This document shows, piece by piece, positions 1 through 55,016 of a stretch of DNA of 55,016 nucleotides; the stretch's first letter is position 1, and each line of letters begins with the position of its first letter. Below the pieces are notes generated by a model, which had not been told where the DNA came from, searched no databases, and worked only from the letters and a program-made list of their open reading frames with translations. The position numbers were made by a program, and so were the translations under genes. Source of the DNA: an uncultured Granulosicoccaceae bacterium (lineage in GTDB: Bacteria > Pseudomonadota > Gammaproteobacteria > Granulosicoccales > Granulosicoccaceae); NCBI GenBank assembly GCA_938038175.1, contig CALHRQ010000107.1, positions 1 to 55,016 of the forward strand. Direction: 5' to 3'.

Positions 1-1
1 A

Positions 2-592
2 AACCTATACGCAGGCGTTGGCGGCAATCGGAAGCTATGGAATGACTGCCAGGTAACGGCGGTTGAAAGCAATGAAAAGATTGCTGATGTATATGCTCGA
101 TTGAATCCAGACGATACCGTTATTGTCGGCGATGCTCACGAATTTCTGCGTACCAACTATGCGGATTATGATTTCATTTGGAGTTCGCCACCATGCCAAA
201 CACATAGCCGAATGGCAAAAGCCACCAGACACAAAAGCCGCCGATTCCCCGATATGGAGCTGTACGAAGAAATTATATTTTTGCAGAATTTCTACAAGGG
301 TGAGTGGATTGTTGAGAACGTGCAGCCTTTCTACAAGCCGCTAATTGAACCGACTGTAAAAGTGGGCAGGCATTTGTTTTGGAGCAGTTACAGCTTTGAG
401 GCGGACGATGTGAAGCGACCAAGTAACTTCATTAACATGGCGAACGTTGCTGGTAAAAAGGCATTGATGGACTGGCTTGGTATTCACTACGAAGAAAACA
501 TTTACTACAAGGGCAATCACTGCCCAGCGCAGGTATTAAGAAACTGTGTACACCCTAAGCTGGGTGAGCAGATTTTCAATGCAGCGCCTTAA
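2..592 (+). CDS. DNA cytosine-C5 methyltransferase (5'-truncated by window edge)
   Basis: Frame is open from base 2: NLYAGVGG (motif I), SPPCQ (catalytic motif IV), IVENV (motif VI). Confidence 0.9.
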   Translation, partial: NLYAGVGGNRKLWNDCQVTAVESNEKIADVYARLNPDDTVIVGDAHEFLRTNYADYDFIWSSPPCQTHSRMAKATRHKSRRFPDMELYEEIIFLQNFYKGEWIVENVQPFYKPLIEPTVKVGRHLFWSSYSFEADDVKRPSNFINMANVAGKKALMDWLGIHYEENIYYKGNHCPAQVLRNCVHPKLGEQIFNAAP

Positions 593-617
593 ACAATAAA
601 GGTAAGGAGAACTGATT

Positions 618-854
618 ATGAAACACGATACATCATTTATTCGGCACAAATTCAGCGACCACGCATTCCCAACGATGACAATGAGTGAGGTGGAAGCCTT
701 ATGTATTGACTACCACGAACACATGCTTGCCAAGTCAAAGAAGCCAGAGTACACAGTCCCGGACGGTGCTAGCAATGAAGAAATAGTAACAGCTACAGAG
801 TCGGCTGGCGGCGTGGTTCAGTATCCGGTCAATAACATTGAGGAGAAAATATGA
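618..854 (+). CDS. hypothetical protein
   Basis: AAGGAG RBS before ATG; overlaps next gene (ATGA). Confidence 0.7.
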   Translation: MKHDTSFIRHKFSDHAFPTMTMSEVEALCIDYHEHMLAKSKKPEYTVPDGASNEEIVTATESAGGVVQYPVNNIEEKI

Positions 855-1054
855 AACTCTGGATAACAGGCAGAAACCCACTTCCCGATCAATGGGAAGT
901 CTTAGGTATCTATGATACTGAAGGAAAAGCTATCGACCGATGCAAGCAATCATGTGACTTTGTAGCGCCTGCTGAATTAAATCAGGATATGGAAGAAGAA
1001 AGAATCACATGGGAAGGTTGTTACTACCCACTTATCACAGAGGAGAGCAAATGA
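851..1054 (+). CDS. hypothetical phage protein
   Basis: GAGGAG RBS; ATGA coupling at both ends. Confidence 0.75.
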   Translation: MKLWITGRNPLPDQWEVLGIYDTEGKAIDRCKQSCDFVAPAELNQDMEEERITWEGCYYPLITEESK

Positions 1055-1272
1055 AGGAATTGCAGAAACAAATCGGTGAACGACTGAGAGACTGGCGAAA
1101 AAAAGAGTTGCAAAAAGACTCTAAAACTGTAGCTGCAATGTGCAACCTGTCTGCACCGATGTATTCGCAAATTGAGAATGGAGAGCGAGGGCCATCTGTT
1201 GTAACTCTTTCAGATATACACACAGCCACGGGAATCAACCTGCATTGGTTATTAACCGGCAACAATTCATAA
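1051..1272 (+). CDS. XRE-family HTH regulator
   Basis: IGERLRDWRK...YSQIENGERGPS...INLHWLLTG; ATG 1051 after GAGGAG. Confidence 0.9.
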   Translation: MKELQKQIGERLRDWRKKELQKDSKTVAAMCNLSAPMYSQIENGERGPSVVTLSDIHTATGINLHWLLTGNNS

Positions 1273-1324
1273 AGGAGTAACTTCGTTACTAACTGTTACT
1301 TGTTTGAATTAAACTAAAGAATCC

Positions 1325-1353
1325 TTTACGTTAGCCGCTAACATTGCTATAGT
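1325..1353 (+). promoter_or_regulatory. sigma70-like promoter with palindromic operator (copy 1)
   Basis: TTTACG-N17-TATAGT; GTTAGCCGCTAAC palindrome at 1330-1342. Confidence 0.8.
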
Positions 1354-1392
1354 TACTACATCGAAGCAATTAACCGAAACAAGGAAAACAAG

Positions 1393-1593
1393 ATGAATAC
1401 ATTAAGAACAATCAAAGGCACAAACGGAATATTCACATTCGATATCTTCAAAAATGAAAATGAAAAAGGCAAGCACGATGGATGGTTCCTTAAAGTAGTT
1501 ACAGATAATGGTGAGAGCGTAGCAGACGACGCAGAGTGGCTTAGAACTAAAAAGGAATGCATTGACGTAGCCAAAAATATCGCTGGACACTAA
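1393..1593 (+). CDS. hypothetical protein (cassette 1 cargo)
   Basis: AAGGA RBS directly downstream of promoter copy 1. Confidence 0.75.
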   Translation: MNTLRTIKGTNGIFTFDIFKNENEKGKHDGWFLKVVTDNGESVADDAEWLRTKKECIDVAKNIAGH

Positions 1594-1630
1594 GCCGCAT
1601 ACCAATCCCATTATTGATGAAGATAGTTAA

Positions 1631-1816
1631 ATGACTAAACCAAAACCAATAGCAGAGCGCGTACAAGCTCACACAGACAAGCGAAATGCAGCAGGCCAAG
1701 TACAAGTCTACGTTCGCGCATGGGTGCTTGAGGGGCAGGAGGATGCCGCCAGAGCTGCAATGCGTAAAGCTGCAAAGAAGTACACGCAGCCTAACCCCGA
1801 TAACGGTAAGGAGTGA
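1631..1816 (+). CDS. small basic putative DNA-binding protein (MTKPK paralog 1)
   Basis: AERVQAHTDKRNAAGQVQVYVRAWV resembles DUF3018/antitoxin-like small proteins; paralog at 2236. Confidence 0.7.
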   Translation: MTKPKPIAERVQAHTDKRNAAGQVQVYVRAWVLEGQEDAARAAMRKAAKKYTQPNPDNGKE

Positions 1817-1860
1817 CTTTGTTGCCGATTGTTACTTCGTACAAATAAACTAAAGAATCC

Positions 1861-1889
1861 TTGACGTTAGCCGCTAACGTATGTATAGT
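1861..1889 (+). promoter_or_regulatory. sigma70-like promoter with palindromic operator (copy 2)
   Basis: TTGACG-N17-TATAGT; ACGTTAGCCGCTAACGT palindrome at 1864-1880. Confidence 0.85.
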
Positions 1890-1923
1890 TAATACATCAC
1901 AGCAATTAACCAAAAGGAAAAAA

Positions 1924-2016
1924 ATGATTAAGAAATTCGAAGCGCTGAAGGCCGGTGAAAAGTTTGTCCAAGTATTCGACAAAGAAGCAGCAAAGCAACT
2001 GGGGTACAAATCATGA
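1924..2016 (+). CDS. 30-aa small protein (not in ORF track)
   Basis: AAGGA RBS; MIKKFEALKAGEKFVQVFDKEAAKQLGYKS; stop overlaps ATG 2013. Confidence 0.6.
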   Translation: MIKKFEALKAGEKFVQVFDKEAAKQLGYKS

Positions 2017-2243
2017 GCAACTACATCGACACGGTAAACGGCCAAAACTGCAACATTGACATACAAGGCGGCGATGAAAGCGATGACGCAAAAGCTGAAA
2101 ATGCAGTGATGGATTTAAGTGAAACTGGTCTTACTCTTGAGCAAATTGCAGGCAAAGTGCATGAAATGGTAACTAAAGACTGGTATGACCCAAACGGCTT
2201 TTCGATTGCAATTGTGCCAATGTCAGAGATTGACAATGACTAA
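2013..2243 (+). CDS. acidic hypothetical protein (cassette 2 cargo)
   Basis: Translationally coupled ORF. Confidence 0.7.
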   Translation: MSNYIDTVNGQNCNIDIQGGDESDDAKAENAVMDLSETGLTLEQIAGKVHEMVTKDWYDPNGFSIAIVPMSEIDND

Positions 2244-2415
2244 ACCAAAAACCACAGCACAGCGTGTAGGGAACCACGCTGCAAGGCGCAAGGATGCTGG
2301 ACAGGTGAAAGTAAGCGTTAGCGTTTGGGTAGATGAGGGCGACAAAGAAGCCGCGCAATCCGCAGTGAAAAGGGCTGCTAAGAAGTTCGCGCAGCCTAAC
2401 CCCGATAACGTATAG
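2236..2415 (+). CDS. small basic putative DNA-binding protein (MTKPK paralog 2)
   Basis: MTKPKTTAQRV...AGQVKVSVSVWV...AAKKFAQPNPDNV aligns end to end with 1631-1816. Confidence 0.75.
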   Translation: MTKPKTTAQRVGNHAARRKDAGQVKVSVSVWVDEGDKEAAQSAVKRAAKKFAQPNPDNV

Positions 2416-2499
2416 GAGTGTGAGGCCAATGGCGGCAACTACACCGCATCCATTGAACTCTCTATTGTCTGCCAATAACCAAGAGATAGGTGCTGCCTG

Positions 2500-2868
2500 A
2501 TGACTCTACGAATGACTGAACAGATGCTCAGACAGCACCAAGCGAAACATGGAAAAAATAACTGTATCCATCCCCATAAAGGCGGCAAGCTGGAACGACT
2601 ATCTGACAATGAGTTTCAAGAAAAAACTCAAATTCAAAAAGCTCTGCCACCAGTTGACATTGTGCTCACTCACTACCGCAAACGATACCTTGACGTTGAC
2701 AACTTCTGCACAAAATGGTTTATCGATGGATTTGTTAAGGCAGGATTACTACATGACGATTCGCCGAAATACGTCCGAAAAATAACGCATCAGCAAGTCA
2801 AAATTGAACAATGGGAAACTGAGAGAATTGACATCGAATTTATTATTATTAGTGAAAAAACTATTTGA
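2500..2868 (+). CDS. RusA-like Holliday junction resolvase
   Basis: DVDN..K..IDG....G.LHDDS motif. Confidence 0.8.
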   Translation: MTLRMTEQMLRQHQAKHGKNNCIHPHKGGKLERLSDNEFQEKTQIQKALPPVDIVLTHYRKRYLDVDNFCTKWFIDGFVKAGLLHDDSPKYVRKITHQQVKIEQWETERIDIEFIIISEKTI

Positions 2869-3547
2869 GCCACTAAAGCCTGATTACGAGCAAAAGTTTG
2901 CCCGAAAAGTGATTGATGAGGCATTTGCTGATAACGCGATCGCACAAATAAAACCAACGCTCAGGTGTCACGAAATAACCTCAACAACTGAGCTGGTCAA
3001 AAAGTCAAAAGGCACTGGCTGGTGCACCAAGCATCGGCATGATGCAAACCGATACCTTGCCAATGGCCGCATCTGGCAATTCAGAAAAGTTGGCGGCAAA
3101 GGCAGACCATCTTTTCAGCTGTATTTAAACTCAACACACGCCTCACAATGGGAGCTCAAGGCCAGGGGCAACCGACCAGTCAGACCACGTGAATTTATAC
3201 AAGAGTTTCCAGATCAAGCTGACTTCATCACTGAAACCTTACCTGGCTATCTTTTTGCTGACCCTTGCGAAATGCCAAAGCATCAAAACTATGCTGAACA
3301 CGCTGAAGATGGTTTTGTAATGCTAGAAATTGCTGATCAAAATGGCATTGATAGCACTGGCAATCCGTATTCAGTGGATGATGTCATTCTCAGGTTCAAT
3401 GACAATCGCGTTGTTTCAATCGAACAAGTCAGCCACATCAGAACTGATGAAGAGATCAAGGCCATTGATCAGGCATGTGTTGATTCCTTACCGGACAGCA
3501 TATTGCAGCCGCTGAGCAATGATGAAATCAAACGAGTCACTCTTTGA
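2852..3547 (+). CDS. hypothetical protein with GTGWCT motif and one C-terminal copy of the fibre repeat module
   Basis: GTG start 2852; GFVMLEIADQNGIDSTGNPYSVDDVILRFNDNRVV matches repeats of 22120-24165. Confidence 0.7.
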   Translation: MKKLFEPLKPDYEQKFARKVIDEAFADNAIAQIKPTLRCHEITSTTELVKKSKGTGWCTKHRHDANRYLANGRIWQFRKVGGKGRPSFQLYLNSTHASQWELKARGNRPVRPREFIQEFPDQADFITETLPGYLFADPCEMPKHQNYAEHAEDGFVMLEIADQNGIDSTGNPYSVDDVILRFNDNRVVSIEQVSHIRTDEEIKAIDQACVDSLPDSILQPLSNDEIKRVTL

Positions 3548-3592
3548 GCCAAGCTGCAGCGTCTTTGTCGAACTCATTATAGTAAGCGCTCA

Positions 3593-3778
3593 CTAGTCAA
3601 GAAGATCCCTGACTGTCACACTGCGCACGTGCATGGACGCTTGCCCCAAACTATCATCAGGCGCACCAGGCCAATTACCACAGATCGCAAGATTCAAATT
3701 AATACGCATGGGCTGTAGGCTCACATTCTGTGTCACACTGAAAACAGGCAAACCATCAACCAGCAATGACGTTGCCAA
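3593..3778 (-). pseudogene. C-terminal fragment of a GH16 glycoside hydrolase
   Basis: LLVDGLPVFSVTQNVSLQPMRINLNLAICGNWPG...MHVRSVTV aligns with IMIDRMPVHTITRNVILEPVNLIANLAMGGDFAG...FYVKSIEV of 45495-46430; in-frame stop upstream at 3797-3799; no EIDIxE motif. Confidence 0.75.
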
Positions 3779-3808
3779 AAATAGCAGACAAGCAAGTTAG
3801 GAATAACG

Positions 3809-4138
3809 ATGTGTACATTTAACGAAGCGTGGATTGGTACTTGTAAAGAAGCAGGCGAGCCGTTTTGCGAGAAACATACTCAGCTCACATGCGCATCCTG
3901 TGGAGAGCAGGCAAGCAGAACATGCGCCCAAACAGGTCAGTTTGTTTGTGGTGCGCCTCTTTGTGAGAAATGTGAGCACACAATTGCAGAAAATGGAACT
4001 AATGGCGGGATAGGATTCAACTCGCAAATGCCACCAGAGGGAATGAAGGCGCATTGTCGCAAGGTAGATCAAATTCATAAGCCTTGGTACGAACGGGAAG
4101 ATTCGTTTAAAAATCTCGAAAAGGAGAATATAGATTGA
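3809..4138 (+). CDS. Cys-rich zinc-finger-like protein
   Basis: FCEKH, CASC, CEKC clusters; AGGA RBS. Confidence 0.7.
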   Translation: MCTFNEAWIGTCKEAGEPFCEKHTQLTCASCGEQASRTCAQTGQFVCGAPLCEKCEHTIAENGTNGGIGFNSQMPPEGMKAHCRKVDQIHKPWYEREDSFKNLEKENID

Positions 4139-4398
4139 GCGCGATGCTAAAAGAGTTACACGAAGCATTGAAGTATCTGGAAATGTCGCCACACGCTGAA
4201 ATCGAACAGGCGGTTTATTGCACGCTGTGGCCTACTGAAAGGTATGGACAGATTCAAATATGTGAGCGCCTTGATATGCGGCCTAGTGAAGTTGATTCGG
4301 CTTTGCTTGGGTTAATACAGTCTGGGCATGTTGAAACTGTAGACCCACCAGAACACATTTTTGAAATGTTCGCGATTAAGCGTAATGAAAAGGAGTAG
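4135..4398 (+). CDS. winged-helix-like hypothetical protein
   Basis: QICERLDMRPSEVDSALLGLIQSGHVE. Confidence 0.6.
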   Translation: MSAMLKELHEALKYLEMSPHAEIEQAVYCTLWPTERYGQIQICERLDMRPSEVDSALLGLIQSGHVETVDPPEHIFEMFAIKRNEKE

Positions 4399-4401
4399 CC
4401 A

Positions 4402-4599
4402 ATGTTTAGAATTACACTGATCACTATATTTTTGGCCGGTTGTGCAGATATCGAGCCGGACAATAGAACGCAAACGCAAAAGATGGTCGATGAGGTTCAG
4501 CCGTATTGCAGCAAGCCGGTCAGCGTTGCTATTGCTACGGACTTCATGGCGGGTCGTAAGATTACCGTCACGTGTCCTGATAAGGCAGAGAGCACGTGA
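4402..4599 (+). CDS. small lipoprotein
   Basis: MFRITLITIFLAGC lipobox; AAGGAG RBS. Confidence 0.75.
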   Translation: MFRITLITIFLAGCADIEPDNRTQTQKMVDEVQPYCSKPVSVAIATDFMAGRKITVTCPDKAEST

Positions 4600-4826
4600 G
4601 CAAAGCAAAATACAATACGTTTCATGAAGCCGGCAAAACAACCGCAAGAAACGGGACTAGGCTAGTGCTTAAAGATGGATGCGATCCAACCAAGTCAACA
4701 AACAATGGAATGGACCCCGATCTTAGTCAATGGGATGTTGTGTGCAAGTGTGGTGGGCATTTATCAAGTTACGAAACAGGCCCAAACCCATCATGGAAAT
4801 GCCGCTCATGCGGTGTTATTCAATAA
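4596..4826 (+). CDS. zinc-ribbon hypothetical protein
   Basis: CKCGG...WKCRSCG. Confidence 0.65.
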   Translation: MSKAKYNTFHEAGKTTARNGTRLVLKDGCDPTKSTNNGMDPDLSQWDVVCKCGGHLSSYETGPNPSWKCRSCGVIQ

Positions 4827-4844
4827 CGTATTGGAGAACTAAAA

Positions 4845-5459
4845 ATGACACCAGAACAAAAGCAAGAACTTGTATCGGCTACTCATCGGCATTTGCAGCT
4901 TGATAGCTTGGTAAAAGGTACTTATGGCGAATTTGATGATGAATCACCATTCAAAGGATGCTCGGTTGGATGTTTAGCTGCAGACTTTGGCGTGTACGAT
5001 GATCACCATGCTTTCGTGGCTAAACAATATGGCTATCCTGAATGGCTTGTACATTTACAGGACTATTTTTTTGAGCAGCTTGGGAATAAGGTCCATACAG
5101 AAATAGCAGAATCTATAAATCCTAATAACGACTGGCTGCAAGTCATGCATGCTATTCATTGGCGAATTCTGACAGAGATCGCTTTGCCAAACGCTGGCAG
5201 CGCAAAAGAAGTAGTTCAAGCTGTTGCTGACTTGCACAGGGCAAACGAGCCAGCAAGGTCAGCAGCATGGTCAGCGGCATGGTCAGCGGCAAGGTCAGTG
5301 GCAGAGCCAGCGGCAAGGTCAGCGGCATGGTCAGCGACAGCGGCAAGGTCAGCGGCAGCGACATGGTCAGCGACATGGTCAGCGGCAAGGTCAGCGGCAG
5401 CGGCAGAGTCAGCCGCAGAGTCAGCGGCATATCAAATCGTTCTTGATGAAATATCCTGA
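4845..5459 (+). CDS. phage protein with SAAW/SAAR tetrapeptide repeats
   Basis: KGCSVGC N-terminal domain followed by ARSAAWSA repeats; GGAG RBS. Confidence 0.85.
   Translation: MTPEQKQELVSATHRHLQLDSLVKGTYGEFDDESPFKGCSVGCLAADFGVYDDHHAFVAKQYGYPEWLVHLQDYFFEQLGNKVHTEIAESINPNNDWLQVMHAIHWRILTEIALPNAGSAKEVVQAVADLHRANEPARSAAWSAAWSAARSVAEPAARSAAWSATAARSAAATWSATWSAARSAAAAESAAESAAYQIVLDEIS
5252..5428 (+). repeat. 12-bp minisatellite inside coding sequence
   Basis: Tandem GCA(A/T)GGTCAGCG-type units with a few 6-bp insertions. Confidence 0.9.
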
Positions 5460-5491
5460 CATTTTCTAAATAACATATTGGGGAATATAGA

Positions 5492-5719
5492 GTGAGCAGA
5501 TTAAAAAGAGTAGTGCTTCAATTTCCAGATGATATGTATCTGAAGCTTAGCCGCGAATCGACTTTCATTTTGCTGAAAGCTGGAACCTCTAACCATATTT
5601 TGATCGACGAAGACGAGATAGAAGATTCATCTGCAATGGGTGGAACAAGGCTCCAGTGTTCGGATAATTGTGTTGATTGGACCGATATCCCAGTATCGTC
5701 AATTCACCAAACTGAGTAG
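5492..5719 (+). CDS. hypothetical protein
   Basis: GTG start after GGGGA. Confidence 0.6.
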   Translation: MSRLKRVVLQFPDDMYLKLSRESTFILLKAGTSNHILIDEDEIEDSSAMGGTRLQCSDNCVDWTDIPVSSIHQTE

Positions 5720-5725
5720 TTGCAA

Positions 5726-6004
5726 ATGTCAAAACAATACCGACAATTCGACAATGAAGAATTTTGCGAGCTAAATTACAATCAAGCGAAAAGAAAGGTT
5801 CAATTGAAAAGTATTTACAGTAAAAAACATAGAAGCGCCTCACTGTGTTTATCAGTAAACTGTTGTGGGCAGTCTAGTGCCACAGTTGTGACGTCGAATA
5901 ATGGTGTTGATCTTGATGGGATTTCGCATACCTGCGTCCATTGCGGCACAACACTCGAATACGAGCTAGTTAAATCGAATCCTAGCAAATTAAACCTGAT
6001 TTGA
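5726..6004 (+). CDS. zinc-ribbon hypothetical protein
   Basis: NCCG...CVHCG. Confidence 0.55.
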   Translation: MSKQYRQFDNEEFCELNYNQAKRKVQLKSIYSKKHRSASLCLSVNCCGQSSATVVTSNNGVDLDGISHTCVHCGTTLEYELVKSNPSKLNLI

Positions 6005-6030
6005 CCCTATTACTCGCTGGGTGCTATATT
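6001..6030 (+). promoter_or_regulatory. putative promoter of lysis block
   Basis: TTGACC-N18-TATATT with TG extended -10. Confidence 0.6.
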
Positions 6031-6063
6031 TGCCTTGAGTAATCTCCTCCAAGTTGTATTTTC

Positions 6064-6093
6064 AACACCCGGCAATTAGCCGGGTGTTTTTTT
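6064..6093 (+). terminator. intrinsic terminator
   Basis: AACACCCGGC-AATTA-GCCGGGTGTT followed by T run. Confidence 0.9.
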
Positions 6094-6107
6094 GCCGGTC
6101 ATCCATC

Positions 6108-6614
6108 ATGAGCTTTATACACTGGGCGCATTACATAATTGGCATTGAGAAGCCTTATGCAAACGTAGAGGGTGATAGCGGCGGTGAGACTTTTTATGGT
6201 TTTACTACTTCTCTGCTTCAGCAGCTTGAAATCGAGCCTCCGAGAGACAAAGAAACCGCGATAGAGTATCTGGATATATATTTCTGGAAACCGCTAAGTT
6301 GCGATGATCTGGATTGGTTTGTGGCTTGGTGTTACGCGGACGCTGTCTTTCACCATGGGCTGGGAAAAAGTGCAAACAAATGCCTGCAGGCTGGTTTAGG
6401 TGTTGCACAAGACGGCATAGTCGGTCCAGTTACTATGGCTGCCGGTAAAACAGTCAGGCGAACCGATTTTTGGCTTAGGTATGCTAGACGCCGCAACCGA
6501 TTATTTATAGCAATCGCTCGGCATAGAAAAAAAGACATGAAGTTTATCCAGGGGTGGTTTAACCGTCTGCATGAACTATCTACCACGGCTTATCGATCAA
6601 TAGGATACGACTAA
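6108..6614 (+). CDS. GH108-family endolysin with peptidoglycan-binding domain
   Basis: IEKPYAN..GDSGGETFYG, LQAGLGVAQDGIVGPVT, FIQGWFNRL. Confidence 0.85.
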   Translation: MSFIHWAHYIIGIEKPYANVEGDSGGETFYGFTTSLLQQLEIEPPRDKETAIEYLDIYFWKPLSCDDLDWFVAWCYADAVFHHGLGKSANKCLQAGLGVAQDGIVGPVTMAAGKTVRRTDFWLRYARRRNRLFIAIARHRKKDMKFIQGWFNRLHELSTTAYRSIGYD

Positions 6615-6616
6615 CA

Positions 6617-7105
6617 ATGTTTAAGTCCATAGTGAGACAGGTGGGTATAAAGCATTGTGAGGATTGTGCTGTCAACTATCGGTACTATTCCAGAACAGAC
6701 AAAGTATACAAAACCAATATCACAGGATTTGACTACACTCACTATGAGTGGGTGATTGATTACACGAATGACGAAGGCAAAGTTCTGCGGCCTCGTATTA
6801 CCATTAAACCTGACGGTACTGTTACTGTGTATGAAAATGCAGGATCTGATGGCTGCACGCCGGTGTGGTTGTTTTTCAACTGGTACTATTTCGGGGTTAG
6901 CAATGGACCGGTTGACCCGGTAACGATGGAGCCGGTTACTGCGCGCGCGTTTTTTTTACACGATTGGCTCTTGAAGATTAGAAAATTTGTAGGTATACCA
7001 GTTGATGATATTCATGCTGCTTTCTGTACAGAGATAATGAAAATAAAATATTGGCGAAAGAAATACTATTGCAAAATAGTGACGAAGTTTGGCCCCCAGA
7101 ATTAA
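6617..7105 (+). CDS. DUF1353-like hypothetical protein
   Basis: GSDGCT and AFFLHDWL motifs; adjacent to endolysin. Confidence 0.55.
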   Translation: MFKSIVRQVGIKHCEDCAVNYRYYSRTDKVYKTNITGFDYTHYEWVIDYTNDEGKVLRPRITIKPDGTVTVYENAGSDGCTPVWLFFNWYYFGVSNGPVDPVTMEPVTARAFFLHDWLLKIRKFVGIPVDDIHAAFCTEIMKIKYWRKKYYCKIVTKFGPQN

Positions 7106-7110
7106 CGATT

Positions 7111-7623
7111 ATGAGCTCAAAACGCTTTCTCATCACCATCACACTATTTTCATGGGTTGTGGGTGGGCTAGCCAGCTGCGCAATTCAGCCTACTAAGATC
7201 GCTGTAAGCTTGGCACAAGCGCCTTTAGCTGATTCGCTGCTGGTTGAATACATAGAAGATGATGTTCGAATATACGAGAGCATAGGTGTTCAGCTAAAGC
7301 GTATGAGACTCCTTTACGATGATATGGAACAGGCCTCAAAGTCAGCAGAGACTTTCCCTGCATGGCTCGAAGATAATTGGTTTCGAGTGGTTGGTGCAGT
7401 TCAAGATTGGAACTTTGTGGTTTATTTCCTAGAGCAGCACGCAAAAGAGACAAAAAAACCAGTGCCTGATGGGCTTTTGATTTTTAAGGCAAATGTTGAG
7501 GCTGGTTTTAATATAGGCATCGGGCGCGCAAGAAATAAATTCTGGCAAGATGCCGGTGTTGAGATTATCAGAACGCTTGCTATGCTGGTTGCTACTAAGA
7601 ATGGTGTGTCAATTGGCAGCTGA
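7111..7623 (+). CDS. putative lipoprotein
   Basis: MSSKRFLITITLFSWVVGGLASC signal with lipobox. Confidence 0.65.
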   Translation: MSSKRFLITITLFSWVVGGLASCAIQPTKIAVSLAQAPLADSLLVEYIEDDVRIYESIGVQLKRMRLLYDDMEQASKSAETFPAWLEDNWFRVVGAVQDWNFVVYFLEQHAKETKKPVPDGLLIFKANVEAGFNIGIGRARNKFWQDAGVEIIRTLAMLVATKNGVSIGS

Positions 7624-8251
7624 CCTATACAATATACTGGGAGTAGAAAGGACGTCTGATCGGCATGAAATAAAATCAGCTTATCGATCGCTTTCGCAGA
7701 AGTATCATCCGGACAAGGCTAATGATGATGGAATAACCGAGGAAGAAGTTCTCGAAAGATTCCAAGAGATTCAGGCAGCTTATGACACGCTCGGCGATCC
7801 CACAAAGCGTGCGAGATATGATCAGAGAGGTCATGTCGAGACAGTTCAAAGTAAAGACTCTCGCGCATTCTCTACAATATCTCAGCTATTCTCGCAGCAG
7901 CTCGTCAAAAGCAACTATCAGCGTAAGGATTACACCGATCTGATTCGAAATACAATAAAGCAGCAGAAGGTTGGGTTTGAGGCAAGTGCTGAAAAAATGG
8001 AAGATGCACTAAGTAATGTAAAATCCCTGGTCGAAAGCTATACGGATGCTCCAGCGATAGAAGCAGCGCTTACCCAACAGCTCGAAGTCATCAACAGTCA
8101 GCTGCAGACAACCAAAGACAATATCGACATAGCTAATACAGCCTTAGAAATCATTGAGTCGTATAAGTACACTGGACCTGCTGAACTGCCAGGGATCAGA
8201 AGCTTTACGGTTACTGACGATGGCTGTTTTGCGGATTTAGAATTCAGATAA
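7601..8251 (+). CDS. DnaJ (J-domain) protein
   Basis: DLYNILGV...IKSAYRSLSQKYHPDK...FQEIQAAYDTLGDPTKRARYD. Confidence 0.92.
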   Translation: MVCQLAADLYNILGVERTSDRHEIKSAYRSLSQKYHPDKANDDGITEEEVLERFQEIQAAYDTLGDPTKRARYDQRGHVETVQSKDSRAFSTISQLFSQQLVKSNYQRKDYTDLIRNTIKQQKVGFEASAEKMEDALSNVKSLVESYTDAPAIEAALTQQLEVINSQLQTTKDNIDIANTALEIIESYKYTGPAELPGIRSFTVTDDGCFADLEFR

Positions 8252-8259
8252 CATTTAAA

Positions 8260-8889
8260 ATGATCGAACTTCTTACCATGCTGGATACGAAGGGATCATG
8301 TACCTCTCTTTCCCAAATGCAAAATAGCGGCAGCTTCCCGGCCGACAAGTCGTCATATAATACGACGCAAGTATGTCCCGCATGTAAGAACACAAGTAAA
8401 ACCTCATCAATGGATTGTTGGCGCTGTGGGGGTGCAAAAAAAATACGGAATGTAAGACAGGCCGAATCGCAACCTGCTTATCGTGCACAACAAATGGATG
8501 CTTCCTATGTGGCCAGCCTATGCTCTGGAATAGAAGAATATAAATTCTATGCTGGTTTGGTGCACATTTGTCATTGCCAGGATTCAGCCACAAAGCTGGC
8601 CTATTACATAGCACAAAATGTGCTATCAAAAAAAGCAGCGACGTGGAGATTGGATGCAGAAAAGGCTAGCGACAGAGTTGCTGGTATCGCCCAGGCAGCG
8701 TTGATCGAGCTTTCAATCTATCCGGACAAATTGAATCAAAGTAGCTCTGCCAAAATTGTGGGTGTTACAAGACAAAGTTGGAAGGAGACCTGGCAACAAA
8801 GACAATATGATATGTTTTCTCAGATGAAAAGCTGGTGTGACGATCTTGACTCACATATGTTGCGTCGACACCGTGGGGCTGGGGGTTGA
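8260..8889 (+). CDS. Q-like late antitermination protein
   Basis: CPAC/CWRC zinc finger plus AKIVGVTRQSWKETW helix-turn-helix; promoter overlaps its stop codon. Confidence 0.7.
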   Translation: MIELLTMLDTKGSCTSLSQMQNSGSFPADKSSYNTTQVCPACKNTSKTSSMDCWRCGGAKKIRNVRQAESQPAYRAQQMDASYVASLCSGIEEYKFYAGLVHICHCQDSATKLAYYIAQNVLSKKAATWRLDAEKASDRVAGIAQAALIELSIYPDKLNQSSSAKIVGVTRQSWKETWQQRQYDMFSQMKSWCDDLDSHMLRRHRGAGG

Positions 8890-8914
8890 CAGCCCTGCCA
8901 TGCAGGGATACTAT
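8886..8914 (+). promoter_or_regulatory. putative late promoter (pR'-like)
   Basis: TTGACA-N17-TACTAT; spacer holds CCCTGC-CAT-GCAGGG inverted repeat. Confidence 0.75.
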
Positions 8915-9333
8915 TTCCCTATTATGCCATTGCTGAATCTCGAGATTTACAGCTGAAGACTCGAGTCCTAACTGGGCCGTTCAAGAAAGAACCTCAGTAC
9001 ATCTATTTCAATTTCCGCGAAGCTCACGACCGCTTGATGAAAGGCGAAGATGTCGTTTGTTTAGCAACCGAAGACCGAATATCTCGAAGCGATGGCGTCA
9101 TTTATAAAAACTTTGAGCCGATTACACAGGCTCAGCTCATTGAGACATTTTCAGAACAAAGATTCAGGAACTGCCGTGAAAACGACTGACCCTTTGTTTC
9201 AAGCGCCCCGTAGAATAGGCCTGCTATATAGACTCAATCGTTTTTCTATGGCCAATTTGCATAGTTTGGCTGCTATTGGTGTTGTAGCGCTGCTAATACT
9301 GATAATTCTGAATGCTGCATTACTTGTGAAAGT

Positions 9334-9660
9334 ATGGTGAGCCCTATAATGCAGGATGTAACCTGCAATCCATTCGATTCAGAAGCACAGTTCCGAAGTG
9401 ATTGGCGCTATTTGCAAATCACATTTGACGGACAAGAGGTAAATCCCAAGCGTTTCTGTTTTGCATCGCGTGAAAATGGCTACATTGAAGCCTACAAATA
9501 CGATGAAAGTGGCGAGTTTGAACTCGATGCCGATACTGGCCAGCCCAATATCACACGCATGGATGGCAAAGTAGACATTCAGGGGTCTGCCAATTACCAG
9601 GTTTGTGGTGTCTGCCGTAAGAACTGGAAAAACAAAAACTGGTGGGAGATAGCAGCATGA
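9334..9660 (+). CDS. hypothetical protein
   Basis: ORF coupled to next gene; C-terminal CGVC. Confidence 0.7.
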   Translation: MVSPIMQDVTCNPFDSEAQFRSDWRYLQITFDGQEVNPKRFCFASRENGYIEAYKYDESGEFELDADTGQPNITRMDGKVDIQGSANYQVCGVCRKNWKNKNWWEIAA

Positions 9661-10397
9661 CAGCGGTAGGATTTATCCGAGATCTGGAGTGTTTGTTTAA
9701 ATCCACAGCCGACAACACGCGTATAGCGCGAATATTAAACGTTCGTGAAACGAGAGATTTGGCTCGTAGTGTAGGTGTTCCTGTACGCAGCAGTCCTTAT
9801 ACAAGAGAAGTTGACCTGATCGAGATGATTAGATTACAACTTCAAAAGGGTAAACAACCCAGAGCGTGCTCTGGTTGTGTGCTGTCTGGCCGCAGATGGC
9901 TAGCAGCTAATGCTGGAAGGCCTATAACACACAGCATCGACTATGAAGCTCTCGAAAAACTCACACCAACGGTTTCAGTCGATCTCAAGCGATTACTGGA
10001 CTTCATTACAGGCGCTTATGGAGTAAAGTTTGAACCAGCGAGGAACGTTGTTCCTGACTTCACTATGGATGCTGGCGAGATTGATAGCATGCGTGGTGGC
10101 ACGCTAGGCACGACTACAACGTTTGTCAGTCAATCAGATGATATTGACGTTGGAAAAGACCGCTTTATAAGCGCGCATATCCGCTTTGATACCATGGAGT
10201 TCTGGGATAGACCGTTCTTTTTCACAGTCTGTGCCCATGAGCTATTCCATTTGCTTGGTTTAGATCATGCGCCTGATGAAGTTCTAGCTGATTTGATGAA
10301 AGCTTTCTATCAAGGACCACTATTTATTAATCAGTTTGGCTTGTGGTCACACCAACAGATGCTGCAACGCTATGTGACTGGCACATTGCCAGCTTAA
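9657..10397 (+). CDS. metzincin (matrixin/M10-like) zinc metalloprotease
   Basis: AHELFHLLGLDH (HExxHxxGxxH) and Met-turn DLMKAFY. Confidence 0.85.
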   Translation: MTAVGFIRDLECLFKSTADNTRIARILNVRETRDLARSVGVPVRSSPYTREVDLIEMIRLQLQKGKQPRACSGCVLSGRRWLAANAGRPITHSIDYEALEKLTPTVSVDLKRLLDFITGAYGVKFEPARNVVPDFTMDAGEIDSMRGGTLGTTTTFVSQSDDIDVGKDRFISAHIRFDTMEFWDRPFFFTVCAHELFHLLGLDHAPDEVLADLMKAFYQGPLFINQFGLWSHQQMLQRYVTGTLPA

Positions 10398-10538
10398 TGT
10401 GTATACCTATGTTGCTACTATCTTTGCATGGCGTGTATCGGCAACCGGGTTGATGCTGTATCCCATACCACAAGCATATCCTACGTGCTCGGCGCTAATG
10501 TATAACAGCGACAAGGTGCCAGCAGCCAACGAAGACCA

Positions 10539-11147
10539 TTGCTTAGGCTCGGCTTAGCGCTGCGAAGAGTAGATCAACGCCGCTTTGACAGCTCTGCTGG
10601 AAGTAGAAAGGCACAGGTCATTCAGGCACAGACGGAATGTATTAATCAGTTAGTCCGCGAGGTCGCTAGGATTATCGTCGACAACCCGGAACAGCTTCGA
10701 GGTGAGTACGTAGACGAAATTAGGGCCAATACCAGGGTAGAGACGTCTGTTAGTGCTAGTGTAGCGCTGACTGTTGTCAGTGGCGAGGAAGCTTTAGGCG
10801 CATTGTTCGAGGCTGAGCCGGCCTATTTGCCTGACTTTGTGGCCGTACCCATACAAGACAACGTGAACCTCAGTCAGTTGGCAGAGTTTGGTGGTGAATT
10901 TGGTATAGGGGGCGAGGGTGGCAGCGTTCTTATAGGCGAGACGCGTTACCTTAACGTACCTCCAGGACAAGAAGGCGAGTTCAACAACGTACACGCTGGG
11001 CTATACGAGCAGTTGGAACGCATAGGCCCCAACAACAGGCTACGCATATTGATAGCCTACCTACCGAGACATCCAATAGCAGACATAGTGCGTGATAGGA
11101 TAGAGTCCGACTATATAGGCCTCTGCATGCGAGATAGGTTGCGATGA
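10539..11147 (+). CDS. hypothetical protein
   Basis: 202-aa ORF coupled to next gene; start uncertain. Confidence 0.6.
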   Translation: MLRLGLALRRVDQRRFDSSAGSRKAQVIQAQTECINQLVREVARIIVDNPEQLRGEYVDEIRANTRVETSVSASVALTVVSGEEALGALFEAEPAYLPDFVAVPIQDNVNLSQLAEFGGEFGIGGEGGSVLIGETRYLNVPPGQEGEFNNVHAGLYEQLERIGPNNRLRILIAYLPRHPIADIVRDRIESDYIGLCMRDRLR

Positions 11148-11413
11148 AAAGACGTAGTTTTCTACAGTTGGTTGGCTTAACCGCCGTTGCTACTTCCAAG
11201 CCAGTTTATAGCAGCCCTATGCCGCTACAATCAGCGGCTGAAATAGGCGCAACACAAAAACTTTTTGTTCCTGACGAGATATCTTCAGAGGAAGAGACGT
11301 ATGGACAATTAATTGTTGCCGAGAATGATGGCACAGATACACATGGAAATTCATATCTAGAAGATGATCACTTGATAGTCTTTCCTTGCGGTAGAGTGAT
11401 TTGTGTCACGTAA
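11144..11413 (+). CDS. twin-arginine signal protein carrying one fibre repeat module
   Basis: MKRRSFLQLVGLTAVA Tat motif; TYGQLIVAENDGTDTHGNSYLEDDHLIVFPCGRVICV. Confidence 0.75.
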   Translation: MKRRSFLQLVGLTAVATSKPVYSSPMPLQSAAEIGATQKLFVPDEISSEEETYGQLIVAENDGTDTHGNSYLEDDHLIVFPCGRVICVT

Positions 11414-11569
11414 TGCTCAAACATCGATTCTAGATCGATACGATGCGAGGCGCTTGGCACGATCTACGATTGGCAGCTAGTACCCTAGCGACCGACTTGA
11501 GATCGAGCCTTAGATAGCCACGTAGGGGCACAGGGGCACAGCTCGGGGATGCGACCCTGCATATATACC

Positions 11570-11670
11570 CTTTTAGGTACTTCCTGGCCGATATTACGTA
11601 CTACCCCTGGGGCGAGTTCCCGCTCTCTTAGTGATATATCTGCCAGAAAAACCCGTTTCGTTTCGCTTTA
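11570..11670. other. candidate cos/packaging initiation region
   Basis: Non-coding gap ahead of the MTase-terminase block of a GpA-type phage; AGGTACTTCC..., GTTTCGTTTCG; positional inference. Confidence 0.4.
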
Positions 11671-11691
11671 ACTCACACTCATGAGACCAGA

Positions 11692-12993
11692 ATGGCGGCA
11701 AAAAAGAAGGCCACGGCTAAAAAATCGGCCGTGAATAGTAAAAAAGGCTCCAAAGTGGCCAAAACTGCTGAAAAAGAGCCTCAGTTAGAATTTATCGATG
11801 TTGGAATGCTAATTCCATACGTCAATAATGCCAAAACACACAGCGAGGCGCAGGTTGGTCAAATTGCGGCATCTATCACAGAATTTGGGTTCACGAACCC
11901 GGTTCTGATCGATTCTGAAAATGGTTTGATTGCAGGCCATGGCCGGTTGATGGCCGCGCAGAAACTCGGAATAAAGCGAGTTCCTGCGCTTCGACTGGGC
12001 TATCTGACGGAATTACAGAAAAAAGCCTACATTTTGGCCGATAACAGGCTTGCAGAGGTTGGTACTGACTGGGATCTGGAACTATTATCAATTGAACTCG
12101 AAAGTCTAGATGTAGATGGCTTTGATATTGAGTTAACGGGCTTCGATAAAGACTTTATTATCAAAATTGACGATGAAAATCCGAATGACCCGGATTATTC
12201 TCCTGAATTGCCAGAAAATGCTGTAACACAGCTTGGTGATTTATGGTTGATGGGTGATCATCGTCTTTTTTGCGGCGACAGCACCCTGGTAGATAACGTC
12301 GCTGCATTAATGGATGGGCAATTGGCTGATCAATTGGTCACTGACCCTCCATATAACGTGCATTATGTGGGTAAAACGGCTGAATCTCTGAAAATTAAGA
12401 ACGATTCAATGGATGATGAGTCATTTCGGCAATTTCTGGCCGATGCTTTTTCAAATGCTGATTTGCATTTAAAACCAGGTGGCGTTTTTTACATCTGGCA
12501 CGCCGATTCTGAGGGATATAACTTTCGTGGAGCCTGTCGAGATGCAGGATGGAAGGTTAGACAGTGCCTGATATGGAAAAAGCAGACCATATTGATGGGT
12601 CGCCAGGACTACCATTGGAAGCATGAGCCATGCCTATACGGCTGGAAGGACGGCAGTGCTCATCTGTGGGCCGCCGATCGCAAACAAAGCACGATCTTAG
12701 AATTCGATCTACCGACCCGCAGTTCTGAGCATCCAACAATGAAGCCGGTAGAGTTGTTTGAATATCAAATACTGAACAACACAAAAGGTGGAGATATAGT
12801 GCTAGATTTGTTCGCTGGTTCTGGAACCAGCGTAATAAGTTGTGAGATTAACGGCCGGTTGGCGCGTTGTTTAGAGTTCGACCCGAAATATTGCGATGTT
12901 ATTGTTAAAAGATGGCAGGAATTTACCGGGAAAAAAGCCACATTACTCTCAACTGGTAAAACTTTTGATGAAGTGACGGAAAAACGTCAGTAA
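11692..12993 (+). CDS. ParB-N domain / DNA amino-methyltransferase fusion
   Basis: IAGHGRLMAA (ParB), TDPPY, HPTMKP, DLFAGSGT. Confidence 0.95.
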   Translation: MAAKKKATAKKSAVNSKKGSKVAKTAEKEPQLEFIDVGMLIPYVNNAKTHSEAQVGQIAASITEFGFTNPVLIDSENGLIAGHGRLMAAQKLGIKRVPALRLGYLTELQKKAYILADNRLAEVGTDWDLELLSIELESLDVDGFDIELTGFDKDFIIKIDDENPNDPDYSPELPENAVTQLGDLWLMGDHRLFCGDSTLVDNVAALMDGQLADQLVTDPPYNVHYVGKTAESLKIKNDSMDDESFRQFLADAFSNADLHLKPGGVFYIWHADSEGYNFRGACRDAGWKVRQCLIWKKQTILMGRQDYHWKHEPCLYGWKDGSAHLWAADRKQSTILEFDLPTRSSEHPTMKPVELFEYQILNNTKGGDIVLDLFAGSGTSVISCEINGRLARCLEFDPKYCDVIVKRWQEFTGKKATLLSTGKTFDEVTEKRQ

Positions 12994-12996
12994 TTC

Positions 12997-13479
12997 ATGG
13001 CTGCTCCGACACAGACTGTATCTGTTGATCAATTAGCCCAGGTTTGTGGCATTACATCTAGAAGATGTCAACAATTGGCTAAACAAGGCGTTGTTCACAA
13101 GACCTCAAACGGAGAGTACCTGTTTATACAGTCGGTCAAGGGATATATAAGCTTTTTACAAGGCAATTCCAACCAAGACGGAGAGTCGTCGACTGCAGAA
13201 CAAGCAGCAACACTGAAGAAGTGGCAAATTGAAAAAACTCGCAATGAATCTCGAAGGATTGAACTCGAGTTACTGAAAGAGCAGAACATGACAGTTCACG
13301 TTGAGACAGCGCAAGCAGCTGTTGCTCACTGCTTTGCCACAATAAAGCGTGCTAATAAAAAATGGCTTAATCGCATGCACTCAAAAATGCCCGGACTGCC
13401 AATATCAGTCGTAGAAGACAATCAACGTGAGTTAATCGAGTTATTTAATTCCTTTGCCGACCTCAATATCAGAAATTGA
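12997..13479 (+). CDS. terminase small subunit (Nu1-like)
   Basis: N-terminal HTH QLAQVCGITSRRCQQLAKQG plus coiled coil; directly upstream of large subunit. Confidence 0.85.
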   Translation: MAAPTQTVSVDQLAQVCGITSRRCQQLAKQGVVHKTSNGEYLFIQSVKGYISFLQGNSNQDGESSTAEQAATLKKWQIEKTRNESRRIELELLKEQNMTVHVETAQAAVAHCFATIKRANKKWLNRMHSKMPGLPISVVEDNQRELIELFNSFADLNIRN

Positions 13480-15520
13480 GTTCTGCGAAGCGGTCGATTG
13501 GCTTGCTGATCAACTTACAAGGTCGTTCAAAACAGAAGAACTGATTTCGTTTGTCCAGTTTCTGGATACGATTTTCAGGATGTCCCCGATCGCTTCAAAC
13601 AGCGAAGACGGTATTTGGGAGACCCTGCCCTGGCAAGTTGGCATCGCGCTGGTTGTAAGCGATCTGGATATTAGTGATGTTGGCATCCAGAAGCCGACGC
13701 AGCGCGGCATATCAAATATTTTGTTGGCTTTCGCTTTGTATGAGGCCTGCTTTCGTAAGCGAAATGTCGGCAACTGGCAGCCTCGTGATAAAGACGCTAA
13801 AACCTTTGGTAATCGGCATGTTGGTCCAGCGATCGATGTTATGCCAGAGGTCGCCAATAAGCTCATTACGAGGCGACATAAAGATCCTAACAACTCGGTT
13901 CAGTTCCGAGGGTTCCAAGATGCCTATTTTCAGGTATCCCCAGCCCAAAAAGATCAGGATTTTCGCGCCGATTCGATCGCAACTGCCGAAATTGATGAAG
14001 CCGACGGCATGCCTCTGCGAGTTCAGAAGGGTGAAGGCAATGAGCGGGGTTCTTCGCCTTTTGAATTAGTCAAAGGCCGCATGGATGCAGAAGATTATCC
14101 AAAATGCGTGGTTGTATCGACACCTCGTGTCCAGGGCAGCTCTAATATTGAAAACTACCTTTCAGAACTTGAGGTTGTTCTTAATTGGTACTTGCCTTGT
14201 CCACAATGCGATCGGCATCAGCGGCCAGTTTGGGGCGATGCGGCAGAAACGGGTGCTCATGGCGTTATCTGGGACGAAGTACATGCTGATTCAGCTTTGG
14301 ATGAGCACAGAAGTGGGCTGACCGCTCGCTATAGATGCGAGTTTTGCGATACAGAGTTCGATTTTCAGCAAATCCTTGAGCAAAATGAGCAAGGATATTG
14401 GGCTTCAGATACCGTAAAACTGGTCACCGAACCGTACGGTTGGGTGGATCCAGAGTGGAATAAACCGGTTGAAAAGCCGATCAGCGTTGGTTTTCAGTTC
14501 CCAGGGTTTTTTTCTGGAACGAATAAAGCGCTTTCAAATGGCGTGACTGGCTGGCTTCGTGCCCTAAGACACAAGAGACTAGGCGATGATAGAGCCTGGA
14601 TACGCTGGAAAAACGAATATGAGTCTGTCACGGTTGACCAGTCAACCGGTGCGATGCGGATTGACGGCAAGTCACTGCTTTCTTATCGCGAAGACTTTGA
14701 TCAGATACCAAATGAAGTCCAATATGTCGTTGGTTTCTGGGATTTAAACAATCGCCGGGGTTCCATGGGGATGTTTTGTGGCTTTGGCGCTGGAATGGAA
14801 TGTTGGATTTTGGAGTTCCATCACCTTAAGGGTTCACCGACCGAACACCGGCAGGAAATATGGAGCATAACCGAAAGACATCGCCAGCGAGTCAACGAGC
14901 GAAAAATTGAAGTCAGCGCTTGCATGGTTGACACCGGCGATATGATCACCGAAGTTCGTTTGATCTGTGATCGCAATCCGGTTCTATACATACCAACCAA
15001 AGGCTCCTCCATAAGAGGCAAGAATGCCTTCGAGTGGTCTGGAAATAACAAGCACAGTGAAGAATCACTGGGCATGATTGGTACGGACACGCTTAAAAAA
15101 CTGATTTTCACTCGATTGCAGCAAGATCGAGATGAAAGAGTTGGCAAGATTCACATTCCGATCGGTGAAGATTTTAACTTGGTCTTTCTCGAAGGTCTGG
15201 TTGGCGAAGAACTGGTTCACGTATGGCGTGATGGTAAAAACCCAGTTGAAGAGTGGCATCGTGTATCGGAGGGAATATGGAATGAGCCTCTTGATACTTT
15301 TGTAGGGTGTTATGCGGCAATAGATTATTTAGAAGCAGAGTTTGGTTTCTGTTTGCTTGATGAGCCCATCGTTGAAACGGAAGATGATGAGCCTTATCCG
15401 CCAGAAAATACCCCTAATCTGATCAGACAGGATTCAGACGACCTTATCGAAAAATACAGCGAGGCTAGTGATTTGGACGAATATGACGCAAGCTCGTTGA
15501 GAGATAAATATAGAACGTGA
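13454..15520 (+). CDS. terminase large subunit, lambda GpA family
   Basis: QKPTQRGIS (Walker A-like), IDEAD (Walker B), VSTP, CPQC/CEFC, VDTG, NEPLD. Confidence 0.93.
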   Translation: MPTSISEIEFCEAVDWLADQLTRSFKTEELISFVQFLDTIFRMSPIASNSEDGIWETLPWQVGIALVVSDLDISDVGIQKPTQRGISNILLAFALYEACFRKRNVGNWQPRDKDAKTFGNRHVGPAIDVMPEVANKLITRRHKDPNNSVQFRGFQDAYFQVSPAQKDQDFRADSIATAEIDEADGMPLRVQKGEGNERGSSPFELVKGRMDAEDYPKCVVVSTPRVQGSSNIENYLSELEVVLNWYLPCPQCDRHQRPVWGDAAETGAHGVIWDEVHADSALDEHRSGLTARYRCEFCDTEFDFQQILEQNEQGYWASDTVKLVTEPYGWVDPEWNKPVEKPISVGFQFPGFFSGTNKALSNGVTGWLRALRHKRLGDDRAWIRWKNEYESVTVDQSTGAMRIDGKSLLSYREDFDQIPNEVQYVVGFWDLNNRRGSMGMFCGFGAGMECWILEFHHLKGSPTEHRQEIWSITERHRQRVNERKIEVSACMVDTGDMITEVRLICDRNPVLYIPTKGSSIRGKNAFEWSGNNKHSEESLGMIGTDTLKKLIFTRLQQDRDERVGKIHIPIGEDFNLVFLEGLVGEELVHVWRDGKNPVEEWHRVSEGIWNEPLDTFVGCYAAIDYLEAEFGFCLLDEPIVETEDDEPYPPENTPNLIRQDSDDLIEKYSEASDLDEYDASSLRDKYRT

Positions 15521-16113
15521 AAAACTGCATCACGTTGATCGACAAAGCAGTCGACGCTAATGCGCTAGATTGCTGGCAAACTGCGAAAAACTTCACACAC
15601 GTTTTGGCATCAGAAGCGTTTGAGACTTTTCACTTGGATGGAAATTATCTTAAGGGTGAGCGTATCTGCTATGAAAACGTTGATTGCCGTTCTGTTGGTT
15701 GGGCAATACTACATGCCTGTGAAGAGTACGGGCAGCTGGATGCGATTATGCCTGTGCAGCCACACAACTGGGTACAGGAAGACTCTAATTTTTATCTTAT
15801 TCCGTGTTTTAAGATCGCTGAAGATCCAACGCCTAAAAAAGATGATAAAGATCAGGGATATGTACAGTGGCTCAAAGACGACCCATGTGGCTTTCTCGAA
15901 TACTTGCTTAACTGCCGAATATCGCGTGGAAAACCTTCAAAAAAAAGTCGCTCTGGATTCGGACGATCGTATACCTACGACCCTGGTGATGCAGAGCAGC
16001 TTAATAGGGATATACAAGTCGCTGCTAACCGCTGCAGAGCTTGCGACCCATGTAATCCGTGTCTTGACCTTGTTGGTTCAGGTCGAAGAAGCATAGCGAT
16101 CAAAGTTTGCTGA
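15517..16113 (+). CDS. gpW-like head-tail joining protein with Cys-rich N-terminal extension
   Basis: Lies between terminase and portal; GRSYTYDPGDAEQLNRDI resembles gpW; 13 Cys in 198 aa. Confidence 0.6.
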   Translation: MKNCITLIDKAVDANALDCWQTAKNFTHVLASEAFETFHLDGNYLKGERICYENVDCRSVGWAILHACEEYGQLDAIMPVQPHNWVQEDSNFYLIPCFKIAEDPTPKKDDKDQGYVQWLKDDPCGFLEYLLNCRISRGKPSKKSRSGFGRSYTYDPGDAEQLNRDIQVAANRCRACDPCNPCLDLVGSGRRSIAIKVC

Positions 16114-16116
16114 TAG

Positions 16117-17784
16117 ATGGTTAAAGAATACGTCTCATCCTTGGGCAAGGTGGGGGGCAGCTACCCGGCTGTGCAAAATCCAGAAGGTGTTTTTCCGATG
16201 ATGCCGGAAAAACACCGTCGCGCGGCCTCTGCTCCTGATTGCAGAATCCCTGATGACCGAGAAGCGCCTAATCAGGCCTGGATGCAAGAGCGTATTCCAC
16301 TCCTGACCAAGCTTCGCTATGTTTATCGAAACGATGAATATTTTCAGGGGGCAGTTGACCAGTTTTTAGACGCTGAGATCGGTGATTCGTACCGGTGTGA
16401 ACCAGATGTTGATGGTGATGCACTGGGTATACAGCCAGAGCAAAAGCACAAGCTCGACAAAAAGATCCTCGATCGATGGATGCTCTATTCTGAATCCAAA
16501 CGTCACTGGTCTGACGCAGGCAGAAAAAAAAGTGCGACTGGTGTTATTAGAAATCACGCCCGATCAGGTCGATTGCTTGGTGAGGCCATTACGGTTATAC
16601 GTTTTCTTGATCGAGAGAAGACGAATCGACCTTGGGGAACCTGTGCTCAACTGATTGACCCATTGCGCATAGACACACCGCCAGAGTTCCAGAATGACCC
16701 TGACGTCATCTCTGGTTTTCGAGTGAATGAACACGGTGAAGAGCTTGGGTTCTACTACGCGAACAAGTACCCAATTCACTCAGGTCTATGCCAAATAATA
16801 TCAGGCAACGGTAACATTTTGAATGCAGGTATCAAGTACGAATGGATACCAAAAGAAAATGAATTCGGGCGTGAAATGTACGTCCACAGTTTTGTTGAAG
16901 ATGAGCCTGATCTAGTCCGAGGCGTACCGCCTTCTGCTTCTGCTCTGCAGACGATGATCGATCTTAAAGATCTCGATCACACAGTGAATAAGCGCGCGCG
17001 ATGGACAGCAAAAATTGCAGCGGTTATCGAATCCGACTATCCGGATGCAGAAGATGTACTGATCAAGGACAAAAAAGGCAAAGTCCAGAAAGTACCGATT
17101 GGCAACTATATCCATGCTCAGGCCTGCAGCTGGGCGGGCGATGATGGATACATGTTTGATGATCTCGAAGGGAAAAAGATGTTTCCTGGCGAGAGAGTCA
17201 AATTCAATAATCCAATTGATGAAGCCACTAATCATTCAGAACACGAACGCTCACGGTTACGCAGGGTTGGTCGTTCCCAAGGTATGTCGACCGAGCAAAT
17301 TATGCAGGACTGGTCGAAAACAAACTTTTCTGGTCAGCGTGCCGGCAGCATTGCTTTTAATCAACGCGTTCGATGCGACCGTGGTGTTTATCCTGACCCA
17401 ATCGCTAATGCAATGTTGTGTGGGTTTATTGAGGAAGATATTGCTCAAGGCAATATTGATCTTCGAGAGTTTGGAATTGAAGGCGTCGGCGAAACCCCAA
17501 CTGATCAATGGATGTGGTTTGTTTCAGGCCATAACCGAGATTATCTGACAAAGAGTCGATGGTATGGGCCAGTTCGAGAAGAAATCGACGAAGAGAAGAA
17601 ACTCAAGAAGTACAAGTTGCTGCAAGACATGGGATATCTGCCAGAACAACTACTGGCCAATGAAGTGCTTCGCATGAATTGGATGGATTTACGACGTCAA
17701 TTGAAACGAGAAGAGCTGTTCAAAGAAAAATGCGATCGAGAAGCTGAGGAGCAAGCCGAAACCAATGAAACTGCTAGCGAATAG
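16117..17784 (+). CDS. portal protein, lambda family
   Basis: LIDPLRI, VRGVP, DWSKTNFSGQRAG, WYGPVREEIDEEK; position. Confidence 0.92.
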   Translation: MVKEYVSSLGKVGGSYPAVQNPEGVFPMMPEKHRRAASAPDCRIPDDREAPNQAWMQERIPLLTKLRYVYRNDEYFQGAVDQFLDAEIGDSYRCEPDVDGDALGIQPEQKHKLDKKILDRWMLYSESKRHWSDAGRKKSATGVIRNHARSGRLLGEAITVIRFLDREKTNRPWGTCAQLIDPLRIDTPPEFQNDPDVISGFRVNEHGEELGFYYANKYPIHSGLCQIISGNGNILNAGIKYEWIPKENEFGREMYVHSFVEDEPDLVRGVPPSASALQTMIDLKDLDHTVNKRARWTAKIAAVIESDYPDAEDVLIKDKKGKVQKVPIGNYIHAQACSWAGDDGYMFDDLEGKKMFPGERVKFNNPIDEATNHSEHERSRLRRVGRSQGMSTEQIMQDWSKTNFSGQRAGSIAFNQRVRCDRGVYPDPIANAMLCGFIEEDIAQGNIDLREFGIEGVGETPTDQWMWFVSGHNRDYLTKSRWYGPVREEIDEEKKLKKYKLLQDMGYLPEQLLANEVLRMNWMDLRRQLKREELFKEKCDREAEEQAETNETASE

Positions 17785-19150
17785 GCTTTTCAATACGCCT
17801 CTACTGGTCAGCCCGACCTATTTGGAAACCGTCTGTCGTTTTATGGAAGGCAGATTGGCTGGGGAGAAAAATGTTCCTGGTCTGGTGTATGAGGGAAAAG
17901 AACCCGTAAAAACAACCAGCTTCTATTGTGAGGTTGACTCTAGCCCTGTAGTGAGTGACGAAGTCAACAGTGATGCTCCGGCACAAATAGCCATGGTCCC
18001 TGTTATGGGTTCATTATTTCAGCGACCGAGGGGAATAAGCGGAGGTCGAGACTATAAGGCTATAAAAGAAGATATCAAATTTGTACTAAGCGATAGTGAT
18101 GTGGGTGGCATTGCGCTCATGCTTGACACACCAGGCGGAGAGCTCGCTGGAAACTTTGATCTTTCACGATGGATAAAAAACATTCAAAGTGAAACTGGCA
18201 AACCAATCTGGTCAATTGTTGATGAGGCAGCCTATTCCGCAGGCTATTCGATCGCGAGCGCGGGGGAGCGAATCATAACGACTCGATCTGGCGGGGTCGG
18301 TTCTATTGGCGTGGTTGTAGCCCACGCTAACTATGAGAAAGCCATGGAAGATGCTGGCATTGAAGTCACTTACATCCATGGCGGAAAGCACAAAGTGGAT
18401 GGTAATCCTTACAAAGCACTGAGTGCAGACGTACTTGCAGAATGGCAGGCGTCTATCGATTTTCATTATGGCGACTTTGTTGAACTGGTTGCACAAAATA
18501 GAGACATGAAAGAGAGCGATATCCGGAGTACGGAAGCGCGCACTTTCAATAGCGCAGAAGCGCTTCGAATCAGACTGGTTGACGAAGTCATGACAGCCGA
18601 CGATGCATTGCGTGAGTTCTACGCTCACATCAACAAACCAAGCGGCAGTTCCGCCGCTCAACCCCAAGGAAACTCAATGAAAGATGAAGATATCAAAGCA
18701 AAGGCGGAACTCGAACAACGAGTTGAAGCCGCAGAAAAAAGAGCCACTGCCGCCGAAGATAATGCAAAGGACGCAGCCACTGCCGCCGCTGCTGAAGTCC
18801 ACAGCAGATACCAAGCCGTCCTTGGTGACCGGCTTACAGAATCGGCCACAACTTTAATCGAATCGAATCTATCGATCGAAGAAGTCAAAAAAATTATGGG
18901 TGATACATCTCCATTTAAGCCATCAGAAGCTGCTCCTGCAGCAGGATCGCAGCCCACAGATGTTCTTTCTATGATGCGATCGAATGGCGCTTTCATGGAC
19001 CCGCAAACGCATAGCCAAGGTCATGATGCACTGCAAAAGGGTGGTCATGGTGCAGCTGCAGCAGCTGATATCACAGGGGTTGGCGAGTTTGGCGCAATGC
19101 TTGTCGATGCTTATCCCCAAAACCGCGCACCTGTGAGAGGTCGATCATAA
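17765..19150 (+). CDS. S49 prohead protease with C-terminal scaffold (gpC/Nu3-like)
   Basis: LDTPGG, AYSAGYSIAS, VGSIGV, GKHKVDGNPY; internal in-frame ATG 18677 after AAGGA. Confidence 0.93.
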   Translation: MKLLANRLFNTPLLVSPTYLETVCRFMEGRLAGEKNVPGLVYEGKEPVKTTSFYCEVDSSPVVSDEVNSDAPAQIAMVPVMGSLFQRPRGISGGRDYKAIKEDIKFVLSDSDVGGIALMLDTPGGELAGNFDLSRWIKNIQSETGKPIWSIVDEAAYSAGYSIASAGERIITTRSGGVGSIGVVVAHANYEKAMEDAGIEVTYIHGGKHKVDGNPYKALSADVLAEWQASIDFHYGDFVELVAQNRDMKESDIRSTEARTFNSAEALRIRLVDEVMTADDALREFYAHINKPSGSSAAQPQGNSMKDEDIKAKAELEQRVEAAEKRATAAEDNAKDAATAAAAEVHSRYQAVLGDRLTESATTLIESNLSIEEVKKIMGDTSPFKPSEAAPAAGSQPTDVLSMMRSNGAFMDPQTHSQGHDALQKGGHGAAAAADITGVGEFGAMLVDAYPQNRAPVRGRS

Positions 19151-19578
19151 TGAGCTGTGCTCCAAAATTTAATTGCTGGCCTGAAAAAGGCGGCAAACCA
19201 TCCCTGGTGGTGGAACGCAGCTATGGCTGCACACATCAACAGATGCGCCTTACACCGGGAGTAAACTACCCCGAAAACGCACCGCTTATGGTTAATCCGG
19301 ATGACCCGACTACGGTCATGTTGTGGCAACCAGGCAATACGCTTATCGGGGTGCTTCAGTGCGCTGAAGAGGCACTTGACCAGAAGGTGCCGTGCCCTCG
19401 AGAAATCTGGTGCAACGCATGTCTGGATCCAGATTGCATTTGCTGGCCTGTCGACCCTGAAGGCGGCGAACTGCAGCAACAAATCAATGACGAAATCACT
19501 GCAATGATGCTACCAGGTGCCGAAAATATCGCACCGGGATTAAAGCTGAAGCGCCGTGTCCCAACAGAGGCCTGCTAA
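19150..19578 (+). CDS. head decoration protein (gpD-like), Cys-rich
   Basis: Position between protease and capsid; LIGVL; 10 Cys in 142 aa. Confidence 0.65.
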   Translation: MSCAPKFNCWPEKGGKPSLVVERSYGCTHQQMRLTPGVNYPENAPLMVNPDDPTTVMLWQPGNTLIGVLQCAEEALDQKVPCPREIWCNACLDPDCICWPVDPEGGELQQQINDEITAMMLPGAENIAPGLKLKRRVPTEAC

Positions 19579-19581
19579 ACG

Positions 19582-20964
19582 ATGAGCTATCCAACCCAAA
19601 ATCCACTAATGGATCTGATGAATCAGCTCCAAACTAGTGATCCTAATGCTCAAGCATTTTTGCAGCAGCAGAGTCAACACCTGACTAATCTGGGCGCGAC
19701 ATTTAACCAGCCTGTAACAGCAAACGGTGCGATGCCAACGGTAGCTGGTCAGAATTATCGCATCTCTGCAGAAGAGCAGAAGCAGGGCATTACCAACGCC
19801 GAAATTTGCCACATGTGGCCAAGCACGCGGTTACGTCCGCTTGCTGACTTCGTTCGACCACGAAATCGGTTCTTCTCCAACACTTTTTTCAATAGAAAAG
19901 AGTTTCAGGACGAAGAAGCCGTTATGTGGCGGCGGTACTATCGCACATTTGCGATGATGCCAGAGTCTTGTCCATGTGACCCTGCGCCTGTTGGCGATAG
20001 CAACGGTTCATCCGAAGTTTATATGGCTGAGTTTGGTCACTTTGCTCTCAAGACCACACTGCAGCCATGTAAAGCCCCAGAAAGGCTCCCATCGCAAGCA
20101 CAAGGCATTCCTTGGATGCGCCTGCCACCACGGCTCCGTGTTGCACTCAAGCTAGCAGAAGATCTTGAGTATCTCGAAGACGCACGACAGAACCGGATCG
20201 AACACATGGTCATCGAAATGCTGACCAAGGGTGAGATGACGGTGCCTGTATACGACCAAATCGAGAAGAAGTTTATCGATAAGAATGTGGTCAACTTCAA
20301 GCGATGTGAATTGCTACAGGGCGGCAGCATCGAGTTCCCTTGCACCGACGACAAGTGTGTCGACCCATTGGTTGGGCTTCGTGATTGCGCGCGCCAGATC
20401 AATTGTTCTGAGCCTGGTGCCCTGGCCGACACAATCATTCTTGGTTGGCAGGCTTGTGATGAGCTAATGAAGAATCCACGTCTGTGCGAGATGATGGAAA
20501 AGAACGGTCGAGCAGGCGCGCGTATTTACGACCTGAACTTTGACTTAACGCCAAACGGTCGTTTTGGTGGTGTTGAGTTCAAAGGCCGACTCGGCAATTG
20601 GGATATCTGGTGCCACTCCGATTTTAAAGAGTGCGGACCCGGCGAAAAAGACAAGGCGATCGAAGACAAGGAATTTCTATTCCCACCTGATGGCATGCTG
20701 ATGCTGGATTCAAGCATGCTTGGTGGTTTCCAACTCTACGGTCCAACTGCTACTTGCAACACCATGGTACCGGTTGAGCGTCTGATTCAGACTTGGGAAG
20801 TATTCGATCCAGATCAATGCTGGACTAAGATGTCTATGACCATGATTCCTTTAGCTGAGCGAATCAATGCGTCTGCATTTAAGACAGTCAAAATATCTGG
20901 AAAAGCGACAACTGCAACTGCCAAAACATCGGCAGCCAAAGCGGCGGCAGGGGGTGGTAAATAA
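19582..20964 (+). CDS. major capsid protein, E family, Cys-rich
   Basis: FFSNTFF, RIEHMVIEMLTKG, KGRLGNWDIW, WEVFDP; 15 Cys in 460 aa. Confidence 0.85.
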   Translation: MSYPTQNPLMDLMNQLQTSDPNAQAFLQQQSQHLTNLGATFNQPVTANGAMPTVAGQNYRISAEEQKQGITNAEICHMWPSTRLRPLADFVRPRNRFFSNTFFNRKEFQDEEAVMWRRYYRTFAMMPESCPCDPAPVGDSNGSSEVYMAEFGHFALKTTLQPCKAPERLPSQAQGIPWMRLPPRLRVALKLAEDLEYLEDARQNRIEHMVIEMLTKGEMTVPVYDQIEKKFIDKNVVNFKRCELLQGGSIEFPCTDDKCVDPLVGLRDCARQINCSEPGALADTIILGWQACDELMKNPRLCEMMEKNGRAGARIYDLNFDLTPNGRFGGVEFKGRLGNWDIWCHSDFKECGPGEKDKAIEDKEFLFPPDGMLMLDSSMLGGFQLYGPTATCNTMVPVERLIQTWEVFDPDQCWTKMSMTMIPLAERINASAFKTVKISGKATTATAKTSAAKAAAGGGK

Positions 20965-21467
20965 TGATTGCTCCTTATGGACAGTGCTGGATAGATCCAG
21001 CAAGTCCGCTCTATAAGTTATCAGAGGGCGATAAGGTCTTTGATATTCAGAGCGGTTGCTTCATTTACCACCAGGAAGAGCCTTTCCTGGTGCGTGAAAA
21101 CATGAAATCGTGCTTTTATCGATCTAATTTACTTAAATCAGCGCAGACATTTCCTTTGTGGCATCAGCGCAATAGTAAATCGGTTGAGCATTTCACCAAT
21201 ACTGTGACCATACCGCCTGGTGAAACAGTGAAACTCGATACGCCAATTCTCCCTGCAGGTGAACTTGCTGCCAGGGTAGGGTTTGAAGCATTGACTGCCG
21301 ATGCAGTATTTGTTGCTGATACCAAGGCGATCGCTTCGGAAGCCGTCACGGATGGCACAGCCCCGCGGCCCAGTGACAACTTGTTGCTCGAGGGCAGCGA
21401 GGTTTTCCATGTCGCAAACTGCGGCACCACACCACTCAAGCTTGCCTACTCTGCATTCTGCAGCTAA
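20964..21467 (+). CDS. putative virion protein
   Basis: Coupled to capsid gene (TAATG); beta-rich C-terminus. Confidence 0.65.
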   Translation: MIAPYGQCWIDPASPLYKLSEGDKVFDIQSGCFIYHQEEPFLVRENMKSCFYRSNLLKSAQTFPLWHQRNSKSVEHFTNTVTIPPGETVKLDTPILPAGELAARVGFEALTADAVFVADTKAIASEAVTDGTAPRPSDNLLLEGSEVFHVANCGTTPLKLAYSAFCS

Positions 21468-21479
21468 GGAGAAATAACA

Positions 21480-22115
21480 GTGACCTACTTTAGTTCAACC
21501 GGCTACATGCCGGGTGTGGTGCCGCCTGCGCCAAAACCAGACATGCCTGCTGGCGATCAGCCCATGCATTCCTGTGGTGGCTGCGGCCATTGTATGCACT
21601 GTTGTGCCCAAGAAGACGTGCCGACTCCAGCCCCATGGCCTGGGGTACATAAGCTGGTCACCGGCGTATGTGAAGCGTGTGATCCCGAAACCGGCAAACC
21701 GCATCTGATCGAAAAATGCCTCGTTTGGAACCCCGAGTGCAAAAAATGGGAAGAGAAGCAATACGCGATCAAAGAGCTGCCGACGCTTTATAAAGCACCA
21801 GTAGGTGAATCGGTTGTCACATTGCCAAGCTTTGACGGTCCTTTCGAGGCACTCGATACGGATGGCAATACCATCACTTTGTATGGAAGCAGTGAAATCC
21901 CCGCCAATATGTCCGGATCTATTTTGTGCATGAATGGTGGAATGTGCTATCTGCCCGGCAACATTCCATTTCCAGACATTCCTGTCGAGATCCAGTGTGG
22001 CGGACCTCAACCAGCTGTTGATTCTGGTGTGAAGCTCTGGGTCGACAATGGCGTGGCCAAAACCTACAACCCAGAGATCGACATGTGGGTTCAAAACACA
22101 CCTTACGGAGCCTAA
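21480..22115 (+). CDS. Cys/Pro-rich putative virion protein
   Basis: AAGGAG RBS; CGGCGHCMHCC; C-terminal LWVD...KTYN...WVQ fibre-like motif. Confidence 0.7.
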   Translation: MTYFSSTGYMPGVVPPAPKPDMPAGDQPMHSCGGCGHCMHCCAQEDVPTPAPWPGVHKLVTGVCEACDPETGKPHLIEKCLVWNPECKKWEEKQYAIKELPTLYKAPVGESVVTLPSFDGPFEALDTDGNTITLYGSSEIPANMSGSILCMNGGMCYLPGNIPFPDIPVEIQCGGPQPAVDSGVKLWVDNGVAKTYNPEIDMWVQNTPYGA

Positions 22116-22119
22116 AAAT

Positions 22120-24165
22120 ATGAGCAATCAAGTCACTTTTGGCGACGTAGAGTTCGTCGAAGATGGGATTTATCTTGGTAGTAATGATGTTGAATATCAA
22201 TTTAAAAACGGTTGTCTTTTAGTAAAAACACCGGTTGATATCGATACTAATACCCAAGATGGGTACAGCCTCCCAGGCATAGCCCCATTAGATGTAGTTG
22301 ATGCAGCAACTGGAGAGCCTATTCTTCCTGGTGCGCCGGTCACTGTCTTTTTTGATGCGAATGGGGATATCGCTGGTTATAAGGACTGCACAGAAATAGA
22401 TACTTTCGGTGTGTTGATGACTGCTGATTCTTCTTTCACTGATAGTGCAGGTAATACCGTCGCGGCTGGTGATCAGTATATTTTGAATGCTGATGGTACA
22501 ACGGTATGCGCGGAAAAAACCGTCGATACGGATACCTTTGCCAGTCTAATTTTTGCTGGCGCTCCTGGCACTGACGATGCAGGTAATGCTTATATTGCCG
22601 GTGATGCACTTATACAGCTAGCCAATGGTGATTTAGTATGCGTTGATAAAACTATCGATACAAATGATGGTTTTGCATTACAAGGAATATCTGGTGCAAC
22701 CGCATCTGATATTGATTTTAATGGAGATACGATACCAGCCGGTGCCCCCGTTATTCGTTTTTACGACTCTAGTGGTCAGTTCATCAACGCTAAAGATTGC
22801 ACCGATATTGATACTTTCGGTATTTTGGTTGATGCGGCAGTGTCTGGAACTGATGATGCAGGCAACCCCTATTCTGCTGGCGATCAGCTTATACAGCTTG
22901 CTGACGGCAACTTCATATGTGCAGAAAAAACCCAAGACACAGATACATTTGCTGAACTGATTGTGGCTGCCGGATCGGGTATTGACGACGCTGGTAATGA
23001 TTATGCCGCAGGTGATTCTTTAATCATGCTGGCAAATGGTGACATAGTCTGTGTTGAAAAAACGATCGATACCGATACAGTTGACGGCTATGCGGTTCAA
23101 GGCTTTTCTGCTGGTGGCGATTCAGATGTTGATATCAACGGTGCGACGATACCGGCAGGCGCTCCGGTCATTAGATTTTACGATGCAAATGGACAATTTC
23201 TGAACGCTAAGGATTGCACTGATGAGTTCGGTGTGATCATGACAGCTGATAGTGCCTTTGTTGATTCCGCTGGAAATGATGTTGCTGTCGGTGATCAATA
23301 CATTCAACTAGCAGATGGCTCAACAGCATGTCAGGAAAAGACGGTTGATACAGTTGATGGTTATGCCACATTAGGCTTTGCTAATGCATCTACAGTTGAT
23401 ATTGAAGGCAACCCTATCCCAGTAGGTGCGGAAGTCATCAACTTCTATGACCCATCTGGGAATCTTGAGTATTCCAAAGACTGCACTGATGACGACACAT
23501 TCGGTGTGCCAAAATCTGCTGAGGCTGCCGGCACAGATGCATTTGGTAATGCATTCGCAGCTGGTGCAAATGTTATCGAATTTCCTGGCGGACTATTTGT
23601 CTGCATGCCTATGCGGTCTACTTATCTGGACTATAGTGACCCTTGTTTCATCGTTGAAAGAGATTCAAAAACTAATCTCACAGTTGGTCAGTTTAGAAAA
23701 GATACGATTGAATTCAATTCAGGCGGAATAGCTCAAAACTTTATCAGTACTGCTGAGGTTAACGAAATTCCGGCAGCGGGTGGCGAGTTGCTATACGAAG
23801 TATGCAAGACGTATGCAAATCCAAATCCATGTCGTAATTTTGTAGTCACTATTGACAATAAACTATCTGGTTGGTCATTTGCCCAGGTGCCAGTTGGTTG
23901 GTTTGGTACTGTATTTCTTGAGCAGTCTATTGACGGTGGTGCTTATCAAATACTTGATTCTGAACTATTCGATACACGGCAGAATAGTGGCCCTGAGAAT
24001 GTCAGTATTGGCGGTCTAAACGACTCAAACGCCATAGCTGTTCCAGCCGGTGGATCAATCGATGTTTGTCTGAGAGTGCGATTTGATGTCCAAGGCGCTG
24101 GTGGACCAATTCCATTCAGCCAAGTTGGAGGTTTAAAATCTAACTGTTTCGGTAACGCACAATAA
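22120..24165 (+). CDS. acidic repeat fibre-like protein
   Basis: Ten ~40-45 aa repeats of two types, one Cys each; beta-rich C-terminal domain. Confidence 0.8.
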   Translation: MSNQVTFGDVEFVEDGIYLGSNDVEYQFKNGCLLVKTPVDIDTNTQDGYSLPGIAPLDVVDAATGEPILPGAPVTVFFDANGDIAGYKDCTEIDTFGVLMTADSSFTDSAGNTVAAGDQYILNADGTTVCAEKTVDTDTFASLIFAGAPGTDDAGNAYIAGDALIQLANGDLVCVDKTIDTNDGFALQGISGATASDIDFNGDTIPAGAPVIRFYDSSGQFINAKDCTDIDTFGILVDAAVSGTDDAGNPYSAGDQLIQLADGNFICAEKTQDTDTFAELIVAAGSGIDDAGNDYAAGDSLIMLANGDIVCVEKTIDTDTVDGYAVQGFSAGGDSDVDINGATIPAGAPVIRFYDANGQFLNAKDCTDEFGVIMTADSAFVDSAGNDVAVGDQYIQLADGSTACQEKTVDTVDGYATLGFANASTVDIEGNPIPVGAEVINFYDPSGNLEYSKDCTDDDTFGVPKSAEAAGTDAFGNAFAAGANVIEFPGGLFVCMPMRSTYLDYSDPCFIVERDSKTNLTVGQFRKDTIEFNSGGIAQNFISTAEVNEIPAAGGELLYEVCKTYANPNPCRNFVVTIDNKLSGWSFAQVPVGWFGTVFLEQSIDGGAYQILDSELFDTRQNSGPENVSIGGLNDSNAIAVPAGGSIDVCLRVRFDVQGAGGPIPFSQVGGLKSNCFGNAQ

Positions 24166-24179
24166 AGGGTCAAAATAAA

Positions 24180-24380
24180 ATGAATGTCTATTACAAGATT
24201 GGTGAAAATATCAGTGGCGTAGTTAGCGGCACTGATTCAAAGGTTAACGAAGAGGGAAAGTCTGTCCCAGTACGACCTGATTTACCTCAAGGCGCAGAAG
24301 AAATCAATTTAGATCAATACAATAAGATTCAATCTGATAGTGCTGCGGCTTTTCAGAAAGCTTCTGCTCCTAAAAAGTAA
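24180..24380 (+). CDS. small protein, possible fibre chaperone
   Basis: Follows fibre-like gene; no Cys. Confidence 0.55.
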   Translation: MNVYYKIGENISGVVSGTDSKVNEEGKSVPVRPDLPQGAEEINLDQYNKIQSDSAAAFQKASAPKK

Positions 24381-24393
24381 ACCGTAAGCCTAA

Positions 24394-25995
24394 ATGCCAC
24401 TCATGGACCTAAAACAAATGGCGGCCGAAGCACATGCTTTGGCTAGACGGTTAAGCACTATAAAAGATGATGCAAATGAGTTTTATTGGCGTTTAAAAAA
24501 ATTGGGTGATAATTTGAATTCAGCAAACTTTCCTTGCGTCAAAACTGATCCGGAGGTTTCCAACTGCCAGGGCGATTTTGATTGTCAGAATTCCTACGAT
24601 AATATCGTATTCCGCAGCCGAATCGATCAATCTATTATTGATCCAAACTCACCAGAGTTCACATGCGCTCTGCCCTATCGTATAGAGCTTCCGTGGACGA
24701 ATTGCCAAGGCGATTATGCATTAACAAATTTCACTCCCTTAACTAGTAACAATGGGACTATTACTTTTGCTGGCAATGATGATCCAAACAATCCTACGGT
24801 CAATTATCTCGACTGGGATCCCGTTTCAAGCACCAATGATCAAATGGTTACATTTAATTTTGGTGCGGGTAATACCTTGTGCACGATTGAAGTGATATTG
24901 CGTGCATGCGAGGACGTGAATGAAAAAACCTTCCCCTCTGGACAAAGCTCATCGACGCTATTAGATGGAGGTAGCCTTGCGCTCCCAAATTTAGGTGGCA
25001 CTTTACAAACGGCATTTGATACTACAATACGATGCATAGCGAATGGCCGTCATACCTATTCGCGAAGATTAGCGACTAATGCAGATAATACAAAGCTATT
25101 ACTTAGTAATGGACAGATTTACAATATAAGCTCTAATCCGGCTAACTTTGTCACCACTATCCCGTTAAATTCAGAATCTGTATGGTCAATGACAGATCCT
25201 AATCTGATTTATGGAGTCAATTCGGCCACACAAGAATTCCAAAGCTATAACTGTTCAAGTGGCGTTCTCACTTCTCTTGGACCCAACAACGTCACTTCAA
25301 TAGGATCATTCGAAGGTCAGGTTTCTGCAAATGGAATCGTTGTGCTCGGCATAGGTGGTTCACCTTCGCTGCCAGCTCAGCTTCAAGTATGGGACATATT
25401 CTCAGGCAGCATGCTTGGAACGTTGCCCATTCCTGGGAACTACGATAACGCCAGCGTTTCAAATGACGGCAGCTGCATATTCGTTCATGATGTGCAGAAT
25501 CTCGGTGGGGGAATATTTTCAGGGACTGGAACCATTTACACCACGCCAAATCTGAATCCAATTCAAGTCCCTGTTGATGTTGGCCACGGTGACTTCGCAA
25601 AGGATTGTAATGGAGATACGGTCTTTGCCTACTTCAATAACAATATTGGCCGCATTCAATATATTAACTGTCAAAGCGGAGTTATTACGACTCTGAATTA
25701 TGGCGTTGGCGGTGGCGGACACCTATCAGGTAATAATTGCATTCGTGATGGAATAATTTACGGATCTTTTTACAATTTTAGCAACGGCCAAGAGTTTATC
25801 GGCGCTGTTGAACTTTGTCCTGGATCTAATTATCAAGAGATATGGGCTGCTGCTCCTGCACCATCTACTTTTCAAAATGATCCGGATAATTGCGCACCGA
25901 GACCATCTATTTCTAAAGACGCACAAAATCTTGTTTTCACCGTCTGCGATGAGGGCGGCGTTAATCCGAAGACCTATATTGTTACCTGTGATTGA
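24394..25995 (+). CDS. putative virion adhesin with beta-propeller-like C-terminus
   Basis: NADNTKLLL, WSMTDPNLIYG, VSNDGSCIF, RPSISKDAQNLVF blade-like motifs. Confidence 0.6.
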   Translation: MPLMDLKQMAAEAHALARRLSTIKDDANEFYWRLKKLGDNLNSANFPCVKTDPEVSNCQGDFDCQNSYDNIVFRSRIDQSIIDPNSPEFTCALPYRIELPWTNCQGDYALTNFTPLTSNNGTITFAGNDDPNNPTVNYLDWDPVSSTNDQMVTFNFGAGNTLCTIEVILRACEDVNEKTFPSGQSSSTLLDGGSLALPNLGGTLQTAFDTTIRCIANGRHTYSRRLATNADNTKLLLSNGQIYNISSNPANFVTTIPLNSESVWSMTDPNLIYGVNSATQEFQSYNCSSGVLTSLGPNNVTSIGSFEGQVSANGIVVLGIGGSPSLPAQLQVWDIFSGSMLGTLPIPGNYDNASVSNDGSCIFVHDVQNLGGGIFSGTGTIYTTPNLNPIQVPVDVGHGDFAKDCNGDTVFAYFNNNIGRIQYINCQSGVITTLNYGVGGGGHLSGNNCIRDGIIYGSFYNFSNGQEFIGAVELCPGSNYQEIWAAAPAPSTFQNDPDNCAPRPSISKDAQNLVFTVCDEGGVNPKTYIVTCD

Positions 25996-26021
25996 TCGCG
26001 ATGATTATCATGCCCAACAAT

Positions 26022-26045
26022 AGCCCTGCGAGACAGGGCTTTTTT
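26022..26045 (+). terminator. intrinsic terminator
   Basis: AGCCCTG-CGAGA-CAGGGCT then TTTTT. Confidence 0.85.
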
Positions 26046-26062
26046 ATACTTGGAGATAAAAG

Positions 26063-28720
26063 TTGAGCGACTATCCTGTGCATAACAATCTCTACATAAA
26101 ATCATGCCCGCGTTGTAAACAGTGGACTTGCAAGTGTGAAATCAAAGATAAAAATATCGATATTGAACTTAAAAATGAAATTCAAGAGCAAGTAAAACTG
26201 TGCGTTTCCCAACTCCAATATATAAGCGCAGAAGCTGCAGAAGGCATTGCTAAGTCCGTATTCACTTTATGTTTTGATGATTCTGTAACAAAAGAAATTA
26301 TTGGCGGTTATGTTGCTAAGTGTCTATTAGAATCTGGATTGCCAACTGCTCCACAAATAACAGAACAAATAAATAATGCGATAGCTGTAATTGATATTCC
26401 TGGCACTGAAGACATAAAGGATATTCTGCTCGAGTGTCAACGAACAGAAGAAGCTATCCGTATCTTGATATTGCAAGAACTTTCAAACCAACCAAACCAA
26501 GAAGTAATAGAGATATGGTCTAAAACCATAGCTGTAAATTGCTTTCAAGAACTCATTAAAGATTACTGCACTAAAGAAGAAATAAATGCATTAATTAGTA
26601 TTGCCTTTGAGTCTTTAAATGACTATTCAGAGCATGAAATTAGAGACTTTGCCTCAGAAGAGTCAAAAAAATGCATTGAGGCTTACCCGTTTTCCGATTT
26701 AATACTTCAGGCATTGGAAAACTCTGGTTTTCAAACCATACAGCAAATCAGGGATATATCCAAAGAAGAGGCTCAGAGCTGTATATCAGCTTTAGAAATC
26801 CCTACGAAGGAGTTGGTTGAGGCTTGGTCTAAGGCAGTTGCTTTAGCATGCTATCAACAGCTTACTCAAGATCTTTACCAACCAACGCAAGAAGAGCTCG
26901 CAGAGTTCATAAAAGCAACCACTTTCGATTGCCTTAAAGATCTTATTGGCCATGACTCTGTGCCAGATGGCAATACTAGAGTTTCTGGCGTTGGACTTAC
27001 TTGTGACTCCACAGGATTAGTGAGATTTCAAGTACTACAATCCGATAATACTGTGGAACAAGTTGAAGCAAACTTCAGCAAGTTTTTTGACTCATCTCAA
27101 AATCTAATTACAAGTTTTACGGGAATATGTGATTCAAACAATATATTGCATCTCTCTTTGGGGCAAAGCGAAGGTGTTGATTTTGACTTGCCCATTAATT
27201 TAAGCAAATTAGTTTCGGAAGTTGATAGTGGGCCTGACTTATCTTTCTGCTTTGACTATGGTGGGCAGGTATTTAGACCAGACACAGATGGAAAAGTAAC
27301 ATTTACTGATCATTTGAAGTGTGAGCTTTGGACTGGAGGCTTTGAGCATGTTACTTATGATCCACAGGCTCAATGTCGAGTCATCAAATGGAAAGGTCCA
27401 ACACAAGCGGATATCCAGAATATCGCAACAGAAGTATTCCAAGATCTGAACGGCGGAAGCTCAGATCTAACCTTAAATGATGTTAAGGATTGTATTCAGT
27501 CGGTCAATAACACTTTATGCATTACCGATCTATCAGTTGGAATAAATTCTAATACTGGTGAAGTTACGGTCTCTATCAGTGATCAATGCGGAACAAAATC
27601 AGATTCATTTTTTGTTCCCATGGATCCAACCGGAAACAATGGAATTACTCAAGAAGTCGCAAAGACGATAGCGCAAAACTGTATTAATCAAACAGTTAAA
27701 GGAATTGTACTGCAATGCATTGCAGATGAAGTTTCTGTTCCTTCAGAATCAGAAATAAACCAGATAGTTCAAACATATATACAAAATAACTTAACACAGT
27801 TCTGCAATTCGTCTTTGGGATTGAATTTTGATCCTGTTACAAGACAACTGACAGTAACAGTAACTGATCAGTGTGGACCTAAGTCAGACACTGTATTCAT
27901 TCCTGGTGTAGATGTTAATTCCGGTGTAACTAAAGCAGATGTGCAGGCCTGTATTGACGATCCCAGCAATAACGCTAGATTTTGCAATTCAAATGTAGAC
28001 ATAGCACTAGTAGGAACTCAATTACAATTTTCAGTCACTGATGATTGTGGTACACAGAGTGCAAACCAAGACTTATCCAGTCTGCAGCAGTCCTATTGCA
28101 TAACAGGCACTAGTGTTCAGCAAGTTGGGCAAATAGTTACAGTAACTCAGTTACAAGAGAATTGTCCAGACCCAATTCAGTTTAGCTTTACTGCGGGAGC
28201 CGGTTCCGGTTCTGTTGAATGCTGTAACACTTCAAACACGCTACAAGCGTCATTGAATCAAGTTAATAAAACAATTGACTTCGTTTCAACTATTATGCAA
28301 TCAGTGGGTGCGCCAGTTTCAGCATCTGCTAGCATACCAATTGCAGATTTAGCTAATCTAATTTTAGATATTGAGACAGCAACAGATACAGATGGCTGTT
28401 CAAGATATCAACAGATGAAACTTTGTGGGGTCGACTTCGGTGAACGAATCCCTGTCTATGAGCCTAAGCAGAGAGTATGTAAAAAGTTCTGCCCAGATAA
28501 TCTTACTGGTGAGCTAACCATTTCAACTGAGCACGAAATAGAAGTTCAATGGGAAGAAGGACAGAGTGAAGTCATTCCTGCTGGCGGTACAAGTATTTAT
28601 AATTACAATGAACCTTATAGTGATGCAATAAGAATATGCTTCACTAATGTATGCTTGAGTGACGATGAGACGCTTTACGCATCCTTGACAATGACGCCGC
28701 AATTACCGGTCTGCTGCTAA
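26063..28720 (+). CDS. large Cys-rich fibre-like protein with internal repeats
   Basis: GGAG RBS plus TTG; WSK-x-(I/V)A-x-x-C helical repeats and three D(Q/D)CG-x-x-S repeats; ends PVCC. Confidence 0.75.
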   Translation: MSDYPVHNNLYIKSCPRCKQWTCKCEIKDKNIDIELKNEIQEQVKLCVSQLQYISAEAAEGIAKSVFTLCFDDSVTKEIIGGYVAKCLLESGLPTAPQITEQINNAIAVIDIPGTEDIKDILLECQRTEEAIRILILQELSNQPNQEVIEIWSKTIAVNCFQELIKDYCTKEEINALISIAFESLNDYSEHEIRDFASEESKKCIEAYPFSDLILQALENSGFQTIQQIRDISKEEAQSCISALEIPTKELVEAWSKAVALACYQQLTQDLYQPTQEELAEFIKATTFDCLKDLIGHDSVPDGNTRVSGVGLTCDSTGLVRFQVLQSDNTVEQVEANFSKFFDSSQNLITSFTGICDSNNILHLSLGQSEGVDFDLPINLSKLVSEVDSGPDLSFCFDYGGQVFRPDTDGKVTFTDHLKCELWTGGFEHVTYDPQAQCRVIKWKGPTQADIQNIATEVFQDLNGGSSDLTLNDVKDCIQSVNNTLCITDLSVGINSNTGEVTVSISDQCGTKSDSFFVPMDPTGNNGITQEVAKTIAQNCINQTVKGIVLQCIADEVSVPSESEINQIVQTYIQNNLTQFCNSSLGLNFDPVTRQLTVTVTDQCGPKSDTVFIPGVDVNSGVTKADVQACIDDPSNNARFCNSNVDIALVGTQLQFSVTDDCGTQSANQDLSSLQQSYCITGTSVQQVGQIVTVTQLQENCPDPIQFSFTAGAGSGSVECCNTSNTLQASLNQVNKTIDFVSTIMQSVGAPVSASASIPIADLANLILDIETATDTDGCSRYQQMKLCGVDFGERIPVYEPKQRVCKKFCPDNLTGELTISTEHEIEVQWEEGQSEVIPAGGTSIYNYNEPYSDAIRICFTNVCLSDDETLYASLTMTPQLPVCC

Positions 28721-28734
28721 ACGGAGAAATCGTC

Positions 28735-30018
28735 TTGACATTCAAATTTACAGAGAATGAAGAGCTGCCATCAGTTAAAACTCAAGGCAGTAAAGCAGAC
28801 GCGTCTGATTTTAATGAAAAGCCCAAAAAGCTATGGGATAGAGCGCAAGACTCCACGAAAACGTGCTTAGAAAAGATATACAAATTTTTGACATGCACAC
28901 CAATTTCCATGGGAGTCAAGATCGCTGACGGTCCAATGTGTGGAGTTGAGCTTTTCTATCAGCCTTCTACTAGCGACTGTGTGTATTGGGATTTAGAGGC
29001 CAAGTGCTGGAAAGTATACGAAGGTGAAGTTGAGAACTGCGTAGAAGCTGACGTTGAAGAATGTTGCTCCGACGCAAAACCAGAACGATTTTGTATATCA
29101 GCACAGAATCTATCAGGTAATGGCAACGTAGCGTCTACTTATACGGTTGTAATCGGCGATACTGAATCTGCTCTTGGTGCAGACTTCACTCCCGAAGATA
29201 TTGTGACTGCTATTGGTAACGGCGCATACCTGGATGCCGACACTAACCAGATATGCAGTATTAATCCTATCCAGTTTTCATACGAGGGTGTGGCAGCTAT
29301 AGGTGAAGCGCCTGACATTGTACTCTCACCTTTTAAGGTTGCGTATGCAGGTCTGCAATACCCTGCAGAACCAGCTGTGTGCAAGAAATTTTCACGAGTC
29401 TACACAAAGCGCGAGGATGCGATATTAGACGCTATCGTGGAAGGTAATTCTGCTGTAGTTGATGCTATTAATTGTCAGCCACAACCTACAGGATGGTATA
29501 TTTCAGAGGGGGCGCTTTGTGGCCTTCCGTTATTTTATTTACCCAAACAGAAGGCCAAGGTCTTCTACAACTGCGACACTAACACTTACGAGGAACCGCC
29601 AATGGGCATCCAAACAACACCTTATAAACCAACTACTGACAAGACTTGTGCTGAAGCCCAGTTTGCTGCTTATGAGCTAACTCCTGGCGCTACTGATGTC
29701 GGAACGATTGTCGCCGATATACTTGCAGCCAACCCGCAAGTGTTCACGGTTAACGGATCTGAAGTCCCTGTAACTGCAGAAGACATTGATTTCATTAAGA
29801 TCACGCCCAAAGCTTGTGGAACGCAAACAAGCGCCGGTGAAGAAGTCACCCTTGACTTTGTGAACATAAACGGAAGTGCTGCAGAAAACTTTGTCGATTT
29901 GTCTGACGGTGGCGTCGCAGCGACAACGCAAGTTGAAGTGCCTGCCGGTGGTTGTGCATTAGTTGATGTTTGCTTCAAGAAGTGCTGGAGCAAAGAAGAA
30001 CTTGCTGAGCTGGGCTAA
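28735..30018 (+). CDS. Cys-rich acidic putative virion protein
   Basis: GGAG RBS plus TTG; internal repeat GPMCGVELFYQP / GALCGLPLFYLP. Confidence 0.75.
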   Translation: MTFKFTENEELPSVKTQGSKADASDFNEKPKKLWDRAQDSTKTCLEKIYKFLTCTPISMGVKIADGPMCGVELFYQPSTSDCVYWDLEAKCWKVYEGEVENCVEADVEECCSDAKPERFCISAQNLSGNGNVASTYTVVIGDTESALGADFTPEDIVTAIGNGAYLDADTNQICSINPIQFSYEGVAAIGEAPDIVLSPFKVAYAGLQYPAEPAVCKKFSRVYTKREDAILDAIVEGNSAVVDAINCQPQPTGWYISEGALCGLPLFYLPKQKAKVFYNCDTNTYEEPPMGIQTTPYKPTTDKTCAEAQFAAYELTPGATDVGTIVADILAANPQVFTVNGSEVPVTAEDIDFIKITPKACGTQTSAGEEVTLDFVNINGSAAENFVDLSDGGVAATTQVEVPAGGCALVDVCFKKCWSKEELAELG

Positions 30019-30064
30019 GTAATTACATTACTACAACCTGATCGATATTAAATAGGAATAAAGC

Positions 30065-32548
30065 ATGGGCACTGAGACAACGCCATACAATCCAGCAGTT
30101 GCCCAAAAGCTGGGCGCAGAATGTGAAAAACTGCGCCTGGTTTACTGGCTTTACAACAATGATGATAATGGTTGTGGCCCACTTCAAGGCATGCCAATCA
30201 CTCGCTTTGGTGATTGGACGCTGGATGAGTTTTACTGTGATGGAAAAAATATCCTCGCTAATCCAGTACCAATATCATATTCAAATTTCAACGATAACTT
30301 CAACGAATGGGCAGGCGCACTTAATCCTGTAAGTGCAAATAATTGGGACTGGGTAAATGCAGGAAGACCATGCTTTAGAGTTATGGCAACTATCACCTGT
30401 GACGATACTGTCTACGGCGACTTTCTACTAACACCTGTTAATGTCAACCCTCGATTTGATGGTATTCAGGTTCTCATTCAGCCTGATGTCATTATTGGGC
30501 CGGAAGTTGAAGTTCTTGTTTGTCGTAAGATAAATAAATCTGGACAAACAGAAAAGACATTTTTCGATAAAGCTGGCGACGCAATCGAAAGCCTTACATC
30601 GTATTATGCTCAGGCTGCTTCGCATATTGTGGTATCTGATACTGGCTCATTCCCTTTCACAGAATCGAATATTGCCAAGTTCTACAGTGAAGAAGATCTT
30701 TGTAATTGCTTAAAAGTTTGCAGTGATGAGTACGATGAAATAGATGACACGCCGCCGTGTATTGTAGAGTTTCAGGAAGGGGGTTGTATCTATGCCAAAA
30801 ATGAGGATGGAGAATTTATTCTTCCAGATGGCTCTACTTCTGAGACACCGGCTGCTTTTGCAGAAAATGTAAGTCAAAGTGTACTTTTCGATGATCAGGG
30901 CAGTATTAAAGCTCGAACAGTCGTTGAAGGGCAGTTCCAAGAAAATGAGGACGATAATGTAGAGCTCTATTCAAGCTATGAGCCGGAAGCGTCAACACTT
31001 CCTGATGGATGGTATTACGATCAGACCTGTACAGGTGTAGAACCCGCTCCTCCAGAGCCACCAGCTTGTCCAGAAGGTACTAAACTCGATATAGGCTTCC
31101 TTTGTAAGCATGGTGCTTTTGCAGATAACAGCCGCTGGGTAGGAGCTCCTCTGGTCAATATGCCCAATGGCCCTATCCATACCATTGAAGCGCTCTGTGA
31201 TAATGGCAGCACTCTTCAGGCGACTGGAACCAGCTGGTGGGCTATACGGGATGTTTTCAACGCTGCAGGATATGAAACTAATGTAGCTTGCGCGAATTGG
31301 GCAGGTTGCCCACCTTCAGGCTGGCCAGCCTGGATGCCAGATCCGGATATAGAAACCTTGTTTGCACGTGGCTGGTTTGGGGTCGGTTGTAAAAAGAAAA
31401 TCACTAAGCTCACTATCGTCGAACATGAAGATCCAGCTTGGGTTGGCGTTTATAAAGACATTGTTAACGTAGATGCTCCTCCAGAAACCATCTTCTGGGC
31501 AAATATTTGTGGTTCAGTTTATGCAGAAAATTGCAATGGTGAACCTATTTTTGTAGAAAAATGCTGCATAAAAAATCAGGTGCAGCAATCGGGGTTACTT
31601 GATGATTTTAAGATAACAAAAGCCGCGACGACTACAACGGTCACTTACACCAATAGTGATGAAGCCACAGAGATGACTGTTTCTGTTGGAAGTGAAGGGG
31701 ATATTAAAATATCGTCCGGGCAGGGTGATGATAGTGACCAAGCAATAACATCCTACATTGAAGCCTGCCTATCGGCTGGCAATGATGTCAATTTCAGTGC
31801 TACAGGCGTCGATGGAAGCACAGCGACCGCGACACTCTTACACTCCGCAGAGACAAACCCTTTTCCTGGCTTCTACAATGACTCAACAGACGCTATAGCG
31901 ACTGGTGAGCAGGTGTTTAAAGTCACTTCGATGACTGCCAGCTGCGAAGATGGTGCTTTGCTTTGTGCACTATTGACACAAGGGTGCAATGACGATCGCC
32001 GTGATGATTGTCTTGAAGAGATTAAGTCATTACTCCAATGCCCTGGCGAGAATTGCCCAGCCATCAATCAGAGCTCGATTTCATTGGTTGATGATGGCTC
32101 CTCTGTTTCTTATCCATTAACGGCAGAGAACGAATTCAAAGACCACAATATCGTTGTTACTTTGACTGATCCTAGTGGTTGTTTAGCCTCTAATCCTGAT
32201 GCTGAGATTAGCGTTCGATACTTGGTTGATCATGAAGCTGGGCCTTATGATGCCCATCGACTTTATATTCTCATTGCGAGCGCAGGCACTTTTACAGCGC
32301 AATCTGCTAGTAACTCTGGCGGTACAGTCGGTGCGGGTAATATTCAGATAGGCTACAACGCGGGTGACGGTGTTGCCCAGGTTAGAAATGATCGATGGGT
32401 CAAACTTACTGCAACGGCAGCTGAATGGCTCAATGGAATCACTTTCACGACCGGTTTTTTTGGTGGTGTGGGCGGTGCGTATGAGACTATTCATTCCTTA
32501 GAATTTGAGATTTGCGAAGGTCTGACGGAGATATGCGATGGCTGTTAA
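30065..32548 (+). CDS. large Cys-rich acidic multidomain putative virion protein
   Basis: AGGA RBS; 827 aa; ends ICDGC. Confidence 0.75.
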   Translation: MGTETTPYNPAVAQKLGAECEKLRLVYWLYNNDDNGCGPLQGMPITRFGDWTLDEFYCDGKNILANPVPISYSNFNDNFNEWAGALNPVSANNWDWVNAGRPCFRVMATITCDDTVYGDFLLTPVNVNPRFDGIQVLIQPDVIIGPEVEVLVCRKINKSGQTEKTFFDKAGDAIESLTSYYAQAASHIVVSDTGSFPFTESNIAKFYSEEDLCNCLKVCSDEYDEIDDTPPCIVEFQEGGCIYAKNEDGEFILPDGSTSETPAAFAENVSQSVLFDDQGSIKARTVVEGQFQENEDDNVELYSSYEPEASTLPDGWYYDQTCTGVEPAPPEPPACPEGTKLDIGFLCKHGAFADNSRWVGAPLVNMPNGPIHTIEALCDNGSTLQATGTSWWAIRDVFNAAGYETNVACANWAGCPPSGWPAWMPDPDIETLFARGWFGVGCKKKITKLTIVEHEDPAWVGVYKDIVNVDAPPETIFWANICGSVYAENCNGEPIFVEKCCIKNQVQQSGLLDDFKITKAATTTTVTYTNSDEATEMTVSVGSEGDIKISSGQGDDSDQAITSYIEACLSAGNDVNFSATGVDGSTATATLLHSAETNPFPGFYNDSTDAIATGEQVFKVTSMTASCEDGALLCALLTQGCNDDRRDDCLEEIKSLLQCPGENCPAINQSSISLVDDGSSVSYPLTAENEFKDHNIVVTLTDPSGCLASNPDAEISVRYLVDHEAGPYDAHRLYILIASAGTFTAQSASNSGGTVGAGNIQIGYNAGDGVAQVRNDRWVKLTATAAEWLNGITFTTGFFGGVGGAYETIHSLEFEICEGLTEICDGC

Positions 32549-32696
32549 AACAACTGAAGAAGAACGTCAGGCGATTGTAGGTGAAGAAATAAGTCAGGCT
32601 GAATTTGATAAGCGAATTGCTCAAATAGAAAAATCAGCTGAGAGCGCCCGGTTTTGGTTCATGGCCTCGCGAAAACAGGCCACAGCAGAAAAATGA
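32538..32696 (+). CDS. 52-aa small protein (not in ORF track)
   Basis: GGAG RBS; MAVKTTEEERQAIVG...; stop overlaps ATG 32693. Confidence 0.65.
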   Translation: MAVKTTEEERQAIVGEEISQAEFDKRIAQIEKSAESARFWFMASRKQATAEK

Positions 32697-33820
32697 GTAT
32701 CGCAAAGGCCATAAAGTTCTTCTGTAATGGCGAGGATGTAAAGCAACAGCAAAAGATTGATCAGCTGTGCGCTTTAGTCAACGCGCAACAGGAAAAACTT
32801 AATTCTATAACCAAGACGGTATGGAAGTTCACTTACCCAGAGCCAGGGGTCAACTTCGCAGTGTGGTCAGGAGAGCAAGATGCTCCACATGGGCCTATCG
32901 TAGATATCTTCAACCAGCCTGGTGGCCCTTTTGGTGTTGGTGATCATATCAACGGTTCACCGACGCATGTTGGCGTTACTCCAGACTTCAACTTGAACGA
33001 TATCGAGCTTATTGGAAACCCAGAAGCGCAAGCCAAACAGCAGTGGGCAGTATGGGGATATAAAGAAATACCAGAAGATGGTTTTATCAGGGATAACAAT
33101 GCAAATACGGGTGAAACAGCAGAGCTCTATTGCGGTATCTCTGATGGTTGCTGTAATTCTCAAATGGAGCTGCTATCGGAGCAGGTGACCAACACCAGTG
33201 CCGCTGATCGTACTGTTCTTGACCCAACGCCGGTCAAAGCCGGTATATACCCGGCTGTCCTGCTGATGTCAGACTTGTCTTTCTATGGTGGCTTGGATCT
33301 CGAGTTCTCTACTGATGGAGAGTCGTGGTCAAATTTAACTGGAGGCTACCCCAGTGCGCCCATGTGGGTAGCACGTCAAGAACCGTGTGATTACGTATTA
33401 GAGGAAGGTGAATCACTGAATGGTCCTTCACCATGTTGCCCATCTGCGAACTATTTCCCGGTTGTCGGAGAAGAAGGAGGACCGGCAGAGTTTGAACCAC
33501 TCTATCCGGAAGCAGGTAGAAAATTAGCGAATGACAATTTCCAGGATGGCAACGGAAATGCACCATTTAATTTCCAAGTTCGAAATCAAACAAATACAAA
33601 TGTTAACTGGCAGGCCTGTACACCGCCTGTGCCATACGCAACTATTCCAGCATTGAACACGCAAGGAGCTAACTACACGGTAGTGAATAACGGCGATGGG
33701 ACATATTTACACTGCTTTGATGGAACATTAGGGCCGTTTGCAAGCATAATCATTACTGGCGCTGTTCCCAATCCGCCAGGTGTGGGTGGAACGATCTCAA
33801 TGTATTGTGAAACTGCATAG
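32693..33820 (+). CDS. putative carbohydrate-binding virion protein (PA14-like plus CBM-like domains)
   Basis: WAVWGYKEIPEDG...VKAGIYPAVLLMSD...GGLDLEFS resembles PA14; C-terminal beta domain. Confidence 0.5.
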   Translation: MSIAKAIKFFCNGEDVKQQQKIDQLCALVNAQQEKLNSITKTVWKFTYPEPGVNFAVWSGEQDAPHGPIVDIFNQPGGPFGVGDHINGSPTHVGVTPDFNLNDIELIGNPEAQAKQQWAVWGYKEIPEDGFIRDNNANTGETAELYCGISDGCCNSQMELLSEQVTNTSAADRTVLDPTPVKAGIYPAVLLMSDLSFYGGLDLEFSTDGESWSNLTGGYPSAPMWVARQEPCDYVLEEGESLNGPSPCCPSANYFPVVGEEGGPAEFEPLYPEAGRKLANDNFQDGNGNAPFNFQVRNQTNTNVNWQACTPPVPYATIPALNTQGANYTVVNNGDGTYLHCFDGTLGPFASIIITGAVPNPPGVGGTISMYCETA

Positions 33821-33893
33821 TATTTATCCATAAAACGCTGACAGTCTGTAGAGGCAGCAAAATATGATAAAAGCCGGAAACCATAGAATCACC

Positions 33894-34169
33894 ATGATCG
33901 AGTGGATAAACGACCATATTGAAAGCGTTATCGCAAGCATATTGGCGTTTTTTGCTGGAGTTCTTGGAACGGGAAAACTATTTTTCGGTCTCAAGAGAGA
34001 TATGGGCGATATGAAAAATGACATGGGCGATCTTAAGGATGAACAGGCGCAGTTACGATCTGAGGTTGAACAAATGAAGCGTGATGCTGCAGAGGCCAAA
34101 GGTCAGCGAGAACAGTTAATTCAAAATACGCGTCTTATATTGAAAAAAATAGTGGGTGAAAGAGAATGA
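33894..34169 (+). CDS. small membrane/coiled-coil protein (holin-like candidate)
   Basis: One hydrophobic helix SVIASILAFFAGVLG followed by heptad repeats. Confidence 0.55.
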   Translation: MIEWINDHIESVIASILAFFAGVLGTGKLFFGLKRDMGDMKNDMGDLKDEQAQLRSEVEQMKRDAAEAKGQREQLIQNTRLILKKIVGERE

Positions 34170-34516
34170 ATTTCCAACATGATCCGGATGAGTTTAAACG
34201 TTTCAAGAAAATTGTAGAGGCCGCTGTAGGTGCAGGCATGCACGCGCATGAGGTTGGACCGCATTTATTTGTCGGAACGGGTGCTCATCAGTTTCTAAAT
34301 GCTTTAACTGGCTATGATCATCCGTATCAAAGCGCAGCGGCTGTGGGCGCGCAAATACACAATTACATCAAAAACCCCAGAATGCTTGAGCAGTTTAAAA
34401 CCAATGTTGCTGAGGCCAGCAAACGGTCAACTCAGGTAAGACGCGCGGCCTCGGTGCCGGTTCAGCGTAGTGCTTCAGGTACCGCCAATGACTTATTGAA
34501 AAGATCAAAGCAATGA
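34166..34516 (+). CDS. His-rich hypothetical protein
   Basis: ATGA coupling on both sides. Confidence 0.7.
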   Translation: MNFQHDPDEFKRFKKIVEAAVGAGMHAHEVGPHLFVGTGAHQFLNALTGYDHPYQSAAAVGAQIHNYIKNPRMLEQFKTNVAEASKRSTQVRRAASVPVQRSASGTANDLLKRSKQ

Positions 34517-35307
34517 TGCCATCTAGCGCGCGCTGCAAGGGCTATAACGGTCTTTTGGCCATCCCTATGGAAGCGCCACCAAATACTAAGAATGAGCTCC
34601 ACAGCCCAACTAAAGGCGTCCAGAATGGAGTGCCAGAGCCGATATATCCTGGTGATCCCGGATTTCCCGCAGTCATAGAAGAGGTTAAGCAGGTCAGAGC
34701 TATGGTCGAGCTGGGAATCTGGCCGACTGAAACGCTCAAGCAGGGCAATCCATCAGGCCTGAGTGGCGAAGTGCCATTTCTTCTGCGCAATACCTCTATC
34801 TATAACGATGGTGCCGGCGATCCTAAAGCGGCAGCGACATATGTCGCTATGGATAATCCGCCTGACCTTGGATTGCTTGTGTTTCGAGAACTGGTTCGTT
34901 TGGGCGTGCCGTTTAAGAAAAAGTACAATCACTTTCCTTTTCATGAAGAGATCACAGGTTTTCAGGAAAGGCTCATCGTTCGAATCCGTAAAGCCCATGC
35001 GCTGGGATGGCAAGTCAAATGCTATTACGGTCTAGAGCGGCCTGAAACGGTTCTGGAACTGCCCGGATGCGTTTTCTGCTGCAATGATGAGGGTGCGCCT
35101 AACCATTTCAGTTTTGTTGCAAACCATGCCACTGGCTACGGAGCAACTTACCAAGAAATTCTTGATACTTTCAATTTTCAAGGTCTTTTGGATCGTCAGA
35201 TGCAAGTACTTGATGTGTTATGGCAAGGGGCGATGTATAGAATGCTGCTTGGCGTTCACTACAGACAAGACAATGAAGAAGGTTTCAAACTGGGCCAAAC
35301 GGTCTAA
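34513..35307 (+). CDS. vanadium-dependent haloperoxidase / PAP2 superfamily protein
   Basis: KCYYGLERP (Kx6RP), PNHFSFVANH (variant of PxHPSYPSGH), RMLLGVHYRQD (Rx5Hx3D). Confidence 0.8.
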   Translation: MMPSSARCKGYNGLLAIPMEAPPNTKNELHSPTKGVQNGVPEPIYPGDPGFPAVIEEVKQVRAMVELGIWPTETLKQGNPSGLSGEVPFLLRNTSIYNDGAGDPKAAATYVAMDNPPDLGLLVFRELVRLGVPFKKKYNHFPFHEEITGFQERLIVRIRKAHALGWQVKCYYGLERPETVLELPGCVFCCNDEGAPNHFSFVANHATGYGATYQEILDTFNFQGLLDRQMQVLDVLWQGAMYRMLLGVHYRQDNEEGFKLGQTV

Positions 35308-35343
35308 CCAGGCTGGCCTGAACTTCAGCCCTAGTTGATTTCC

Positions 35344-35742
35344 ATGAGTGGGTCATACTACCTGAAGGGCGGGCCACATTTAATACAGCCGGATCCGCCA
35401 ACGGCCACGATCCGGCCACGACTGCCATGCTCGATAGATGAGTTTGACGAATGCGATCGCGAGTTTGCAGAACAGGAGGGTGACTGGGCCACGATATCCT
35501 ACAAGCGGATCCGGGTCTGCGGGTTCTTACGAGACAATAACGTAACTAAGGCCGCCTACTCTGGAGGTGCTTCGGTTCCAGCTCAGAGCTTGCGCTTCTT
35601 TTTCAAGCTATCTGATATTCCAAATATTCGTTGTGATATGCCATTCTGGCTAAAAGATTGCCGCTATCTGGTAGGGTCTGATCCCCTGCCCTGGAACGGG
35701 TGGCATTATGTAACGTTGAAAGACTGTGGAGAGTGCGCCTAA
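35344..35742 (+). CDS. putative head-tail connector/closure protein, Cys-rich
   Basis: Size and position at start of tail operon. Confidence 0.55.
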   Translation: MSGSYYLKGGPHLIQPDPPTATIRPRLPCSIDEFDECDREFAEQEGDWATISYKRIRVCGFLRDNNVTKAAYSGGASVPAQSLRFFFKLSDIPNIRCDMPFWLKDCRYLVGSDPLPWNGWHYVTLKDCGECA

Positions 35743-36248
35743 TGAGCGGATTGCTAAAATTTTCATACCGCGTCGGCAATGCTGACCATGAAACAAAGTT
35801 ACAAGAAGCGGAGATCCAAAGACAACTGGCAGAGAAAGAATCGCTAATGTACCGGCGTGCATTCCTTTCAGAGAAACAAAAAAACAAGCCTCCGACGCCG
35901 CTCCCATACAATGAATACTGCGAAAAGATGGCAGAGCTCAAACGCGTTGTCAAAGCGTTTGAAAAACAAGAGTGTGACGTCAGTTCTCAGATTGTCGGCA
36001 ATGCCTTCTGCAAAGACTTCGGTGGCTATGAAGAGTATGAGATGGCAAAAAAAATCATCCGTCTCAAACGTATCGTCTCCGAGTACAACCTATTACAATG
36101 CGAGCTTATCCAGAAGGGTTGTGATGTCAGTAGTGCGCCTGCTCAGATAAACGCGTGCTGCGATGCATTAATGCAAGCAGCAGAAGGAAAAGACGTGTCA
36201 ATGGATACGTATGTCGTTCTGAATCAATGCTATCCAGTTCAGTGCTAA
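35742..36248 (+). CDS. helical Cys-rich putative neck protein
   Basis: TAATG coupling; ends YPVQC. Confidence 0.6.
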   Translation: MSGLLKFSYRVGNADHETKLQEAEIQRQLAEKESLMYRRAFLSEKQKNKPPTPLPYNEYCEKMAELKRVVKAFEKQECDVSSQIVGNAFCKDFGGYEEYEMAKKIIRLKRIVSEYNLLQCELIQKGCDVSSAPAQINACCDALMQAAEGKDVSMDTYVVLNQCYPVQC

Positions 36249-36767
36249 ATGGCATTTGATTATCCCGTTCATGCACTGAGCTGTATTTTAGATGGACTAA
36301 AATCTTGCTTTGATGAATATGACGGCAATCAGCTATCAGTAAAATGCAATTTTAATGGTTGCTGGAAACTCAAAGAAATAACGCACCGTTGCGGTCTTAA
36401 TATCCTTATCACAAATGCAAGGCGTGATAACAATTGTCCGAGAACAATGGATGGTTGCATAGAAACTGTCACACCGATGATCATTGACATCGTATTTGAA
36501 ATTTATGCCGATAGCTGTTTAGATGATGCATCGGACAAAGCATTGAGCGGTCTTGCACTGGTTGATTATACTTTCTGTAATTGTGCCGGTGCACTACCTG
36601 TTCTTGATATAGAGCGAAGCACATACAAAATGGATCTTGCTCAAGACCGAAACGAATACACACGAACGTACCGACGTGCAAGTCAAACTTGGCAAGCCAA
36701 GACGCTGATCAGCGCCTGTGCACCGGGTGCAACACCAATAGGATGCGAAAAAAATCATGTTCTCTAA
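36249..36767 (+). CDS. putative tail terminator/completion protein, Cys-rich
   Basis: Directly before major tail gene; 12 Cys in 172 aa. Confidence 0.55.
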   Translation: MAFDYPVHALSCILDGLKSCFDEYDGNQLSVKCNFNGCWKLKEITHRCGLNILITNARRDNNCPRTMDGCIETVTPMIIDIVFEIYADSCLDDASDKALSGLALVDYTFCNCAGALPVLDIERSTYKMDLAQDRNEYTRTYRRASQTWQAKTLISACAPGATPIGCEKNHVL

Positions 36768-37404
36768 TCCATATCTATCAACAGAATGCCACAAATTTAA
36801 CGACTGTAAACTCCGTGGGTGCGGTACTAAGTTTGCTGTCGCGCCATTGAAGGCAATCGGTGCGACGCCTGATGCCACTGCGGATCTTTTGAATATCGAG
36901 TGGTGGCACTTTCGTCAGGTTCGTGAGCTTCAGAACCTCAACTGGACAGATTCCTCTTCTCCTACTGAATACGTCAATATTGGCGATTGCCGAAATCAGA
37001 TCAAATTCGAAGAGCCACGAAAGCGCTCTCTTTCAGCCACACTGAACTGGTGTAAAGACGATATCGCGCACTGCAGAATGTGTCGACCGGAAAATTGCGT
37101 GGCCTATTGCTATGTGGAGTGCGGTGAAGGACTGACATGGGATTTAAACGGAAATAACCCGGATCCAACTATCCCAGACAGCCCAATATTTGCTGATCCT
37201 ATCGGTGCAGGTTTTCCTACGAGCATTGGCATAATGGTGATCAATAGCTGCGGCAAGGATATCGAAGGCTCAAAATGCATCACTCGTTCGATCAACGCGA
37301 CTATACTAGAGGAGCACGAGTTCAACATGTGCGCAGAGCTAGAGGCATATGATGAATTGTATATTCCACCAAACGCAGGACTATTATTACCTGCAACAGC
37401 ATAA
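36757..37404 (+). CDS. putative major tail (tube) protein, Cys-rich
   Basis: LRGCGTKFAV N-terminus; directly upstream of frameshifted chaperone and tape measure; 13 Cys in 215 aa. Confidence 0.7.
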   Translation: MFSNPYLSTECHKFNDCKLRGCGTKFAVAPLKAIGATPDATADLLNIEWWHFRQVRELQNLNWTDSSSPTEYVNIGDCRNQIKFEEPRKRSLSATLNWCKDDIAHCRMCRPENCVAYCYVECGEGLTWDLNGNNPDPTIPDSPIFADPIGAGFPTSIGIMVINSCGKDIEGSKCITRSINATILEEHEFNMCAELEAYDELYIPPNAGLLLPATA

Positions 37405-37421
37405 AACAATGGAACACACTC

Positions 37422-37874
37422 ATGATTCAAGAAAAGCCTGTTTCCAACCAATCGGATATTGTTAACGAAGAACACGAGCGTTCAATAAAGTTGATGCAAA
37501 TCACTCACGAGCTTAGCAATAAGCAAATGGGGGTTAATTTCAGTAAGGATGAAATCGATCTTTATGGCCATCCCATATTCGGTCCGATCTACTGGCACCA
37601 CGTTGGTGGATGGGTACAAGATGAATACACGCCATTCGTAAAGGCCAAGCAAGATACCAGGGCGGCTATTGCAATACTATTCCATCGGGCTGAAAATGCG
37701 GATGGAAGCAGGCGTTTTAAATCCCAAGAGGATTATGAATTCCTACAGAACTTCCCACACACTGCCATCATATTCAAACTATCTTTGGCCATACTGCAAA
37801 CCGATAAAAACCCCAGCGGAGATAGCTACGTTGTATTGGAAGATGAGGTCACTGAGCAACTAAAAAACTCCTAA
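37422..37874 (+). CDS. tail assembly chaperone (gpG-like)
   Basis: Position; ends at slippery CTA AAA AAC. Confidence 0.8.
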   Translation: MIQEKPVSNQSDIVNEEHERSIKLMQITHELSNKQMGVNFSKDEIDLYGHPIFGPIYWHHVGGWVQDEYTPFVKAKQDTRAAIAILFHRAENADGSRRFKSQEDYEFLQNFPHTAIIFKLSLAILQTDKNPSGDSYVVLEDEVTEQLKNS

Positions 37875-38038
37875 ACTTCCCAGAGCTGTACGAAATGTAT
37901 CAGATCGGGAAGATGTACAACATGCTGCCATGGGAGGTGATGAAACTTAACCGATCCCAGTTGGCATTTTTGTATGCGTGCCATCGCAAAGAAAAGGAAG
38001 AAAAACCGATGGCCAAAATGAATCTATCGAATAAATGA
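37862..38038 (+). CDS. gpT-like -1 frameshift extension of tail chaperone
   Basis: A AAA AAC at 37862-37868; -1 frame reads LLNFPELYEMYQIGKMYNMLPWEVMKL... to TGA 38036-38038, which overlaps the tape measure ATG. Confidence 0.85.
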   Translation, partial: KKLLNFPELYEMYQIGKMYNMLPWEVMKLNRSQLAFLYACHRKEKEEKPMAKMNLSNK

Positions 38039-39888
38039 CGATTGAAGAACGTTATCGGTTCATCCTTGAATCTGAGGAGACCGGCGAAGGATTTGATCAA
38101 GCCGAAGAGAAGATATCTGATCTATTCGATGAAGTGCGCGAGGCCGCGCAGGTTTTTAATAACTTAGAAGACAATGGCGCAGACGCCTTTTCAGCGATCG
38201 CAGCTGAAGCTGAAAAGGCAGACACCAGCGCATCCTCGTTCTTTTCTAAACTTTCCCGAAGTTCGATTGTTTCATTTGGGACATCAGCCCTAAATGTCTT
38301 TGACCGCGCTGCGGGCGCGATTGATTTTGTCTCTGATACTTTCGATACACTTCAGGGTCAAATAACAACCACTCAAGGTGCACTCAGCGCTTTAGATCGT
38401 GGCTTTTCTACTCTTGACATTGCTCAGATAGAACAAGCGAACGCCAACTTTTTAGAACTTTCCTCCGTATCTCAGAACACACTTTCTAATATTCAACAAC
38501 AGATAGCCGTGGGTGTCGCACCTTCATTAGGTGCACTTGCTAGTGTTATCTCTCTCAATGCCACTTCTTTTGATGGGCTAAGTGAGCGGGTTGATATATT
38601 TGCTCGAGGGGCTACGTTACGAATAGCCGAGGTTAGCGATGGACTGCGTTTGCTTTTTGCTGATGAGGGTGAAGAGCTTTTACAAGCAAATTTTAAACTT
38701 GCACTTGCAGACTTTAGAAACTTTGCTAATGAGCTGATAGGCCGAGGTGACAAAGTAGATGAGGATCGCGAATCTTATCTTGCTCTTGTAGACGCCTTAG
38801 AAAAAGCAGGGGAAGAGTTCGGTAGTTCGAGTCAAGCTGTTGAGGAAGCGTTAAAGGCACAGGATGCGGCAGCAGAAGAAAACCGAAAAAAGTTTGAAGA
38901 TCTTCAAGACGAAATCGAATCTACCACTGGAAAGCTTGGTGGCCTGACGATTGGTAGTAACGCAGCCGCTGCGGCTTTGGATAAGCTTTTTGACCGAGAA
39001 TCTAACCGAATATCCGGATTGGAAATCGAAGGTCTTGGTGATCTAGATCTTTCAGGCGCTCAACTGGCGTCAAGAGGCCTTGATGACTTGGAGGCATCGG
39101 AGCTGTCACGCATTCTCGGCCTTGATTTATCGCAGAGTAAAAAACAGGAACTGCAGCAACAGCTTAAAGAACAGATCGGGACGCTTGGGCTTCAACTCGA
39201 GCTTCAGGCACAGCTTGCGATCGATGAAGCCAACTCACGGTCAGAGATACAGGATTTAGCTGCTCAATACAATGCGCAGATCGGGCGTGATGATGCTGTT
39301 CAGATACCGATCGCACTTGAAGTCATCGATAAAGAAAAAGCGGCAGCGGACTTACAGCAGACAACTGCTAACCTGGGTTTCTTAACGTCTGGCCTGAATT
39401 CAACTGCCGCAGCATTTGGAAACTTTGCCGATGCAGCAAGCTCTGAGGGCGAGTCGGCTTTTAAGGATTTCCAGCGCATCCAGGTGGCATTTTCAACCGC
39501 TGCTGCTATATCGGCTGCGGTGCAATCAGCCGGTTTTGCGGCTGGTGCTGGTCCTGCAGCTGCGTTTGCCGCTTATGCGAGCGTCGCAGGGGCGCTGTTA
39601 GGCGCTGTCGCGCAAATCCAGGCCATTAATACCAGTGGCGGGGGTTCAGCCCCAGCGAGGCTATCTGGAGGCGGTGCAACGCCATCAGGGCCGATAGGGG
39701 GTGAGCAGGCAGGTAATCGTTTCGGTGATAACGATGGAGAGGGTGATTCTGGTGGCACCCAGTTCAATTTCACTTTTATCGGTAAGGACTCGGATACGGT
39801 GACACTGGGTACGTTGCGCAATATGGCTCGAGCACTCAAGAATGATGAGGCCAGTCGCCGAGCGTTCCAGAACATATTGAATAGCTAA
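38035..39888 (+). CDS. tape measure protein
   Basis: 617-aa helical Ala/Glu/Leu-rich protein with hydrophobic C-terminal segment, downstream of G/GT; zero Cys. Confidence 0.85.
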   Translation: MTIEERYRFILESEETGEGFDQAEEKISDLFDEVREAAQVFNNLEDNGADAFSAIAAEAEKADTSASSFFSKLSRSSIVSFGTSALNVFDRAAGAIDFVSDTFDTLQGQITTTQGALSALDRGFSTLDIAQIEQANANFLELSSVSQNTLSNIQQQIAVGVAPSLGALASVISLNATSFDGLSERVDIFARGATLRIAEVSDGLRLLFADEGEELLQANFKLALADFRNFANELIGRGDKVDEDRESYLALVDALEKAGEEFGSSSQAVEEALKAQDAAAEENRKKFEDLQDEIESTTGKLGGLTIGSNAAAAALDKLFDRESNRISGLEIEGLGDLDLSGAQLASRGLDDLEASELSRILGLDLSQSKKQELQQQLKEQIGTLGLQLELQAQLAIDEANSRSEIQDLAAQYNAQIGRDDAVQIPIALEVIDKEKAAADLQQTTANLGFLTSGLNSTAAAFGNFADAASSEGESAFKDFQRIQVAFSTAAAISAAVQSAGFAAGAGPAAAFAAYASVAGALLGAVAQIQAINTSGGGSAPARLSGGGATPSGPIGGEQAGNRFGDNDGEGDSGGTQFNFTFIGKDSDTVTLGTLRNMARALKNDEASRRAFQNILNS

Positions 39889-39889
39889 A

Positions 39890-40108
39890 ATGCGTGTTAA
39901 ACATCCCGCTCAGTTACCATGTTCAGGTGAATTGATGTGTATTCCGGTTGAGGATTGCCCAGATGATTGGGTATTGAGCATGACAGTATTGGAAAATCCA
40001 TCAGTCGCAGAAGAGCCTATTCTTCGCGAGCGTGAAAACGGTTACGTGATCGTCGAGTTTCCGGAAAAAGGTGACTTCCAGTTAAAGTTTGATTGCTGCC
40101 CACCATGA
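39890..40108 (+). CDS. small PKD/Ig-like tail protein
   Basis: VEFPEKGDFQLKFDCC, similar to the next two genes. Confidence 0.55.
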   Translation: MRVKHPAQLPCSGELMCIPVEDCPDDWVLSMTVLENPSVAEEPILRERENGYVIVEFPEKGDFQLKFDCCPP

Positions 40109-40350
40109 TAGCCACCAAACCAACCATCAATGGACCAGAGCTTGAGCTCTGTGCAGCACTTCCATATTTACTCCAAAGCCCTCCAGAATGCGCAGACGCA
40201 AAAACACTGCAGTGGCTTACAGCTGCGCCGTTGCTGCCGCCTGGAGTGACAGCAGATGATATTTATTTCTGGACGCCAAATTCCCTGACCACGTGGGTGC
40301 AAGTGCCAAAGGATGGCATTTATTATTTTTATGTGCAGTGCTGTAGATAA
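40105..40350 (+). CDS. small PKD/Ig-like tail protein
   Basis: VQVPKDGIYYFYVQCC. Confidence 0.55.
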   Translation: MIATKPTINGPELELCAALPYLLQSPPECADAKTLQWLTAAPLLPPGVTADDIYFWTPNSLTTWVQVPKDGIYYFYVQCCR

Positions 40351-41066
40351 TGCCAGCAACGATAACCACAACAGAGCCAAACCCGAATTGTCTGGTAGGG
40401 CTAACGCCTAAACAAATATCTGGCGAGCAGTGTCCGGGTGCCAGTCGCACACTGTGGGATTTTGTAGAACTACCAGTTGGATCTGCAGCAACCTACGCTG
40501 ATCCTTTGGCAGCAGATACGACATGGTTACCTGATATACCAGGCCAGTATCGTGTCCGATTTTGCTGCTTTTATGACTATGATACGGTCCCCGCAGTCGA
40601 CTATGAAGCTCCACCGACTGATCCATTTCTGGGTTGCCCTTTGGGTGTCGAGGCAGGTGAAGAGATTTATATTCCATTGCTAAATTGCGAGGACGCTGCG
40701 GTTGTTTGGTCTGCGACTGGTGCATTTGTTTCCATTGCCGGGGATACCTCGGGTGCCACGGTAACGACTGATGCCAATAATCCTGGACCGATATCAGTCA
40801 CTGCAGAGTGCACCACCACTGATTCGAACAACCAAAGCGTTACCACGCCTGTCACATGTGATTTTGAATCACACGCTGGCCCTTTAATGTGTGACGTCAG
40901 TCCTTTCTTAAGGGTCAGCGCTAATCTTTGCGGTGGGTATTGTGAATGTGTTGAACGAACGTTTATCGTAAAACTCGTTGGCGATGATGATGAATGCGAA
41001 TCTGATGTCCTGTGTATTTCAGTTAAGGACTGTCCGCCGACTTTTGATGAGGAGTGTGCAGCGTAA
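40350..41066 (+). CDS. PKD/Ig-like Cys-rich tail protein
   Basis: WDFVELPVGSAATYADP...WLPDIPGQYRVRFCC; 16 Cys in 238 aa. Confidence 0.65.
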   Translation: MPATITTTEPNPNCLVGLTPKQISGEQCPGASRTLWDFVELPVGSAATYADPLAADTTWLPDIPGQYRVRFCCFYDYDTVPAVDYEAPPTDPFLGCPLGVEAGEEIYIPLLNCEDAAVVWSATGAFVSIAGDTSGATVTTDANNPGPISVTAECTTTDSNNQSVTTPVTCDFESHAGPLMCDVSPFLRVSANLCGGYCECVERTFIVKLVGDDDECESDVLCISVKDCPPTFDEECAA

Positions 41067-41917
41067 TGTGGCCAGTTCCTGATCTAGAATTTATAAAAAA
41101 CTGCGAGTGTAAATCGCATAACTCTGTTTTGTTGTGGAATAACGTCTGCACTTGTGGGTGGAATATGACCGCAACGAATACTGCTCAGGGTTCAAGTATA
41201 TATAATGCATGCTCCTGTGCAGGTGGCCAGTCATTTGTTTTCAATGGATCGACAACCATTACTGCTACAGGACCAAGCCCTCTATTGATCGACCAGATAT
41301 TTATCTGGGGTCACAATATCGAAGATGCCATCATAACAGTCACTCCAAACGGTACTTTCGGAGGGCCGAGACAAGTTGGCGTTACTCAGTGTGGCCCTTG
41401 TGATCCGGGTGGTCTAACTCCTATTGTTTTGGATTTGGTCATCCCTCCAGAAAATGCTGTGACAGATACAGTTACTATTGACATTCAATCTTCTGGACTT
41501 CTTTGTATTCAAAATTTATTTATAGGACAGAAGCTGCCGGTCACCATGGCTCGGAGTTGGCAAAATCCACATGATGGAACAGATACAACACAAGATATAA
41601 AGGAATCTGAATGTGGCCCTCTTACCATCGTTACAGAGCGCATTGAAATACCAATGAATCTGCAGATGCGGTGCGTTCCCTGTGAGTGGGTGGACGAGTA
41701 CTGGCGCTGCTACCTGAAGTGGGCTCAAAAATACGGCGTCTATTTCAGATGGTCAATAAACAATGCAGAGAACGATCTCTTTTGCGGAAGACTGGATGGT
41801 CCACAGCCGCCGTCAACATTCGCTGACTATAAAATGTGCACTAAAAATCTGACTCTCAATGCGCTGGGTTACATAAGCCAGCCAGAATCAAAGTTCCTTA
41901 CTCCGGTCGATGGCTGA
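41066..41917 (+). CDS. putative distal tail protein, Cys-rich
   Basis: IFIWGHNI, IQNLFIGQKL; position after tape measure. Confidence 0.6.
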   Translation: MWPVPDLEFIKNCECKSHNSVLLWNNVCTCGWNMTATNTAQGSSIYNACSCAGGQSFVFNGSTTITATGPSPLLIDQIFIWGHNIEDAIITVTPNGTFGGPRQVGVTQCGPCDPGGLTPIVLDLVIPPENAVTDTVTIDIQSSGLLCIQNLFIGQKLPVTMARSWQNPHDGTDTTQDIKESECGPLTIVTERIEIPMNLQMRCVPCEWVDEYWRCYLKWAQKYGVYFRWSINNAENDLFCGRLDGPQPPSTFADYKMCTKNLTLNALGYISQPESKFLTPVDG

Positions 41918-43778
41918 ACAAATTGAAAGAGGGTGCGCGCCCGATCCTATTCTCATCGCAGAGTTTATACTCGACGAATGTGAACATGAGTTTGGCGTTG
42001 CACCATGCACCGCCACTGGAGATCCGTGTTACAAAGATTGGAACAATTGTAGAGACAGGTGCAACTTTCAAAAGAACTGCGACGGCAAATCGATATGGAT
42101 GTCTACATGTGATATTCCAAAGCAGCTGGGTATATTTAATTACCTGCCATGGATAGTAAAATCCAGCATTCAGTGGAATCCTTCAACCGCTTTACTAGGT
42201 GAGACATTTTCAACGCGTGGAGGTGGTTCTTTCTGCGTTCGTGACTTACCGCACACAGATCAAGGCTTTGACCCATATTGGCCTCGCGATGGCTTTATAC
42301 CCCTATGTCCAGAAGACATGTCGGGCACGCTTATATCGAGGTGGGTGGAACGGGTGAAGTATTTTGAGGGAAGAAGAATAAACTTGTACAGCGGTCACTG
42401 TGACATGGAAGATATCTGTGATTTTAACAAGCAATCTTTTCTACTTGACAACCCCAGAGGGCCAAATGCGGATTGTGAGTTCTGTTTCGAATATAAAGAC
42501 ATCATAAATGCAACAGAAGGGAAACAAGTTCCTGATCAGTCTGACAAGAAAATTGCCGTTTTTTCAGGCGACCCATTCCCATTTCCTATGACGCTCGGGG
42601 TTGATCTGGATGGCGTTCCAGATGAGGATGACCCTGACGCTGCACCCTTTTCTCAGATCGGACTGCCATTGTTGGTCGATAATTATCACCAAGGTGAGCC
42701 TGAGCAGGATGCCTGCATACTCAATACAAAACATATTTGTATTGATGGCGAAGCTCTACCCGTTCGAGCATATACAAATAATGCTGTTCCTGCAGGCTGG
42801 AATTTTTTTCTTGAAGGCAGAGCAGCATGTGGATCTACATTAAAAGCCCACGAGCGTGGTGCTGAAATTACACTCGCCAAGACCTATCCTTGCGGCATGC
42901 ACATCGGCAATGTTATATGCGATGTTCTCATAGCATCTGGTATAGAAGAAACCTTTACCCTTTGTTGTGAAGAAGACGGTCCTTCTGTTATTGACTTTGA
43001 CGCACTAAAACAATGGATTTGTGAAAACCCGCATGCTCAGTTGACCGAAGATGTCCTTATTTGTGAACCCGAAGATCTTAATGACTTGCTGAGTAGCCTG
43101 TCTGTGGACTTCGGTTTTCTTCTATTGCAAAAAAATAATCGCGTTTTTATCAGGTCTATCCGTCCAGAATGCGAAGAAGATATTGTTGTAATCAATACAT
43201 GCGATATAGAAAAACTAACCTATTCTGTTGATGATGACTTGCAGGACAGATTCTCACAAATCATTATTCGGCATGCTGTTCGGGATTGGACGCAAGCAAT
43301 AGAAGAAGGCAATCATGCGTCTACTACAAAAGTGCTTTACACCGATGTCGAAGAAGAACAGTGTGATAAAAAAGGTTGGGCATATACAAAAACAAAAGAA
43401 ATCGATACACGTTGGTTTGGCAGGCGATCTGAGTTTCTAGCGCAAACTGCTGCAGAGCGATTGCTGCTCTTATTAAACTGCCCACCTAAGCGCGCTAAGT
43501 TCTCCATACTCCAATCGAAAGCTCAATGCTTGTGTGTTGGCGATAAAGTCAAGCTTCAGTATCGTAAAGCACAAAATATGGAAGGTGAGTTTTCCGATAA
43601 GCTTTGGATGGTTCAATCTGCCGCACCGATAGAAACCGGCGTGTGCCATGAAATTGTAATGCAAGAAATGCCATTTGATGAAAGCACCTATGCCTGCTTT
43701 ACTTGCGAAGGTAATTGCCCTTCTGTGATACCGGAGCAAACGGATGACTGCAATAGCGACTGCTTGGCTGTATTCTGA
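41910..43778 (+). CDS. putative tail tip/baseplate hub protein, Cys-rich
   Basis: CYKDWNNC, YFEGRRINLYSG, GRAACGS..KAHERG; 35 Cys in 622 aa. Confidence 0.7.
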   Translation: MAEQIERGCAPDPILIAEFILDECEHEFGVAPCTATGDPCYKDWNNCRDRCNFQKNCDGKSIWMSTCDIPKQLGIFNYLPWIVKSSIQWNPSTALLGETFSTRGGGSFCVRDLPHTDQGFDPYWPRDGFIPLCPEDMSGTLISRWVERVKYFEGRRINLYSGHCDMEDICDFNKQSFLLDNPRGPNADCEFCFEYKDIINATEGKQVPDQSDKKIAVFSGDPFPFPMTLGVDLDGVPDEDDPDAAPFSQIGLPLLVDNYHQGEPEQDACILNTKHICIDGEALPVRAYTNNAVPAGWNFFLEGRAACGSTLKAHERGAEITLAKTYPCGMHIGNVICDVLIASGIEETFTLCCEEDGPSVIDFDALKQWICENPHAQLTEDVLICEPEDLNDLLSSLSVDFGFLLLQKNNRVFIRSIRPECEEDIVVINTCDIEKLTYSVDDDLQDRFSQIIIRHAVRDWTQAIEEGNHASTTKVLYTDVEEEQCDKKGWAYTKTKEIDTRWFGRRSEFLAQTAAERLLLLLNCPPKRAKFSILQSKAQCLCVGDKVKLQYRKAQNMEGEFSDKLWMVQSAAPIETGVCHEIVMQEMPFDESTYACFTCEGNCPSVIPEQTDDCNSDCLAVF

Positions 43779-45493
43779 TGGCGATTGATAATTACACTCC
43801 GGTGCAGGTAAACGCAGGTGATTGTGTTGGTTACGAAGAGATCAATACACTCTTTTCAAATCTAAAATCCATTTACAATACTGCGCGAGAAAGTACCAAT
43901 AAGATCATATGTCAGCGTGTCAATGAAACCATACGGTATGGACAAAACGGGACTGATACTGCTGATCTCAATTCAAATAATACACCTATAAACAACACCT
44001 CAAGCGTCAATGATGACACTGGTTGCTTTGTTATTCAGCAGCCTACGATACCAATCGGCGATGACCCAGAAGAGAAAAAGATACTCGCCTTACAGATAGG
44101 CGTTTTTCATGATTACATTATCACGGGAAATAATGATGATTCCGACTTCACTATCGGTCTTGATCTATGGGTCGAATGTGATGGGGAACGCGTATGGTCT
44201 GGAACATCATCGTCCGCCAATTTTGCCTCATTTAATTGTAAGCGATCATCAGAGATACTACTCTGCGCTGAAACACGAATTACCACAGTTGGTGGGATAA
44301 GTCTTATTTATAGAGGGACTACCTTAACGCTTTGCGGCGGTATTCTCTGCGTTCAGCAATTTGATAATGACTCGAGTACTCCGGCATTCTTTTGCCCGCC
44401 TTGTCCATTAACAAGCGATAAAAAGCCAGGACGTGAGACGCTACATCTTCTTTATCAGAACATACTCACACTATGTAATTTCTTTCAGGAGGGCGGACAG
44501 GTAGAGTCTTGTTTTGACTTTAATTTCAATGATGATCTAACGCATCCTTTGGTCACAAATGTTTCTGGTGAAACCACTTATTTAGCGATAGGACAAGTCA
44601 CTGTTTGCGCTCGTATAAAGCCGCTTGATTTTGCCACTAGCGCGCAATATGTCATTACTCCACAAATAGGGTGCCAAGGTGAGCAGTCAAGATGTCTGAG
44701 TCAAACCATGAGGCTAAGCCTCCGTGATGATTCTCCTCTGCCCTCTTTTGATTGCGTCAGCATCCCAGTATTTGTGTGCGGAACTTGTCAACCCGGTCAG
44801 ACGATCAGCGCTGGATTTTTATCCTATGAGGACTGCACCGGCGTACCCGATCCATTCGGTACAGTGGGTGAGAATGTAGAAGTCACTTATATTGAACAAA
44901 GTTACTGTCTATACACCTGGGAACAGGTAGCCGTACCCGGTCTAACAGCGTTAAAACGACCTAACCCCAGCTGCCTTGATGTTGATACATTCGCCAACCT
45001 GATTACAAAGATGGACCAGCTTCAGGAAATTGTATGCGATCGCACACCGATTAATTGCTTTTTTGAAGAGAATAAAGAAATAATTCCAAATGGATCTTCA
45101 AAGCTTCTTCAACCCGCAGAGGCTGCACCAAACCCGATCCCAACCGGCTGGCCTTTCCCCCGTAAACTTACCCTACTCTTGGACTTTGCTTTCTGTATAA
45201 CGTTAGGAACAGTAAGTAATCCTCAGCCCGTAAGAATTCTCGCTTACTTGGAAATAACCTGCGGCGGGAACGTTATCAAAACGATAGGGCAAGGTGACAC
45301 AGACCCATTTGATTTTAATATTTTTCAGACTACTGGAGGTCGAAGACGATGTTCCCGTGTCTTTTCACGGATATGTTGCAATCTAACCTGTCCGGTGGAT
45401 CAGCCAATTGAAATCAGACCCGTGTTTTTGGATTTTGATGGTACAGTTGTTCTTTATGATGTCGAGTTAACCTGTCAACAGTTCGGGTTCTGA
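43778..45493 (+). CDS. putative tail fibre/receptor-binding protein with three helix-plus-beta modules
   Basis: Three helices (INTLFSNLKSI, LHLLYQNILTL, FANLITKMDQL), each followed by a beta-rich domain; 30 Cys in 571 aa. Confidence 0.6.
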   Translation: MAIDNYTPVQVNAGDCVGYEEINTLFSNLKSIYNTARESTNKIICQRVNETIRYGQNGTDTADLNSNNTPINNTSSVNDDTGCFVIQQPTIPIGDDPEEKKILALQIGVFHDYIITGNNDDSDFTIGLDLWVECDGERVWSGTSSSANFASFNCKRSSEILLCAETRITTVGGISLIYRGTTLTLCGGILCVQQFDNDSSTPAFFCPPCPLTSDKKPGRETLHLLYQNILTLCNFFQEGGQVESCFDFNFNDDLTHPLVTNVSGETTYLAIGQVTVCARIKPLDFATSAQYVITPQIGCQGEQSRCLSQTMRLSLRDDSPLPSFDCVSIPVFVCGTCQPGQTISAGFLSYEDCTGVPDPFGTVGENVEVTYIEQSYCLYTWEQVAVPGLTALKRPNPSCLDVDTFANLITKMDQLQEIVCDRTPINCFFEENKEIIPNGSSKLLQPAEAAPNPIPTGWPFPRKLTLLLDFAFCITLGTVSNPQPVRILAYLEITCGGNVIKTIGQGDTDPFDFNIFQTTGGRRRCSRVFSRICCNLTCPVDQPIEIRPVFLDFDGTVVLYDVELTCQQFGF

Positions 45494-45494
45494 T

Positions 45495-46430
45495 ATGTTT
45501 GAACAACCAAAAAATGTATGTGTTAAAAATGGGTTCCTCAGCTGGACTCCAGTACCGTGTGCTGACGGATACAACTTGCACAAAGAAGGACAGCACTTCG
45601 GCACAGTCTTTGACGGTACGCAATACCCGGTTGAACCTGGCGAATGGTCAGTCAGCGCTTTCTTTTTTGATCCAGAAGGCAATCGTGAGCCTTTTCATAC
45701 TCCTCGTACAACAGCTATTGATAAAGCGTATCAGCCGAGTGGATTTTTGCTTTGGTCAGAAGACTTCAAAACCCTAGAGAAATCGTATTGGTCCAGTGAA
45801 TTTGACTGGGGTAGAACGCTGATCATTAACAATGAAGATCAGTATTACGTGGCCCAGCTTGAAGGACAGATGATTGGGTTTAATCCGTTATCGTATTCCG
45901 AAGAAGAACAAGCGTTAAATATAAAAGCAGTCAGACAGCCTTATGATGGCCAGTCTTGGTTGTCTGGAAAGATATGCACTACAGACTCAAGACAATTAGA
46001 AGGACAATTCTACGTTGGGGTGGTTGCACGTTGTGATTTCTCCAAAGGCATCTGGCCAGCAATCTGGTTATACACTGCATTATATGGCGCTGAACAATCT
46101 GAAATCGATATCATGGAACAACCTGGCATTGATCGATTCACCGCTTATCATAACTATCACTATGTTAGTCAGTCTGGTCGAACCAGTGATCCACAAACAT
46201 CCTCGATCGATACTACTCAATACCATGAATACGGATGCTTAAGAGAAGATGGAAAGATAACCATCATGATTGATCGCATGCCAGTTCACACGATTACAAG
46301 AAACGTGATTCTTGAACCGGTCAACCTGATCGCTAATCTCGCAATGGGCGGTGATTTCGCAGGTGATATACCAGAGGATTTAGTTGAGGCAAATTTCTAT
46401 GTCAAATCCATAGAGGTCTACAGCGTTTGA
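45495..46430 (+). CDS. GH16 glycoside hydrolase (laminarinase-like)
   Basis: WSEDF, WPAIWL, EIDIME catalytic motif, YHEYG, NLAMGG. Confidence 0.92.
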   Translation: MFEQPKNVCVKNGFLSWTPVPCADGYNLHKEGQHFGTVFDGTQYPVEPGEWSVSAFFFDPEGNREPFHTPRTTAIDKAYQPSGFLLWSEDFKTLEKSYWSSEFDWGRTLIINNEDQYYVAQLEGQMIGFNPLSYSEEEQALNIKAVRQPYDGQSWLSGKICTTDSRQLEGQFYVGVVARCDFSKGIWPAIWLYTALYGAEQSEIDIMEQPGIDRFTAYHNYHYVSQSGRTSDPQTSSIDTTQYHEYGCLREDGKITIMIDRMPVHTITRNVILEPVNLIANLAMGGDFAGDIPEDLVEANFYVKSIEVYSV

Positions 46431-46681
46431 GTCATGTCTACCATTGGTAGATGTTCTTTCCAAGCGCATTTACCATTTGTTGAATAATCAAACTCATAAA
46501 CAGAACCATCCGAGAAAATCCAAGTCTGCTCCACTGTCCCATCTCTATTACTGATCGTTTCATACCGATCGGGCCTGTCTTTTCGAGCAATTAAATCATC
46601 CTTAATTTGACTGCAATTTATGCCACTTCCGCCTGCCGAACATCCAGCAAGAAATAAAACCAGTAATGAAATATTTCTCAT
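46418..46681 (-). CDS. small lipoprotein
   Basis: MRNISLLVLFLAGC lipobox; GGAG RBS on minus strand. Confidence 0.75.
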   Translation of the reverse strand: MRNISLLVLFLAGCSAGGSGINCSQIKDDLIARKDRPDRYETISNRDGTVEQTWIFSDGSVYEFDYSTNGKCAWKEHLPMVDMTQTL

Positions 46682-46757
46682 TTTATCAGTCTCCGTGAGA
46701 TTGCCTTTATTTGGCCTGTTTACCTTATCATCAAAAACGACTTGCAAATTGGCTACC

Positions 46758-46985
46758 CTACTCCCCAGGATTGCGTATAAACATTGTGCACTCATAGTCT
46801 ACTCGAGTGATCCTCCGCACACTAAAAAATCTAAAATCCCGACCATTGCTGGCCACGACATTACAAGTTTTCTCAGGTTGGAAATCGGTAGCCCAACATT
46901 CAACAGCCGCGCTGTAAGTTTTCGCTGCAAATTCCTTCGCATCCAAACCATTGATCCTTGAAACTGTGATGCTACTCGCACTCAT
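46758..46985 (-). CDS. hypothetical protein
   Basis: ATG 46985 overlaps end of LexA-like gene. Confidence 0.55.
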   Translation of the reverse strand: MSASSITVSRINGLDAKEFAAKTYSAAVECWATDFQPEKTCNVVASNGRDFRFFSVRRITRVDYECTMFIRNPGE

Positions 46986-47193
46986 AGATAATCCTAATTC
47001 CCCTGGACAACCTCGGCACAATTTCTATAAAACCCTTTTTTTGTAAAGCGTAAAGATGATCCTGCACCCCGGTTGGCGATGAAAATCCAAAGTGATCTCC
47101 AATCTCAGTCCGCGTCGGCGGATATCCATTTTCTCCGATGAAATCAACAATCATTCTCAGAATTTCATTTTGTCTACTGGTTAGCCCTGACAC
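46972..47193 (-). CDS. stand-alone LexA DNA-binding domain protein
   Basis: LTSRQNEIL...GYPPTRTEIGDHFGFSSP...HLYALQKKGFIE...SRGIRII; stops before any peptidase domain; start placed at GTG 47193. Confidence 0.9.
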   Translation of the reverse strand: MSGLTSRQNEILRMIVDFIGENGYPPTRTEIGDHFGFSSPTGVQDHLYALQKKGFIEIVPRLSRGIRIIYECE

Positions 47194-47223
47194 GTTAATC
47201 CCATAAACCGTGAAACGTGTCAC

Positions 47224-47256
47224 CCATTATACATACAGTGCTGTAAATATCAACAC
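47224..47256 (-). promoter_or_regulatory. promoter with overlapping SOS-box-like operator
   Basis: Minus strand TTGATA-N16-TATAAT overlapping GTGT-N8-ACAG and a CTGTATGT half site. Confidence 0.65.
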
Positions 47257-47375
47257 CTCAATTAAACCTATCCTTTTGATAAGTCAAGAGATATTTGGGA
47301 TGTTTTAGTTTTTTCATTATTCGGCCGTTAAGAGCGGGGTAGGGCATAAGCCTTGCAAAAACAACTATCCGAATA

Positions 47376-48212
47376 ATGGAGAACGAAAATATGAACAAAA
47401 TGAATGCAGTACTTTCCAGGCTTTATACGGGGGTAGCAGGGGGCTGTCTCCTGGTATCGCTATTCCAAGCTTCCGGGCAGGCAATTGATAACGTTGAGAG
47501 CGTACCACTAAAGATCTCAATCGTTGTCGGTATAGCGTGTGCGTTATTAACTTCACAATTACTTGTGCGATCAATAGGGTCACTTGCAAGAGCACCGAGA
47601 GGGTTTTGGTGGCTGGTGGGTTTTATTGTGATCTTTAGCGTCTCATTTGTAATTGAGGCATTTAGCGTCTCAACATCAGCGACCAGCGTCGATGGTGGTT
47701 TTATGAAGGCACAGAGAAATGAGAATCTAAATTCCCCAGAATACTCTAGATATCAGAAAAAGCTCGATCGACTTGAAGCGAAACTTGCCTCTGATCAAGA
47801 GCAGAAAAAGGCGCTTGAAAAAGAACGCAACGACATGCCTGAAGATTGGTTTAAAGGCAAAGCGAAAGTCGAAAAACGCATAGACAAACTATCTTGGTCT
47901 ATTAAAGCAGATGAGAAAAAGATCGATCAACTTACTGCAGCTATGGGTAAAGTCGATGTATCTATATCAAAAAAATCGTTTGAAAATTTTGAACAGATGA
48001 CTGGCATATCGCAGACTAAGAGCTTTATTTTATTTGGGCTACTCATGAGCATATGTCCAATATCCCTTGCATTTGTTCGTGGGATTATAGAATCACCGTT
48101 TTCTCAAGACACAGTTGTAAAGCCTAAGAGACCAATAGAAATAGATGCTGATAAGGAGGCGTATGAAACCGGAAAAAAGTCTCGAGCCACAACAAAACTA
48201 AAACTAGCATAG
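47376..48212 (+). CDS. membrane protein with coiled-coil domain
   Basis: Three N-terminal hydrophobic segments, Lys/Glu coiled coil, one C-terminal hydrophobic segment. Confidence 0.8.
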   Translation: MENENMNKMNAVLSRLYTGVAGGCLLVSLFQASGQAIDNVESVPLKISIVVGIACALLTSQLLVRSIGSLARAPRGFWWLVGFIVIFSVSFVIEAFSVSTSATSVDGGFMKAQRNENLNSPEYSRYQKKLDRLEAKLASDQEQKKALEKERNDMPEDWFKGKAKVEKRIDKLSWSIKADEKKIDQLTAAMGKVDVSISKKSFENFEQMTGISQTKSFILFGLLMSICPISLAFVRGIIESPFSQDTVVKPKRPIEIDADKEAYETGKKSRATTKLKLA

Positions 48213-48225
48213 GAAAACAAGACAC

Positions 48226-48459
48226 ATGCATATTAAAAGACACAACTTACAGAGATTCAATCATAGCGCGCCTGCGACAAGACATCGAAGATGGAAAGCT
48301 GGACAGGCTAACTTACGCGATTGGCAAGAGCGAGCCTTACAGATTGACGAGCGAGTTAGACATTCGCTTCGCAATGCGCCAGCTGCAAATGACTGGACAT
48401 TTGATTCAGAAAGGCAACAGGTTCGTGGTGCCGAACAAGGCGGTAGCATAGATGAATAA
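48226..48459 (+). CDS. hypothetical protein
   Basis: AGGA RBS. Confidence 0.6.
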   Translation: MHIKRHNLQRFNHSAPATRHRRWKAGQANLRDWQERALQIDERVRHSLRNAPAANDWTFDSERQQVRGAEQGGSIDE

Positions 48460-48628
48460 AATCTTTCTAATAATAGTAATTACAATGTGTGCCTTAGCTT
48501 ATGTGGGGTACAACAATATAAATGTAGAATACAGTCGATGCGGTAAATGGGTGACCCCAGATCGTGAAATATTTTGCGCTGATCGCATACAGCTAATAAA
48601 TATTGCAGGCATTAGACTAGCTATCTAA
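48452..48628 (+). CDS. small secreted/membrane protein (not in ORF track)
   Basis: MNKIFLIIVITMCALAYVGY...; overlaps previous stop. Confidence 0.55.
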   Translation: MNKIFLIIVITMCALAYVGYNNINVEYSRCGKWVTPDREIFCADRIQLINIAGIRLAI

Positions 48629-48635
48629 ATGTGTA

Positions 48636-48665
48636 AGTGCGGCTCTCAAAAAAGAGGGCCGCACT
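48636..48665. terminator. hairpin between convergent genes
   Basis: AGTGCGGCTCTC-A6-GAGGGCCGCACT. Confidence 0.65.
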
Positions 48666-48915
48666 AGAAAATACCAAATTTAAAACGCTCCGAAATAGCT
48701 TGTCTTTTTACTTCTTCTAACACGTCTTTCAAAGCGACCCCATCTTTTCCGTAAAGTCCAAACTCATTAAGCAATTCAATCATTGGACGCTCATACTGAA
48801 TTTTAAACTCTAGCCTTTCATGTTGAGTTTTAAGTTCGTCGTATTGCTTTTGCAATCGTTCAATATCAGTCAAAGTTTTAGGCACTTGCTGTTTTTCCGA
48901 GAGATCTTCTGGCAT
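48664..48915 (-). CDS. coiled-coil hypothetical protein
   Basis: 83-aa ORF. Confidence 0.65.
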   Translation of the reverse strand: MPEDLSEKQQVPKTLTDIERLQKQYDELKTQHERLEFKIQYERPMIELLNEFGLYGKDGVALKDVLEEVKRQAISERFKFGIF

Positions 48916-49156
48916 TTCGGTTTATTTTATTGATGCAGTTATTGTGACCACGCTGCACGCTATCAATTGATGATTTAGGCACATCAAACTTCTGAGCTAG
49001 TGAAGTATTGCCAAGTTGAATATACTGAGTCGTTAAACGATTGACTTCAGCTCTCAATCTGGCACGTTTTTCATAAATCTCTTGACGTTCAGATATTGCT
49101 TGTTCGATTAAGGATACATCATCTGCTGTTAGTATATTTCTTTCATGTAGACACAT
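48878..49156 (-). CDS. hypothetical protein with C-terminal HTH
   Basis: TSLAQKFDVPKSSIDSV. Confidence 0.6.
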   Translation of the reverse strand: MCLHERNILTADDVSLIEQAISERQEIYEKRARLRAEVNRLTTQYIQLGNTSLAQKFDVPKSSIDSVQRGHNNCINKINRNARRSLGKTASA

Positions 49157-49186
49157 AATAATCTCTAATTGTTTGCTAGCTTGATT

Positions 49187-49220
49187 TTGTATATACGTTG
49201 TTGCTACAATGTATTTACAA
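49187..49220. promoter_or_regulatory. inverted-repeat operator in divergent promoter region
   Basis: TTGTATATAC-N14-GTATTTACAA. Confidence 0.5.
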
Positions 49221-49241
49221 TCTACACCAAAAGAGAATGTA

Positions 49242-49424
49242 ATGCAATCTAAAACCACAACTGTCGTGGCTAGAGTTTCTCCAAAGTCGAAGAGAAGATA
49301 TATCAGTCTTGCAAAGAAATATGATATGTCTTTGGCAGACCTTATCCGTCGCCTTTTAGATCAAGAGTTAGAGCTAAGCTCCCCTGCTAAGCGAGCAACT
49401 AAAAAAGTCAGCATTTGTAAATGA
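49242..49424 (+). CDS. ribbon-helix-helix (CopG-like) regulator
   Basis: TVVARVS...LAKKYDMSLADLIRRLLDQEL. Confidence 0.8.
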   Translation: MQSKTTTVVARVSPKSKRRYISLAKKYDMSLADLIRRLLDQELELSSPAKRATKKVSICK

Positions 49425-49651
49425 CTTATAAAAATGCGAACAAATTGTCTAAGGCAGTTTTTCAGAATCCGGAAGAATGCCCATTTTGTAAAGAGAAAAA
49501 TGTGGATTGGGATGAGCGACCAGAGATGCATTCAATTGGTATTGCTTGGATGTCAGTTAAGTGCTTCAGTTGCCAATCTACTTGGCATAATGAATACCAC
49601 ATTAGTGGTGCTACACAATTTGAAGATAACAGGAGTAAGGAAGATGAATAG
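49421..49651 (+). CDS. zinc-ribbon protein
   Basis: CPFC...CFSC. Confidence 0.7.
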   Translation: MTYKNANKLSKAVFQNPEECPFCKEKNVDWDERPEMHSIGIAWMSVKCFSCQSTWHNEYHISGATQFEDNRSKEDE

Positions 49652-50147
49652 CTTAAAATTATTTTTTTGCGCTTTAGGATTATTTTTATCGGCAAACGTT
49701 GCAAATGCTATTACTTACAGTTTTGTAGGACCAAGCTGGAAGCAGCTGCAGGATCCGATAACATTTCAAACTCTGTGTGAGACTGGCCTACCTTGTGATG
49801 TCCCAGCAGGTACCTATAACTTGGTTGATTTTGGCACTTCGCCTGCTACGGTGACCAGCGTCACGGTTGGCGCGCAGTCTCCAGGTACTCAACAATCAGG
49901 TGTACTTACCGTCATAACTGAGAACTGCAATTATCAGCCAGCCGGGATTGGTTACAGACACTCTTGTTTGGCTCGATGCCCAGCGGGCATGAAAGTCATA
50001 TCAGCACTCTCATGTAGTGTACGTAAAGATGTAGCCGATTCAGGTCAATTACCTTCTGGCTTTGTATCCAGGGGAGACTGGGCTAAGTGTGAGAGCAACG
50101 GGGGTAATTACACGGCATCTATCGAAATATCGATTGTGTGCCAGTAG
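49644..50147 (+). CDS. secreted Cys-containing protein
   Basis: Sec signal MNSLKLFFCALGLFLSANVANA; AAGGA RBS. Confidence 0.75.
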   Translation: MNSLKLFFCALGLFLSANVANAITYSFVGPSWKQLQDPITFQTLCETGLPCDVPAGTYNLVDFGTSPATVTSVTVGAQSPGTQQSGVLTVITENCNYQPAGIGYRHSCLARCPAGMKVISALSCSVRKDVADSGQLPSGFVSRGDWAKCESNGGNYTASIEISIVCQ

Positions 50148-50164
50148 CTTGAGATTCGGTGTAT

Positions 50165-50350
50165 TAGGCTCTGTCGTTCTCTATGAACTGCCACAAGTCA
50201 TTTGGATTCCGCTGCCGATACAGGCATCCATCGGCAAAGCGTTTGCCTGTCGTGGGTATTGCACGACGTTTTTACTACCAGCGCGGCAGCTAACGCGTTG
50301 GTTGTGGCCAATAATTAGAGCGAGTCCACGGTTTTCTGGATGCCAAATAA
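50165..50350 (+). ncRNA. candidate structured ncRNA
   Basis: Nested stems, three inner hairpins and loop-to-distal pairings (see findings); followed by terminator. Confidence 0.45.
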
Positions 50351-50355
50351 ATGAG

Positions 50356-50388
50356 GCCGACCCTATTCATCAGGTAGGGTCGGCTTTT
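50356..50388 (+). terminator. intrinsic terminator (possibly bidirectional)
   Basis: GCCGACCCTA-N9-TAGGGTCGGC-TTTT. Confidence 0.8.
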
Positions 50389-50399
50389 GATTGATTGTT

Positions 50400-50588
50400 C
50401 TATTCCTGATCGCTTTCAAATTCTTTCTGATAAAGCCAATCAGCTATTGTCAACGTAACTCTGTCCCCCACCACTTCCATTCGCTCTATCTGATTTCTCG
50501 GTAGAAATGCTGTCTTTCCGTTGTGTTCTATGTGAACTGATTTTTTCCTGGTCTCCAGGTGCTTTGCTGTGAAGGTCTGCGTCATCAT
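50400..50588 (-). CDS. hypothetical phage protein
   Basis: ETRKKSVHI...FLPRNQI...IADWLYQKE. Confidence 0.7.
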   Translation of the reverse strand: MMTQTFTAKHLETRKKSVHIEHNGKTAFLPRNQIERMEVVGDRVTLTIADWLYQKEFESDQE

Positions 50589-50751
50589 GATCAATAATTC
50601 CCAATAGTAGATTTTCAAAAATCGTTAAATGATTGTTCATAAATTTTCCTTTCAATAGCCATAACACGGTTTGTGCATGAATAAAGGTAGGACAGAGATT
50701 AGCAGTGGTCAACCTTGATATGTTGATTAAAAGTGTACTATCCTATTGAGG

Positions 50752-50979
50752 ATGCAAGCGCAAATAGACTATGACATAACTTTACGGGACCAGGTCGAGG
50801 CTGTGGGTGCCGTGAATGTAGCTGAACAGCTTGGTCTTACTCGGTCCGGCATTTTCAGAATGTTAAAAAATAATCGCCGGATTTACTTGAAACAATTTCC
50901 CGATGGCTGGAAGTACTGTGAAGTGAAAAACTACAAACGATGCGAAAAAAAATCAGAACCGTCAGAAGACTCTTTATGA
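50752..50979 (+). CDS. Cro-like HTH protein
   Basis: VGAVNVAEQLGLTRSGIFRML; first gene of rightward unit. Confidence 0.75.
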   Translation: MQAQIDYDITLRDQVEAVGAVNVAEQLGLTRSGIFRMLKNNRRIYLKQFPDGWKYCEVKNYKRCEKKSEPSEDSL

Positions 50980-51215
50980 CAACCAGAGCCACTACAAAGT
51001 TTGTTTTTAGCAGACGATTGGAAGCAGCTCGATCACGCGATGGCTATGGGTTGACACAAAAACAGCTATCCGAAAAAAGCTTGGTGCCGCTGGCATCGAT
51101 CAGTAAGTATGAAAACGAAGGGAGGCTTCCGGATTGCATCACACTGGTTAAACTTGCACTGGCACTCGACGTTTCGGTTGATTACTTATTGGGACTGGAT
51201 AATGTCGAAGCCTAA
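50976..51215 (+). CDS. XRE-family HTH regulator
   Basis: LTQKQLSE...ISKYENEGRLP...LALALDVSVDYLLG. Confidence 0.92.
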   Translation: MTTRATTKFVFSRRLEAARSRDGYGLTQKQLSEKSLVPLASISKYENEGRLPDCITLVKLALALDVSVDYLLGLDNVEA

Positions 51216-51621
51216 ACACACATCGCGGGCCATAAGAAACGCACTTAAAAGCGAATCGCTAAAGAAAATCCAAAAGAAAGAATGGCCAAGCACAAGTAAC
51301 ATGAACTCTACACCCTTAAGCGTTTGGGCGTCGCGCCATTTCTTAGTTCAAGTTTATACAGAAGCAAATGATTGTTTCAGGATAACCGTTAACTCCGTTA
51401 TAAAAGATGGAAACCAAAACTGGTCTGATCATATTCCATGGGACGATCTACAAAACATTAAACGGGCCGTTGGATACGGCGATAACTATGCAGTGGAAAT
51501 ATATCCACGTGATCTTGATACCGTTAATGTTGCCAATATGCGGCACCTGTCGGTGCTACCACAGCCACTTGGTATTGGATGGTTTAGTGGCAAATATGAG
51601 GATGATTCAGAAAATGAATAA
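51202..51621 (+). CDS. hypothetical phage protein
   Basis: WDDLQNIK...AVEIYP...VNVANMRHL motif. Confidence 0.75.
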   Translation: MSKPKHTSRAIRNALKSESLKKIQKKEWPSTSNMNSTPLSVWASRHFLVQVYTEANDCFRITVNSVIKDGNQNWSDHIPWDDLQNIKRAVGYGDNYAVEIYPRDLDTVNVANMRHLSVLPQPLGIGWFSGKYEDDSENE

Positions 51622-51964
51622 AGAGCAGATGCAATCTATCATTAGTGATATTACACTCCCGGATAAAATGCGAGTGAGGTTAATAGACTCGAATACCGGT
51701 CCTATACATGTACAAGTTGGGATGGAACGTCCGGATACTTATACAGGCAACATTGAAATGGGCTGGGGAGGTAAAGCTTTCGTCTCAGCATTTTGTACAG
51801 ATGATGAACTGGTCAAGAAAGTATTCGGTCTCGCTCTGGCATATAGCGAGCATGAGCTTCGCGAGTCTTTCAAGTACAGAGGCAAGCGCGTGTTTGGCCC
51901 TCACATCTCCTTGGCGGCACTTATGGAGGCAGCCGACCACACAACCTACCGTGACCTATCGTGA
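51614..51964 (+). CDS. hypothetical phage protein
   Basis: EHELRESFKYRGKRVFGPH. Confidence 0.7.
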   Translation: MNKEQMQSIISDITLPDKMRVRLIDSNTGPIHVQVGMERPDTYTGNIEMGWGGKAFVSAFCTDDELVKKVFGLALAYSEHELRESFKYRGKRVFGPHISLAALMEAADHTTYRDLS

Positions 51965-52785
51965 GTACTACAGCGACGGTGTGGGCCTGGAAGCAGCAGG
52001 TGGGCAACCCGGTCAGAAAATTGGTCCTGATGCATCTGGCAGATTCAGCAAGCGTAGAAAATGATTGGCAGAGCTGGTACTCACTGAGCCGGATAGCAGA
52101 GCGTTGTGATTGCTCTCGAGGAGCTGTCAGAAATCAATTAAAAGCCCTTGTCGATTTAGGTTATATCACCCTTGTTGAGGCCTCCACTCGCCAAGGTAAA
52201 AGTGCAAGATATCGCCTGAATGTTGGCACTGTTGAAATACATCTCCTCCATCCAGGTGGTGCACCAGATACACAGGGTGGTCCATCAGGTATACAGGGTG
52301 GTACACCAGATGCACAGGTAGGTGGTACACGAGATAAACAACCTGGTACATCTCGTGAACAAGGTGGTACACGAGATGTACCCAAAACCAAAGGAACGTC
52401 AAATGAAACAAAAAACGGTCGTTTTTCAATTGTAAAAGAACTCGAAGAGCGGTATGGTTATTCCCCAGCCCAATTCAGCGAGCCAGAAAATGCGATTATC
52501 AACCGATGGGAATTTGAACAGGTAACTCAAGCAGAGCTCGAATACGCTCACGAAATCGGATTCAACAAAAAAGGAAACAAACCACCCCTTGGTTACCTGA
52601 AAGGCATAATCACGAACTGGCGAAATCAATCCCAAGAAAAACCCAAAGCCGCCAATCGAAATCAACAGATTGAAAGCACCGATGTTCTCGGAGCAAATAC
52701 ACAAGCCTACGAAGATCAGCATTTGCAAAAAATGCAGAAAATGATTGAAGATCAAAAGCGACAGCTTGAAGGCGCATCCAATTGA
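51961..52785 (+). CDS. replication initiator (N-terminal HTH, lambda O-like layout)
   Basis: KLVLMHLAD...SLSRIAERCDCSRGAVRNQLKALVDLGYI; internal iterons; PLGYLKGIITNW DnaD-like motif. Confidence 0.85.
   Translation: MSTTATVWAWKQQVGNPVRKLVLMHLADSASVENDWQSWYSLSRIAERCDCSRGAVRNQLKALVDLGYITLVEASTRQGKSARYRLNVGTVEIHLLHPGGAPDTQGGPSGIQGGTPDAQVGGTRDKQPGTSREQGGTRDVPKTKGTSNETKNGRFSIVKELEERYGYSPAQFSEPENAIINRWEFEQVTQAELEYAHEIGFNKKGNKPPLGYLKGIITNWRNQSQEKPKAANRNQQIESTDVLGANTQAYEDQHLQKMQKMIEDQKRQLEGASN
52255..52383 (+). repeat. 21-bp iterons, putative replication origin
   Basis: Six copies of GGTGGTACAC(C/G)AGATnnACA(G/A)-like units followed by an A-rich tract. Confidence 0.8.
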
Positions 52786-53198
52786 AAAAAAGAACCAGTC
52801 GATCAAAAATCATTAGGCGTAAAACCATGCCTGATCTGATTGTGCCTACAGAAGAACAGGAACAGGCGTGGGTGATTCAATGGTCTAAGATCAGCTTAGC
52901 CAGGTATCCCCAGCTTAAGATGTTGTACGCAGTACCCAACGGAGCGCGTGTCGCGCGCAGTCAGGCCAACAAACTAAAACGTGAGGGCATGAACCCTGGG
53001 GTACCTGACTTGGTGCTTCCTGTGGCTCGTGGTGGCTTTCACGGGTTTTATCTTGAGATGAAACGAATCCAGGGTTCTAGCGTTTCAAAGGTCCAAAAAG
53101 ACTGGCATGAGTGGCTTCAGGAAGAAGATTATCAGGTAAAAGTGTGTAAAGGGCACGATGAAGCAATCAAAAATATAGTCGAGTATTTGCAAAGTTGA
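52782..53198 (+). CDS. VRR-NUC domain nuclease
   Basis: YAVPNG...GVPDL...YLEMKR...QKDW. Confidence 0.9.
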   Translation: MKKRTSRSKIIRRKTMPDLIVPTEEQEQAWVIQWSKISLARYPQLKMLYAVPNGARVARSQANKLKREGMNPGVPDLVLPVARGGFHGFYLEMKRIQGSSVSKVQKDWHEWLQEEDYQVKVCKGHDEAIKNIVEYLQS

Positions 53199-53296
53199 AA
53201 GACTTGCCTATCCTTGTTTTGATGCCTCTAATACCAATAGCGATTTATTCTTTACCGGTGGGTGTCGGGCTATTCATACTGCATGTGTTCAAGCAG

Positions 53297-53542
53297 TTAG
53301 TTATTTCGCTTATGCCATTGTTCAGCTAATTTTCTGCATTGCGATTCACTGCGTGTTCTAACTTCAGAATAGCCCATATGCTTACCGTCTCTGATCACAT
53401 CCACATAGTGATATTTCAAGCACAACGATAGCTGCACTCTTTCACCGTTATTGCGGTGAAAGAATGGCTTGCATCCGTGTTCGTTATAGTTCAGGTTGAG
53501 CATAGCGGGGTTTGTGTTATACGGTATCAGCTTGCTTAGCAA
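53297..53542 (-). CDS. hypothetical protein
   Basis: Second gene of leftward pair. Confidence 0.55.
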   Translation of the reverse strand: MLSKLIPYNTNPAMLNLNYNEHGCKPFFHRNNGERVQLSLCLKYHYVDVIRDGKHMGYSEVRTRSESQCRKLAEQWHKRNN

Positions 53543-53744
53543 CTATCTTCCAAAATCCGCCAGTCGGCCCGCCCTTGCAAAATCTTAGTGTTACTTTGTC
53601 GCCTTTTGCTGGCTTGAAAGCATGGTAATCACCGACGAGAATATGCCCCTCGCCATGTTCATCTAAAACCGTGATTATATCTCGCCTCACGTTCATTACT
53701 TCGGCGTTCAGGCGCGAACCATATTCCCATGTGCGTTGTAGCAT
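53517..53744 (-). CDS. hypothetical protein
   Basis: AGGA RBS; KGGPTGGFWKI. Confidence 0.7.
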   Translation of the reverse strand: MLQRTWEYGSRLNAEVMNVRRDIITVLDEHGEGHILVGDYHAFKPAKGDKVTLRFCKGGPTGGFWKIVAKQADTV

Positions 53745-53959
53745 TCTGATTCCTAAGTGGGGTTCTCGTTAAATTCGTTAGTCTCTAGCATTGTCATCTG
53801 CTAGTTGGCCGCGCCCTTGGCTTTCGCCTGCCAGATGGGTGACTCGCTCCACCTTCGTTTTTATCGCGGTTTGCACAAGCGTGTGGCAGCGCCTCATGGG
53901 CCTTTTCCGCTCCCGCTGATGGTCATAAGTTGACGTTGCTGCACACTGACCATGAATCG

Positions 53960-53988
53960 AGCATACACAAGTCCTAGACAATCTGCAA
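53960..53988 (-). promoter_or_regulatory. leftward promoter
   Basis: Minus strand TTGCAG-N17-TATGCT. Confidence 0.5.
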
Positions 53989-54040
53989 ACTACTAACACC
54001 ACCTATGCTATACTTTCTCCAGATTAGTGATTTGCCGCCA

Positions 54041-54643
54041 ATGACAAAAATAAAAGAAGAAAATCGAGAGCCTACCTACATCGGTTATGCGCGTGTTTCA
54101 ACTGCTGAACAATCAGTTCAAATGCAGATTGATGCGCTTTTAAAATTCGGTGTTAAGAAGAAGGACATTTATCACGAGAATATGTCCGGCGTTAAAAAGA
54201 ACCGACCACAGTTGCAAGCGGCAATGCGCCGACTTCGTAAAGGTGATGTGTTAGTTGTCTGGAAGCTGGATAGAGTTGCAAGGTCTATCAACAACCTTCT
54301 TGAGTTGATGAAAGACTTGGAAGATAGAGGCATCAAGTTTCGCAGCATAACCGAAGGTGTAGAAACAGAAACGCCCACCGGACGATTGATACTTGTTGTC
54401 ATGGGTGCGCTTGCTCAGTTCGAGCGTGACTTAATAGTTGAACGAACCCGCGCTGGTGTTGCTGCTGCTAAAGAGCGTGGCGTTAAATTTGGCGCAAAGA
54501 AAACACTAAGCGATGACCACATGCCAAAAATCTGGAAGATGGTTCGAGAGGAAGGCATAAGCCAAAAGGAAGTCGCAAAAAAATACAAGGTTTCAGCACA
54601 GACAATCTGGCGTCGTTTGAAAGAATATGAATCTAACAAGTAG
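54041..54643 (+). CDS. serine resolvase/invertase with C-terminal HTH
   Basis: IGYARVST, GDVLVVWKLDRVARS, AQFERDLIVERT, HTH. Confidence 0.95.
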   Translation: MTKIKEENREPTYIGYARVSTAEQSVQMQIDALLKFGVKKKDIYHENMSGVKKNRPQLQAAMRRLRKGDVLVVWKLDRVARSINNLLELMKDLEDRGIKFRSITEGVETETPTGRLILVVMGALAQFERDLIVERTRAGVAAAKERGVKFGAKKTLSDDHMPKIWKMVREEGISQKEVAKKYKVSAQTIWRRLKEYESNK

Positions 54644-54656
54644 GAGTAATAGCGAT

Positions 54657-54863
54657 ATGGGCAAAACAGTATTCGACAAACTACGTCAAGGCGTCGATGA
54701 GGGTGAATGTATGACGATCATGTGGAACCTGATAGATGAGGCCGAGAAGCAGTCAGAGAGTATAAAAAATGCCATTGCGGCTACAGATGAAATAGATTGC
54801 TCTGCTGATTTGAGCGATTACGTGTCAGATGTTTTGGTGCTAATGATAAAGGAGAATACATGA
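54657..54863 (+). CDS. hypothetical protein
   Basis: AGGAG RBS. Confidence 0.65.
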   Translation: MGKTVFDKLRQGVDEGECMTIMWNLIDEAEKQSESIKNAIAATDEIDCSADLSDYVSDVLVLMIKENT

Positions 54864-55016
54864 GCGACAAGAAAGATTACAGCCACATACATCACCAATT
54901 GCACTCAACTCGTGGGACATCGGGTGACGGCCGTGTATACGTTTCTGTTAACACAAAAACAGGCGAATCAGAAGTGATAGTCGAGCAGACAGTAAAGCAA
55001 CGAATGCCGATAACAG
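54860..55016 (+). CDS. hypothetical protein (3'-truncated)
   Basis: AAGGAG RBS; frame open to window end. Confidence 0.6.
   Translation, partial: MSDKKDYSHIHHQLHSTRGTSGDGRVYVSVNTKTGESEVIVEQTVKQRMPIT

Follow-up and report, generated by a model that had tools for sequence, protein, structure and literature searches.

A compact haloperoxidase-like gene co-occurs with cysteine-rich virion proteins in phages, suggesting a possible route to disulfide-linked particles

Disulfide-stapled virions are already known among tailed phages. In Jabs, a siphophage of Mycobacterium abscessus, a disulfide network extends over capsid, connector, tail and tip, with inter-capsomer bonds formed by cysteines of the N-arm and the E-loop; the available text of that study leaves open both whether a host or a phage enzyme catalyses the bonds and how disulfide shells arise from assembly in a reducing cytoplasm (bioRxiv 10.64898/2026.07.24.740622). 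The Agrobacterium phage Milano (MK637516) is described, in the accessible part of its report, as having a disulfide-linked capsid, neck and tail (PMC10491603). Here we compare these systems with a phage locus in a 55,016-nucleotide stretch of DNA (hereafter the window) assigned to an uncultured Granulosicoccaceae bacterium (contig CALHRQ010000107.1). Jabs resembles the window phage in being a non-contractile tailed phage, but its host and capsid lineage are unrelated, its bonds were seen by cryo-EM whereas those of the window phage are deduced from genes, and no catalyst is named for it in the text available. Milano shares with the window phage a Cys-poor portal (3/420 residues) and protease (1/256), but differs in its contractile tail, its lower Cys content (capsid 2.2%, other proteins 1-3%) and its lack of a haloperoxidase-like gene. 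What is new in the window is this gene and its link to Cys-rich virions, the gene being a more novel element than the Cys enrichment; it offers a small, soluble candidate enzyme for the question left open in Jabs.

The window contains a lambda-type (gpE) head module, recognised by profiles for a gpA terminase, a lambda portal, an S49 protease and a gpE capsid, and all the features described here lie on the forward strand. Between terminase and portal is a Cys-rich ORF (15517..16113; 13/198 Cys), a head-tail joining candidate by position only. It is followed by the portal (16117..17784; PF05136, E 5e-45; 8/555), the S49 head maturation protease/scaffold (17765..19150; PF01343, phrog_53; 2/461), a Cys-rich ORF placed by position as a decoration gene (19150..19578; 10/142) and the gpE-type major capsid gene (19582..20964; 15/460). 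The adjoining block (20964..33820) comprises eight Cys-rich ORFs (2.4-5.7%) and one 66-aa ORF without Cys, and likely encodes capsid fibres or decorations, a putative virion location; ORFs 30065 and 32654 have homologues in phage G003, another carrier of the enzyme gene described next. Two small Cys-free ORFs (33864..34516), the first with a membrane segment and coiled coil and a weak spanin-like match (phrog_739, E 0.005), are coupled by ATGA overlaps to the gene for a compact vanadium-bromoperoxidase-like PAP2 enzyme of 264 aa (34513..35307), assigned on motifs, profile and structure. Beyond it are four Cys-rich ORFs assigned by position to neck and tail tube (35335..37404; 7/135, 10/182, 12/172 at 36249 and 13/215 at 36757), a likely tail assembly chaperone (37422..37874; 0/150; by position and a weak phmmer match to a control gene, E 0.001), a short tape measure protein (38035..39888; 0/617; by composition, position and a weak match to phrog_1538, E 0.004) and six Cys-rich tail-tip ORFs (39890..45493; 4.7-6.9%). 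These last include 40350 (16/238), 43778 (30/571), the hub-like 41910 (35/622; PHROG profile match, E 3e-17) and the putative distal tail ORF preceding it, 41054, with 15/283 Cys from its next ATG or 16/287 if started at its GTG.

A preliminary description of the window had counted cysteines by hand in most of these genes, and our recount reproduces its values, high, intermediate and low alike. Its gene labels fared less evenly: portal, protease, capsid and hub-like protein are recognised by profile and the tape measure weakly so, whereas the gpW-like, decoration, terminator and major tail labels found no profile match and have gene position as their sole basis; 36757, the major tail gene by position, had no atlas match. 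Cys-rich ORFs beyond those it listed are the eight within 20964-33820 together with 35335, 35700, 39890 and 40093. Neither tRNA genes nor a terminal repeat were found in the window.

Pooled over the 22 likely outer virion ORFs, Cys accounts for 341 of 7588 residues (4.49%), as against 0.56% (10/1783) in the inner or transient set of portal, protease, chaperone and tape measure, and 1.52% (78/5144) in non-structural genes (outer versus non-structural, Fisher p 3e-22). ORFs of the host bin average 1.15% Cys, and the window's contig is the highest in the bin. Base composition had been dismissed as the source of this split in the preliminary description, and it is indeed excluded, as off-frame TGY frequencies are similar in the outer, inner/transient and non-structural sets (2.1/5.4, 2.1/5.6 and 2.6/4.4%) and TGT and TGC are both in use. 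Reassignment of the Cys codons is unlikely, since the outgroup has a wide variety of residues at the Cys columns of the capsid. The earlier contrast between Cys-rich and Cys-free proteins is upheld as regards the gain in outer proteins, but not as regards the tape measure: a tape measure without Cys is ordinary, being found in 4/4 cultured controls, so the gain alone needs explaining.

The major capsid protein, at 3.3% Cys, has about ten times the content of typical relatives, none of the 76 lambdoid control capsids exceeding 1.2%. It belongs to a clade of seven proteins with 2.9-4.6% Cys, whereas the 16 gpE proteins of the outgroup have 0-1.2%, so that Cys content is not equal among homologues. 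Nor are the cysteines poorly conserved: Cys is the best-kept residue type within the clade (0.59, followed by Trp at 0.54), and residues 132, 163 and 344 are invariant. A CPC motif occupies the loop of a long hairpin in the predicted model, which from the HK97 fold we take to be the E-loop. The comparison with homologues, this conservation and the absence of a composition effect support, at the level of sequence, selection for Cys in the outer proteins, and we consider the virion probably disulfide-linked. Scanning the capsid clade yielded only two outgroup loci, both Cys-poor and both without the enzyme gene; a single IMG/VR query and the cultured phages gave no close relatives by capsid.

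The enzyme carries K169-x6-R176-P, H198, A203-N204-H205 and R243-x5-H249-x3-D253, so that motif 1 (K-x6-RP) and motif 3 (R-x5-H-x3-D) of vanadium bromoperoxidases are both present, as are both His of motif 2, with ANH here where 58/66 relatives and the Acaryochloris marina enzyme (5LPC) have AGH. The K, the R, both motif-2 His and the motif-3 R and His are invariant in 66/66 family members. Vanadium bromoperoxidases are the best solved relatives in a profile search (E 2e-7) and also lead the structure comparison (Z 17.5 and 16.6, rmsd ~4, 254 aligned residues; acid phosphatase 12.6), the higher value being that of the predicted model (pLDDT 76) against 8VGX, with rmsd 4.1. The bromoperoxidases of A. 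marina, Corallina (8VGX, 1UP8) and Ascophyllum (1QI9) share with it the three catalytic motifs, the second motif-2 His and the helical-bundle fold; the window enzyme differs in its ANH, in being phage-borne with a predicted activity, and in its length of 264 aa against ~560-670, and forms part of a separate compact group. It has no signal sequence. On motifs and model, we lean towards a halide-oxidising peroxidase. A single IMG/VR query returned no close relatives of the enzyme, and its gene was found neither among cultured phage records nor in a further 300 genomes from the class to which the bin belongs; close family members sit on Bacteroidota chromosomes in three contexts (L038, L039, L041), gene context having been seen for a minority of the 66 proteins. 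No phage haloperoxidase or phage thiol oxidase is reported in the literature covered, which leaves out most subscription journals and the bioRxiv supplements. The preliminary description made no mention of this gene, although it lies in the same operon.

Besides the window, six unrelated phage records were found to carry the compact enzyme gene, spanning HK97-type, podo-like and crAss-like phages. Measured over the capsid gene and the next 6 kb, Cys content is 2.8-4.1% in 7/7 carriers, 0-0.7% in 11/11 cultured relatives and no higher than 1.7% in the 53 lambdoid controls; Cys-rich loci among controls thus number 0/64 (maximum 1.7%). One carrier, G361, proved Cys-rich as predicted before its sequence was examined, and the compact enzyme gene is the sole gene common to all seven. 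Cys is scarce in L020, a phage fragment whose haloperoxidase gene is of the long type. The association of the compact gene with Cys-rich loci lends itself to bench experiments and to checks on larger collections of viromes. Since Milano, with its proven network, and crAss001 lack the gene in their genomes, and no cultured phage matches it, the enzyme is not needed in general for disulfide virions.

Our preferred reading is that the extra conserved cysteines of the capsid, and of those neck, tail and fibre proteins that likely lie on the outside, would form disulfides across the particle after lysis, with the oxidant supplied by the co-transcribed bromoperoxidase-like enzyme. What is observed is that Cys is enriched and, within the capsid clade, conserved, that the enzyme has intact catalytic motifs and fold, and that gene and Cys-rich loci co-occur in 7/7 carriers. 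From there, particles would be built in the reducing cytoplasm with their thiols still free; lysis would release them, along with the signal-less enzyme, into seawater containing bromide, vanadate and peroxide; and HOBr would convert thiols to sulfenyl groups, each of which would then join a nearby cysteine. The chemistry of this last step is known: cysteine is attacked by HOBr at ~1e7 per M per s, giving sulfenyl species able to go on to disulfides, though thiols can also be over-oxidised and other residues attacked (PMC7873122, text available in part). The literature covered held no report of vanadium haloperoxidases coupling thiols directly. In favour of this reading, the enzyme gene of G361 adjoins holin and M23-like peptidase genes; against it, the gene has no lysis genes as neighbours in the carriers G001, G003 and G362. 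A working analogy is peroxidasin, whose HOBr cross-links collagen IV, an extracellular structural scaffold, although, as far as the same partial source describes it, that is an animal haem enzyme without homology that makes a sulfilimine bond (PMC7873122). We put forward the whole chain, in which hypobromite made at lysis oxidises virion thiols, tentatively, at somewhat less than even chances. More doubtful still is the wider proposal that unrelated marine phages repeatedly acquired a compact vanadium bromoperoxidase to cure their particles after lysis, turning seawater bromide and peroxide into hypobromite and hundreds of thiols into disulfides.

Several other explanations have to be weighed. 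Spontaneous oxidation in air or seawater could link the virion while the enzyme serves otherwise, in peroxide removal or in halogenating signals or matrix, the two traits meeting through a shared oxidising, halogen-rich niche; both could be frequent in a kind of marine setting that the carriers may share. The absence of the gene from Milano and crAss001, its presence on bacterial chromosomes, its variable position among carriers and the horizontal movement of quorum-signal-brominating haloperoxidases (PMC11312541, in the part available) all suit this. Yet marine habitat alone is insufficient, since phi19:1, Arctus, JQ, HMO-2011, CRP-9 and HTVC033P, which are cultured marine phages whose capsids are related, are all Cys-poor, and 6/6 independent carriers would require a local base rate well above 30% (0.3^6 = 7e-4); we regard this account as unlikely, if a serious contender. 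Causation might also run the other way: the phage would produce hypohalous acid for some other end, such as weakening the envelope or biofilm when the cell lyses, and would shield its particle from that oxidant with a coat that is cross-linked or rich in thiols, a reading that takes in the sacrificial coat suggested in the preliminary description. The same one-way association of enzyme with Cys-rich coat is predicted, and the gene lies beside lysis-type genes in G361 and, more weakly, in G004 and L038. Position-conserved capsid Cys, however, suit defined pairs better than bulk scavenging, and Met, which would scavenge as well, makes up 1.5% of outer proteins compared with 2.1% of non-structural ones, which makes this reading rather improbable.

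That the enzyme is instead a PAP2-superfamily phosphatase or phosphotransferase unrelated to Cys, linked to it by chance or by co-transfer with fibre genes, is quite improbable. Class A acid phosphatases share its catalytic motifs and approximate size and fill the top Foldseek rows (E 2e-3, with nothing at E 0.001); the Ser-Gly of the PhoN/PhoC motif 2 (PSGH) is not kept. Two fibre-like genes are common to the window and G003. Against this, the A. marina bromoperoxidase agrees with the family in the second motif-2 His and in the P-x-H-P-S-x-x-A-G-H pattern, structural Z is higher for bromoperoxidases, and no fibre gene is common to all carriers. Were the enzyme unrelated, the window phage would still stand as a lambdoid case of a known type with unusually high Cys. 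The preliminary description had offered selection for a disulfide- or metal-thiolate-crosslinked particle; selection and likely disulfide cross-linking stand, but binding of zinc or iron by thiolates in place of disulfides is highly improbable. Such sites would need no oxidant and could arise in the cytoplasm, and a few CxxC pairs exist, four of them in the 21480 ORF. However, the outer proteins show no excess of CxxC pairs (18 observed against an expected 14.3 +/- 3.6) and are depleted in His (1.0%, compared with 2.3%), which also disfavours zinc fingers, and the solved Cys-rich tailed phages, Milano and Jabs, use disulfides according to the available parts of their reports.

If enzyme-driven disulfide closure is true, the enzyme would be the first catalyst encoded by a phage for making disulfides in its virions, and would have its counterpart in peroxidasin. 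Phage maturation would then be tied to the marine chemistry of halogens and vanadium, and the haloperoxidases would gain a minimal member. No RNA run is listed as containing the sequence; one sequencing run contains it, labelled a marine metagenome, which is possibly its source.

The cysteine counts in the preliminary description all proved correct on recount, and per-ORF fractions bear out its division between Cys-rich outer ORFs and a Cys-poor protease, chaperone and tape measure. The outer virion set, whose membership was assigned by gene position, contains 341 Cys in 7588 residues (4.49%, 22 ORFs pooled), against 10 in 1783 (0.56%) for portal, protease, chaperone and tape measure pooled, and 78 in 5144 (1.52%) for the 22 pooled non-structural ORFs. 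The enrichment is broader than first noted: block 20964-33820 and four small neck/tip genes are likewise rich. Off-frame TGY content is similar across the outer, inner/transient and non-structural sets, so base composition does not account for the pattern and was ruled out as its cause. The names gpW-like, decoration, terminator and major tail, for which no profile support was found, reflect position only. A 705-aa Asp/Gly-rich repeat protein (22048-24165, +), with single cysteines regularly spaced per repeat, resembles a fibre or adhesin that binds calcium. Directly after the tail-tip genes lies a Cys-poor glycoside hydrolase 16 gene (45495-46430, +), possibly a polysaccharide-degrading tail component.

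A capsid homologue search of 1.84 billion representatives returned 24 matches. The window protein and its six nearest matches form a group with 2.9-4.6% Cys, whereas in 16 full-length gpE proteins that are less closely related the range is 0-1.2%. In an alignment that omitted a 1334-aa multi-stretch match and a 231-aa fragment, Cys is more strongly conserved than any other residue type within this seven-member group, with three invariant columns at which the outgroup has none. The AlphaFold model places a CPC motif (residues 130-132) in the loop of a long hairpin, which, from the HK97 fold, we take to be the E-loop. A Gln-rich N-terminal extension of ~55 residues (19582-19750, +) is absent in relatives. 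The window group also stands above lambdoid controls (the best 80 of 582 IMG/VR loci, with a capsid ORF obtained in 76; median 0.3% Cys, maximum 1.2%), which show the usual state and not an unbiased base rate because they were retrieved with a search pattern built from Cys-poor proteins. The Cys-free tape measure had been presented as the other half of the split, but four of four cultured siphoviruses likewise have 0 Cys there, so only the gain in outer proteins requires explanation.

That these cysteines form metal sites instead of disulfides, as the metal-thiolate option would have it, is very unlikely: CxxC spacing is not enriched (18 observed vs 14.3 +/- 3.6 in shuffles), and outer proteins are low in His, both of which count against zinc-finger-like sites. 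Two reports describe disulfide networks across the whole virion, in Milano (PMC10491603) and in Jabs (bioRxiv 10.64898/2026.07.24.740622); in the latter the authors propose that bonds arise at or after lysis, leaving enzyme catalysis open. Milano structural proteins have 1-3% Cys, below the level of the window phage. The Cys-rich virion is real and adds a strong new case to an already known kind; what is new is that in seven of seven carriers it occurs together with a compact enzyme resembling bromoperoxidases. This pairing makes that open question directly testable.

The gene for this enzyme (34513-35307) lies inside the structural operon, where ATGA overlaps couple it to two small upstream genes. 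It gives a weak PAP2 match, and its product belongs to a family of proteins of about 260-290 aa in whose 66-sequence alignment K169, R176, H198, H205, R243 and H249 are invariant; the AGH found in most members is replaced by ANH in the window's enzyme. The best solved relatives of the family profile are vanadium bromoperoxidases (E 2e-7), with acid phosphatases behind (E 8e-5), and a structural aligner scored the predicted model at Z 17.5 against the Corallina enzyme, 16.6 against that of Ascophyllum and 12.6 against PhoN. Profile and model point to a bromoperoxidase-like protein, a candidate bromoperoxidase; Foldseek ranked phosphatases top, with no significant match, and a phosphatase unrelated to the cysteines is improbable.

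Scanning IMG/VR with family alignments gave strong compact-family matches (profile E below 1e-30) in six records; the remaining rows matched long-type haloperoxidases only distantly, and several of them came from giant-virus or very large records. Each of the six combines outer proteins rich in Cys with scaffold, tape-measure or ejection proteins poor in it. Capsid and tape measure have 11/407 and 0/1114 Cys in G001 (34 kb, HK97-type) and 12/404 and 0/1102 in G003 (61 kb); podo-like G002 has a capsid with 7/336 and, in another protein of 2674 aa, no Cys at all. For G361 (47 kb), whose capsid was assigned by position (17/406), Cys richness was predicted in advance and borne out, and G362 (a 21-kb fragment; 10/334) had been flagged beforehand as possibly another clade. 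In G004, which is crAss-like, the capsid has only 3/487, with 25/399 and 42/603 in the next genes; this record is weak support for an enzyme-cysteine link. Over the capsid gene and 6 kb downstream, Cys content is 2.8-4.1% in the seven carriers (G003 from two genes only), 0-0.7% in 11 cultured phages whose capsids are relatives of the G001 or G002 capsid, and at most 1.7% in 53 lambdoid controls; early regions of carriers have 0.9-1.8%. The enzyme is the sole gene common to all seven carriers in an all-against-all search, and the compact gene is absent from all 48 control records searched (14 at least 90% complete). In the enzyme tree the window protein falls in one supported group and G001, G002, G003 and G361 in a separate one, with G004 and G362 as unplaced long branches; on this sequence evidence the gene seems to have moved between phages that are not related. 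Holin/lysin-type genes adjoin it clearly in G361 and weakly in G004, G002 and the window; none were found beside it in G001, G003 or G362. The nearest non-phage relatives occur in short metagenome records (L002-L010), probably eukaryotic transcripts, four of which group with G004.

Bromide, vanadate and peroxide are all available in seawater, and cytoplasmic phosphate would restrain the enzyme until lysis. Thereafter the enzyme would oxidise halide with peroxide to HOBr, which would turn virion thiols into sulfenyl intermediates and then disulfides. Vanadium haloperoxidases make hypohalous acid from halide and peroxide (PMC11312541); a second source gives a rate for HOBr with cysteine of about 1e7 per M per s, notes that sulfenyl intermediates may close to disulfides or over-oxidise, and describes peroxidasin cross-linking collagen IV using HOBr (PMC7873122). 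We put forward the full chain, an enzyme-made oxidant acting on virion thiols, as the leading but tentative reading, somewhat less likely than not to be correct. No literature report of a phage haloperoxidase linked to Cys-rich virions was found, most subscription journals lying outside our coverage.

Several observations count against such a link. The enzyme gene is absent in Milano and crAss001 (G001 serving as positive control), and among the few of the 66 family proteins whose genomic context was read, three close homologues come from chromosomal contexts of Bacteroidota, and a further one from a phage-like fragment that has no structural genes. L020, a phage fragment, carries a long-type haloperoxidase inside a Cys-poor structural operon; this separate type (about 520 aa) also occurs in viral records L214 and L022. 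Carriers and controls are not habitat-matched; a shared habitat behind the co-occurrence is on balance unlikely, if worth serious attention, and a coat serving as protection from the phage's self-made oxidant, akin to the sacrificial coat first suggested, rather unlikely. A bacterial copy of the compact enzyme (L038, 9989-11547) immediately precedes an Amidase_3 gene and has insertion-sequence-like genes nearby; it may belong to a phage remnant.

The window is one entire contig, C107, from a genome bin of 3.2 Mb at 64% completeness; no terminal repeat was found on its 55,016 bases, so the phage may be incomplete and its tie to the bin's host is putative. One sequencing run, labelled marine metagenome, contains the contig and may be its source. 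Profile matches identify the head genes as lambda-type (gpA terminase, lambda portal, S49 protease, gpE capsid), and the predicted capsid model resembles the capsid proteins of YSD1, Chi and lambda. A serine recombinase gene (54005-54643, +), 46% identical to one in G002, and a LexA-like repressor fragment (46972-47223, -) suggest a temperate lifestyle. An endolysin with glycoside hydrolase 108 and peptidoglycan-binding domains (6054-6614, +) is encoded far from the structural operon, and another phage gene (7550-8251, +) has a DnaJ J-domain in its N-terminal part (NCBIfam E 1e-23). ORF 4845-5459 holds a short repeated region (5152-5469), which in another frame reads as GQRH/GQRQ repeats.

Follow-up and report, generated by a model that had tools for sequence, protein, structure and literature searches.

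A compact vanadium bromoperoxidase-like protein encoded in the late operon of an uncultured phage

The window, which is the whole 55,016-nucleotide stretch of DNA that we analysed, carries phage genes, and an ORF for a 264-aa protein (P0001) sits between the head and neck/tail genes in the late operon (Table 1). The gene is on the same strand as the head and tail genes, and its start codon shares bases with the stop of the upstream ORF (ATGA, 34513-34516). The 101-aa member of the coupled pair ahead of it has one membrane-like stretch and a coiled coil, with weak spanin- or holin-like matches only. A block like the large Cys-rich ORFs preceding this pair was absent from the three cultured Chi-like phages checked. 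A moron-type promoter and terminator for the gene was rejected, since the flanking promoter-like sites (3 vs 5.9 expected from shuffles) and terminator-like sites (3 vs 4.3) were not above the shuffles. A protease partnership was also dropped as the function of P0001, there being no such arrangement in the window. All four sequence segments of the ORF lie exactly where the first-pass annotation had placed them. Its statement that signal peptide and membrane helices are lacking likewise holds, because the best 19-residue hydropathy window of P0001 is 0.91; several transmembrane helices as in PgpB, LpxE and G6PC are absent.

Table 1. Positions of the P0001 gene, its predicted functional elements and the surrounding phage genes in the window
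Feature	Position	Strand	Remark
Lambda/Chi-type head module	12997..20964	+	terminase, portal, S49 protease, major capsid protein E (3.3% Cys)
Large ORFs without family	21480..33820	+	mostly Cys-rich; between head and neck genes
Two coupled ORFs upstream of the P0001 gene	33864..34516	+	101 aa and 116 aa
Gene for compact VBPO-like protein P0001	34513..35307	+	264 aa; intact ORF
N-terminal segment of P0001	34648..34698	+	PGDPGFPAVIEEVKQVR
Asp114	34852..34854	+	invariant; counterpart of Corallina Asp335 and Acaryochloris Asp363 (counted from HMMER alignment)
Loop 139-145 with Phe143	34927..34947	+	matches Acaryochloris 390-404 loop and Phe401
His162 and Trp166	34996..35010	+	Trp166 at K-3 position (Arg425 in Acaryochloris, Arg397 in Corallina)
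Motif 1, KCYYGLERP	35017..35043	+	Lys169-x6-Arg176-Pro177
Motif 2, PNHFSFVANH	35098..35127	+	second His198; Ala203-Asn204-His205 replacing Ser-Gly-His
Motif 3, RMLLGVHYRQD	35239..35271	+	Arg243, His249 (predicted vanadate/phosphate-binding His), Asp253
Neck/tail region, by position	35335..45493	+	weak tape-measure match at 38035; tail protein match at 41910

P0001 belongs to a family of proteins of about 270 aa (194 clusters at E<=1e-10), which is large and mostly phage-borne. The compact size remarked on in the first-pass annotation stands, and the protein is not a one-off. Eleven IMG/VR phages with differing head types carry a gene of this family, nine of them in late (structural or lysis) regions and two (L002 and L005) among replication genes, and the adjoining genes vary from phage to phage. 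The gene had been described as embedded in a morphogenesis operon; it is indeed inside the late operon, but as an accessory gene and not a core morphogenesis gene. No biosynthetic genes were found near the family gene in the loci scanned. Two more DNA-pattern scans of IMG/VR (6 and 16 loci) gave no new phage with the compact family, and their loci were known carriers again, a distant PAP2 group of 227-274 aa, or chance. Among 50,697 records of cultured phages, neither P0001 (E<=1) nor the central family member P0033 (E<=0.1) had a match; PHROGs and NCBIfam held no family matching P0001, and a description of the compact family was not found in the literature searched. Longer (fused) close relatives of P0001 were absent among 1256 candidates, which is weak evidence. 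Close kin of this phage lacking the gene were not found with tail-tube and terminase patterns in IMG/VR, nor through the capsid protein in cultured phages, and one capsid relative (P0162) came without context.

On its own, P0001 matched Pfam PF01569 (PAP2) at E=0.003, with 17.8 bits and below the curated cut-off of 27.2, and its best phmmer hit in PDB had E=3.1. The PAP2 match is not a matter of chance, because there are five homologues at 38-57% identity, 99 of the 144 aligned family members match PAP2 at E<=0.01, and the family profile matches VBPOs at E~1e-11. The residues of the vanadate/phosphate site (K169, R176, H205, R243 and H249), and likewise the second His (H198) and D114, are present in 144/144 aligned members. 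Ten of 154 members were left out of the alignment (five fragments or aberrant ends, four long forms and one with an insert), and with these restored the counts are 151-154/154. By a crude hydropathy test, a hydrophobic N-terminus occurs in none of the 144 members, and three of them reach a hydropathy of 1.8, once each. Class A acid phosphatases are exported and have an N-terminal signal peptide; the compact family is without the hydrophobic N-terminus to be expected of them.

A structure search for the PAP2/VHPO fold had been proposed with the first-pass annotation. The model of P0001, built from 144 sequences (pLDDT 97.5, pTM 0.93), shows this helical bundle as the predicted fold. Compared with 48,161 chains by VIA-align, it was closest to Corallina VBPO 8VGX (Z 22.4, 261/264 residues aligned, rmsd 3.4) and Ascophyllum 1QI9 (Z 22.2, 259 aligned, rmsd 3.4), and the likeness in predicted fold extends over the algal and cyanobacterial VBPOs (Corallina 8VGX/1UP8/1QHB, Ascophyllum 1QI9 and AmVHPO 5LPC/8Q20-22; 259-261/264 residues, Z 22). 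Next came Zobellia VIPO (4CIT/4USZ; 15.3), Curvularia VCPO (1IDQ; 14.8) and NapH3 (14.7); these and Streptomyces NapH1 have the same catalytic bundle, with about 200 residues aligning. The best acid phosphatase was PhoN (Z 14.4, 174 residues aligned). Class A acid phosphatases (PhoN 2A96, PhoC 9QCJ, E. blattae 1D2T and P. aeruginosa 7F17; Z 12-14) are in the same superfamily and are soluble, with the three motifs and a similar size, but just 169-180 of their residues align to P0001. For this predicted model the top 18 matches were all of the PAP2/VHPO superfamily (Z 6.6-22.4), and the first unrelated match had 4.6. The five top Foldseek matches were VBPOs (E 4.7e-6 to 6.8e-5), with the first acid phosphatase at 8.4e-5; with a shallower P0001 model PhoC/PhoN ranked first. 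The family profile gave E 8e-12 to 1e-10 for VBPO/VIPO in PDB, from 1e-9 for acid phosphatases, and 0.39 and 1.2 for NapH1 and NapH3. Among the alignments shown, only those to VBPOs covered the A-x-x-V-x-x-D and Phe143 segments. The lead of VBPOs over acid phosphatases in Foldseek and profile is just 1-2 orders of magnitude.

The predicted P0001 homodimer scored 0.70, against 0.01 for the best of three controls; the mark that it passed was attained by 20/30 solved homodimers and 1/23 monomers. Contacts agreed between runs to at least 97%, and the partner pLDDT was at least 94. This pass may be owed to likeness with solved VBPO dimers. Loop 139-145 is predicted to contact the partner subunit at residues 166 and 197, and His162 and Trp166 are both predicted to face the partner's His144. 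The like cross-subunit contact in AmVHPO is made by loop 390-404 with Phe401 (PMC11871015), and the P0001 homodimer is predicted to rebuild this cross-subunit pocket of VBPOs.

Phylogenetic trees were midpoint-rooted, with PAP2-type proteins from other genomes as intended outgroups, and were built without class A acid phosphatases or characterised enzymes. The compact family was a single group in them (support 89 and 94), and its sister group comprised long VBPO-like proteins (support 93 and 96), including the AmVHPO-type anchor L222 (E 9e-77 against 5LPC). The long clade itself had support of 99-100, and the compact family was not inside it. The VBPO-like proteins of giant viruses, known from structural matches in BFVD (Hokovirus, Sylvanvirus, Yasminevirus and Klosneuvirus; E 1.7e-6 to 1.6e-3), and those of uncultured viruses in IMG/VR (440-590 aa) fall in this long clade and not in the compact family, and their database labels are PAP2 or uncharacterised. 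Many long proteins are from soil Acidobacteria, Paenibacillus and anaerobic Clostridium, for which bromide/peroxide chemistry is not obvious. The profile, Foldseek, VIA-align, dimer and tree results together agree with a soluble PAP2/VHPO fold, as the first-pass annotation had read it, and one nearer to the bromoperoxidases of algae and cyanobacteria than to either class A acid phosphatases or membrane PAP2s. P0001 nevertheless differs from VBPOs in its length (264 vs 556-639 aa), its identity of about 19%, its separate sister clade, an Asn for Gly in motif 2, and in being phage-encoded.

The VBPO site (K-R, H, R-H), the second His and the equivalents of Asp335/363 and Phe373/401 are all found in P0001. 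H198 aligns to His513 of AmVHPO, seven residues ahead of the catalytic His. The PxH containing it had been taken as a mark of bromo- and iodoperoxidases, and this is right for bromoperoxidases and wrong for the bacterial iodoperoxidase, which has Phe instead of the second His, as does VCPO (PMC9144378). The one class A structure inspected, 7F17, reads PSGH and lacks the second His, whereas the compact family has H-x(4)-AGH/ANH. GVH-x-x-x-D, given in the first-pass annotation as typical of bromo- and iodoperoxidases, is found in acid phosphatase 7F17 and in LpxE as well and does not discriminate. An aromatic residue at K-3 is kept in the family, and the Phe143 position is F in 136/144 members.

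The first-pass annotation had read ANH in motif 2 as a possible sign of shifted or lost activity. For the Ala this reading fails, as Ala at the Ser position is the family norm (119/144 members, with Ser in 4/144) and the active Acaryochloris VBPO, AmVHPO of Acaryochloris marina (PMC11871015), reads AGH. The effect of Ser-to-Ala was judged from the AmVHPO sequence alone, because S402A data were not found in the literature searched, PMC10536487 being uninformative. The Asn is indeed unusual. Gly precedes the catalytic His in 138/144 members and Asn, as Asn204, in only two, and no characterised enzyme aligned here has Asn there. Since the backbone of this Gly (Gly403) binds vanadate (PMC9144378), Asn204 could impair binding. 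P0001 and P0002 (57% identity) have Asn204, His162, His144, Trp166 and Phe199 in common, and His162 occurs in 0/142 other family members. These substitutions suggest that the pocket of the P0001 subclade was remodelled, and the subclade may differ from the family in the halide or substrate that it prefers. The Curvularia enzyme has Trp at K-3, as P0001 does (PMC11871015). Trp166 was rejected as a sign of a chloroperoxidase, because Trp/Phe increased chlorination by the Corallina enzyme and not by AmVHPO (PMC11871015). No papers on Corallina Arg397/Asp335 were found in the literature search.

We consider it about an even chance (probability roughly 0.5) that P0001 is a minimal homodimeric vanadium bromoperoxidase, a haloperoxidase made late and released at lysis. 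Its expression would fall late in the infection, and it would work extracellularly once the cell has lysed, converting bromide or iodide and hydrogen peroxide to hypohalous acid. By homology, His249 would bind vanadate, with Lys169, Arg176, His205 and Arg243 holding it, and the halide/substrate channel would be lined by His198, Asp114, Trp166 and Phe143 of the partner subunit. Because P0001 has no signal peptide, it would probably come into contact with the vanadate and bromide of seawater only at lysis or when carried on the particle. Phosphate in the cytoplasm would compete with vanadate. The target of the oxidant is the least certain step. Our leading guess is the cysteines of outer virion proteins, where the oxidant would speed the disulfide stitching of released particles, and the next is quorum-sensing signals or the biofilm matrix around the burst. 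A marine-phage halogenating enzyme has a precedent in VirX1, the flavin-dependent iodinase of cyanophage Syn10, termed the first virus halogenase characterised (PMC8407142); it has an unrelated fold, uses FAD and has 531 aa, and is not a relative.

The virion module of this phage has 350 Cys in 9137 residues (3.8%), against 0.3-0.6% in three cultured phages of the same head type; the outer neck/tail-region proteins have 5-7% and the tape measure has none. Capsid proteins of 5/5 carriers, that of L004 being assigned from position only, contained 2.6-4.3% Cys vs 0-1.0% in seven controls not matched for habitat. A weak capsid-like ORF in carrier L036 had just 0.8%, and the complete phage G080, which lacks the gene, was equally Cys-rich (1.9%, five Cys-rich ORFs). 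As a habitat-matched control, prophage capsids of the same genus gave one case in 47 genomes (locus 1.2% Cys, three ORFs), which is too few. A locus-wide contrast (median 1.9% in 16 carrier loci vs about 1.0% in 19 others, p=0.0014) was set aside as confounded, because carrier loci are rich in structural genes and giant viruses are among the controls. The virion of phage Milano is stitched by disulfides (PMC10491603), yet the family had no match in the cultured-phage collection, so virions of this kind can probably do without the enzyme. We think it improbable that marine phages whose capsid lineages are unrelated carry a half-size VBPO which, once released at lysis, makes hypobromous acid from the vanadate, bromide and peroxide of seawater and stitches a Cys-rich virion into a network of disulfides; this would be an extracellular, virus-encoded and halogen-based maturation and a viral source of reactive marine halogen that had gone unnoticed.

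P0001 could instead be a soluble, vanadium-free phosphatase or phosphotransferase on a VBPO-type scaffold, acting in the infected cell on, for example, nucleotides, sugar phosphates, a defence signal or a phosphoprotein. We hold this to be rather unlikely, although its K-R, H, R-H site is identical to that of class A acid phosphatases, and phosphatases and VHPOs have one first-shell site in common (PMC9144378). The PhoN-type folds (Z 12-14), the close Foldseek E-values, the similar size, the cytoplasmic location suggested by the absent export signal, the two carriers with the gene among replication genes and the long relatives in anaerobes all fit such an enzyme. However, 261 of the 264 residues superpose on VBPO and 174 on PhoN; the second His, Asp114, Phe143 and K-3 aromatic are kept and map to VBPO pocket residues; and the phosphate-binding Ser of the aligned phosphatases (PSG) is mostly replaced by Ala in the family.

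A vanadium enzyme that acts on one bound organic substrate without free hypohalite, either a site-selective halogenase, as the alkyl-quinolone VHPOs are, or a non-halogenating homologue of the NapH3 kind, also seems unlikely. The private residues of the P0001 subclade would then shape a substrate pocket, and three of the substitutions in common with P0002 fall where the two subunits are predicted to meet. Quorum signals are brominated by selective bacterial VHPOs, which give a negative monochlorodimedone test (PMC11312541), and NapH3 is a fold neighbour. Yet the closest folds and profile matches are algal and cyanobacterial VBPOs rather than NapH1/NapH3, and the loci scanned lack biosynthetic neighbours. 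It is very improbable that P0001 is dead or incidental in this phage, as virion decoration, cargo or a decaying moron. The Gly-to-Asn change in the oxyanion motif, the place within a structural operon and the variable neighbours would agree with this, but none of the seven invariant residues is lost, the substitutions are common to P0002 despite 57% identity, terminal branch lengths are ordinary (0.44-0.46 vs tree medians of 0.57-0.62), GC3 is 0.47, similar to core genes, and Cys is just 1.9%, unlike in outer virion proteins.

Should the family prove to have haloperoxidase activity, for which the odds are about even, no earlier phage-encoded vanadium enzyme would be known from the literature searched. 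Halide specificity despite identical first-shell residues is stated to be unresolved (PMC11871015), and a natural minimal scaffold, not half as long as the solved VBPOs of algae and cyanobacteria, would serve this question. Viruses would join marine halogen cycling, and phages would have chemistry to use against quorum sensing, biofilm or the thiols of their own virions. If P0001 is a phosphatase, a VBPO-type scaffold would be performing phosphate chemistry, marking the boundary of the two activities.

The window was assigned to the bin G000, a genome 64% complete with a proteobacterial-like RecA, whose top PDB matches we take to be gamma/beta-proteobacterial. The window has no tRNA, no terminal repeat and no nucleotide match to the bin's other contigs. 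G000 is not taken as the proven host, because its contigs put the tetranucleotide distance of the phage at about their 90th-99th percentile or higher. No RNA run containing the DNA was listed, and two further public runs had none of it. The only run containing it, labelled marine metagenome, spans 32000-38500 as one contig and is possibly the source of the window itself, hence not independent; its sole difference in the gene is C>A at 34617, silent, in the third position of Gly35.

Within the morphogenesis operon of this tailed phage, the first-pass annotation had recognized a compact, vanadium-haloperoxidase-like (VHPO-like) enzyme. The enzyme, P0001 (264 aa), carries the N-terminal segment and all three PAP2/VHPO motifs exactly at the stated places, and hydrophobic stretches are absent (0.91 in the best window of 19 residues). 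The placement inside the operon also held, with one amendment: the gene sits there as an insertion between head and neck genes. Its start overlaps the stop of an upstream 116-aa ORF (ATGA), which likewise overlaps a preceding 101-aa ORF (ATGA-type), and no promoter or terminator setting the gene apart scored above shuffles. The head module is of the lambda/Chi type (terminase gpA, portal, S49 protease and capsid E). In three cultured Chi-like phages, taken from the top portal matches (24-26% identity), the capsid gene is followed directly by the neck genes, whereas in the window a 13-kb block of cysteine-rich genes without known function, together with the PAP2 gene, lies between them; we therefore regard the PAP2 gene as an insertion.

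Features of the window and position of the compact gene in carrier phages
Feature	Sequence	Coordinates	Strand	Remark
Compact PAP2/VHPO-like gene (P0001)	window	34513-35307	+	ORF, 264 aa
Tape-measure-like gene	window	38035
Tail protein gene	window	41910
Outer virion proteins	window	15517-45493		up to 7% Cys
Six large ORFs (388-885 aa)	window	22048-33820		~12 kb, between head and neck genes; unassigned in Pfam and PHROGs
GH16 glycoside hydrolase	window	45495-46430		PF00722, E=1.4e-11; E-x-D-x-x-E motif; end of tail operon
Serine recombinase/invertase	window	54005-54643
ParB-methyltransferase	window	11692-12993
Second methyltransferase	window	101-592
Compact gene	L003			5' of holins
Compact gene	L004			3' of presumed capsid gene
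Compact gene	L008, L011			3' of collagen or tail fibres
Compact gene	L012			5' of head-tail connector
Compact gene	L002, L005			among replication genes
Protease fused or adjacent	L005	8779-9951
Protease fused or adjacent	L009	8790-9608
Protease fused or adjacent	L010	11001-11906

Five homologues of P0001 (38-57% identity) were used to seed a profile, and its search against 1.84 billion representatives returned 564 clusters at E<=1e-3, of which 194 reached <=1e-10 and 80 <=1e-30; the best 150 of the 564 were listed. The family alignment comprises 144 of 154 rows, without ten that were fragmentary or had aberrant ends (five), were long (four) or carried an insert (one); the median length was 272 aa (range 240-340). 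D114, K169, R176, H198, H205, R243 and H249 were present in all 144 members, and in 151-154 of 154 when the omitted rows were added back. At the serine position of the SGH motif Ala prevailed (119 members, against 13 with Gln and four with Ser), and the glycine was kept in 138, Asn occurring only in P0001 and its homologue P0002. These two also share His162, found in none of the other 142 members, and His144 (6), Trp166 (4), Phe199 (6) and Tyr209 (2). Three deep-branching carriers (L009, L010 and L011; 330-345 aa) read PAMH in motif 2, so side chains at the glycine position are tolerated in further lineages. PHROGs and NCBIfam held no model matching P0001; a 113-member 'hypothetical' cluster in the ESM Atlas (score 0.91; PAP2 43%, VCPO_2nd 25%, viruses 50%) is a lead only.

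The HMM and structure searches that the first-pass annotation had proposed both pointed to vanadium bromoperoxidases (VBPOs). The family profile matched the Corallina and Acaryochloris VBPOs and the Zobellia iodoperoxidase best (E 8e-12 to 1e-10), with class A acid phosphatases from E 1e-9, and the VBPO alignments started at profile position 99. Counting residues in the alignments (offset of 27 for the Acaryochloris chain, AmVHPO, fixed by its R425S/R425D entries), D114 corresponds to Corallina D335 and AmVHPO D363, F143 to F373 and F401, W166 to R397 and R425, and H198 to AmVHPO H513; motif 2 of AmVHPO itself is AGH. The P0001 model built from the family alignment (pLDDT 97.5, pTM 0.93) was of the VBPO type, closest in VIA-align to Corallina 8VGX (Z 22.4, 261 aligned, rmsd 3.4) and Ascophyllum 1QI9 (22.2, 259, 3.4), with the Zobellia iodoperoxidase (15.3), Curvularia chloroperoxidase (14.8), NapH3 (14.7) and PhoN (14.4, 174 aligned) well behind. 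Foldseek gave the same order by a narrow margin (VBPO 4.7e-6 vs acid phosphatase 8.4e-5). With an earlier six-sequence model (pLDDT 75.7) it had put acid phosphatases on top, with no match of any kind below 1e-3, while VIA-align already favoured VBPOs (17.5 vs 12.6). Profile and fold results together suggest that P0001, as modelled, is a stripped VBPO core rather than a truncated VBPO.

Trees were inferred with FastTree (107 rows, two tandem-domain rows dropped) and IQ-TREE (quick tree, 45 rows), midpoint-rooted and composed of rows other than class A acid phosphatases and characterized enzymes. The compact family formed a single group (support 89 and 94), sister (93, 96) to a VBPO-like clade of long proteins (440-720 aa; support 100, 99), AmVHPO-type ones included (L222 vs 5LPC, E 9e-77). 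In the 45-row tree the Saprospiraceae copies nested within those of phages, and viral sequences made up the deepest branches. Judged from these sequences, the compact family is a viral sister family of the VBPOs.

Our IMG/VR scan found 32 loci, 11 compact (L002-L012) and 21 long or distant relatives, and two further pattern scans there added no compact carrier. The carriers range from 32 to 63% GC, with lambda-type, podovirus-type and other heads; five of the eight records checked were rated 100% complete, and in nine of 11 the gene lies among structural or lysis genes. In GTDB (54 of 64 parts, one pattern, the close form of which fits 36 of 144 family members), five compact loci were among 80 of the 495 confirmed loci; L036 and L038 look phage-derived, and L034, L035 and L037 (Saprospiraceae, Chitinophagales) look cellular. 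Six of 80 metagenome contigs were compact, two being named marine metagenome; L114 and L119 look like phage. Protease fusions (M10, M12A, M43) occurred in three of the best 150 matches (P0041, P0110, P0114), and an S8, astacin or M43 gene adjoins the compact gene in three of 11 phages; this recurrent partner is absent from the window. In P0114 the PAP2 domain is also preceded by a membrane helix and a lipoprotein-like signal.

Each AmVHPO pocket relies on the adjoining subunit, whose loop 390-404 and Phe401 complete it (PMC11871015). A P0001 homodimer was predicted with a score of 0.70, against 0.01 for the best control (contact agreement at least 97%, pLDDT at least 94); 20 of 30 solved homodimers passed the score mark, as did one of 23 monomers. 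The predicted loop 139-145 meets partner residues 166, 197, 162 and 22-32 much as the AmVHPO loop does, and the private His144, His162 and Trp166 come together at this interface. The score may be a recall of solved VBPO dimers, signifying likeness and not binding. Fold and dimer are predicted to be of the VBPO type.

By analogy, P0001 likely works like a VBPO, and we put the probability that it performs haloperoxidase chemistry at about 0.5. The gene is intact and lies in the late operon, its site is invariant, and the product has no export signal. Vanadate would bind at His249, and peroxide activation and halide oxidation would follow as in VHPOs (PMC11871015), after release by lysis. This reading is in doubt because phosphatases and VHPOs have the first-shell site in common (PMC9144378), because long relatives occur in soil and anaerobic bacteria, and because of Asn204; a phosphatase is the less likely but still appreciable alternative, and a selective or other vanadium chemistry is rather improbable. 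An inactive protein seems very improbable: the private residues persist across 57% identity between P0001 and P0002 and branch lengths are ordinary, and so we read their pocket as remodelled, not decayed.

The target of a haloperoxidase oxidant is a guess. Virion thiols would come first, on account of the cysteine association, and quorum signals second: AHLs, which raise anti-phage defences, are inactivated by Laminaria HOBr (PMC11794697). Algal walls offer a precedent for VBPO-driven oxidative cross-linking (PMC8307928). Cysteine makes up 3.8% of the virion module (350 of 9137 residues; at least 3% in 18 of 24 ORFs), compared to 1.3% for 19 ORFs elsewhere in the phage and 0.3-0.6% among the three Chi-like phages used as controls; neither the tape measure nor the chaperone contains any. 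The particle is probably disulfide-stitched as in phage Milano. Milano structural proteins have 2.4% Cys in a disulfide-networked virion, and the passages cited name no oxidase (PMC10491603); the compact family had no match in cultured phages. Capsid proteins had 2.6-4.3% Cys in five carriers and 0-1.0% in seven controls that were not habitat-matched, and six other carrier genomes have 4-13 Cys-rich ORFs each. However, a complete phage without the compact gene (G080) is equally Cys-rich and a weak capsid-like ORF of L036 has 0.8%. Along with the unmatched habitats of the controls, and with the disulfide network of Milano set beside the lack of family matches in cultured phages, these observations speak against a causal link. 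The association is a lead, not a result.

In the main texts of the open full-text literature we found no description of a VHPO encoded by a phage, nor of the compact family. The main text of a 2026 halogenase-mining paper (PMC13519999) contains neither 'phage' nor 'virus', VHPO genes near phage integrases are the sole phage link in the accessible text of PMC11312541, and a viral-shunt paper describes halometabolites of unknown enzymatic origin (PMC12891027). VirX1 (PMC8407142) is a precedent for a viral halogenating enzyme, but it is flavin-dependent and unrelated to P0001, a VBPO homologue. New from the window are the ANH subclade, the residue-level mapping, the dimer prediction and the cysteine association.

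The sole run holding window DNA is a marine metagenome, possibly its source. The bin that holds the window is 64% complete, with a proteobacterial-like RecA, and window composition weakly backs this assignment; its genus comprises 48 genomes of 3-7.8 Mb. A genus living on seaweed surfaces, for example Granulosicoccus, would presumably match such a profile. None of 60 relatives of the bin has a compact member, though several congeners carry long VBPO-like genes. AmVHPO-type long bromoperoxidase homologues occur in congeners (L222, G023:C97, split by a frameshift; L232-L234), and others encode proteins of 464-483 aa in which two PAP2/VHPO-like domains stand in tandem (L217, G035:C5; L218, G005:C3).

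The GH16 gene product is possibly an algal beta-glucan hydrolase; kelp-associated phages carry GH16 laminarinases (PMC11126160, from the accessible text of which haloperoxidase, vanadium and PAP2 are absent). Two of the six large ORFs have distant matches in carrier loci L038 and L119, and close relatives of the ParB-methyltransferase are encoded by carriers L004 and L005. Full-length VBPO-like genes (440-590 aa) occur in giant-virus and other viral contigs (L013-L033), and BFVD gave structural matches in Hokovirus, Klosneuvirus, Yasminevirus and Sylvanvirus. Seven syntenic viral contigs (L200, L201, L203, L205, L206, L211 and L213) share a distinct gene for a soluble PAP2-like protein of 227 aa, which has PSGH and lacks the second His.
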